Below, piece after piece: positions 1 through 39,077 of a DNA stretch of 39,077 nucleotides (positions within the stretch are counted from its first letter, which is position 1; each line of letters opens with the position of its first letter). The DNA is from Bacteroidota bacterium (GTDB lineage Bacteria; Bacteroidota; Bacteroidia; Bacteroidales; FEN-979). The position numbers were made by a program, and so were the translations under genes. The notes beneath the pieces are model-generated. The model was not told the DNA's origin. It did no database searches and was given only the letters and a program-made list of their open reading frames with translations. The stretch covers positions 1 through 39,077 of the forward strand of contig JAPLDN010000344.1 in the NCBI GenBank assembly GCA_026391755.1, read 5' to 3'.

Positions 1-348
1 TTTTACCAGGGCCTTGTCGATTCCTATCGGCTTATCTTCCCCGGCTTTTATAATCAGACGCTCCCTCTTGTTTGTTGCTAACCTGTGATCGTTGGTAAAC
101 CGGATCTTCCCTGAAGTGGCGAAGCTGCATTCCATACAGAATTCGCATTTCCCAAGGTCAAGGCTGAAAGGCCCTGAAGTGATAGCTCCCGTGGGGCAGA
201 CAATCTCAGCCGATTTTTCTTCAGCAGGCGTAATATCGCTGCTTATCACGGGCCGGCCGCGGAACCCTTCGGGAATAACCGCCTTGCGAAGGTCTTTCAC
301 GTATTGCCGTCCGTGCTGATGAAATATTTTGAAAATACTTAAAGCCAT
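1..348 (-). CDS. Ehr/hydrogenase-4-like Fe-S subunit, N-terminal ferredoxin-like part (partial, runs off the window; probably fused to a NuoB/HyfI-like domain)
   Basis: Not in the ORF track. Hand translation from ATG at 348 gives MALSIFKIFHQHGRQYVKDLRKAVIPEGFRGRPVIS...VCPTGAI...DLGKCEFCMECSF..., with FRGRP, CPTGAI and CxxCxxC motifs. Starts 3 nt after the large-subunit stop. Confidence 0.8.
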   Translation of the reverse strand, partial: MALSIFKIFHQHGRQYVKDLRKAVIPEGFRGRPVISSDITPAEEKSAEIVCPTGAITSGPFSLDLGKCEFCMECSFATSGKIRFTNDHRLATNKRERLIIKAGEDKPIGIDKALVK

Positions 349-351
349 TTT

Positions 352-1857
352 TTACAGGTCATGTCCGCAATACGATAAATTAAAACTCTTGTTACATAAG
401 GGGAAATCGGAGATTTCCTGGTTCCTTACAGCCAGCGCCAACGACATCCAGTTATGGAATGAAGGGTCTTTTACCTTGTAATGAATGATCTTCCCGTCCT
501 GGTCTGTGACTGCGGAATGCATTATCTCGCCCCTCCAGCCCTCGGCCAGCGACAAGGCAAAGCTTGAATGCTGAAGTTTGAATTCATATAAAGGTTGAGC
601 CGGATCCCTTTCAAAATCATTTATACTTAGAAGACCCCTGATCAGCTGAATTGATTTCTCAACTTCCTGCTTCCTGAGCATGGCCCTGGCCCAGACATCC
701 CCCTGGTGAAGGGTTCCGGGCTCATAATCAGAATCGGTAAAGGCCTGGAAGGGATGCGACCACCTGATATCACGTTTGACCCCGCTGCTTCTGGCAGCCA
801 TTCCAACAGCACCTATCATCCCTGCCTGGCGTGCATTGATTTTTCCTATACCTTCAAAACGACTGAGGACGCTGGGGTTTGTGAACATCTCATGCGTGAT
901 CTGCCCGAATCTTTTTTCAACCTCTTCCAGGTTTGAAAGCAGGATTTTAATAAAACCTCCGCTTAAAGGATAATGGCCTCCACCTGTCCGAACGAGGCCT
1001 TTCCCGAAACGGTTCCCGCACCACGACTGGGTTGTATTGATAACGATGGTGCGCAGGGCTTCATTCACAACCTGTCCGAACTGATAGGCAATATCGGTGC
1101 AAAGTGCTGCCGTGTCGCCAATGTGGACAGCGATCCGTTCAAGCTCGAGCGCAATAATGCGTTCGCTTGGCACGACTGCAGCAGGTGTTATTCCTGCAAG
1201 GATTTCCAACAGCTGGGCATGGGCGATTGAGTGACCCACTGCGGTATCGCCTGAAATGCTCTCAGCCAATACGGCACGCTGTATTCCCGAATGCTTTTGC
1301 AGGAATAGTGATTCTATTCCCCTGTGCTGGAAACCCAGCTGAATCTCAAGGTGCAGGACTTTCTCCCCATTGCAGCAGAAGCGAAAATACCCCGGTTCGA
1401 TGATCCCTGCGTGGATGGGGCCTACGCCCACTTCATGGATGCCTTCGCCTTCGATGGAGAAGAAGGGATATCGGATATCCGATATCTGATATCTGACATC
1501 TGACATCTGATATCGTACCGGTTTCATCCAGGGATGCCCTGTGAATTTCACTCCATATTGTTCACTGATCTCTCGTTCATACAGATGAAATGAAGGATGT
1601 GAGACAGTTAGAGAATCAAGCACAGGAATGGGAGAGGATTGCTGTTCATGTGAAAGCAGTACCAGGAAATGATCACTGTCGGATGCGATGCAGCAGAAGA
1701 ACCTGAGTGCTGCGCCAAGCGGTACCGCGTGATATGTAACGCAGTGGCATCCCTCATCCGCCATCAATAAATTTATGTTATCCATGAATTCAGGATAACC
1801 GAGGAGAGGGATATCGGCGAGAGGAACAATAAAGGGGTTTGTATTAAGTATCAGCAT
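352..1857 (-). CDS. Ehr complex large subunit (HyfG/HycE-like NuoC+NuoD fusion) lacking NiFe-binding cysteines
   Basis: Motifs YEREISEQYGVKFTGHPW, VGPIHAGIIEPGYFRF, GFQHRGIE, EGWRGEI, KVKDPSFHNW and C-terminal DFPLCNKSFNLSYCGHDL. The L1 site reads ESISGDTAVGH instead of RxCGxCxxxH. Confidence 0.88.
   Translation of the reverse strand: MLILNTNPFIVPLADIPLLGYPEFMDNINLLMADEGCHCVTYHAVPLGAALRFFCCIASDSDHFLVLLSHEQQSSPIPVLDSLTVSHPSFHLYEREISEQYGVKFTGHPWMKPVRYQMSDVRYQISDIRYPFFSIEGEGIHEVGVGPIHAGIIEPGYFRFCCNGEKVLHLEIQLGFQHRGIESLFLQKHSGIQRAVLAESISGDTAVGHSIAHAQLLEILAGITPAAVVPSERIIALELERIAVHIGDTAALCTDIAYQFGQVVNEALRTIVINTTQSWCGNRFGKGLVRTGGGHYPLSGGFIKILLSNLEEVEKRFGQITHEMFTNPSVLSRFEGIGKINARQAGMIGAVGMAARSSGVKRDIRWSHPFQAFTDSDYEPGTLHQGDVWARAMLRKQEVEKSIQLIRGLLSINDFERDPAQPLYEFKLQHSSFALSLAEGWRGEIMHSAVTDQDGKIIHYKVKDPSFHNWMSLALAVRNQEISDFPLCNKSFNLSYCGHDL
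1467..1515. repeat. 7 x 7-bp GAYATCN tandem array, in frame inside the Ehr large subunit
   Basis: gatatcg gatatcc gatatct gatatct gacatct gacatct gatatcg, translated as RYQMSDVRYQISDIRY. Confidence 0.95.
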
Positions 1858-1877
1858 GAATAGCGATAATTATATTA

Positions 1878-1947
1878 ACGAGCATTTTACACAAGCCGCA
1901 TCAGGTGCAGCAAAGCGGAACCGTAGCGGCGGTGTAAAGATACGAGT
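1878..1947. repeat. Intergenic imperfect palindrome (REP-like hairpin)
   Basis: tttacac(1886-92)/gtgtaaa(1932-38), gccgc/gcggc, ggt/acc and a gc-aaa-gc apex. CGAG on both basal arms could form a tandem G.A pair. Confidence 0.6.
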
Positions 1948-1973
1948 GCAGACACGATCATCACGTTTTTCAA

Positions 1974-3413
1974 TCATTTCGGCAGGTTTTGAATAATATC
2001 ATTGATCAGATCCCTGAAAAAAGCCGGCTGGGAAAAACAGATAAAAATTACAAGGCCGAACAGCACAAATTGTGAAACTGTTTGCCAGGGATTTACCTTC
2101 TCATGAAGTTTGCCCGATGCAGTGCGTGGCTGTGAAAAGACAATATGTAAAACCCTTGTAAGCAGTGCATAAAGAACATAGCAAAGCAAAAGGGCGGCCA
2201 CGGCCAGGTACAGGTAATCCCCGTTTGCTACCATGGCTTTGAACAGCAGCAGTTCCGAAATAAACATCCCCGAAGGAGGGATGGCGGTTATACAAAGAAG
2301 TCCGAGCAAAAGGGCAGTTGCACCGGCAGGATAAAGATTCATGTAATTTCCCGATTCGTCAAGGTTGTAAGTACCCATGACTTTGTACGATTGCCCCATC
2401 TGGTAGAAAAGACCGGCTTTCGCAAAAGAGTGAAGAATGATATGCAGTATGGCTGCATAATATCCTATGCCGCCCATCCCAAGCGCAATAGCAACAATAC
2501 CCATATTTTCCAGGCTGGAGTAGGCCAGCATACGCTTGTTGTGCTTGGCTTTGAGCATGTAACCGGCTGAAATCAGGAGTGAGAGGAATCCTGAAAGAAG
2601 CAAGACATGGTTCATAAAAGGCAGGATGGGTGTAGCCGAAAACAGTGCGTAAATTCGGAAAATCGCAAGGAACCCAACATTCATGAGAGCAGTCGAAATA
2701 AAAGCGCTGATGGGCGGAGGAGCCACGGTATGTGCATCCACGGTCACAGTATGCATTGGAAAGAGTCCCATTTTAGTACTGTAACCCACGAGTACGAAAA
2801 CAAACGCGATCTTAAGATACAGAGGGTTGGCCATGCGGGCAATCTCAGTTATTGAAGAAAATGAAAGATGCAGCAGGCGGGCATCTCTCACTGTAAACCC
2901 CAGGAAAAGAATACCGATATATGCGAGGGCGATACCAATTGAACAAACAAAAACATATTTCCAGGTAGCTTCAAGGGCAATTGCTGTACGGTCATGGTAG
3001 ATAAGGGCAGCTACCGCAAGCGTCGTAGCTTCCACGAAGATCCAGACTGTCGTCATCCCGTTGGCGAGGTAAGCTCCCGTCATTGAAGCAATCAGGGCAA
3101 TCAGGGCCGCATGATAAATTGCATAAATTCTTGGCGGATCATTTTTTACATAAATGAATCCATGGTAAACTGTTGTAATACTTAATACAGAAAGCACCGA
3201 CTGCAGTAACAGTCCCAAGGTGTCGAATGTAAAATAATCAAGTATGGTCTCCCCCCTGTGTGTCCAGCAATAGATCGTAAACCCAATGTGAACAAGGGTA
3301 TAGAATGATGTAAGCGCCCGTGCCAGAGGTTTTGAATGGATAAGTCCAACCATCAATCCGATCACCAGGGAGATGGCGAAAAAGAGGATGAATATATTTG
3401 TAACGCTAATCAT
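1974..3413 (-). CDS. hyfF: HyfF-like proton-translocating antiporter subunit (NuoM/NuoN/MrpD family)
   Basis: Highly hydrophobic; WIFVEATT, LEATWKY, GYSTKMGLFPMH, DAHTVAPPPISA, KRMLAYSSLEN, HSFAKAGLF. Confidence 0.88.
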   Translation of the reverse strand: MISVTNIFILFFAISLVIGLMVGLIHSKPLARALTSFYTLVHIGFTIYCWTHRGETILDYFTFDTLGLLLQSVLSVLSITTVYHGFIYVKNDPPRIYAIYHAALIALIASMTGAYLANGMTTVWIFVEATTLAVAALIYHDRTAIALEATWKYVFVCSIGIALAYIGILFLGFTVRDARLLHLSFSSITEIARMANPLYLKIAFVFVLVGYSTKMGLFPMHTVTVDAHTVAPPPISAFISTALMNVGFLAIFRIYALFSATPILPFMNHVLLLSGFLSLLISAGYMLKAKHNKRMLAYSSLENMGIVAIALGMGGIGYYAAILHIILHSFAKAGLFYQMGQSYKVMGTYNLDESGNYMNLYPAGATALLLGLLCITAIPPSGMFISELLLFKAMVANGDYLYLAVAALLLCYVLYALLTRVLHIVFSQPRTASGKLHEKVNPWQTVSQFVLFGLVIFICFSQPAFFRDLINDIIQNLPK

Positions 3414-3869
3414 CTTTCAAAATCGTTAAATCATCGGTCTGTTGCCTCAGGCGCATCACAAAGATCCCCAGTATGAGCAGGTAAATACGGCAAAGAATGA
3501 AACAATAAAGAACAGCAGGTTATAGGGGGTTGTATTCATTGAAAAGGAAACCACTATACTAAGCAACAGCCCCATGGTCACGAATAGCAGCGAATAGAAC
3601 GAGGGTAATGCTTTTTCGTGGACCCTTGCCACACCTGTCTTACGGATCACGGTAAATAAAAGGTAAGGTACCACGATCACTTTAAAGAGCAGGGTTTCAA
3701 TTGCAACAAAAAGTACCGTTGCCAGTGTGATCCTGTCAAGCTGCAAAAAAGATAAACCAAACAGCAGCAAGCCCTGCAGGCCAACAAGTCCTGCATATAT
3801 CCTGAACCTCTCGGTAACGCTGAGGTAGATCAGGCTGATCGCAAAGACGATGATGAGCATTGATGTCAT
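3406..3869 (-). pseudogene. hyfE: HyfE-like membrane subunit, disrupted by an internal deletion and frameshift (or a misassembly)
   Basis: The ORF 3456..3869 is only 137 aa and ends in CSYWGSL. A HyfE-type C-terminus LLILGIFVMRLRQQTDDLTILKDD* is in another frame at 3480..3406 and overlaps the hyfF ATG. The two pieces total about 153 aa versus roughly 200+ expected, and the conserved EN-containing helix is absent. Confidence 0.75.
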
Positions 3870-3870
3870 G

Positions 3871-4839
3871 TCAGCGGATGAGGTTGCGGGTTAATAGTAA
3901 TACAAGGATAAAAGCGATCAGGGCGATGGAGCTCAGGGTCACGATGAACTGCGGATTTTTAGCCAGTTTTTTCCTTGCGCGGAAGGATTCCATGAGCCCG
4001 ATGGCAGCGGCGAATGCGGCCTGTACTAGCAGGAAGATAATACCATTCAGGAGGGTTGCCATCAGGTGAACCGTTAACGGTGAACCGTGAATGGCTGCAG
4101 TCACTAAAAACCAGTCATAGTTCACCGGCATAAAGAAATTGGCAATCAGTCCGCCGTATAATACGAACTTCAGGTTTGTACCTGTTTGTATGAAGGCAAG
4201 GTCGACCCCGCTGTAATCGAGGATCATCACTTCGTGGACCATGGTGAGTTCGAGATGAGTTTTAGGGTCATCGACAGGCATCCGGCTATTCTCGATCATT
4301 GCGATCTGCACCAGGAGGTAAATTGCAATGGCGCCTGCGATGAGGGAGAATTCACCCGCAAACTGGAAATGTGAAAAGATATCCTGCATTGAGAGATGGC
4401 CGGAAAGCAATGCCAGGGTGCCGAGCAGAATGAAAAATGCAGGTTCGGTAAGCATGGAATACAGGGCTTCGCGGTTGGCTCCCATCCCTTCGAAGCTGCT
4501 TCCGGTATCGAGTGCCCCGAGAATAAAAAGGAGTTTTCCCAGCGCGAGCAGGTATGCAAAAAGGATAAAGTCGCCTTCAAATCCAAGTACGGAAGACATG
4601 CCGGGGAAAGGCAGTAGCATCAGGGCACAGCAAATGGTAGCAAGGTAAACGGCAGGGGCCAGCCTGAAGATGAAACTGGTAGCGGTGCTAAATACGCTGC
4701 TTTTCCTGAACAGAAGGATAATGTTCTTCCAAGGCTGCAATATCCCCGGGCCTTTGCGGCCGCTGGCAATGCTTTTCACCCTGAGAATGATTCCCGGGAA
4801 AAAGATTGCAGATACTATAGCCAGCAGGGTTCCTGTCAT
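3871..4839 (-). CDS. hyfC: HyfC/HycD-like membrane subunit (NuoH family)
   Basis: GRKGPGILQPW, GALDTGSSFEGMGANRE, ENSRMPVDDPKTHLELTMVHEVMILDYSG. Start overlaps the upstream stop (ATGA). Confidence 0.9.
   Translation of the reverse strand: MTGTLLAIVSAIFFPGIILRVKSIASGRKGPGILQPWKNIILLFRKSSVFSTATSFIFRLAPAVYLATICCALMLLPFPGMSSVLGFEGDFILFAYLLALGKLLFILGALDTGSSFEGMGANREALYSMLTEPAFFILLGTLALLSGHLSMQDIFSHFQFAGEFSLIAGAIAIYLLVQIAMIENSRMPVDDPKTHLELTMVHEVMILDYSGVDLAFIQTGTNLKFVLYGGLIANFFMPVNYDWFLVTAAIHGSPLTVHLMATLLNGIIFLLVQAAFAAAIGLMESFRARKKLAKNPQFIVTLSSIALIAFILVLLLTRNLIR
4066..4093. repeat. 4 x 7-bp GTKAAYS array in frame inside hyfC
   Basis: gtgaacc gttaacg gtgaacc gtgaatg, within the stretch encoding IHGSPLTVH. 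Confidence 0.7.
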
Positions 4840-6860
4840 ATCAGTTTCAGATAAAGAAGAGCAAAGATCAGGAGGATAAAAATAAAAGCATACAGCACGT
4901 AATGCCTGATATTCCCGGTTTGAAGCCGGGCCAGTTTTTTCAGTACCAGCCAGGACAGGTCGGTGAGCTTACCCAGGCTTTTGCTGAAAATATCGCTGGT
5001 TTGAATATGTATCGAACGTTTGTGCGGGAAGATATCATCGGCTGCAATGGCCCTGAATTCCTCCTTGTTTTGCAACACAGGCTGGGCCAGTTCGGAGAGG
5101 TTCCCGGCAAATGATGTCCCGGTATATTGCTGCCTTACGGTCCCTTCGGTATACCCGCAGCCCCAGGTGGGGCCGTACATTACTTCCCGGTTTTTCAGCA
5201 ATCGTAATCTTAACAAAAGAATTGCGGTTACAAGAGTTACCAGGATAAGCCCGAAAAGACTGATTTTATTTAATGCAGCGACTGGAAATATGCCTGCATG
5301 AAGAACACCCGGATGGAACTGTGTTTCAACAAGCCCGGCAATGGGAGTGATAAAGACAAGGGGCATAAGTCCGATCCCAAGTATCACAAAGGCAATCAGC
5401 AACTGGGGAAAGATCATATCCCGGGTAATAGTATCTGATTGTATATGGATGTCCTTTCTGGGGTTGCCGAGAAAACTAATGCCAAAAGCCCTTGAGAAGC
5501 TGAAAATTGCCAGTCCTCCTATCAGTGTAAGGCTGAGAATAATCAGCAGGAAGAGGATGGAAAGGTATTCGTTTCCCGCTGAAAGCCCTTTAAAAAATCC
5601 AACATAAAGAAGAAATTCCGAGATGAACCCGTTCAGGGGAGGAAGGGCGCATATAGCGGCCGAGCCGAAAAGGAACAAGCCTGCAGTGCGCGGAAGCGAA
5701 TGTACAAGCCCTCCCAGTTCTTCAATATTCCTTGTATGCGTTGCCCTGAAAACTGAGCCCGATCCATAAAAAAGAAGGGATTTGAACAGTGAATGGTTCA
5801 GGACATGGAGCAGGCTGCCGGTGAAGCCCAGGACGGTAAGAACAGGGTTATGCAACGCAACCCCGATGGATCCAAGGCCCATTCCCAGCCCGATGATCCC
5901 GATATTTTCAATTGTAGAATAGGCCAGAATCCGTTTAATGTCTTTCTGGGCTGTAGAAAATAAAATACCAAGCAATCCGGTGCCGGCCGAGACTATGAGC
6001 AGGACCAGGCCAATAGTATACCAGTCGGACTGTATTGACGTCAATACACGGAAAATGCCATAGATCCCCATTTTGATCATCACTCCCGACATCACCCCCG
6101 AAACATGGGATGGGGCAGCGGGATGCGCTTCGGGGAGCCAGGTGTGGAAAGGCATAAACCCTGCTTTAATTCCAAATCCTGCAAAGAACAGCAGGAAAAG
6201 GCCAATATTGTTGTGATTAGAAAACCAGGCTGGAAGTGCATCGAAGCTCATATTCCCGGTGCCGGCTTCAGTGATAAGGAATGCAATCAGCAGGAAAATA
6301 AAACCAATATGCATCTGGACAAGGTAATTGACCGCTGTTTTCAGGGTGGACCGTTTTTCAGCTTCAAATAATATCAGCATGAAAGATGAAACGGCCATCA
6401 GCTCCCATGCGATAAGGAATGATAGCCCGTCGCGTAATGTAAGGACTGCCAGCATGGAAAGATGAAGCCAGGTATAGCTGAAATAATGAAGTGAAAACTG
6501 GGCCGGGTTTTTTGTTTTTTCATATGCTTTGAGATAGCCCCTCGAGTAGAGCATTCCTGTAAAAACGGTGAAGTTCGTGACCAGTATGAAAAATGAACTG
6601 AGTTTATCAATGGCAAAACGTAACTCGCCAAGGTCCCCCTTGAATATCCAGGTTGAAGAAGAAAGAGAGGCTGACAGCGGGTTGCCTGAAACATTCCCGG
6701 CAATATCCACAGTACCGATAAATTGTAAAGCAGCAGGGACAGATGTTACAAGACTGATAAACAAGATCAGCGTGAGAGTATAGTAATACCGGTACTTTCC
6801 AGGGACTACCAGGATAAGAAATGAACCAAGTACTGCAGCAGGAATAAAGAATTGCTCCAT
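4836..6860 (-). CDS. hyfB: HyfB-like antiporter subunit (NuoL/MrpA family), first gene of the Ehr operon
   Basis: FLIAWELMAVSSF, GFGIKAGFMPFHTWLPEAHPAAPSHVSG, KRILAYSTIENIG, NHSLFKSLLF, PPLNGFISE, TWGCGY, LQTGNI. Confidence 0.9.
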   Translation of the reverse strand: MEQFFIPAAVLGSFLILVVPGKYRYYYTLTLILFISLVTSVPAALQFIGTVDIAGNVSGNPLSASLSSSTWIFKGDLGELRFAIDKLSSFFILVTNFTVFTGMLYSRGYLKAYEKTKNPAQFSLHYFSYTWLHLSMLAVLTLRDGLSFLIAWELMAVSSFMLILFEAEKRSTLKTAVNYLVQMHIGFIFLLIAFLITEAGTGNMSFDALPAWFSNHNNIGLFLLFFAGFGIKAGFMPFHTWLPEAHPAAPSHVSGVMSGVMIKMGIYGIFRVLTSIQSDWYTIGLVLLIVSAGTGLLGILFSTAQKDIKRILAYSTIENIGIIGLGMGLGSIGVALHNPVLTVLGFTGSLLHVLNHSLFKSLLFYGSGSVFRATHTRNIEELGGLVHSLPRTAGLFLFGSAAICALPPLNGFISEFLLYVGFFKGLSAGNEYLSILFLLIILSLTLIGGLAIFSFSRAFGISFLGNPRKDIHIQSDTITRDMIFPQLLIAFVILGIGLMPLVFITPIAGLVETQFHPGVLHAGIFPVAALNKISLFGLILVTLVTAILLLRLRLLKNREVMYGPTWGCGYTEGTVRQQYTGTSFAGNLSELAQPVLQNKEEFRAIAADDIFPHKRSIHIQTSDIFSKSLGKLTDLSWLVLKKLARLQTGNIRHYVLYAFIFILLIFALLYLKLI

Positions 6861-6966
6861 CGCATCTGCAAAATAACGGCATTAAGCAGTTGTGAAGTTT
6901 ATTTGATAAGAGAACTTATAAACAAGGAGGTGTGTTAAACCTGATATGCAAAGAGGCAGTTGATGT

Positions 6967-7662
6967 CTAATAATATTTATCAACCTTGGGATTTCCCTTG
7001 CTGTCATAATAAGTCCACTTCCCGCTTTTTTTCCCGTTGGTCAAATATCCGTCGAAATCCTTCAGCCCGTTTTTATGATAACCCACCACCGGCCCGGTAT
7101 AAGGAGCCCCGTCAAGGAATTTTATCGCACCGCCCTTCAATCTTGTCCAGGGTACAGGTTCCTGCGCTTTTTCCACAACTGCTTCCGGGGCGCGGGCTTC
7201 ATGAGCTTTTGCAGGTTTTGGCGTCACGGCAGCTTTCTTTTCCGGAACTGCTGCGGCAACTGCTGCTGGCGCTGGAGTCGCTGGTTTAACAGAATCAACT
7301 AAGGTTCCCTCACTTGAAAGCAGCTTGCCATATTTATATGTTTCAACAGCCTGCTGCTGTCCGTTGTCTTGATAGTAGGTCCATGTACCATCTTTGACTC
7401 CTTCTTTGTAGTTTCCTTCCATTTTCTTTTGTCCGTTTGGGTAATAAAGGACCCACAAGCCTTCACGCAAACCTTTATCAATTCTTCCTTGCATAGCGAC
7501 CTTCCCGTTATTGTAATCTACTACCTCCCCCGTGAAGGGTTTATCTTTGTTGGCAAGGTAAAAAACGCCATTACGATCCTGCAACTGGCTAAAAGTCGCA
7601 ACATCGGAAGAACAGGCATAAAGAAATATCAGAATGCCGGAAATGAGTAAAATTTTTTTCAT
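6967..7662 (-). CDS. MORN-variant repeat (YwqK-like) lipoprotein with a Pro/Ala-rich linker
   Basis: Start reassigned to ATG 7662 (MKKILLISGILIFLYAC, lipobox). Repeats GLWVLYYPNGQKKMEGNYKEG, GTWTYYQDNGQ, GKWTYYDSKGN; two PFTG/PYTG-headed modules. Confidence 0.75.
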   Translation of the reverse strand: MKKILLISGILIFLYACSSDVATFSQLQDRNGVFYLANKDKPFTGEVVDYNNGKVAMQGRIDKGLREGLWVLYYPNGQKKMEGNYKEGVKDGTWTYYQDNGQQQAVETYKYGKLLSSEGTLVDSVKPATPAPAAVAAAVPEKKAAVTPKPAKAHEARAPEAVVEKAQEPVPWTRLKGGAIKFLDGAPYTGPVVGYHKNGLKDFDGYLTNGKKSGKWTYYDSKGNPKVDKYY

Positions 7663-7923
7663 GACAGATGTTTTTAAGTTCAAACTACGATTTTTTTTAA
7701 ACTTACCCGGATTTCGTTTTTGGCTGAAATTTAAATAGATGAAGAAATAAAGCACCAAATTAATAATTATTAATAATTCTTTCCCCATTCAAAGAAACCA
7801 AATTTTAATGAAAGATCGATTATTTTCTTGCTGATTCGGGACCTCCGAATTCATACAAAATCGCAATATGTTGAAATTAAGTCTCTTAGCACTGATGTTA
7901 TACTACGATATGCTTAATAATAC

Positions 7924-7958
7924 AAAAAAGGCCGGCAATGAATAAATGCCGGCCTTTT
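7924..7958 (-). terminator. Intrinsic terminator downstream of tRNA-Arg
   Basis: aaaaggccggca/tgccggcctttt stem; on the minus strand it ends in a T6 tract. Confidence 0.85.
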
Positions 7959-7971
7959 CGGTGTTTCTCAG

Positions 7972-8043
7972 TAGCCCCGATAGGAATCGAACCTATATTT
8001 AAAGTTTAGGAAACTTCCGTTCTATCCATTGAACTACGGGGCC
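7972..8043 (-). tRNA. tRNA-Arg, anticodon CCU (CCA not encoded)
   Basis: Reverse complement GGCCCCGTAGTTCAATGGATAGAACGGAAGTTTCCTAAACTTTAAATATAGGTTCGATTCCTATCGGGGCTA: acceptor GGCCCCG/CGGGGCT, anticodon loop TT-CCT-AA, T-arm GGTTCGATTCC. Confidence 0.95.
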
Positions 8044-8053
8044 AATGGGGGTG

Positions 8054-8061
8054 CAAAGGTA
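8054..8061 (-). promoter_or_regulatory. Bacteroidota sigma-A -7 element (TACCTTTG) for tRNA-Arg
   Basis: Exact TAnnTTTG match 10 nt upstream of the tRNA 5' end. Confidence 0.7.
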
Positions 8062-8068
8062 TAAAAAT

Positions 8069-10117
8069 TTATTTTATATCGCCTCCGTTTTGGGTCCCCT
8101 CGTCCGGAGTAACAAAAAACAAAGTACCATCAGGATTTTCTGCCATCAGTATCATTCCCTGGGAGTCGATCCCTTTTAATTTGCGGGGTGCAAGGTTCAC
8201 CAGTATACTCACCCGCCGGCCAATGATCTCTTCGGGTTTGAAATATGCGGCAATGCCCGAAACTACAATACGCTGGTCTATGCCGGTATCGATTTTAAGC
8301 TTAAGAAGTTTATCGGTTTTGGGAACTTTTTCAGCTTCCAGGATGGTTCCGACCCGTATATCCATTTTAGTAAAATCATCATAGACGATCTCCGGTTTCG
8401 CCGGTTTAAGCGAGGTCACAGCCTGGGCTGTTTCATTGGCTGCTTTGGTGTCCATAAGTTTCTGAACCTGTTTTTGAATGATCTCGTCGTCAATTTTATC
8501 AAATAATAAGGCGGGCGGATTTATTTTCTGCCCGGGTACCATCCAGTTACAAAGCAAGGCATCCTTCCAGCAGTAGGATCCCAGGTTAAGCGTTTGCCTG
8601 ATCTTTGCTGCTGAAAAAGGCAGGAAGGGTTCGGCAACGATAGACAATTCGGCACAGATCTGCAGAGAAACGTTAAGAATTGTTGCAACCCTTTCCTTAT
8701 CGGCCGGATACAATTTCCAGGGCTCATTATCGGTAAGGTATTTATTCCCAAGCCTGGCGAGGTTCATCATTTCAGCAAGGGCTTCACGGAAGCGGTAAGC
8801 ATACAGGCTGGTCGCTATCCTGGATGGAAAGAGTTTCATTTCAGCAAAAGCTGCAAGATCAGCAAGGGTAAACTCCCCTGGTTGGGGAACCTTTCCGTCA
8901 AAATATTTATGAGTCAAAACAATGGTTCGGTTGACGAAATTCCCGAGAATGGCAACCAGCTCACTATTGTTCTTGGCCTGGAAATCCTTCCAGGTAAAAT
9001 CATTGTCCTTGGTCTCGGGGGCATTTGAAGTAAGCACATAGCGCAGCACATCCTGTTTGCCGGGGAATTCTTCAAGGTATTCATGAAGCCAGACTGCCCA
9101 ATTCCTGGATGTCGAGATCTTGTCACCTTCAAGATTCAAAAACTCATTGGCCGGCACATTATCGGGGAGGATGTATGTGCCTTCGGCTTTTAGCATGGCC
9201 GGGAAGATAATACAATGGAATACGATATTGTCTTTCCCTATAAAATGCACCAGCTTGGTTTCAGGGTCTTTCCAGTATTTTTCCCAATCGGGCCTCAGTT
9301 CACGGGTGGCTGAAATATACCCGATAGGAGCATCAAACCAAACATACAAAACCTTGCCTTCAGCTCCTTCTACCGGGACTTTCACTCCCCAGTCGAGGTC
9401 ACGGGTCACGGCACGGGGCTGAAGCCCCTGTTCTATCCAGGATTTACACTGCCCGTAAACATTTGTTTTCCAGTCATCCTTATGCCCTTCAAGTATCCAT
9501 TCCCTGAGCCAGGGTTCGTATTTATCGAGGGGTAGGAACCAATGCCTTGTTTCGCGCATCACCGGCTGGTTGCCGCTGAGAACCGATTTCGGGTTGATGA
9601 GGTCGGTGGCATTCAGGGATGAACCGCATTTTTCGCACTGGTCACCATATGCTTTTTCGAACCCGCAGTTCGGACAAGTCCCGGTGATGTACCTGTCGGC
9701 AAGAAAATGGCCGGTGGCTTCGTCGTAATATTGTTGTGAGACCTTTTCGATAAACTGTCCCGCATCATACATTTTTCTGAAGAATGCCGATGCAGTTTCA
9801 TGATGCATGGGATTGGAAGTACGGGAGTAGATATCAAACGAAATACCAAAATCCTCAAATGATTTTTTGATAATTCCATGGTATTTATCCACTATTTGCT
9901 GGGGTGAAACTCCCTGCTGTAAAGCTTTGATTGTGATAGGCACTCCGTGTTCATCTGACCCCCCGATGAAGATCACATCCTCACCGTTCATCCGCAGAAA
10001 ACGGACAAAAATATCGGCAGGAATATAAACCCCGGCCAGGTGGCCAATATGAATCGGCCCGTTGGCGTAAGGAAGCGCAGAAGTTACAGTATAGCGTTTA
10101 TACTCCGGTTTCTCCAT
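8069..10117 (-). CDS. metG: Methionine--tRNA ligase with C-terminal tRNA-binding domain
   Basis: [13 protein letters not shown] (HIGH), two CxxC knuckles, KISTS (KMSKS variant), Trbp111-like C-terminus. Start set at MEKPEY (10117), downstream of the promoter element. Confidence 0.97.
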
Positions 10118-10135
10118 AATCAGTAAAACAAGAAG

Positions 10136-10164
10136 CAAAGATACGAATCAATTTTTTACATTTG
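10136..10164. promoter_or_regulatory. Back-to-back -7 elements for metG (TATCTTTG, minus, 10136-10143) and the LD-carboxypeptidase (TACATTTG, plus, 10157-10164)
   Basis: Two exact TAnnTTTG matches in the short divergent intergenic region. Confidence 0.65.
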
Positions 10165-10169
10165 TGCAT

Positions 10170-11069
10170 ATGATTCAGCCACCATACCTTAAGCGAGGCG
10201 ACAGGATCGCGATTGTAGCCCCGGCCCGGGCGATTTCCTTCGACGAAGTTCATCCGTCTATGAAATTATTCCAGAAATGGGGGCTTGAAGTCATCCTGGG
10301 ATCCTATGTTTTCAACATTGAAAACCAGTTTGCAGGCAGCGATGCCCAGAGGCTGAAGGATTTGCAGACCATGCTCGATGATGCCTCAATAAGGGCTGTT
10401 ATTTGCGCCCGTGGAGGTTACGGCATGGTTAGGATCATCGACAAGCTGGATTTTACCAAGTTCATGAGATATCCGAAGTGGATCGTAGGATACAGTGATA
10501 TGACAGTGCTGCATTCACATATTCACCGTCATTTCGGGATTGAGACACTGCATGCCACCATGCCCCTGAATATGCCGGAGCATCAGCTTGGCAGTACATC
10601 TGTAGAAACGCTCAGGAAGGCTTTGTACGGAGAGGAGATCATCTATTCCAAAAGAATTGGCGCTCTCGATCGCACAGGAGCCGGGGAAGGCATACTTGCC
10701 GGAGGCAATCTCTCGATTTTATACAGTCTTATGGGATCACATTCCCAGATCGACACCAGGGGGAAGATCCTTTTCATTGAAGATGTTGATGAATACCTCT
10801 ACCATATTGACCGCATGATGATGGGCCTGAAGCGAGCCGGGATGCTCAAAGATCTCAAAGGCCTGATCGTTGGAAGCATGCATGAAATGAGAGACAACAC
10901 CATACCCTTTGGCAAAACTTCCAGTCAGATCATTTTCGAGGCAGTTAAAGAATACAAATACCCGGTTTGTTTTGATTTTCCGGCAGGCCACTGTCCTGAA
11001 AATGTGGCTATGATCCTTGGACGCAGGGTGAAGCTGATCGTGGATGAAGAGGTGGAGCTGGGGTTTTAG
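10170..11069 (+). CDS. LD-carboxypeptidase, peptidase family S66 (LdcA/MccF-like)
   Basis: CARGGYG, GYSDMT (catalytic Ser), GGNLS, LFIEDVDE (Glu), FPAGH (His). Start set at ATG 10170. Confidence 0.92.
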   Translation: MIQPPYLKRGDRIAIVAPARAISFDEVHPSMKLFQKWGLEVILGSYVFNIENQFAGSDAQRLKDLQTMLDDASIRAVICARGGYGMVRIIDKLDFTKFMRYPKWIVGYSDMTVLHSHIHRHFGIETLHATMPLNMPEHQLGSTSVETLRKALYGEEIIYSKRIGALDRTGAGEGILAGGNLSILYSLMGSHSQIDTRGKILFIEDVDEYLYHIDRMMMGLKRAGMLKDLKGLIVGSMHEMRDNTIPFGKTSSQIIFEAVKEYKYPVCFDFPAGHCPENVAMILGRRVKLIVDEEVELGF

Positions 11070-11071
11070 CG

Positions 11072-11134
11072 GGATTACTGGATAGCTGGATGACTGGATA
11101 GCTGGATAAGGGATAACGGGATGACTGGTTATAC
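11072..11134. repeat. Degenerate 8-bp tandem array (GGATnnCT-like, about 8 units)
   Basis: ggattact ggatagct ggatgact ggatagct ggataag ggataacg ggatgact ggttatac, starting 2 nt after the S66 stop codon. Confidence 0.85.
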
Positions 11135-11160
11135 GGAATCCAGGCCAAATAATTAAAACA

Positions 11161-11523
11161 ATGTCAAAGTCTTACGATCTCGGTAAAAAAGGCGAAGACC
11201 TTGCAGCAGAATACTTGCTGGCAAAGGGGATTACAATCCTTGCCCGCAATTTTCGTGCCGGAAAAGCCGAGCTCGACATTGTTGCCATCGACAAGGAAAT
11301 ACTTGTAATCGTTGAAGTTAAAACCCGCAACACCCGTTTTTTCGGTGAACCCGAAGAATGGGTAACACCTGCGAAGCAAAAACTCCTGATCAGGGCTGCA
11401 AATGCCTATGTGAAGTTCAGGGCATTTAAAGGCGAGGTAAGGTTTGATATAGTTTCAGTGATTGCGGATGAGCATGGTACTGAAATCCGGCACATCCCCG
11501 ATGCATTTTATCCAACACTCTAA
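11161..11523 (+). CDS. yraN: YraN family (UPF0102) putative endonuclease
   Basis: LGKKGEDLAAEYL, ELDIVA, IVEVKTR, RFDIVSV, HIPDAF. Confidence 0.92.
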   Translation: MSKSYDLGKKGEDLAAEYLLAKGITILARNFRAGKAELDIVAIDKEILVIVEVKTRNTRFFGEPEEWVTPAKQKLLIRAANAYVKFRAFKGEVRFDIVSVIADEHGTEIRHIPDAFYPTL

Positions 11524-11536
11524 AATGTACATCGAA

Positions 11537-11574
11537 CTCATGCCTCATGGCTCATGACTTATGGCTCATCTCAT
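11537..11574. repeat. 7-bp CTCATGN array between convergent yraN and rnhA
   Basis: ctcatgc ctcatgg ctcatga cttatgg ctcat ctcat; the last partial unit contains the rnhA stop codon. Confidence 0.8.
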
Positions 11575-12203
11575 TTCCTCCCGAAATCGGCAGGAATCTC
11601 GCCCCAGTATCCAGTTTCCCATTTCTTCACCGGGTTCTTCCAGGTATTGTTCCTGAGCCAGTTCAGGGCGCGTTCCACAAGATTGAAGAGCTCACGGTTT
11701 TTATCTGAAACCTCCAGTTTGGTATTAACCGCCCTTTTCTTAAGCCAGGCTATGGCAGTTCGGGAATCGGAATAAACGGGCCAGTCTGAATCCCTTTGTT
11801 TAAGGTAAGCCAGGGCGTGGACCACTGCAAGAAATTCGCCTATGTTGACAGTGCCTTCAGGGAATGGACCCACTCTGAACAATTCTGCACCCGAAGCGGT
11901 ATCAACACCACGATATTCCAGTATTCCCGGGTTGCCGCTGCAGGCTGCATCGACGCAAATACTGTCGGCAACTGGTTCACCTACCAGGGGATTACTGCAG
12001 ATGATCTTCTTCGGTACCTGAAGTCCTTTCTCCATATACTTGCGGGGATCGTCGCTGAATGCACTTTTGGCAAGGTCTTTCGTAAGGAACCCTTTGTATT
12101 TTGCCCCGTTAAACCCGGCCACCTGTTCTTTGCATTTATCCCATCCCTCGTAGATCCCGGGTTTCCGGCCGTTCCAGACGACGTAATATTTTGATTTTGC
12201 CAT
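11571..12203 (-). CDS. rnhA: Ribonuclease HI with N-terminal hybrid-binding (viroplasmin-like) domain
   Basis: KYYVVWNGRKPGIY...W, SICVDAACSGNPG, NIGEFLA, YSDS, WGEIPADFGRK. Confidence 0.93.
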   Translation of the reverse strand: MAKSKYYVVWNGRKPGIYEGWDKCKEQVAGFNGAKYKGFLTKDLAKSAFSDDPRKYMEKGLQVPKKIICSNPLVGEPVADSICVDAACSGNPGILEYRGVDTASGAELFRVGPFPEGTVNIGEFLAVVHALAYLKQRDSDWPVYSDSRTAIAWLKKRAVNTKLEVSDKNRELFNLVERALNWLRNNTWKNPVKKWETGYWGEIPADFGRK

Positions 12204-12219
12204 CGTTTCTATATCAGCC

Positions 12220-12239
12220 CAAAAATATGATTAATTTTG
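12220..12239. promoter_or_regulatory. Divergent -7 elements for rnhA (TATTTTTG, minus, 12220-12227) and the flippase (TAATTTTG, plus, 12232-12239)
   Basis: Two exact TAnnTTTG matches only 4 nt apart. Confidence 0.6.
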
Positions 12240-12253
12240 GACACTTACTTGAA

Positions 12254-12319
12254 CAGTGAATAGTGAACAGTGACCAGTTATCAGTCACCAGTCACCAGTC
12301 ACTAGTCACCAGTCACCAG
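12254..12319. repeat. 9 x 7-bp CAGTSAC-type array in the flippase 5' UTR
   Basis: cagtgaa tagtgaa cagtgac cagttat cagtcac cagtcac cagtcac tagtcac cagtcac cag. Confidence 0.92.
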
Positions 12320-12323
12320 GAGA

Positions 12324-13823
12324 ATGTCGTCAATCAAGCGCCTTGCCTCACAAACTGCAGTTTATGGGATCCCTACAATCCTGGGACGATTCCTGCAGTA
12401 CCTCCTGGTCATACTGCTTACAAGGATATTCTCCAAGGCAGAGTACGGTACTATCAGCGTGTTTTATTCCTATGCCTCCTTTCTCATGGTAGTTTTGACC
12501 TATGGGATGGAAACTGCATTTTTCCGTTTCAGCGAAAAAGAAGAGGATAAAGACAGCGTCTTCAGTACCGGAATGATTTCATTACTGCTCACTTCGGCTT
12601 CTTTCATTTTCCTGGCCAGCTTATTTTCCGGAACAATTGCAGGATGGATTGATTATCCCCTGCAGGCAAAATACGTTATCTGGTTTGCCTGGATCCTCGG
12701 TCTCGACGCCCTGGTTGCCATCCCGTTTGCAAGGCTGCGCTCCCAAAATAAAGCTGCAAGGTTTGCGACTTTGAAAATGATCAATATTTTTACAAATATA
12801 GGACTGACCTTGTTCTTCATTGTAGCCTGTCCGTATGCCTGGAAGCATTATCCGTCGGTTCAGGGGGTTTTGGGCCTGGTTTACCGCCCCGACTGGGGAA
12901 TAGAATATGTTTTCATCGCTAACCTTGCAGCCAGCATAATTACCCTTGCTTTACTCCTGCCCATGTTGTTGAACATGAGATGGAAAATGCATAAGGTCTT
13001 ATGGAAACGAATGCTGTTTTATGCTTTTCCCTTACTGTTTGCAGGACTTGCCGGGATGGTGAATGAAACTTTCGACCGCCTCATGCTGAGATATCTCCTT
13101 CCGTATTCGAGGGAGCTCACCGAGGCACAGGTGGGGATTTACAGCGCCTGTTACAAGATATCCATCCTGATCACCTTGTTTGTGCAAGCCTATCGCTTTG
13201 CGGCAGAGCCCTTCTTTTTTGCCCATGCCAGGGAGAAGGATGCCAGGCAAACATACGCCCGCATCATGGATTATTTCATCATCGCAATTTCCACGGTATT
13301 CCTGGTCACCATGCTGTATCTCGACGATATCTTCATCCGCCTTATAGGAAAAGATTTCAGGGAAGGCAAAGCTGTCATCCCCGTTCTGATGCTTGCCAAC
13401 ATCTTTCTCGGGATCTATTACAATCTTTCCATCTGGTATAAGCTTACCGGGAAAACGATCTGGGGTGCCTGGCTTTCTTTGATAGGGGCGGTAATCACCT
13501 TGGTGTTGAACTTCTGGTGGATCCCACTTAGCCCCGACCACCTTATTCACGGGTATATAGGTTCGGCCTGGGCAACATTTATATGCTACGGATCCATGAT
13601 GGTGATCGCTTACCTGCTCGGACAAAAATACTATCCGGTACCTTACAGGATCTGGAAAGCAGCCGGCTATACCGGTTTTGCACTTCTTCTCTATCTGATC
13701 AGCGCTTATCTAAGTATCCAGCATCCAGTATCCCGCATCCTCTTTCATACCGGATTGCTTTTTGTTTTCCTGCTGACGGCTTTCCTAGTCGAAAAGCCTC
13801 GACTTGTCAAGGCTTCCGATTGA
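12324..13823 (+). CDS. Oligosaccharide flippase / polysaccharide biosynthesis protein (Wzx-like, MOP superfamily)
   Basis: Many TM segments; LASQTAVYG, LTYGMETAFFRF, NETFDR, YRFAAEPFFF, YYNLSIWYKLT; position upstream of dut is typical of Bacteroidota. Confidence 0.85.
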   Translation: MSSIKRLASQTAVYGIPTILGRFLQYLLVILLTRIFSKAEYGTISVFYSYASFLMVVLTYGMETAFFRFSEKEEDKDSVFSTGMISLLLTSASFIFLASLFSGTIAGWIDYPLQAKYVIWFAWILGLDALVAIPFARLRSQNKAARFATLKMINIFTNIGLTLFFIVACPYAWKHYPSVQGVLGLVYRPDWGIEYVFIANLAASIITLALLLPMLLNMRWKMHKVLWKRMLFYAFPLLFAGLAGMVNETFDRLMLRYLLPYSRELTEAQVGIYSACYKISILITLFVQAYRFAAEPFFFAHAREKDARQTYARIMDYFIIAISTVFLVTMLYLDDIFIRLIGKDFREGKAVIPVLMLANIFLGIYYNLSIWYKLTGKTIWGAWLSLIGAVITLVLNFWWIPLSPDHLIHGYIGSAWATFICYGSMMVIAYLLGQKYYPVPYRIWKAAGYTGFALLLYLISAYLSIQHPVSRILFHTGLLFVFLLTAFLVEKPRLVKASD

Positions 13824-13832
13824 GATTTTTAT

Positions 13833-13840
13833 TACCTTTG
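13833..13840 (+). promoter_or_regulatory. -7 element (TACCTTTG) upstream of dut
   Basis: Exact TAnnTTTG match 16 nt before the ATG. Confidence 0.65.
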
Positions 13841-13856
13841 CACCTCAAAATTCCCT

Positions 13857-14291
13857 ATGAGAATCAGGATAGTAAACAATTCCCGCCATCCTTTGCCGGC
13901 ATATGAAACCGCTGCTTCGGCGGGCATGGACCTCAGAGCTTTTATTTCCAATGAGATGATTCTGAAACCCCTCGAAAGAGCAATGGTACCTACGGGATTA
14001 TTTATTGAACTCCCGCTGGGATTTGAGGCCCAGGTAAGGCCCCGAAGCGGCCTGGCCATTAAAAAAGGTGTTACGGTACTGAATACCCCGGGCACAATAG
14101 ATGCCGATTACCGGGGTGAGATCAAGGTCATTCTCATTAATTTATCGAATGAGGATTTCATAGTTAAGGACGGGGACAGGATTGCGCAAATGATCATTGC
14201 AGCTCACGAAAAGGCCGAATGGATGCAGGTGGATAAACTGGAAGAAACAAGCAGGGGTGCCGGGGGATTTGGGCATACTGGAGAGAAGTGA
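13857..14291 (+). CDS. dut: dUTP diphosphatase
   Basis: [39 protein letters not shown]. Confidence 0.98.
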
Positions 14292-14315
14292 CCAGTGACC
14301 AGTCACTAGTCACTT
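14286..14315. repeat. 4 x 7-bp AGTSACY array forming a 14-bp hairpin over the dut stop codon
   Basis: aagtgaccagtgac / gtcactagtcactt are inverted with one mismatch; TGA at 14289-14291 is the dut stop. Confidence 0.85.
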
Positions 14316-14342
14316 AAAACAAAGGGTTGAACTATTAAAGAA

Positions 14343-16124
14343 ATGAAGCTGAAAAAATTTATAATAACATATATTTTTCTCCTGGCCAGCCTCAGCGTTG
14401 TTGCCGGTCCTGTTTTGACAATCCATGGTGAAGAGCCGGATTCAAGCAAGGCAAAACATGGGAAAAAGCATTCAGTCGACAAATCCCTTGTCGAAGTTGA
14501 AAATACAGCCCTCCTTATCGATGCCAAGAAGGAAGCATTGCTGGGGAATACCGATAAAGCTTTACAGCTGTTCACTTCCTATATCCAGCATTACCCCGGC
14601 GATGCCTCAGGTAAATTTGAACTCGCCAGGCTGCTTGCCTCACGGGAAAAATATGATGAAGCATATGACCTTCTGAAAGATGCCATCGGACTGGATCCCC
14701 AAAATAAATACTACCAGATATTTCTTGCCGAAGTATGCCAGCAATGCAAGAAGGAAAAAGAAGCTGTAAGCATTTATGAGAACCTGGTAAAGAAATATCC
14801 GGCGGAACTGGATTATTACTTTGAGCTGGCAGCACTTTATATGAATGTTGGCGAAGAAAAAAAAGCTGCTGAAACATACGACATTATTGAAGAAAAGGCA
14901 GGGGAAAATGAGGAGATATCCCTTCAGAAGGAGAAAATCTATCTTCACCTTGGGAATATTGCAAAAGCTGAATCTGAGTTGCAGAGCCTGATTAACGCTT
15001 TCCCCGATGAACCGCGCTATCTTTCAATGCTCGCCGAGTTCTACATGAGCAACAACCAGCAGGCTAAAGCCCTTGAGCTCTATAAGCGGGTTGCCGAGAA
15101 AGATCCAAACAATCCTTATATCCATATGTCGATGGCCGATTATTACCGTAAGACAGGGAACAAGGATAAAGCGTTTGAAGAACTTAAACTGGGCTTTGCA
15201 AATCCAAACCTTGATGTGGATACCAAAGTGACCATTTTACTCTCTTTTTATACCATCAACCAGATCTACGACCAGCTCAAGGAACAAGCCTTTGAACTGT
15301 CGCGCATCATGATCAGGACGCATCCCGATAATCCGAAAGCCTGGTCGATATACGGTGACTTGCTTTCACAGGATAAAAAGTATGCAGAAGCGAGGGACGC
15401 TTTTTTAAAGGTTATCAATCTTGATTCAAGCAAGTATGTTGTATGGGAAGAACTCCTCCGCCTTGAACTCCAGCTTAGCGAATACCAGTCTTTGTATGAT
15501 CATGGTAAAAAGGCCATAGAACTTTTTCCCGACCAGAGCATTGTGTATCTGTTCACCGGGCTGGGCGCTGTTCAGATGAAGAAATATGAAGATGGAATTA
15601 AAGTCCTGGATTACGGGGTGAGACTGGTGGTAAACAATGATGACCTTATCGCCCAGTTTTACATGTACCTGGGGGATGCCTGGCATTCCCTGAAGAACAC
15701 CGAAGAATCAGATAAAGCGTATGAGAAATCATTAAAAGCAAAGGATAACAATCCTTACGTTCTCAATAACTTCGCATATTACCTTTCAATCAGGGGAACA
15801 GATCTTGAAAGGGCTGAGAAAATGGCTCAAAAAGCCGTTGAACTCGATACGGCAAATTCTTCCTTTGAAGATACTTATGGCTGGGTCCTGTACAAACTGG
15901 GGAAAACAAAAGAGGCTAAAAAATGGATTGGAAAGGCTTTGGAGGATAAAGAAAACGTCAGCAGCGAGGTACTGGAACATTACGGGGATGTGCTGTATAA
16001 GCTTGGAGAACCTGAGAAAGCATTAGAATATTGGAATAAGGCTAAAACGAAGGGAGAAGGATCCGAATTTCTGAATAAAAAAATCAGCGAGAAAAAACTA
16101 ATTGAACATAATGGGAAAGAATAA
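14343..16124 (+). CDS. Exported tetratricopeptide repeat protein
   Basis: N-terminal signal peptide; many TPR-like helices; LNNFAYYL, DTYGWVLYKLG and LEHYGDVLYKLG near the C-terminus. Confidence 0.88.
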   Translation: MKLKKFIITYIFLLASLSVVAGPVLTIHGEEPDSSKAKHGKKHSVDKSLVEVENTALLIDAKKEALLGNTDKALQLFTSYIQHYPGDASGKFELARLLASREKYDEAYDLLKDAIGLDPQNKYYQIFLAEVCQQCKKEKEAVSIYENLVKKYPAELDYYFELAALYMNVGEEKKAAETYDIIEEKAGENEEISLQKEKIYLHLGNIAKAESELQSLINAFPDEPRYLSMLAEFYMSNNQQAKALELYKRVAEKDPNNPYIHMSMADYYRKTGNKDKAFEELKLGFANPNLDVDTKVTILLSFYTINQIYDQLKEQAFELSRIMIRTHPDNPKAWSIYGDLLSQDKKYAEARDAFLKVINLDSSKYVVWEELLRLELQLSEYQSLYDHGKKAIELFPDQSIVYLFTGLGAVQMKKYEDGIKVLDYGVRLVVNNDDLIAQFYMYLGDAWHSLKNTEESDKAYEKSLKAKDNNPYVLNNFAYYLSIRGTDLERAEKMAQKAVELDTANSSFEDTYGWVLYKLGKTKEAKKWIGKALEDKENVSSEVLEHYGDVLYKLGEPEKALEYWNKAKTKGEGSEFLNKKISEKKLIEHNGKE

Positions 16125-16944
16125 AGGGTGTGGGAAAGTATTTTTGTCAGGCTTAACCGCCCTGATCGTTCTGTTTGCTGTATCCTGCAGCCCTGCGAGA
16201 AAGGCAATAAAGGCTCCGATCAGGGAAGAGGGAGCCGATTACCTGTTTAAAAAACTCAAAGAGCATGAGTTGAAATATACTTACTTCATGGGTAAATTCT
16301 CGGCCGAATACAAAAACAAGAAAAAAAGCACCTCATTCAACGGCCAGATCAGGATAAAAAATGACAGCGTGATATGGCTTTCACTGACCCCGGGCCTCGG
16401 CATCGAAGCTATGCGCCTCATCATCACACAGGATTCGGTTAAAATGATAAACAAACTTAACAATACGTTTTTCATAGGAAATTATGAAGCTGTGAACCGA
16501 TTTCTGAACACCAATATTGACTTCGACATACTACAGGCATACCTTCTTGGGAATGACCTCAGGTTTTATGAAGACGGGAAATTCAGGGTCACAATAGAAA
16601 ACAACGCCTATAAGCTTTCCACGGCGGCGAGGATGAAACTAAAGAAATATGTGAGGAACAGCCAGGAGAATGCCAGGGCTTTCATCCAGAATATCTGGCT
16701 TGATTCTGAAACGTTCAAGATCACCGAAGCGGATGTCAAGGAAATATCAAATGAAAAGATCAAACTTGAGGCTAATTACGGGGATTTTGAGAATATCGAC
16801 GGACAGCTGTTCCCCAAAGCCCTTGATGTGACCATCTGGGCGGATAATACAATTAAGGTGAAAGCTTCTTTTTCGAGGATCACCGTAAATGCTCCCTTGC
16901 AGTTCCCCTTTAAGATACCATCAGGATATACACAGGTCAAATAA
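16111..16944 (+). CDS. DUF4292-family lipoprotein
   Basis: Lipobox FAVSC; QIRIKNDSVIWLS, GIEAMRLIIT.DSV, FPFKIPSGY; lies between the TPR and envC genes. Start may be 16102 or 16111. Confidence 0.8.
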   Translation: MGKNKGCGKVFLSGLTALIVLFAVSCSPARKAIKAPIREEGADYLFKKLKEHELKYTYFMGKFSAEYKNKKKSTSFNGQIRIKNDSVIWLSLTPGLGIEAMRLIITQDSVKMINKLNNTFFIGNYEAVNRFLNTNIDFDILQAYLLGNDLRFYEDGKFRVTIENNAYKLSTAARMKLKKYVRNSQENARAFIQNIWLDSETFKITEADVKEISNEKIKLEANYGDFENIDGQLFPKALDVTIWADNTIKVKASFSRITVNAPLQFPFKIPSGYTQVK

Positions 16945-16961
16945 CTACAGCTTCAAAAGGG

Positions 16962-18236
16962 ATGTATAGTAAAGTCCAGGGCCGGAAATCAGCATTCATC
17001 AGTTTACACCTGGTCCTGGTATTTTTATTGACCGTTGCGGCATTCGGGCAAGCCGATAAGGAAAAACTTCAGAAGACCAAGAAACAGCTGGAAGACGAGA
17101 TCCGCTACACAACGGAATTGCTGGAAAAGACTAAGGCAACCAAACAGGTTTCGATGGAGAAACTGAAAATCCTTAACCAGAGGATACACAGCCGTGAAGC
17201 TCTGATTGCCACCATCAACAAAGAACTGGGACAGATCGATATGAATATCCAGGTCGAAAATGTTGAGCTCGACAGAATGTCGAAACAACTTAAAGCCCTT
17301 AAAACGGATTATGCCCGGATGATTTACCAGGCGTATCGTACCATGAACGGCAGAAATAAACTGATGTATATATTCTCGGCCAGGGATTTCAACCAGGCCT
17401 GGCAAAGGATCAGGTACTACCAGCAATATTCGGAATACCGCCGCAGGCAGGCCGAACGGATTGAAAGTACAACCCATGTTATCAATGACCAAAGGAAAGA
17501 CCTGGAATCAAAGAAGCAGGAAAAACTCACTTTGTTTGAGACCCAGCAAAAGGAAAAAGTAAAGCTGGACCTGGAAAAACAGGACAAGGCCAAAACCGTT
17601 AAAGAACTCTCAAGCAAGGAGAAACAGCTCGTTTCTACACTAAAAACCAAGCAGCAGGCCGCTGCCCGCCTTCAATACGAGATTGAAAAGCTGATCGCAA
17701 CTGAGATCAGGGCGTCAGAAGAAAGGATGCAAAAAAACACGGGCAATGAAAAAAAGCCAACGGGACATATTGTTTCCGGCCCCGCAACGTATGAGATGAC
17801 CCCACGCGAAAAAGAACTCTCCAGTTCTTTTGCCTCAAACAGGGGACGGCTTCCGTGGCCCTGTGAAAAAGGCTTCATCTCCGGCACTTTCGGTGAGCAT
17901 GCACATCCTGTGCTTGAAAGGGTAAAGGTTAAAAACAACGGGGTGGATATAACCACCGAGCCAAATTCCCTGGTTAAAGCCGTTTTCAATGGCAGGGTTA
18001 GCAAAGTGATGTCGTTCCCTAACCTGAATAATGTGGTTATAGTTAGGCATGGAGAATACCTGACCGTATATTCTAACCTGGATGTTGTGAGTGTCAAGGA
18101 AGGGCAAGAAGTGACCACCCGCCAGGCTATAGGCAAGGTACACTATAATAATGAAGAACAAAAAACCGAGCTGCATTTTGAGATCTGGAAAGGCAAAATG
18201 ATCCAGAACCCCGAAAACTGGCTTGCCGGACGATAA
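16962..18236 (+). CDS. envC: EnvC-like murein hydrolase activator (coiled coil plus degenerate M23 domain)
   Basis: Long coiled coil, RGRLPWP, NNGVDI in place of HxxxD, YLTVYSNL, ELHFEIW. Confidence 0.85.
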   Translation: MYSKVQGRKSAFISLHLVLVFLLTVAAFGQADKEKLQKTKKQLEDEIRYTTELLEKTKATKQVSMEKLKILNQRIHSREALIATINKELGQIDMNIQVENVELDRMSKQLKALKTDYARMIYQAYRTMNGRNKLMYIFSARDFNQAWQRIRYYQQYSEYRRRQAERIESTTHVINDQRKDLESKKQEKLTLFETQQKEKVKLDLEKQDKAKTVKELSSKEKQLVSTLKTKQQAAARLQYEIEKLIATEIRASEERMQKNTGNEKKPTGHIVSGPATYEMTPREKELSSSFASNRGRLPWPCEKGFISGTFGEHAHPVLERVKVKNNGVDITTEPNSLVKAVFNGRVSKVMSFPNLNNVVIVRHGEYLTVYSNLDVVSVKEGQEVTTRQAIGKVHYNNEEQKTELHFEIWKGKMIQNPENWLAGR

Positions 18237-18248
18237 GCCCCTGGTATT

Positions 18249-19157
18249 ATGCACCATATTGGAGAATTTGCCGCCTTGCTTACTGCCTTCTTCTGGACGG
18301 TCACTGCGATCACATTCGAAGCGGCAAGCCGGAAGATCGGTTCAATGGTTGTAAATATCCTCAGGCTCATCATCGGTTTTTTCTTTCTCACTGTGTTCGT
18401 TTTTTTTTACCGCGGATATCTTTTCCCCGTTGACGCCAGCCTTCACAACTGGCTCTGGCTGTCATTGAGCGGGCTCATAGGATTTACTTTCGGAGACCTT
18501 TGCCTCTTCCAGTCTTTTGTACTTATCGGGGCCAGGGTTTCCATGCTTATCATGGCTTTAGCTCCCCCTATGACCGCCCTGTTTGCATGGATGGTCCTGG
18601 GGGAAAAACTGAGCCTTCAAAGCTGGATAGGGATGGCGGTGACAATGAACGGTATTGCACTCGTTGTCTTAAGGAGAAGCGGTGATGGAGAAAAGAATGG
18701 GCTGCTGAACATGCTTAAATTTTCATATCCGATCTGGGGTCTTCTTCTTGCTTTCGGAGGGGCTGTCGGACAAGCAGTAGGGCTGGTCCTGAGCAAGGTC
18801 GGAATGCAGGGATACGACACCTTTGCATCGACTCAGATCAGGGTAATGGCAGGCACGGCAGGTTTTGCAATAATCTATGCGTTTATGGGAAAATGGAAAG
18901 ACGTGTTCAGGGGAATATCAAAGGCAAAGCCAATGGCCATTCTCTCGATAGGCGCCTTCTTCGGCCCTTTCCTTGGGGTCTCGTTTTCACTTATAGCAAT
19001 AAAATACGCCGATACGGGCATCGCCTCAACGATAATGGCCATAGTCCCGGTGCTCATCATTCCGCCATCGATGATACTGTACAAAGAAAAAATCAGTTTA
19101 AAAGAAGTCATCGGCGCCATCCTCGCTGTTGGCGGAGTTGCAATTTTCTTTTTATAA
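18249..19157 (+). CDS. DMT/EamA family transporter
   Basis: About 10 TM helices in two EamA-like repeats; SGLIGFTFGD, LGEKLS, GAFFGPFLGV, KEKIS. Confidence 0.88.
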   Translation: MHHIGEFAALLTAFFWTVTAITFEAASRKIGSMVVNILRLIIGFFFLTVFVFFYRGYLFPVDASLHNWLWLSLSGLIGFTFGDLCLFQSFVLIGARVSMLIMALAPPMTALFAWMVLGEKLSLQSWIGMAVTMNGIALVVLRRSGDGEKNGLLNMLKFSYPIWGLLLAFGGAVGQAVGLVLSKVGMQGYDTFASTQIRVMAGTAGFAIIYAFMGKWKDVFRGISKAKPMAILSIGAFFGPFLGVSFSLIAIKYADTGIASTIMAIVPVLIIPPSMILYKEKISLKEVIGAILAVGGVAIFFL

Positions 19158-19168
19158 TTGCATTGGGA

Positions 19169-19720
19169 ATGGAGACAAAAAGAAATACTGCTGTATATGA
19201 ACATAAGCCCGGGCTAAGGTTTTACCTTGGCGCATCAATAATTTTTTTGTCTTTTTTCATGGTGCCTACGGGGCTTCTTGTAACCCATCACATGCACAGG
19301 CATGCATTAAAAGCCATTATCCTTGGCTTCTTCTGGGTTAACGGCCCGCTCTGGAAAATCCTGGGTATCGGCATTATGGGAAAGGTGTCGTACTATTATA
19401 TAATCGAGCACCTCAAGATCCATTACAAACGGGTAATTGAGCCCAAGCCGGTTAGCAGGAAACGCTATTACATAGGGCTGTTCATGTTCACCCTGCCGTT
19501 TGTCCCTTCTTATGTAATGGCTTACGCACCCCACCTGCTTCCGGAACTGGCCTCATTGAGAGTATACGTCAATATTTTCTTTGACCTGGTATTCCTCTCC
19601 AGCCTGTTTGTGCTGGGAGGAGATTTCTGGGATAAGCTCAGGGCCTTGTTCAACTATTCAGCTAAAGCAAGCTTCCCGGGCGAGCCTAATTGCGAAGAAG
19701 AAACGCAAACCCCCGGATGA
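19169..19720 (+). CDS. Small membrane protein with two related halves (resembles transporter-suffix domain proteins)
   Basis: Start reassigned to ATG 19169 (METKRN), after the DMT stop. Halves RFYLG...GIMGKVSY and RYYIG...FVLGGDFWDKLRALF. Confidence 0.65.
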   Translation: METKRNTAVYEHKPGLRFYLGASIIFLSFFMVPTGLLVTHHMHRHALKAIILGFFWVNGPLWKILGIGIMGKVSYYYIIEHLKIHYKRVIEPKPVSRKRYYIGLFMFTLPFVPSYVMAYAPHLLPELASLRVYVNIFFDLVFLSSLFVLGGDFWDKLRALFNYSAKASFPGEPNCEEETQTPG

Positions 19721-19724
19721 ACTT

Positions 19725-19761
19725 AAAAAAGGCCGCCGCAATATTTTGCAACGGCCTTTTT
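19725..19761. terminator. Bidirectional intrinsic terminator
   Basis: aaaaaaggccgccgcaa...ttgcaacggccttttt between convergent genes. Confidence 0.85.
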
Positions 19762-19792
19762 AGCTATGACAGATGCCCCTCCGGGGCTTCAT

Positions 19793-21970
19793 TTATAAAT
19801 TTAAACGCAGGTTCACAAAGAATTCCCTGCCAGGAGCCGGCTGGTATGAATTGTAATCCACCCCGTTATTGGGTTCGGTAAAACCGAAATACTGGGTATC
19901 GAAGACATTCTTAACATAAAAACCAAGATCGCCTCTAATCCATCCGAGCTTCCATTTATAATGCAGGTCAACATTCCAGAGGTTATACCCGCTCACCCAG
20001 GAACTTCTTACGCTTCCCGGCTGGTAGTAGGTTTGTCCGATAGTATAGTTGTTATAAATGGAATCATCAACCTGGATGCAGTATTTCGTCTGCCACTGGC
20101 AGGCTATACCGGCACTGAAATTCCTCAGGAAATTATAGGTGATCTCACCATACAGCATGTTCCTCGGTGAGTTTGGCAGCCAATGCCCTGCGGTGGAATC
20201 AGGGGACCTGTAGGTGAAATTGGAATAGGTATAAGCAGCATCAATGATAAGATTTTTAACGGGTGAATACGATACAAAAGTCTCAATCCCCCATTTTGTG
20301 CTCTTCCCCATATTCCCGTAGAAGGCAGTATTATTTCCGCGACCGGGGACGCTGTAACGGTAAAAATCATTATTCGACCAGATATCATAGAAAGTGACAT
20401 CGTAATGGAACACTTTGCCAACATCACCCCTTACCCCAAGGTCAATACCCTGTGAAGTCGAAGGTTTGATGAGATTGTTAAAACCACCATAAGCCTGGGG
20501 GTTATTATACAACTCATCATTTGAAGGGGTAAGGAAGCCGGTACCATAACTTGCAAAAACATTGAAAGGCCTGATGATATCCCAGGCAAGGCCGATACGA
20601 TAGGTAGGTTTATCGTAGGTTTTGCTCCCGTTCGGATTGATCGAATCAGGAACGGGAATGTTGCTCTGCAGGCTGCTGTAAACATTATCATAACGCAGGT
20701 TAACAAGAGCGTGGAGTTTTGGAGTAATATCGAGCTTGTCGATGAGGAACACACCTATGCTTCTTTGCCTGATGATCTGGTTGATCAGGATCTGGTCAAG
20801 GTCGAAACATTCGCGGCTCCAGTATGAATCAACACGGGTTGAGTCCCTGTTATATTCTCCGGGAACGGCAAACATATGTTCCGTAATGGTCTGGGTCTGG
20901 TAGTCTGCGCCAAGGCTAAGGAGATTCTTAACGCTGCTCTTCCCGAGGCGAAGATTATACTGGGCCGAAGCCCCCATATTGACATAAGGTTTGTAATCAT
21001 CCCCGTTGTTGGAGGTTTCCCTGTAATAATTTGATCGGGCAAAAGCCCTGGCAGTAATATCCTGGTTGTTGCAGATATCGAATTTAGCGATCAGGGCTCC
21101 GGTGAGGCGTTTGGTTTCGTGGAACTCGTTGTAAGGAACGGCATCGGTATTGGCAGCCCTTGGGCCGAAAGTCTCATACCGGTACATATTGATCCCTTCG
21201 GAATTCTGGTTAAAGTAATTGGTGTAAGTCAGCAACTGGGTGATCTGGACCTTTTCTGAGGGTTTCCAGTTGATCTTTTCACTGAAGTTATCACCCATGA
21301 ATGACTGGTGGTCACGATATCCATGGCCCTGCATATGCGAATATGACACGCGGTAGTTGATCTTGTCCTGGGTCCCGTCAACCTGACCGAGGATCTTCCA
21401 GTAACCATAAGAACCTGCTGAACCCATAAGAGTGGAATTAACGGGTTTGCTTCCCCCGTTATCGGTAATGATATTGACCACCCCGCCGGTTGCATTAGCG
21501 CCATACAACGAAGCAGCCAGGCCGCGCATGACCTCAACATTCTTCACCACGCTCCAGTCAACATCATACAGGTCGGGGCAATAACCACCCGGGTCGTTTA
21601 CAGGGATACCGTCGATCAATACCTGTATCCCCCTGAAACCGCTTTCGGAAAGAATACCCTGGCCACGGATATAAAGATGTACCCTTGAACCATCGGTGCC
21701 GTTTTCCACTTTTACACCCGGAACCAGGCGCAATGCCTCATCAGGGGCAATACTCTTGCTGAGCTCCTGCAATTGGGCTTTGTTGATAACAGTGATAGGA
21801 GCCGGTAGTTCCTTCAACGGAGTAACGGTGCGCATGGCGCTCACCATCACCTCGTCGAGTTTTACCGTGTCTTTGGTAAAGATGACTTTATCTGTTTTGT
21901 TTTTCTGGCCTATTCCCTGGAAAGCAAATGCGATAATCAGGAAAAGGCCTGTTAGTAATCGTGTTTTCAT
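19793..21970 (-). CDS. TonB-dependent outer-membrane receptor, substrate unknown
   Basis: Signal peptide, LDEVMVSA, plug motifs LRLVPGV, IRGQG, VLIDGIP, VEVMRGLAASLYGANATGGVVNIIT, and a C-terminal PGREFFVNLRLNL beta strand. Confidence 0.93.
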   Translation of the reverse strand: MKTRLLTGLFLIIAFAFQGIGQKNKTDKVIFTKDTVKLDEVMVSAMRTVTPLKELPAPITVINKAQLQELSKSIAPDEALRLVPGVKVENGTDGSRVHLYIRGQGILSESGFRGIQVLIDGIPVNDPGGYCPDLYDVDWSVVKNVEVMRGLAASLYGANATGGVVNIITDNGGSKPVNSTLMGSAGSYGYWKILGQVDGTQDKINYRVSYSHMQGHGYRDHQSFMGDNFSEKINWKPSEKVQITQLLTYTNYFNQNSEGINMYRYETFGPRAANTDAVPYNEFHETKRLTGALIAKFDICNNQDITARAFARSNYYRETSNNGDDYKPYVNMGASAQYNLRLGKSSVKNLLSLGADYQTQTITEHMFAVPGEYNRDSTRVDSYWSRECFDLDQILINQIIRQRSIGVFLIDKLDITPKLHALVNLRYDNVYSSLQSNIPVPDSINPNGSKTYDKPTYRIGLAWDIIRPFNVFASYGTGFLTPSNDELYNNPQAYGGFNNLIKPSTSQGIDLGVRGDVGKVFHYDVTFYDIWSNNDFYRYSVPGRGNNTAFYGNMGKSTKWGIETFVSYSPVKNLIIDAAYTYSNFTYRSPDSTAGHWLPNSPRNMLYGEITYNFLRNFSAGIACQWQTKYCIQVDDSIYNNYTIGQTYYQPGSVRSSWVSGYNLWNVDLHYKWKLGWIRGDLGFYVKNVFDTQYFGFTEPNNGVDYNSYQPAPGREFFVNLRLNL

Positions 21971-22105
21971 TGTAAAATCTTTAAATGTTTATGATAGCAA
22001 AAGTTTGTTAATAATCCTGTGAGGATTAATACCGATCCCTGCGCCATAAAGCATGACATCATCGTAATCAGGTACGGAAAATCAAAGCGTTAGGAAAAAG
22101 GAAAT

Positions 22106-22606
22106 TCAGGCTATCTCGGGGGGAGGAGAGAATGGTATCAGCGGGTTACCGTCAAAATTTTCACTTACTAAGGGGTAAGTGATTCTTGTTGTTGATGGCG
22201 GATGAGCAAGTTCCATTGTTACCGGCAGCGCGATGCTAACAAGATGCTGAAGTAAATTTGTCGCTTTTTTCTTCTGCTGCATGCTATTCATGCCCGCAAT
22301 AAGGTTCTCTTCCCTTGTATCGCGGATGCAGTAGAAAGTTATGGTTTTCCCCTTTTTCACTTCCCGGGCAACATCATACAGGTTTCCCTGATACACGATC
22401 TCATGTTTGTCAACACGACGAAAAGCAGGATTAGCAGGGGGATTATAGATAGAGAATACCGAAAGCTGATGATCGAGGTACCCGTGTTCAAGCAGGCTTG
22501 TTACCTCCTTTTTAATCAGGTAGCGGCCAAACTCATACACGATATAATAGCCTGCCGTATTGAAGAGCATTGCAAACAAAACAAATATCGTCAGTGTTTT
22601 TTTCAT
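22106..22606 (-). CDS. Hypothetical membrane-anchored protein ending in PFSPPP; possible cis-acting leader of the TonB receptor
   Basis: N-terminal hydrophobic helix, HEIVYQGNLYDV and YCIRD motifs, C-terminal FSPPPEIA. ATG overlaps the upstream TAA (TAATG). Confidence 0.7.
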   Translation of the reverse strand: MKKTLTIFVLFAMLFNTAGYYIVYEFGRYLIKKEVTSLLEHGYLDHQLSVFSIYNPPANPAFRRVDKHEIVYQGNLYDVAREVKKGKTITFYCIRDTREENLIAGMNSMQQKKKATNLLQHLVSIALPVTMELAHPPSTTRITYPLVSENFDGNPLIPFSPPPEIA

Positions 22607-25600
22607 TACCTGCTGATCACCAGTTTCAGGGAAATAATGCCAACTTTCCTGTGGATGTTGACTATATAGATCCCTGAAGAAAGGGATGCAAAGTTAATAG
22701 TTTTTATTATCCTGCCTGAAACCATGATGTTATTTTCCTTATAGACCTGCTTCTGCTGCAGGTCTTCTGCCGTAATACCGATAGTTTCTTTAAGGGGTGC
22801 AAAAATATCCAGGGTAACATTATCCCGGGCAGGATTTGGGTATATCTTCACTGAAAAACCGCTCTTTTCCTCCCCTGTCCCAAGGCAATTCTTAAAAGTA
22901 AGCCAAACTGAGTCGGTTTTATAGCAGCCTGCGATGTTCATGGTTTTCAGGCGGAAAAGCCTTGTTCCAATACCACCTGCGATGGCGGTATCGATGATCA
23001 CCGTCGAGGCTGTGAGATTTCCCGGGGTCCACAGGTACGAATGAACATTCGTCGTATCGGCCCTGAGTGTGATAGTTTGCCAGTGGCAGACGGTGTCTTT
23101 TGGTAAAACACTGATCTCTGCAAGGGGGAGCCCGGCAATGGTTAGTTTTTTTGATTTGACATTGCGCCCGTATTCGCTGAAAGCTGTAAGGCTTAAGCTG
23201 GCTGAGCCAATAATGATATCCTGGCTGCCGGGAGTATAAACAGGGCCCGTAATCTTTGGGTCATTAAAAGTGCCGTCGCCCGAAGTAGACCACCTGAGGG
23301 AGTCATACAGCATCACTGTCGCTTGCAGGGTATAGTTTGAACCAGCACAGATCGTTTCGTCAGGACCAATAGAAATATAAGGCAGGATTGGAACCGGGAA
23401 GACAATATAATCGACCCATACCTGGTCGGACCCACTACTTTCGGCCAAATCTTTCTGATAGATCCACTTATAAGTATGCGCCCCCGCCGAAACAGGGAAT
23501 GAAGCCCTGGACCATGGGGTTTCTCCCGACCATTGCGATTGCAGGGTATTGTCGATATAAAACAGCAGAAAATCATAATCCAGTTCAGTGGAGGTTTTAT
23601 ACCAGAAACTTATGCTGTCGTCGGCGGAGGAGGTATAAGTGACAAACATCTGGCAGCTTTGCTCATCACTTATGTGTTTGGAAATGGCCGTGTAAAGGCC
23701 TTCATATGGATTGATATTAGTGATGTCCCAGGAAGCGTTCCCGGCAAAATGCCATGGAAATTTGGTAAATGTATTGGTCTCCCAGTCTTCGGCCACAGCG
23801 CCAATGATCCTGTAAAAATCTTTATGGCGGATGTATTTGCCGCTTTGAGCCGAAACATCCAGGATTGCACCGGCAGAAGTGGGAGCTGAATTGCTTACTG
23901 TAACAGTGTAATGAAGGTTTACAGTTTGTGAGGGATGGATGGTATCAGCAAAGACCGAGTCGTTGAGTACAGTAAGATAAGGGGATGATGTTAGCAGCCT
24001 GGCGTAGGTGCCGGGACAGGGATAATCACCCGCATTGGTTAGTGTTACAATAAGATCAACAGTTTCGCCGGGGTCGAACCTCCCGTTATTGTTTCCGCCG
24101 GGATCAAGAATGGTGATATTCACAATCTCCAGTCCGGGTGCATGTGCGAAGACGACAAAATGACTGTTCCAGGAAGTGTCGGAATTGCTAACGCTGATGT
24201 TGAACCGTATTTTCTGGTTGTACGGGATGGTGTCATTCACCTTGAAGGCAAAACCAGAAGGGACGGTTTCGGTTCCGCCGGCCGTAATAGTTGAATAAGG
24301 TTCCAGGGAATCGGTCATTATAATATACGGGGAGGGGGAAGTGACTTTTACTGTCAGGTTGTTTGAAGTCTGGTCCCCGATATTTTTCACCCCAAGGCTA
24401 AGGTGAAGAGAGTCGCCGAACTTAAGCAAAGCCTGATTCCCGGTAGAAATTTCAGACAATTCATTGGAATAATACATTACCCAGGGCTGGCCCGGGGCCG
24501 GACCAAGGTCAAAAGGGGAAGTCCAGGTCATTGTTTGACCTCCGGGCAGGCGGTTATCGGTCCATACGGGGTATACTTTCATATTCAGCGACTGTATCCC
24601 GATATAATCTCCAAAGTAATTAAAAGTTAGCCCGGGGATGGGGGAAGGAGTAAATGAAACATCACTGACCCTGAAGTCGGTGAAACTGTTCCCTCCGTCG
24701 TAGGACCAGGATACCCAAGTCTCTGCTTCAGCTGGAGATACATTGCGGTCGTCATAATAGATCACGCATATCCCTCCTGTTACTGCATCGACAGTGATCC
24801 AAGGGAAAAAATGCTGTTTGCCAAGGCCGGCTGCATCCTGGTTTACTTTCACAGGGACCGACCATGTAATCCCCTCATCCGCCGACTTGATAAGATATAC
24901 ATTGATATCGCTTCCGGTATTGATCCCGGGCGTTCCAACGTTGGCCCAGACCACATAAAGAGTTCCTCGGTTCGGACCGTTGCTGAGATCAACCGCCATG
25001 GAAGGAAAAGAATTTACCCGCATAGCTTTTGACGTCATGCTGCTACGTATTCCTTTGATATTCTGTATAATGCGCATGGAGGGCTGCCAGATCCCTCCGC
25101 CATCAAATGATCTGACAAACCCGATTGCATTTTCATCGCCTGGCCAGGTGTCGTATATGCTCCAGGCCATATATGCTTCCCCGGCCGGTCCGGTAGCGAT
25201 ATTGACACCATGATTTAATTTCAGTGCATTCACGTTATGGCTTACGGCAATCGGTGAAGTCCAGTGAAGCCCGCCGTCATTGCTTCTTGAAACCTGGATC
25301 TGGCCTGTGTCGGGTGATGCTGTGACGAAATTGGTCCATGCTGCATACAAATTACCCTGGAAGGCGCTGGAAAGGGAGTTGTCAATCCACAAATGGTTTT
25401 TATCGAGCAGTCCGTAAACATTGGCCGGGCCGGCAGCGACCTGTACGTCGTTCCAGGTGATCCCACGGTCATTACTGAAAGCAACACTTTGCCCCATGGT
25501 ACTATTGATCTTGCCTACATACCATCTTCCATCCCTGCTTATAGCTGTGGCAGGGTCGCCGTTGTTTGGTTTTCCGGCCCCGAAGTAGCGTCCTCCCCAG

Positions 25601-26028
25601 CTAAGTCCGTTATCTGAAGAACTGTAGGAATCGGCCCCGAAAAGGTTCCATGCCGAGCCTGAAGACCAGTCGGTGGAATTATTCGAATTCAGGATATTAT
25701 CCTCATCCTCAGGATCGATGAAAACCGAATTCTCGCTTTGGGTGAGGCTGGTACTGCTGGTCACCGGCACATCGGGAGAATCCTGGGGAAGAAGTGAGGC
25801 CGCCTGTATAACAGAAGAACCGGGTTTAGCAGCTACCCAGGGAATGGGCTTCTGGGGTTTAACATAGCCCTGCCTTACCATTGTTTTCCAGTACCCGATA
25901 TTATCGGCATAAGGAACCACGATTCCTTTTCCTGCAGGAGTGATTTCAGGAAGGTTTGACAACCTCTGGGCATAAGAAAACAAGCTGAAAACAAATAGTA
26001 TACCAAGCAGGCCGCAGCGCTTCTTCAT
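22606..26028 (-). CDS. T9SS-secreted Asp-box (BNR/sialidase-like) beta-propeller protein with Ig-like modules
   Basis: Start reassigned to MKKRCG (26028). Six Asp-boxes (SSDNGLSW, SNDRGITW, SNDGGLHW, SFDGGGIW, SADEGITW, SYDGGNSF), FGDYIG, and C-terminal IYPNPA...SGIYIV...KLVI. Confidence 0.85.
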   Translation of the reverse strand: MKKRCGLLGILFVFSLFSYAQRLSNLPEITPAGKGIVVPYADNIGYWKTMVRQGYVKPQKPIPWVAAKPGSSVIQAASLLPQDSPDVPVTSSTSLTQSENSVFIDPEDEDNILNSNNSTDWSSGSAWNLFGADSYSSSDNGLSWGGRYFGAGKPNNGDPATAISRDGRWYVGKINSTMGQSVAFSNDRGITWNDVQVAAGPANVYGLLDKNHLWIDNSLSSAFQGNLYAAWTNFVTASPDTGQIQVSRSNDGGLHWTSPIAVSHNVNALKLNHGVNIATGPAGEAYMAWSIYDTWPGDENAIGFVRSFDGGGIWQPSMRIIQNIKGIRSSMTSKAMRVNSFPSMAVDLSNGPNRGTLYVVWANVGTPGINTGSDINVYLIKSADEGITWSVPVKVNQDAAGLGKQHFFPWITVDAVTGGICVIYYDDRNVSPAEAETWVSWSYDGGNSFTDFRVSDVSFTPSPIPGLTFNYFGDYIGIQSLNMKVYPVWTDNRLPGGQTMTWTSPFDLGPAPGQPWVMYYSNELSEISTGNQALLKFGDSLHLSLGVKNIGDQTSNNLTVKVTSPSPYIIMTDSLEPYSTITAGGTETVPSGFAFKVNDTIPYNQKIRFNISVSNSDTSWNSHFVVFAHAPGLEIVNITILDPGGNNNGRFDPGETVDLIVTLTNAGDYPCPGTYARLLTSSPYLTVLNDSVFADTIHPSQTVNLHYTVTVSNSAPTSAGAILDVSAQSGKYIRHKDFYRIIGAVAEDWETNTFTKFPWHFAGNASWDITNINPYEGLYTAISKHISDEQSCQMFVTYTSSADDSISFWYKTSTELDYDFLLFYIDNTLQSQWSGETPWSRASFPVSAGAHTYKWIYQKDLAESSGSDQVWVDYIVFPVPILPYISIGPDETICAGSNYTLQATVMLYDSLRWSTSGDGTFNDPKITGPVYTPGSQDIIIGSASLSLTAFSEYGRNVKSKKLTIAGLPLAEISVLPKDTVCHWQTITLRADTTNVHSYLWTPGNLTASTVIIDTAIAGGIGTRLFRLKTMNIAGCYKTDSVWLTFKNCLGTGEEKSGFSVKIYPNPARDNVTLDIFAPLKETIGITAEDLQQKQVYKENNIMVSGRIIKTINFASLSSGIYIVNIHRKVGIISLKLVISR

Positions 26029-26049
26029 TGTATTTAATCTCAATAAGTA

Positions 26050-26090
26050 CAAATGTACGGAATAATTCAAGGGAAAGATTCGTAACTTTG
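26050..26090. promoter_or_regulatory. Divergent -7 elements (TACATTTG, minus, 26050-26057; TAACTTTG, plus, 26083-26090)
   Basis: Exact TAnnTTTG matches upstream of both divergent start codons. Confidence 0.65.
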
Positions 26091-26118
26091 GGGAGTCACC
26101 AGTCACAAACAAAACACT

Positions 26119-27408
26119 ATGGTAATTGAAATCATAATATTATTCTTTCTTTTCCTGGTTAACGGCCTTTTTGTGATGACCGAGATAGCATTGGTTTCAT
26201 CGCGCAAGACAAGGCTTGAGCTTGATGCACAGTCGGGCGACAAAGGAGCGCTTATAGCGCTGGAGCATGTAAGCAAGCCTGCCCGGATCCTTTCCACTTT
26301 CCAGATTGCCATCACACTTATAGGCATCCTGACCGGTGTTTTCAGCGGGGCTGAGATATCCAGGGGATTTGCTGCATTGCTTGTTTCTGCAGGCGTTTCC
26401 CAATCCTTTGCCGGAACCCTGGCCCTGACGATCGTGGTGATCGTGGTGACCCTGGTATCCATGCTGATAGGCGAACTTGTCCCAAAACGGATTGGGCTAA
26501 TAAATCCGGAGGGGATATCCAAAGTGATGATACGGCCGATAGTCGCTATTTCCTACATCCTGAAGCCGGTTACCTGGCTACTCACGAAGCTGAGCGACCT
26601 CATCATCGGTTTTCTCGGGATAAAGACATCCGCAGACTCAAAAGTAACTGAAGAGGAGATCAAGGCGATGGTCCAGGAAGGAACAGATGACGGTGAAGTG
26701 CAGGAGATAGAGCAGGATATCGTGGAGAGGGTCTTTCACCTGGGCGACCAGAAGATAGGTTCACTAATGACCCATTATTCGGATATTACCTGGCTGGATG
26801 TTAACGAAAGCCTTGAAGTGAACTGGAAAAAGATGAGGGAAGAGGTACATTCGGTATACCCGGTTTGCCATGACGACCTGGATAATGTTCTGGGTGTAGT
26901 CTATATCAAGGACCTGTTTTTACATTCCCGGCCGGATGCAGAGCTGAACCTGAAGGATTACATCAAACCCGCCCAGCTTGTGCTGGAAACCCTTACTGCA
27001 TATGAGTCGCTGGAATTATTCAAGGAACATAAGATCCATTATGGCCTTGTCGTTGATGAATACGGTTCTATTGTGGGGATGGTGACTCTGAATGATATTC
27101 TTGAGGCCATCGTAGGGGATTTTAACGAGCCTGACCCAGATGAGCCCCAGATCAACCAGAGGGACGACGGGAGCTGGCTTGCCGACGGGCAGATGTCGTT
27201 CTATGAATTTGCTTACGAGTTCAACCTCCAGGGCTTCGATAAAACCAGGGTAAAATTCAACACCCTTGCAGGACTTGCCATAAGCATCCTCAGGCATATC
27301 CCGAAGCCCGGAGAAAAATTCTGCTTCATGGGATTTGAGTTTGAGATTGTCGATCTCGACGGTAACCGCATCGACAAGCTGATCATAAAAAAAGTGGCAG
27401 AATGTTGA
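26119..27408 (+). CDS. HlyC/CorC (CNNM) family protein: DUF21 + CBS pair + CorC domain
   Basis: NGLFVMTEIALVSSRK, GELVPKRIG, VTEEEIK, VVDEYGSIVGMVTLNDILEAIVG, DGSWLADG, VDLDGNRIDK. Confidence 0.93.
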   Translation: MVIEIIILFFLFLVNGLFVMTEIALVSSRKTRLELDAQSGDKGALIALEHVSKPARILSTFQIAITLIGILTGVFSGAEISRGFAALLVSAGVSQSFAGTLALTIVVIVVTLVSMLIGELVPKRIGLINPEGISKVMIRPIVAISYILKPVTWLLTKLSDLIIGFLGIKTSADSKVTEEEIKAMVQEGTDDGEVQEIEQDIVERVFHLGDQKIGSLMTHYSDITWLDVNESLEVNWKKMREEVHSVYPVCHDDLDNVLGVVYIKDLFLHSRPDAELNLKDYIKPAQLVLETLTAYESLELFKEHKIHYGLVVDEYGSIVGMVTLNDILEAIVGDFNEPDPDEPQINQRDDGSWLADGQMSFYEFAYEFNLQGFDKTRVKFNTLAGLAISILRHIPKPGEKFCFMGFEFEIVDLDGNRIDKLIIKKVAEC

Positions 27409-27420
27409 TCCCTGCCACCT
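27387..27420 (-). terminator. Probable intrinsic terminator of the C25 gene, overlapping the 3' end of the CorC gene
   Basis: gtggcag(27394-400)/ctgccac(27412-18) stem followed by T7 on the minus strand. Confidence 0.55.
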
Positions 27421-27441
27421 TCATTTCAATTATATGGATTT

Positions 27442-30400
27442 TTATTTCTCGATGACCAGCTTCCGGATAAAGGAACCTGCCTCGCTTTGTATCCTGATAT
27501 AGTAGATTCCGTCAGGGTTCCCAGTCAAGTCAATGAGCTTGCTGAATTTTCCGCTGACCAGCAGGTCTTTCTCTGAAAACACCGTTGATCCCAATGAATT
27601 GAACACATTGATTTCGACCGGAACAGCCGAATGAGAGTTGAATTCTATAGTGAATTTACCGCTGGCCGGGTTAGGGTATACCTCGAAGCCAGGTCCGTTT
27701 ATCTCACCGATACCGGCTGAGGCATAAAGGACAACCGTCTTTTCCATAGAAGCAGGTGCGTCGCCGCAGTCATTCCTGGCCTTCACGCTGATCTTCACGT
27801 TGCCCTTGTATTTGTTAGCCCATGTTGCAGTCCCTGTAAGAGCTCCGGTGATAGTGCCGGCGTCAGAAGGATCAATAATCCAGTCATACCCTGTGGCATT
27901 TGCAGCAGCCAGTGTTGTGAATTCAGTGGAAGAAACCCTGTTGGTATTCACGCTGTCGGGACCGCTTGGTTTTACAGCCGAAGCAGGAACTGCCACAATA
28001 ACAACTTCCGTGTTTTTAGTATCAGAACAACCATTTGTTGACTGGATGTTCAGTGTTACCGGATAAGTACCCGCTGCCAGGTAAGTATGGACAGGGTTCT
28101 GAAGATTTGAAGTATTGCTGCTTCCTGATGAAGGATCTCCAAAATTCCATGACCATGAGGTTATTATTGTGCCAGGATAAGTTGAGAGGTCGGTGAATGA
28201 AGTTGCTGAACCTTCGCAGCTGGCATCGTTTGCAAAGGCGGCAACAGGTTTCACATCCACATGTATGTATGCCGGTTTGATTTTAGTACTGGGGTTCATG
28301 CCCGCTTTTGAAACAGTGAGGGACACATCGTAGTCGCCAGGAGCAGAATAAATTATCGAGGAAGGATTTTTAAGGTTTGATGTACCTGGCGTTGCGCCCT
28401 GGAAAGTCCACTCCCAGCCACTCGGTGAGCCGGTTGAGAAGTCGGTAAAATCAACCGGTGAACCTGTACAGACAGAGGTATTGTTTGTAATGAAATCAGC
28501 GGCCAGGATTTGTTGAGCTACTGTGATAAATGAGGTATGGCGTTTAAAATCCTGTTTTGTTGCAACCACCATGATCTTTGTCCCGACCGGAAGGGCGGGG
28601 ATTGTTAAAGTGACAGGTCCTGATGCGCTTCCGAGTGCCGTTGTGATGATCTCATTGTTCATTGTGAGGGCGATGAAAGAGCTGTCGTTTGCAATGATTT
28701 CAACCGTTGTTGCCCCGACGTCAACCGTAGCAGGATGGTTTACCGTGAGTTCCATAGGAACCTCATCGGCGAGCTGCAAAAAAGCATCTCCGTGCATATG
28801 GAACAAGCGGAAGGTGATTTGCTTGTCGTCCGAATTGTATGGCCAGCCCGATTGTTGAAGGAAGTACTTGCCACCTGCATTTCCAAAAGCAGGAAGCATA
28901 CCCCGGGAAACAGGAGGAGTCCCATAATCGGGCATGAACTGGGGCCACAGATTGTCAAAGACTCCCCAGAGATAGGTGTCATTCACAAACGATAAGGAAG
29001 TCTCGGTTGGGCAGATCAGTCCAAGGGCGCCGGCATCATGACCGTTCTTTGTAAGGCCTTGGAATACTTCTGAAAAGCATTGGGAAGGGCAGCCCTGAGG
29101 ATTATGGAATGCACCTGTCTCGCAATTGATCGAGAATACAAAAGGAAGAAGTGTATTTGTCAGCTCGTTGATACTAGAGTCACTGTAGGAAGGTTCACCC
29201 CAACGGGTATAGTTCCCATGATCCCGGTGAAGAAGGACGAATGCACCTTCGTTTATCGCGTTATTGATCTTTGTGGCTGTTCCGTCAGTAAAGCCTCCAA
29301 GGTCCCCGGGGTTATCCGGGATATAATTCAATCCCGATGGACCGAAATAGGATATGACTGTGCTTGTATTCGGAGCGGTTGACCATGGGCCGGTATTATA
29401 ATTATTTGCAGGAGTATACAGGGCATTGATCCTTTGAACATGTTTCCCGAGCTTATTCTTCCAGAACCCTCCAACAAGTTCTGAACAGAGCTGAAACCAG
29501 CGGTCATCCTCCCATCCGAGGGCTGATATTGGGTGCATATAATAGCCGGTATCGGAAGGACGGTTTCTCTCAAAGTTCATGATACGGCCAACCATAATTC
29601 GTAATTCCGCTGAGTCATTAGCGCATATCCTCGAAAAAACAACATCGGGTAAATCATCACCGGTAACATCGGCATAGTAGTTATCCGAAGCATAATCGGG
29701 GTATCCATAGGGATGAAAATAAAGATGGGAGATGATATTTTTACTGGCATCGGTACCATAGTCACCAAGCAGAAGACATGCGACAGGTTTGATGGTCCAG
29801 TTTGCATACGCATCGGAAATAAATGCTTTTATTGCCGTTTCGGTATTACCGCCAACCTGGGTGAGTGAGAAAACCTTTGTAAGAATACCTTGCTGGTTAC
29901 GCCAGTTTTTAAGGGTGTCGGCCCAGCGGAGGAAATCAGGCCCGTCGGGGCTGATGATTATATATTCACATTCATTGCTGGCAGCAGATTTAGAAGTTCT
30001 TATCTGCTGCATTTTTTCGGGATAATTCACCGAAGGGAGAGAAGAAAAATTCAGGATATTATCGGCCATGATAGGATCCCAGTAAGGACTGCGGAATGCA
30101 TCATTCCCGTAAGCATGGCTTCCTCCCTCGAAAGTGAGGTTTATCCTGATGTTCTTGTACACCTTCAATTCCTTTGTTACCGGGTTATACTGGAAAGGTG
30201 TAATACCCAGAATGATCACATCGGTACCGCGGATCTGTTCCACCCTGGATATCTGTACCGGGTTTGCAGGATAGAACGCATTGGTAGCATAGGTTACCTG
30301 GTCTTTCCTGTAAACGATGTCTTTCTGAGTATCCAAAGGTGTTTGAGGGGCCCATGCAAGGTCAATTCCCTGAAAGGTTTCCACTTCAAAGTCAAGGATG

Positions 30401-30705
30401 TTTAAATGGGGAGTTGAGCCCTGGGGAATTGCAATATAACGGCCTGTACCCGGAAGGTCGGGTTTGCCTGCATCGTTGGAAAGAAACACCCCCGGAAGGT
30501 TGACTTTTTTTACAGGTTGCCCTTCGATTATAACAGGCTCAATGGAAAAATTATGGATGGAATATACAACCTGCACCATATCTGCTTTTGTCATGGTGAG
30601 GTTAAAACCCTGCCTGCTCCAGCTGTTGCTGAAACTAAAATTCTCTGCGTTCAGCGAAAGCGTAATACTTAAGAAGGTGGTAAGCAGGAATAAAGATCTT
30701 GTCAT
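27442..30705 (-). CDS. C25 (gingipain-like) cysteine protease with propeptide, two PKD domains and T9SS C-terminal domain
   Basis: GKPDLP propeptide, LLLGD, SDNYY, RDHG (catalytic His), SINCETG (Cys), HMHGD, PKD motifs WEWTFQG and WSWNFGD, VYPNPA...GIYYI...KLVI. Confidence 0.9.
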   Translation of the reverse strand: MTRSLFLLTTFLSITLSLNAENFSFSNSWSRQGFNLTMTKADMVQVVYSIHNFSIEPVIIEGQPVKKVNLPGVFLSNDAGKPDLPGTGRYIAIPQGSTPHLNILDFEVETFQGIDLAWAPQTPLDTQKDIVYRKDQVTYATNAFYPANPVQISRVEQIRGTDVIILGITPFQYNPVTKELKVYKNIRINLTFEGGSHAYGNDAFRSPYWDPIMADNILNFSSLPSVNYPEKMQQIRTSKSAASNECEYIIISPDGPDFLRWADTLKNWRNQQGILTKVFSLTQVGGNTETAIKAFISDAYANWTIKPVACLLLGDYGTDASKNIISHLYFHPYGYPDYASDNYYADVTGDDLPDVVFSRICANDSAELRIMVGRIMNFERNRPSDTGYYMHPISALGWEDDRWFQLCSELVGGFWKNKLGKHVQRINALYTPANNYNTGPWSTAPNTSTVISYFGPSGLNYIPDNPGDLGGFTDGTATKINNAINEGAFVLLHRDHGNYTRWGEPSYSDSSINELTNTLLPFVFSINCETGAFHNPQGCPSQCFSEVFQGLTKNGHDAGALGLICPTETSLSFVNDTYLWGVFDNLWPQFMPDYGTPPVSRGMLPAFGNAGGKYFLQQSGWPYNSDDKQITFRLFHMHGDAFLQLADEVPMELTVNHPATVDVGATTVEIIANDSSFIALTMNNEIITTALGSASGPVTLTIPALPVGTKIMVVATKQDFKRHTSFITVAQQILAADFITNNTSVCTGSPVDFTDFSTGSPSGWEWTFQGATPGTSNLKNPSSIIYSAPGDYDVSLTVSKAGMNPSTKIKPAYIHVDVKPVAAFANDASCEGSATSFTDLSTYPGTIITSWSWNFGDPSSGSSNTSNLQNPVHTYLAAGTYPVTLNIQSTNGCSDTKNTEVVIVAVPASAVKPSGPDSVNTNRVSSTEFTTLAAANATGYDWIIDPSDAGTITGALTGTATWANKYKGNVKISVKARNDCGDAPASMEKTVVLYASAGIGEINGPGFEVYPNPASGKFTIEFNSHSAVPVEINVFNSLGSTVFSEKDLLVSGKFSKLIDLTGNPDGIYYIRIQSEAGSFIRKLVIEK

Positions 30706-30771
30706 ACAGAGGAATGCATGATAAGTTAATATACGATATCGTGAAACACTCTTATAAATGGCGATCCGGGA

Positions 30772-32889
30772 TTATCTGACAATGAGTTTTGTTCTTGCTT
30801 TCAGGTTTGCACCCTCTATTTCGATAGTATAAACCCCCGTAGGGATCTGGGGCAGGTTCAAAGTAAGGGGCTCCGGTTCCGAAAGGCTCATTTTCTCCCA
30901 TGTTTTAACGATCTGCCCATAAGTATTGATCAAACGGATACTGACGCTGGAACCTAAAGCAGTTCCGGCTTTCAGGGTTACCTTTCCTGAACATGGATTC
31001 GGGTAAGCAGTTAAATTTACAATGTTCTGTTTATCCTGAATTCCAACAGTAATATTCTCGGTAAAGACCCAGAGTGAGGGGTCGCCAAGTAAATTGCAGT
31101 CATAATGACACCAGCGCTGGGCTCCCGGCTCAAACTCACCGGGAAGAGTCACCCATGGGGCCGTTTTAATTTTCGACATAAGATGGGCTGTGCCAATTTC
31201 ATGGATCTGGTCTGAAACGGTATCGTTATAAATTGCACTTACAAATTCCCTGTTCAGGTGGGCCGATGGCCCTTCTGTAGTACCCTGGTCAAACCATCCG
31301 TACCTGGAATTAAAAATGCCACCTGCCAGAAAATTCTCAATCAGCACCATTTTCTCGGCAATACAGTCGTTGGCATCGAAAGCGCCACAGTCGCATCCAT
31401 GGGTATACATCAGGGTGTAATTATGGGTGACGCCGTTCAGAGCATAGAAATTTGCATTGGTGACATCACCCAGATTAAGCCTCATAACATAAACCTGGTT
31501 GGCGTGACCTGCATGGTAAATGAACGATGGCCCATTGTTTATCCTGCTGAAAAGATCGCTAATGGTCCAGGTATAACCAACAGGACCACCGGGGCTGATA
31601 AGGGTATCGAATAACCTGTCGATATTGTTGTAGGCTGATGGAATGCCATGGGTAAAATAGCCGTTGTCGTCATGGTTATCAACCAGGAGTTCCAGGTAAT
31701 CCTGCCCCATAGTCCAGCGTGGGGTGGACGAATCCATAAATTCAGCTGCCAGAAGAGGTCGGGCCTGCTCGTTGGGTTTCTGGTGGGTGCGGTACCATAT
31801 CGTTTTATGAATGATGTTAGCTTGCTCCTGGGCTGTCCCAAAAGGGAGTCTTCCAACAGAAACATCGGGCAGCAGGTCAGCAGAATCTGCAACTTCGCCA
31901 TAAATTCCATTGGCATTCGCATCGTAATTTCCGTCCATTCCCGAATAATACAGGTCGGCAGGAATATCAAAGCTGGTATAGCCTGATCCTGAAATCACAT
32001 GACAATAGAAACCACGATTCGGAACAATGTCAACATCACCACCAAGAAGAGCATATTCGATGCCTTTCTGCTGGTATTCCCGTTTGATAAGGTTACGGAT
32101 CTTATCCTGGTTATCAATTCCGCTGATTGTTGAGTAGATGTTTTCGACAGTATAGATTTGCGCACTGATCCCCAGTGAGTCGTACATATGTACGAGAGGT
32201 GCGAACCCGGATGTAAAATTGTCTCCAGTAATTATGAGTATCTGGTACCCGTTGGAAGCGCTTTTTTTCGCAGGATAATGCTCAATCAATTCAGTATTCT
32301 GGGAGAATTGCCTGATCCTGTTCCTGACTTTTTCCGATGGGGAAAGATTTTTCAGGGCTTCTGCGGATGAGGACGATGTTTCGGTGGATATGGTTATTGT
32401 GACATCTGAATAATATCCGGCTTTCTGAAGATAAGGATAATATATCAAAGGAGTAAAAGTGCAGAGCGCAAAGGCATAACCGTTAAGATATGAAGTAGTA
32501 AGATTTCCTGTTGCCGTAAGAGGGTAAGCGTTGGAAGAGCTATATGCAGCTTCGTTTTTAAGAAATTTCCCATTATCTCCTTTTGATATCGGGCTGATAT
32601 CCTGTTGGGGCTGGATAATATAGTTCCCGGGCAATTCAACAAAACCCGAGACCTGCATAAGGATTTTTACAGCTGATTCTCCGGGAGGGAGCATTAGCGA
32701 GATTGCCTGCCAGGGCAGCATAGGTTCACCCGGCTTACCCGACAACAAGGTATGGTCAAATGAAATCGTCTGGAAGTTTCCGTTGCTTTTTATATCAGGC
32801 TTCCCGAAATGGTAGGTTTTGATTACAGTGCCGGCATATAATGAAAGGCTCAGGAAGCAGGCCAGGGAAAAGATGATATGTTTTTTCAT
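30772..32889 (-). CDS. C25 (gingipain-like) cysteine protease with T9SS C-terminal domain
   Basis: Start reassigned to MKKHII (32889). GEPMLP, ALLGGDVD, PADLYY, VGRLP, HAGHAN, THGCDCG, NLLGDP, YPNPC...GVYTI...KLIV. Confidence 0.88.
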   Translation of the reverse strand: MKKHIIFSLACFLSLSLYAGTVIKTYHFGKPDIKSNGNFQTISFDHTLLSGKPGEPMLPWQAISLMLPPGESAVKILMQVSGFVELPGNYIIQPQQDISPISKGDNGKFLKNEAAYSSSNAYPLTATGNLTTSYLNGYAFALCTFTPLIYYPYLQKAGYYSDVTITISTETSSSSAEALKNLSPSEKVRNRIRQFSQNTELIEHYPAKKSASNGYQILIITGDNFTSGFAPLVHMYDSLGISAQIYTVENIYSTISGIDNQDKIRNLIKREYQQKGIEYALLGGDVDIVPNRGFYCHVISGSGYTSFDIPADLYYSGMDGNYDANANGIYGEVADSADLLPDVSVGRLPFGTAQEQANIIHKTIWYRTHQKPNEQARPLLAAEFMDSSTPRWTMGQDYLELLVDNHDDNGYFTHGIPSAYNNIDRLFDTLISPGGPVGYTWTISDLFSRINNGPSFIYHAGHANQVYVMRLNLGDVTNANFYALNGVTHNYTLMYTHGCDCGAFDANDCIAEKMVLIENFLAGGIFNSRYGWFDQGTTEGPSAHLNREFVSAIYNDTVSDQIHEIGTAHLMSKIKTAPWVTLPGEFEPGAQRWCHYDCNLLGDPSLWVFTENITVGIQDKQNIVNLTAYPNPCSGKVTLKAGTALGSSVSIRLINTYGQIVKTWEKMSLSEPEPLTLNLPQIPTGVYTIEIEGANLKARTKLIVR

Positions 32890-32923
32890 TTCAATAATAC
32901 AGTTTTGATTAGTTTTCAGACAA

Positions 32924-32931
32924 CAAAGGTA
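32924..32931 (-). promoter_or_regulatory. -7 element (TACCTTTG) upstream of the C25 pair
   Basis: Exact TAnnTTTG match 34 nt upstream of ATG 32889. Confidence 0.65.
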
Positions 32932-33029
32932 CCTAAAAAGTTGCTTAATTGAACATATAATAAAAGGAGGCCGGCATGGATTGCTCCCGGGAAATGCCAT
33001 TCAAAGGTTTCGTCAGCGTGCTAGTGTTA

Positions 33030-34127
33030 TTACAACCTTGATAGCGCAAATGCATATGCTCCAAGGGAGACAGCGGCAGAAGTCCCAAGCCTTGAAATAC
33101 CGACCCCGATTTTCTTTTGAGGGTCGTACTGGACGGTAGTTTCAGAGAATGGGACCTGTATCCTGCCCGAGCCGGAGTATAGGAATTTCTTAAACTCTTC
33201 AGGTTCCTCGAGATTATATACTTCCACTTCAAGCCTGGGCAGGGGATGGCCGCTCATGGTAGCGAAAGGAAGGTTCATTTCCTCGACCAGTTTAGGCAGG
33301 AACAGGGGATAGGCCCCCGACAATCCCCCTCCGATAACCACAAGCCCGTCAACCAGGGTGATTGCGTTTGCAATGGTATCTGCTGCATCCGTGGCAAAGG
33401 ACCTGAACGCTTTGATCGCAGCTTCCTTATTGCCTGGCTTCTGCCCCAGTCCGATTGCACAAATTTCCTTGGGTTCCGGCACCGAACCTATATTCAAACC
33501 GGTAAGGCTGGCATATTCACGCTTCAACCCCCTGATACTGACACTTTCCTCTGCATCCCAGTTTTTATATGTGCGGTTGCGGGAGCGGTTGATCTCTCCC
33601 CCCGCTGAATTGTCCCCGAAAAGCAGGCTATTACGGCTTACAATCCCGCCTCCGAAACCTGTCCCGAAAGTAACCCCTAGCAGGTTCCTGTATACCTTAG
33701 GATTGCCTGCAGCACGCAACTTCGCATTGATTTGAGGCAGCAGTCCGAACATGGCTTCACCATAAGCAAACAGGTCCCCGTCGTTGAGAATGAATACCGG
33801 AATCCCGAACTGCTCCTGCAACATTGGACCGAGGGCAACACCACCCCTGAAAAACGGCAGGTTCTGGAGATCCCCTATGATCCCATTCTCATAATCGGCC
33901 GGACCGGGGAAAGCGAAACAAATTGCTGCGGCTTTATCATGGAGATCAGCCTGGACAAGCTGGAACCCCTTGATGATGGTTTTTAGTATTTCCTCGAGGG
34001 AATTGGCCTTGGACGGAAGGGTGATGGGTTCGACAATCTCTTTAACAAACTGGACTGCCGAAAACACCAGGTTGGTTCCCCCAGCATCGAGGGTCATTAC
34101 GATTCGCTTGTCGGTTTGGTAGTTCAT
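33030..34127 (-). CDS. ROK family sugar kinase (glucokinase-like)
   Basis: TLDAGGTN, AFPGPADY, NDGDLFAYGEA, GTGFGGG, GGEI, IGGGLS. Start reassigned to MNYQTD (34127); the extra 12 codons in the ORF track come from a repeat. Confidence 0.88.
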   Translation of the reverse strand: MNYQTDKRIVMTLDAGGTNLVFSAVQFVKEIVEPITLPSKANSLEEILKTIIKGFQLVQADLHDKAAAICFAFPGPADYENGIIGDLQNLPFFRGGVALGPMLQEQFGIPVFILNDGDLFAYGEAMFGLLPQINAKLRAAGNPKVYRNLLGVTFGTGFGGGIVSRNSLLFGDNSAGGEINRSRNRTYKNWDAEESVSIRGLKREYASLTGLNIGSVPEPKEICAIGLGQKPGNKEAAIKAFRSFATDAADTIANAITLVDGLVVIGGGLSGAYPLFLPKLVEEMNLPFATMSGHPLPRLEVEVYNLEEPEEFKKFLYSGSGRIQVPFSETTVQYDPQKKIGVGISRLGTSAAVSLGAYAFALSRL

Positions 34128-34140
34128 ACGTTCTTTTTTT

Positions 34141-34211
34141 ATCTGATATCTGACATCTGCCATCCGATATCCGATATCGGATATCTGATATCGGATATCG
34201 GATGGCAGATG
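34141..34211. repeat. 10 x 7-bp array containing a perfect 25-bp inverted repeat, directly after the polA stop
   Basis: catctgccatccgatatccgatatc (34154-34178) is the exact reverse complement of gatatcggatatcggatggcagatg (34187-34211). Confidence 0.95.
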
Positions 34212-37100
34212 CTAATGCGCCAGCAGCCAGTTCGCCCCGGTATTCATATCGATCTCTACAGGAACATCCAGCAGCAAAGCAGTCTTCATCCCGGCTGCAA
34301 CAATTTTTTTAACTTCATCAACTTCAGGCTGATAAACATCAAAAACAAGTTCGTCATGCACCTGGAGGATCATCCTTGATCTCAGTTTTTGATTTTCAAA
34401 CTTATCAAAAATTCTGATCATGGCAATTTTTATCATATCTGCAGCCGTTCCCTGCACCGGTGCGTTGATGGCATTTCGTTCGGCAAATCCGCGAACATTG
34501 GCATTTCCCGAATTGATGTCCCTGAGGTATCGCCTGCGTTTCATCAGGGTTTCCACATAACCGTTTGCACGGGCAAAAGCAATGGTATTGTCCATATACT
34601 TCCTGATCCCCGGATACTGTTCAAAATACTGTTTGATCACATCGCCGGCTTCCTTTCGCGACATCCCCGATCGTTCCGACAAACCAAAAGAAGAGATCCC
34701 GTATATAATCCCGAAGTTCACCATCTTGGCGTTACGGCGCATATCCTTGCTTACCTCCGCAAGAGGGGTGTTATAAATTTTTGCAGCCGTAGCCTGGTGG
34801 ATATCCTCACCGTTCTTAAACGCGGCTATCATATTTTTATCCCCGCTCATGGAAGCAATGATCCTGAGCTCGATCTGGGAATAGTCGGCGCTCAGTAAGG
34901 TAAAATTCTCATTTCTCGGCACAAACGCTTTGCGGATCTCACGGCCTTTCTCGGTACGGATGGGGATATTCTGAAGGTTAGGATTATTGGAGCTCAGCCT
35001 GCCCGTCGCCGCAACGGCCTGGTTATATGAAGTATGTATGCGGTTATCGCGAGGACTGACCAGCCCCGGAAGCACATCCACATAGGTCGACTTAAGCTTT
35101 GTCAGGGACCTGTATTCAAGTATCTTGCTGATGATGGGATGCTTTGCCTCCATCTTGCTCAGCACATCCTCGGAGGTCGAATTCTGCTTGTTCTTGGTCT
35201 GCTTGGGCTTGTCAACGATTTTTAAGCGGTCGTAAAGTATATCTCCAAGCTGTTTGGGAGAAGAAATGTTGAAGGTGGTGCCTGCATCCCGGTAGATCTC
35301 TTCGGTGATCCGGGCCACCTCTTTTTCGAGTTCTCCCGAATATTCGTTCAGTACCGATGAGTCAATACGCACTCCCTCTTTTTCCATGGACGCAAGCACG
35401 GGGATAAGCGGGATCTCGATCTCGTCGAAGAGTTTGCGCGTATCGCTTTCGGCCAGCATGGGTTCGAATACATTCTTCAGCTGAAGCGTCACATCTGCAT
35501 CTTCCGCTGCATATTCCTTCACCGTTTCCGTATCAACCGTGCGCATGCTTAATTGCCCGGAGCCCTTCTTCCCGATCAGGGTCTCAATCGAAACCGGTTT
35601 GTATTTCAGGTAGATCTCCGAGAGCAGATCCATATTATGTCGCATATCAGGCTGGATCAGGTAATGCGCCATCATGGTATCAAACATTGGCGTTTGCACA
35701 TCGACACCATACCATTTTAAGATTGCGATATCGAATTTCATGTTCTGTCCGACTTTCTCGATCTTCTGATCCTCAAGTACTTCTTTGAATTCCTGGACGA
35801 TCAGCTCGGTCTCGTGGTAATTCTCGGGGAAAGGGAGGTAATACGCTTCATGCGGCTTCACCGAAAACGACATCCCCACCAGCTCCGAATTGTTGGGATC
35901 AATGCCCGTAGTCTCCGTATCAAAGCAGAATGTTTTGCTCTCTTTAAGACTGCGGATGAGGTCATGGCGGGCTTCAGGCGTGGTGACAAGAAAATAGGTG
36001 TGGGGGGTGGATGAGATGTCGGATGTCGGATGGCTGATGTCGGATGGCGGATGGCTGATGGCGGATGGCAGATGACTGATGGCGGATGGCGGATGACTGA
36101 TGGCGGATGGCGGATGGCGGATGGCTGATGGCGGATGGCTGATGTCGGATGTCGGATGGCTGATATCCGATATCTGATATCTGACATCTTCTTTTTGAGA
36201 TTCTGCATCCTGAATCCCTGCTGCCCACTTGAAAACACGTTCTCCCAGCGCCCTGAACTCCAGTTCGTCGAACAAACGCTTCAGGCGCTGCTCGTCGGGT
36301 GCTTCCATGATCAGTTTCGAGGGTTCGAAAGCGATAGGGACATCAAGTATAATAGTCGCCAGGCTTTTCGACATCAGGGCCTGGTCTTTGAATTCAATAA
36401 CTTTTTGCCTCAACTTTTCATTAGCGACTTTTTCGGGATGCTCAACCAGGTTCTCCACCGAGCCGAATTCAGCCAGCAGCTTACGGGCCGTAACTTCACC
36501 CACACCAGGGATCCCCGGGATGTTATCCGAAGCATCGCCCCATAATCCCAGCATGTCGATAACCTGTTCGGGGCTGCTTACCCCGAATTTTTCACAAACT
36601 TCCTTCACGCCCAGTATATCCACATCACCCCCGAATTTTCCCGGACGGTAGATCAGTGTGGTAGCACTTACGAGCTGTCCGAAGTCCTTATCCGAAGTCA
36701 TCATATAAGTAATCCAGCCGGCCGCTTCAGCCTGCTTGGCGAGTGTGCCTATCACGTCATCCGCCTCGAAGCCATCCACAAAAAGAACGGGAATGTTAAA
36801 GGCGTGAAGAAGTTCGTGAATAAGTGGGAGTGAGGAAATTATGTCTTCAGGAGTTTCTTCGCGATGGGCTTTGTAAAATTCGTAATCTCCGTGGCGCACT
36901 GTTGGTGCAATGGTATCGAAGGCCACACCGATATGAGTGGGCTTTTCTTTACGTAAAACATCGAAGAGGGTGTTAGCAAATCCGAAGACAGCCGAAGTGT
37001 TAACGCCTTTGGAGCTTACCCTGGGATTGTTCTTGAAAGCATAATATGCCCTGTAGATCAGGGCCATAGCATCAAGCAGGAAGAGTTTATTGTCTGGCAA
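34212..37100 (-). CDS. polA: DNA polymerase I (5'-nuclease, intact 3'-5' exonuclease motifs, polymerase) with a repeat-derived linker
   Basis: LLDAMALIYRAYYA, FEADDVIG, GDASDNIPG, FDTETTG, GQNMKFD, YAAEDA, TGRLSS.NPNLQNIP, ADYSQIELR, NFGIIYG, LQVHDELVF. Start probably TTG 37100, because the promoter element lies inside the longer ORF. Confidence 0.97.
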   Translation of the reverse strand: MPDNKLFLLDAMALIYRAYYAFKNNPRVSSKGVNTSAVFGFANTLFDVLRKEKPTHIGVAFDTIAPTVRHGDYEFYKAHREETPEDIISSLPLIHELLHAFNIPVLFVDGFEADDVIGTLAKQAEAAGWITYMMTSDKDFGQLVSATTLIYRPGKFGGDVDILGVKEVCEKFGVSSPEQVIDMLGLWGDASDNIPGIPGVGEVTARKLLAEFGSVENLVEHPEKVANEKLRQKVIEFKDQALMSKSLATIILDVPIAFEPSKLIMEAPDEQRLKRLFDELEFRALGERVFKWAAGIQDAESQKEDVRYQISDISHPTSDISHPPSAIRHPPSAISHPPSAISHLPSAISHPPSDISHPTSDISSTPHTYFLVTTPEARHDLIRSLKESKTFCFDTETTGIDPNNSELVGMSFSVKPHEAYYLPFPENYHETELIVQEFKEVLEDQKIEKVGQNMKFDIAILKWYGVDVQTPMFDTMMAHYLIQPDMRHNMDLLSEIYLKYKPVSIETLIGKKGSGQLSMRTVDTETVKEYAAEDADVTLQLKNVFEPMLAESDTRKLFDEIEIPLIPVLASMEKEGVRIDSSVLNEYSGELEKEVARITEEIYRDAGTTFNISSPKQLGDILYDRLKIVDKPKQTKNKQNSTSEDVLSKMEAKHPIISKILEYRSLTKLKSTYVDVLPGLVSPRDNRIHTSYNQAVAATGRLSSNNPNLQNIPIRTEKGREIRKAFVPRNENFTLLSADYSQIELRIIASMSGDKNMIAAFKNGEDIHQATAAKIYNTPLAEVSKDMRRNAKMVNFGIIYGISSFGLSERSGMSRKEAGDVIKQYFEQYPGIRKYMDNTIAFARANGYVETLMKRRRYLRDINSGNANVRGFAERNAINAPVQGTAADMIKIAMIRIFDKFENQKLRSRMILQVHDELVFDVYQPEVDEVKKIVAAGMKTALLLDVPVEIDMNTGANWLLAH
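36015..36189. repeat. 25 x 7-bp GAYRNCN tandem array, in frame in the polA inter-domain linker
   Basis: 21 GATG(G/T/A)C(G/T/A) units followed by gatatcc gatatct gatatct gacatct; translated as DVRYQISDISHPTSDISHPPSAIRHPPSAISHPP... Confidence 0.97.
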
Positions 37101-37115
37101 ACTAATGGTTTTTGG

Positions 37116-37123
37116 CAAAGATA
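37116..37123 (-). promoter_or_regulatory. -7 element (TATCTTTG) for polA
   Basis: Exact TAnnTTTG match 15 nt upstream of TTG 37100. Confidence 0.65.
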
Positions 37124-37235
37124 AAGGAATTAACCATAAAAAATTTCCCAACAAAACCTTGTTTATATTTTCTTTTTGCGGATGTCATTTCTCCGTATTT
37201 AAACATATACTTTTATGCCGGTCAAAACATCTTCC

Positions 37236-38573
37236 ATGATAAAAAAGAAACCTGCAGAAAAGAAGATCTTCGTGTTGGATACTTCAGTTATCCTTTATAA
37301 CCATGACGCGATCAGTAGTTTTGAAGACAATGATGTGGCAATACCCATCACGGTGCTTGAGGAACTCGACGACTTCAAGAAAGGCAACGACACTATTAAT
37401 TATGAAGCAAGGGAGTTCATCCGCATAATGGATAAACTTTCGGCCCGTTCCACACTTACCAAATGGATCTCCCTTGGCGGCACCAAGGGGGGCAAATTCA
37501 AGGTTGTGATGAATGAGCACAGCGACCTCGACGCCAACCGTGTGTTTGGCGAGAACAAGCCCGACCACTGGATCCTCAACGCCGCCCTGATGATGATGCA
37601 GGAAAACCCGGGGAAAAAGGTGGTGCTCGTTTCCAAGGACATCAACCTGCGTTTGAAAGCCAAGGCGTTGAATATTGCCTCGGACGATTTCCTTACGGGC
37701 AAGGTCAAGGATGTGGAAGGATTGTATGCCGGGAAAACCACGGTTGAGGGTCTCGAAAAAACAATCATTGACCTGATGTATGAAACCGGGTTTTGCCTTC
37801 CCGAAGATATAGGTGTAAAAAAGCCGCTCCCCAACCATTATTATATTCTGAAGAATGGGAAAAGTTCGGTGCTGGCGTTTTTCAATCCGGCGACCGAGCG
37901 GATCGAAAAGATAGAAAAACATTCGTGTTTCAAAATCACTCCCCGCAATGCCGAACAGGTGTTTGCATTTCATGCCATTCTCAATCCGGATGTAAAACTG
38001 GTCACCCTGCAGGGGATAGCAGGTACCGGTAAAACATTGTTGGCTCTTGCCGGGGCCCTCGAGCAGAAAAGATATTTCAAGCAGATTTACCTGGCCCGTC
38101 CCATTGTTCCATTAAGCAATAAGGATATCGGTTATTTACCCGGCGATATCAAGTCAAAGCTTGATCCCTATATGCAGCCGCTCTGGGACAACCTCAAGTT
38201 CATCCAGAACCAATACAACGAAAAGGACAAGGAATACAAGGTGATACAGGAAGCCGTTGAAAACGAAAAGCTCGTGATCACGCCCCTGGCTTATATCCGC
38301 GGACGGAGTATCTCGAATGTATGCTTTATCGTGGATGAGGCCCAGAACCTGACTCCTCACGAGATCAAAACGATCATTACGCGTGCAGGCGAAAACACCA
38401 AGATCATTTTCACCGGCGATATCCACCAGATCGATACGCCGTACCTGGATGCGCAGTCGAATGGGCTGTCGACGCTTATCGACAAGATCAGGAGTTCGCC
38501 TTTATATGCTCATGTGAAGCTTGAGAAGGGTGAGCGTTCCGATCTCGCGAATCTCGCGAATGAGTTGCTGTAA
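37236..38573 (+). CDS. PhoH-family ATPase with N-terminal PIN domain (PhoH2/YlaK-like)
   Basis: FVLDTSV, VLEELD, PDHWIL, SKDINLRLKA (PIN); GIAGTGKT, GYLPG, IRGRS, DEAQN, GDIHQID, LEKGERS. Start 37215 or 37236. Confidence 0.92.
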   Translation: MIKKKPAEKKIFVLDTSVILYNHDAISSFEDNDVAIPITVLEELDDFKKGNDTINYEAREFIRIMDKLSARSTLTKWISLGGTKGGKFKVVMNEHSDLDANRVFGENKPDHWILNAALMMMQENPGKKVVLVSKDINLRLKAKALNIASDDFLTGKVKDVEGLYAGKTTVEGLEKTIIDLMYETGFCLPEDIGVKKPLPNHYYILKNGKSSVLAFFNPATERIEKIEKHSCFKITPRNAEQVFAFHAILNPDVKLVTLQGIAGTGKTLLALAGALEQKRYFKQIYLARPIVPLSNKDIGYLPGDIKSKLDPYMQPLWDNLKFIQNQYNEKDKEYKVIQEAVENEKLVITPLAYIRGRSISNVCFIVDEAQNLTPHEIKTIITRAGENTKIIFTGDIHQIDTPYLDAQSNGLSTLIDKIRSSPLYAHVKLEKGERSDLANLANELL

Positions 38574-38593
38574 CACTTCCAGCTTCCCAAAGC

Positions 38594-38740
38594 TGCTTGC
38601 CTGTCGCTCATATATACGCAACGTCGCTGCACCTTATCTGCGCTCAACTACATTGTTCCCAAAATTTCCTTAAACTCCCAGTTTCGCTTCGATAAGCCAA
38701 GGCGACTTTTGCGATATATTTCGCTCCTTACAACCAAGGC
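38594..38740 (-). repeat. Long imperfect intergenic hairpin element with tandem-GA motifs
   Basis: Nested pairs atatat/atatat, cgcaa/ttgcg, gtcgc/gcgac, cttatc/gataag, aact/agtt. tcgctc occurs on both arms (38604, 38721), giving GAGCGA/GAGCGA on the minus strand. Confidence 0.65.
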
Positions 38741-38809
38741 CGCTTATGTAAGTTGCTTCGCTGTCAACACCAAGTCAACTTTTACAAAATATTTCGCTTT
38801 CACCTGCCA

Positions 38810-38994
38810 TCGCCTGAGGTGGAATTTCCCTGTGAATGCCTTAGGAAATTTGCGTAGAAAAAATCAAAGTCTGAGCCGTAAAAATTCCTCCTCTTCGAGA
38901 CCCGCGAAGCGGGGCGGTATAGGAATTTTAGGCGAAGACTGCAGGTTTTTAGCAAATTTTCGTCAGCAGAACAGGGAAATTCCAGTTCAGGCGA
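38810..38994 (+). repeat. 185-nt rod-like palindromic element with a GCGAAGC apex (MITE/REP-like or structured RNA)
   Basis: tcgcctga/tcaggcga, tggaatttccctgt/acagggaaattcca (14 bp perfect), aaatttgc/gcaaattt, agtct-GA-gcc/ggc-GA-agact, aaaattcct/aggaatttt, cccgc-gaa-gcggg. Confidence 0.85.
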
Positions 38995-39002
38995 AGAAAC
39001 TT

Positions 39003-39077
39003 CTATTGCTCTTCGTATGCAACTGTAAGCATGGTTTGCCCGACGGCTTTGAGGGTGGATGCATCGATGGATGCGAG
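39003..39077 (-). CDS. C-terminus of a probable M28-family peptidase / glutaminyl cyclase-like protein (partial)
   Basis: Hand translation LASIDASTLKAVGQTMLTVAYEEQ*; the ID..TL.AVGQT...Y.E ending is as recalled for Bacteroidota M28 proteins. Only 24 aa are visible. Confidence 0.6.
   Translation of the reverse strand, partial: LASIDASTLKAVGQTMLTVAYEEQ

Follow-up and report, generated by a model that had tools for sequence, protein, structure and literature searches.

Genes of the window, by which we mean the whole stretch of 39,077 nt that was analysed, include T9SS sorting domains, C25 peptidases and DUF4292, as identified by Pfam; this content is typical of Bacteroidota, and the host is not a heterocystous cyanobacterium. 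Tandem arrays of 7- or 8-nt units lie between and within the genes (Table 1). The preliminary description had listed seven clear heptamer arrays and one octamer array, and all of these except the array at 4066 were recovered by TRF. Its two remnants, at 26094 and 36199, were seen as about 2 to 2.7 units each, but neither was scored, and the array at 13713 was absent from its list. In-frame translation holds for the three arrays for which it had been claimed (1467, 4066 and 36015) and likewise for 13713, and the arrays at 11067 and 14287 run across stop codons as described. In the polA array, TRF scored a 21-nt super-period higher (230) than period 7 (195).

Table 1. Tandem arrays and remnants in the window, with copy numbers and gene context.
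Feature	Position	Copies	Context	Basis
Heptamer array, GATATCN/GACATCT units	1467..1514	6.9	Read on minus strand within fused NuoC/NuoD-like gene 352-1857, separating two Pfam domains	TRF
Weak array, four diverged GTGAACC-like units	4066..4095		Translated within NADH-dehydrogenase subunit-1-like gene 3871-4839	By eye; below TRF score 30; fold z -0.9
Octamer array, CTGGATAR units	11067..11128		Begins at stop codon of LD-carboxypeptidase gene 10164-11069	TRF
Heptamer array, CTCATGS units	11537..11569	4.7	Fills gap between convergent YraN-family and RNase H-like genes (ORFs)	TRF
Two-block heptamer array, CAGTGAA-type then CAGTCAC-type, partly inverted	12250..12319	4.1 (12250-12278); 7.4 (12268-12319)	Upstream of polysaccharide-biosynthesis gene 12324-13823	TRF
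Short heptamer array, ATCCAGC units	13713..13740		Translated within gene 12324-13823	TRF
Short heptamer array	14287..14303	2.4	Overlaps stop codon of dUTPase gene 13857-14291	TRF
Two-unit remnant, AGTCACC + AGTCACA	26094..26107		Between divergent gene starts	Not scored by TRF
Fold-back heptamer array	34140..34203	9.1	Between polA stop and ROK-family gene start	TRF
Array of ~25 heptamer units, GATGGCG grading to GATATCT	36015..36189	21.4 (36015-36164); 4.3 (36160-36189)	Minus-strand translation; roughly residues 322-380 of DNA polymerase I, linker between 5'-3' exonuclease and 3'-5' exonuclease domains	TRF, Pfam
Remnant, CTGCATC-like units	36199..36221	~2.7	Adjoins polA array	Not scored by TRF

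The sites in the window were compared with those of related genomes (G-numbers; G000 is the genome under study). For the NuoC/D loop (1467), the array ranges from about 3 to 19 copies among congeners and all 13 recovered spacers are in frame; eight congeners carry other units, and the orthologues in two outgroups are repeat-free. For the octamer site (11067), the CTGGATAR family occurs at the equivalent site in G009, G008 and G002. For site 11537, other units are present in G009, G003 and G001. For site 12250, all eight congeners with a recovered spacer carry arrays, seven with related units and G003 with other units, and for site 13713, a related array lies at the equivalent place in G009. 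For the dUTPase-stop site (14287), G007 and G008 have a GGGAACR array of 17-19 copies; G004, G001 and G002 have octamers. Of 26 polA linkers, 25 keep the reading frame open.

Across the whole genome, TRF reported 479 period-7 rows, whereas two genomes simulated with an order-5 Markov model gave 68 and 71. After merging, 148 period-7 and 43 period-8 arrays had a TRF score of at least 50, compared with none of either period in the simulations, and each of the other periods accounted for at most nine. Period 7 is commoner than chance and stands out among the periods. The same order (7 > 8 >> other periods) was seen in five of five relatives, each sampled over 400 kb. The number of arrays dropped steadily with copy number (136, 119, 94 and 50 for 2-5 copies), the copy numbers being those of short-read metagenome assemblies, which break at arrays. 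These results indicate that the arrays are real. They probably represent heptanucleotide and octanucleotide long simple-sequence repeats (LSSR), a kind of bacterial microsatellite, and the trait appears to extend through the entire Bacteroidota genus and into part of the family.

The placement of the arrays is strongly restricted. Among 236 period-7 arrays, 102 are intergenic, 70 lie across gene ends and 64 lie within ORFs; coding sequence makes up about 91% of the genome by our own gene calls. The gene-internal arrays occupy protein linkers and loops, and 17 of the 64 fall within 60 nt of the start of the longest ORF. In addition, 101 of 298 arrays start between -6 and +7 nt from a stop codon, whereas array ends are mostly 16-100 nt away from start codons; the pile-up is at stop codons. 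These results show, in agreement with the earlier proposal that arrays persist at tolerant sites, that their survival is limited to harmless places, namely spacers, mostly from the stop codon onwards, and protein linkers or loops where their length is in frame. An excess of the purine-rich orientation behind stop codons (66 versus 14 of 124 arrays) was not accepted as a finding, because stop codons occur in one orientation of the units only and the array itself therefore defines the ORF end. The idea that the arrays are part of a larger mobile element was also rejected; flank homology was limited to a subset of octamer arrays carrying GC-rich mini-hairpins.

The orthologous array sites of relatives were also filled in G000 at 30/35 (G009), 23/28 (G008), 16/29 (G005) and 10/17 (G002) sites. 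This occupancy of 55-86%, compared with a baseline of 12-19% (274/2337 gene junctions), shows that array sites are conserved. The same unit family, however, was found at only 17, 9, 2 and 1 of these sites, respectively (6-49%), indicating that array sites are long-lived, whereas the units at them turn over. Between G008 and G007, which are 97.0% identical across 4,498 nt, two of the three gaps are exactly 7 nt long and lie within heptamer arrays, showing that arrays gain and lose whole units.

A claimed inversion of arrays into hairpins applies in the window to the array at 34140, which forms a hairpin with a 26-bp perfect stem (-28.3 kcal/mol, z -9.8); folding was weak at 1467 (z -2.8) and weaker at 12250 (z -1.9), and no hairpin was found by folding in the remaining arrays of the window. 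Genome-wide, 107 of 298 arrays are accompanied by a reverse-complement copy, either internal or no more than 250 nt away, versus 5 of 298 in the control, and a flip test of 156 loci identified 44 hairpins and 75 plain direct arrays. These results show that about a third of the arrays are arranged as complementary arms. The polarity of the hairpins is constant for each unit family (16/17 versus 25/27), and the 34140 hairpin, in which the C-rich arm leads, has the polarity of 16/17 hairpins of its family. Inverted arms in polA linkers were noticed by eye in several species. As a feature of the linker in the window they were rejected, because folding was significant only in G009, G013, G001 and G006 (z +1.1 in G000).

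The units had been proposed to follow a grammar of a palindromic hexamer plus one base. A perfect palindromic hexamer is indeed present in 94 of 472 arrays (20%, versus 10% expected), but this excess is due to the abundance of the GATATCN family; counted by distinct unit family, 13 of 133 (9.8%) have a palindromic core, which is the chance level, and the grammar is therefore not a general rule. The gradual change of units along an array was not supported within TRF rows, where the mean lag-1 unit distance was 1.179, versus 1.196 for permuted units; of 87 arrays, 43 were below their own permuted value. Among 298 units, 209 contain GAT/ATC (23% expected) and 112 contain GGAT (7% expected). A GAT core was nevertheless rejected as a rule, because the main family of G002 lacks it, and it therefore reflects lineage history.

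The proposed spread of unit sequences among loci is supported: a single unit family is present at 52 loci, and units at conserved sites are often swapped for words of the genome's own vocabulary. The cosine similarity of unit spectra was 0.86 between split halves of G000, whereas spectra of relatives compared with G000 gave 0.49 (G009), 0.56 (G008), 0.28 (G005), 0.12 (G002) and 0.08 (G011). These results show that every genome has its own shared unit vocabulary, whose likeness to others drops with phylogenetic distance. Because sites outlive units and vocabularies are private, local slippage alone is insufficient to explain the arrays.

We favour, as the reasonably likely explanation, a combination of slippage with template switching and with copying from locus to locus, the products being filtered by tolerance; no dedicated enzyme would be needed. 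Arrays would grow through replication slippage, with loops of 7-8 nt that should evade mismatch repair. Complementary arms may be created and kept matched via intrastrand template switching at hairpins, and units would presumably pass between loci through ectopic template switching or gene conversion. Such units would evolve in concert and in this resemble the 'library' behaviour of eukaryotic satellite DNA. Several observations stand against this combination. Slippage alone explains neither the preference for period 7 nor the same words at dozens of loci, the fixed polarity of hairpins within families is not predicted by random template switching, the finding that neighbouring units are no closer than permuted ones is weak for simple local duplication, and the conservation of sites could equally mean function. 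Losses of repair genes were rejected as causes. SbcD (TIGR00619) was not found in G000 or in 25 of 30 relatives, but the sample richest in arrays, G005, does encode it, and it is missing from array-poor relatives too, leaving no clean link; MutS1 is present in 31/31 genomes.

It is less likely, but worth weighing, that the arrays are selected functional elements, namely long stems in RNA or DNA, or protein-binding arrays, at gene ends that serve as RNase III processing sites, terminators, transcript stabilisers or insulators, in which only structure or periodicity is constrained, so that compensatory change lets the units turn over. Conservation of array sites 3-7 fold over baseline, the accumulation of array starts at stop codons and the perfect stem at 34140 are consistent with such a role, as are the arms of an orthologous S23p cassette, which remain complementary although the unit differs among G000, G002 and G013. 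Furthermore, RNase III cuts the terminal stems of published S23p intervening sequences, according to the available text of PMC4990558, and the Xanthomonas heptamer repeats are reported to be mostly transcribed (PMC4692102). However, 75 of the 156 loci are direct arrays without a fold of their own, and similar arrays lie in loops and linkers of housekeeping proteins, where a role at transcript ends would make no sense. The range of about 3 to 19 copies at one site, the 5 to 13 orthologous sites that are empty in G000 and the lack of a T run on the sense strand behind the 34140 hairpin also argue against selected elements.

A dedicated machinery that writes or mobilises the arrays, which the preliminary description had envisaged among other processes, is improbable. 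The best candidate would be the four-helix-bundle protein S23p (PF05635), related to Avd, an accessory protein of DGRs, together with a polymerase, the ORF-less hairpins then being miniature S23p stem cassettes. In relatives, mirror-image 7/8-mer arrays enclose S23p at 14 of 28 loci, also in genomes that otherwise have few arrays, versus 8 of 1894 genes in G000. PF05635 gave no match within the window; its matches in the genome are on contigs C433, C265 and C276 only, and the ORF is enclosed by complementary arms at C433 plus C265. The G000 S23p is flanked by two unit families that also build six ORF-less hairpins, which, like the fixed polarity of each family, favours a machinery. A variable number of tandem heptamers also precedes the ORF of the Coxiella S23p intervening sequence, as described in the available part of PMC4990558, the only paper on S23p with heptamer arrays that our search returned. 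Against this, the number of S23p copies does not follow array load (copies/arrays per 400 kb: G009 1/54; G005 7/84; G011 20/72; G002 4/29), and the S23p cassettes lie at orthologous sites across genera and are therefore not visibly mobile. RVT_1 was not found in G000 (87% complete), and no writer enzyme was identified. The Y1 transposase was rejected as the agent: the genome has a single PF01797 (RAYT-like) gene, at C205:4882-5313, with no arrays or hairpins in its flanks, and array-poor relatives have Y1 too.

We consider it quite doubtful that the arrays form an actively copied, genome-wide repeat system tied to the S23p stem cassettes, in which an S23p pentamer would bind or stabilise slipped heptamer hairpins and the ORF-less hairpins would be miniature derivatives. 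If this were true, copying between loci would account for the private vocabularies and the polarity of each family, and the system would parallel, in bacteria, the concerted evolution of satellite DNA, with a protein as partner.

It is extremely unlikely that the arrays were created by the assembly of short metagenome reads, since, although Logan contigs often terminate at them (e.g. at 1503/1505, 11079 and 12241/12333) and 27 of 298 are no more than 100 nt from the end of a contig, matching sites occur in up to ten independently assembled congeners, frames are open in 13/13 NuoC/D loops and 25/26 polA linkers, and a contig from a different study spans 11060-11460 with one letter different.

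The arrays are not an undescribed system, as had been supposed, but a real example of a known, unexplained class of bacterial repeats (heptanucleotide LSSR, STRR-like). The cyanobacterial STRR, reportedly described by Mazel et al. in 1990, are said to be dispersed intergenic heptamer arrays in many copies, of unsettled function and origin. The arrays here share the many dispersed intergenic copies, but occur in a different phylum, and the STRR motifs are found in 0-1 of the 479 rows. REP/BIME elements with RAYT transposases are dispersed, species-specific, hairpin-forming extragenic repeats of 20-40-nt palindromes, and the satellite-DNA 'library' model of eukaryotes describes a shared repertoire under concerted evolution. 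Dispersed species-specific hairpin repeats and a concertedly evolving repertoire are also seen here, whereas the head-to-tail units of 7-8 nt, and a sole RAYT-like gene that is unflanked by them, distinguish the arrays from REP/BIME. Unlike CRISPR, with its 23-50 nt repeats and unique spacers, they are spacerless.

The LSSR (Mrazek, Guo and Shah 2007) are summarised in PMC4679880 as a class of 5-11 nt units, most commonly 7 nt, with a scattered phylogeny and depletion in coding sequence, for which slippage was proposed. The present arrays agree with this summary in their excess of tandem short units over chance, the predominance of heptamers and the coding depletion of units that are not a multiple of three; they differ in their host, an uncultured freshwater Bacteroidota genus. 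Documented here beyond it are the vocabulary shared within each genome, the turnover of units at sites that are themselves conserved, and the frequency of inverted arms.

The GGGNATC repeats known from Xanthomonas and Nostoc (Rehm et al. 2015, PMC4692102) are described in the available text as quadruplex-forming, genome-wide, enriched in non-coding sequence, close behind stop codons and variable in copy number. The present heptamers share the genome-wide spread, the non-coding enrichment, the position behind stop codons and the variable copy number, but the GGGNATC type accounts for only 1 of 479 period-7 rows (GGGATNN-like, 38/479), and the four-unit preference is missing, as copy counts fall monotonically. 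The TAACTGA repeats (MacGregor 2015, PMC4679880), reported upstream of start codons in Beggiatoaceae, Cyanobacteria and five Bacteroidetes, likewise have one heptamer word at many loci, a patchy distribution across phyla and unit stop codons that restrict placement. TAACTGA, however, occurs in 0/479 rows, and the present arrays abut stop rather than start codons. The S23p cassettes that form intervening sequences in 23S rRNA (Warrier et al. 2016, PMC4990558), as far as the available text describes them, carry a PF05635 ORF in a long-stem loop with complementary termini. The stem-enclosed ORF and the variable-number tandem heptamers nearby are shared, whereas the cassettes here lie between protein genes, have stems made of 7/8-mer arrays and are absent from the window.

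The origin of dispersed heptamer arrays, the preference for 7 nt and the presence of one word at many loci are long-standing questions, and the available text of MacGregor 2015 (PMC4679880) found no evident mechanism. Array sites can be aligned across ten related genomes of the genus, and unit-step indels, site conservation and unit replacement can be counted in them. The arrays also insert variable peptides into DNA polymerase I, MutS and a respiratory-complex subunit, and they disrupt short-read assemblies. At the octamer array, Logan joints at 11109 ('goes back 38/43') suggest longer variants of the array; such joints could stem from same-unit loci elsewhere.

The tandem arrays of 7- or 8-nt units in the window and the rest of its genome fit a slippage-driven class of microsatellites that is filtered by tolerance, and the array class is already in print (PMC4679880; PMC4692102). 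The complementary arms of many arrays and the apparent exchange of units between loci indicate that more than simple slippage is involved, and template switching would be a source of both.

Arrays in the window and their surroundings
Position	Feature	Context	Source
1467	Period-7 array	Translated; separates the 30-kDa domain from the 49-kDa domain in a NuoC/D-like fusion	TRF; ORFs and Pfam
4066	Internal array	Translated, NADH-dehydrogenase subunit-1-like protein	ORFs and Pfam
11067	Period-8 array	Begins on a stop codon	TRF; ORFs
11537	Period-7 array		TRF
12250/12268	Period-7 array		TRF
13713	Period-7 array		TRF
14287	Period-7 array	Begins on a stop codon	TRF; ORFs
34140	Period-7 array		TRF
36015/36160	Period-7 array		TRF
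36015-36189	Same array, translated	DNA polymerase I, about residues 322-380; 5'-3' exonuclease ends at 288, 3'-5' exonuclease starts at 388	ORFs and Pfam

The in-frame translation of three arrays and the position of others over stop codons, both reported in the preliminary description, were borne out. The array at 4066 has four units and is translated as described, but its units are diverged and fall below the TRF threshold, and the supposed remnants at 26094 and 36199 consist, on reading the sequence, of about two units apiece. T9SS sorting domains and C25 peptidases are among the products of the window (Pfam) and place it in a Bacteroidota genome, and the sequencing runs containing its sequence are labelled freshwater metagenome. 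An adjacent pair of C25-peptidase genes with T9SS sorting domains (27442-33000), one with PKD domains too, is ordinary for the phylum.

The assembly of the genome under study (G000), in which the window is contig C175, comprises 3.16 Mb in 435 contigs and is 87% complete. Across it, TRF returned 479 period-7 and 174 period-8 rows, compared with 68 and 71 (period 7) and 80 and 89 (period 8) in two order-5 Markov simulations. At a score of at least 50, merged arrays numbered 148 for period 7 and 43 for period 8, at most 9 for each other period, and 0 for period 7 or 8 in the simulated genomes; the scan proposed earlier thus finds period 7 far in excess of both simulations and other periods. The 573 merged period-7/8 arrays span 20.5 kb (0.65% of the genome). 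According to crude ORF-based gene calls made here, by which 91.5% of the genome is coding, the 236 period-7 arrays with scores of at least 40 were intergenic (102), overlapped a stop codon (49), a start codon (15) or two gene ends (6), or lay inside an ORF (64, with 17 of these at most 60 nt from the longest-ORF start). By contrast, repeats of period 6, 9, 10 and 12 lay mostly within genes. Among 298 period-7/8 arrays, 101 start between -6 and +7 nt of a stop codon, and no comparable pile-up was found at start codons. The units of gene-internal arrays are free of stop codons in the sense frame.

A grammar of a palindromic hexamer plus one base had been proposed for the units. A perfect palindromic hexamer was present in 94 of 472 arrays (20%; 35/128 at scores of at least 50), compared with 10% for random genomic heptamers, but in only 13 of 133 distinct unit families (9.8%), as expected by chance. 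The commonest family, GATATCN, with its 52 arrays in G000, thus accounts for the excess, and the grammar does not extend across unit families in general. Exact four-unit GATATCN runs occur in at least 114 stretches from MAGs that span many phyla; among the matches listed, some genomes of Bacteroidota, Bdellovibrionales and Gemmatimonas contain several such runs. A GAT/ATC core was seen in 209 of 298 G000 units (23% expected); since this core is missing from the principal unit family of the congener G002, it is taken to reflect common descent of the words rather than a general rule. The gradual drift previously described along arrays was not recovered, as neighbouring units in G000 arrays were no more alike than in permuted order. 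What looked like drift is more aptly viewed as switching from one sub-array to the next; more than one array was present at 24 of 274 loci.

Four congeners, which are related genomes and not independent observations, were each sampled over 400 kb, and the flanks of the arrays in these samples were located in G000, all genomes being short-read MAGs that break at arrays.

Orthologous G000 sites of congener arrays
Congener	Sites	Array	Same family	Different unit	Empty	Arrays without an orthologous G000 site located
G009	35	30	17	13	5	7
G008	28	23	9	14	5	8
G005	29	16	2	14	13	21
G002	17	10	1	9	7	7

The comparison of filled and empty sites suggested earlier thus yields both kinds. The baseline in G000 is an array at 274 of 2337 gene junctions, or 264 of the 1416 with spacers of at least 20 nt; compared with this baseline, the array and same-family counts indicate that sites are far better conserved than units. 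The unit-family spectrum is reproducible inside G000 (split-half cosine 0.86), and the cosine of other genomes to it declines with distance (G009, 0.49; G008, 0.56; G005, 0.28; G002, 0.12; G011, 0.08), the dominant G002 word being absent from the 60 commonest families of G000. The close pair G008 and G007 share 97.0% identity across 4,498 nt; their alignment has three gaps, and two of these measure exactly 7 nt and fall inside heptamer arrays. In G008 (L094), G007 (L095) and G002 (L101), the YraN-family gene is separated from the RNase H-like gene by an additional gene of about 600 nt; the same spacer in G000 (window 11524-11570) holds a heptamer array only.

At two translated sites, the linker or loop was followed across relatives. 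The polA linker measures 231-425 nt and contains 7/8-mer arrays in the majority of congeners, and also in three further genera of the family, with a different word in nearly every species, and no array was called within the 120-195-nt linkers of 15 more distant relatives. The NuoC/D loop is free of repeats in two outgroups (84 nt) and is 54 nt in G001; the other congeners have loops of 84-201 nt that hold about 3-19 copies. GGATGCA-type units followed by their complement prevail among these congeners, with GATATCA/GATGTCA in G000 and yet another unit in G006, and the reading frame is kept in all 13 NuoC/D spacers recovered. Whether or not it holds arrays, every polA linker (L001-L029; window 36190-36260) retains a short Q/P-x-L-F-S/G/D motif between the two array-bearing stretches, a candidate beta-clamp-binding motif by its appearance. 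At 425 nt, the array-filled G009 linker (L011) is not divisible by 3, and polA is matched there by two distinct open frames, reflecting either an array-caused frameshift or an assembly error.

A reverse-complement copy of two units was found in the array or at most 250 nt away for 107 of 298 arrays, compared with 5 of 298 in the control. In a fold test of 156 loci of 40-260 nt, 44 folded much better in the native form than with the right half flipped, 75 behaved as plain direct arrays, and 77 had z < -3 relative to shuffles (7/156 for random segments). Hairpin polarity is fixed for each unit family: in the GATATC/GACATC/GATGGC family 16 of 17 hairpins start with the C-rich arm, and in the remaining families 25 of 27 start with the G-rich one. 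The earlier claim that some arrays invert into hairpins is borne out in the window by one strong hairpin, at 34140-34203; the folds at 1467 and 12250 are weak. Separately, GC-rich mini-hairpins (5-bp stem, GAA or TTC loop) sit in phase inside octamer arrays (C52:2053-2090, C350:9622-9680, C379:510-580 and others); G000 has 42, 24 of them at most 40 nt from an array, and simulations 16-19.

A serious rival explanation is that the stems carry a selected role, at least in the cassettes of S23p (PF05635, searched by family profile), the four-helix-bundle protein of rRNA intervening sequences, which was also examined as a candidate gene for making arrays. One G000 gene, split across two contig ends (C433:2-343 and C265:4-162), lies between a G-rich heptamer array on its upstream side and the complementary array on its downstream side. 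In G002 and G013 the two contigs correspond by synteny to a single locus; its arms, too, complement each other but consist of units unlike those of G000. Among 28 S23p loci of relatives, which are best-scoring matches and not a random draw, 17 have 7/8-mer arrays on both sides, 14 of them mirror-image; the G000 baseline for mirror-image flanking arrays is 8 of 1894 genes. A second, lower-scoring G000 paralogue (C276) has no arrays. The Coxiella intervening sequence is reported to have a 28-bp terminal stem cleaved by RNase III, and its S23p ORF to be preceded by tandem heptamers of variable number (PMC4990558); heptamer repeats lie beside the S23p ORF in both systems.

That a dedicated writer makes the arrays is possible though improbable, and not directly supported; array load was not tracked by the Y1 transposase, MutS1, SbcD or S23p (copy number, six genomes sampled). 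The Y1 transposase is a single gene present in every congener and also in array-poor relatives, with no arrays in its G000 flanks, and RVT_1 was not found in the 87% of G000 recovered. SbcD (TIGR00619) went undetected in 26 of 31 genomes; within the family of G000 it was found neither in G000 itself nor in 17 of the other 18 genomes, and its absence might allow easier tolerance of long hairpins. MutS1 is present in 31 of 31 genomes. The MutS of G000 has two complementary heptamer arrays translated near its C-terminus (C239:4432-4510), and in several congeners the TIGR01070 match ends at about 785 of 840 while the ORF continues.
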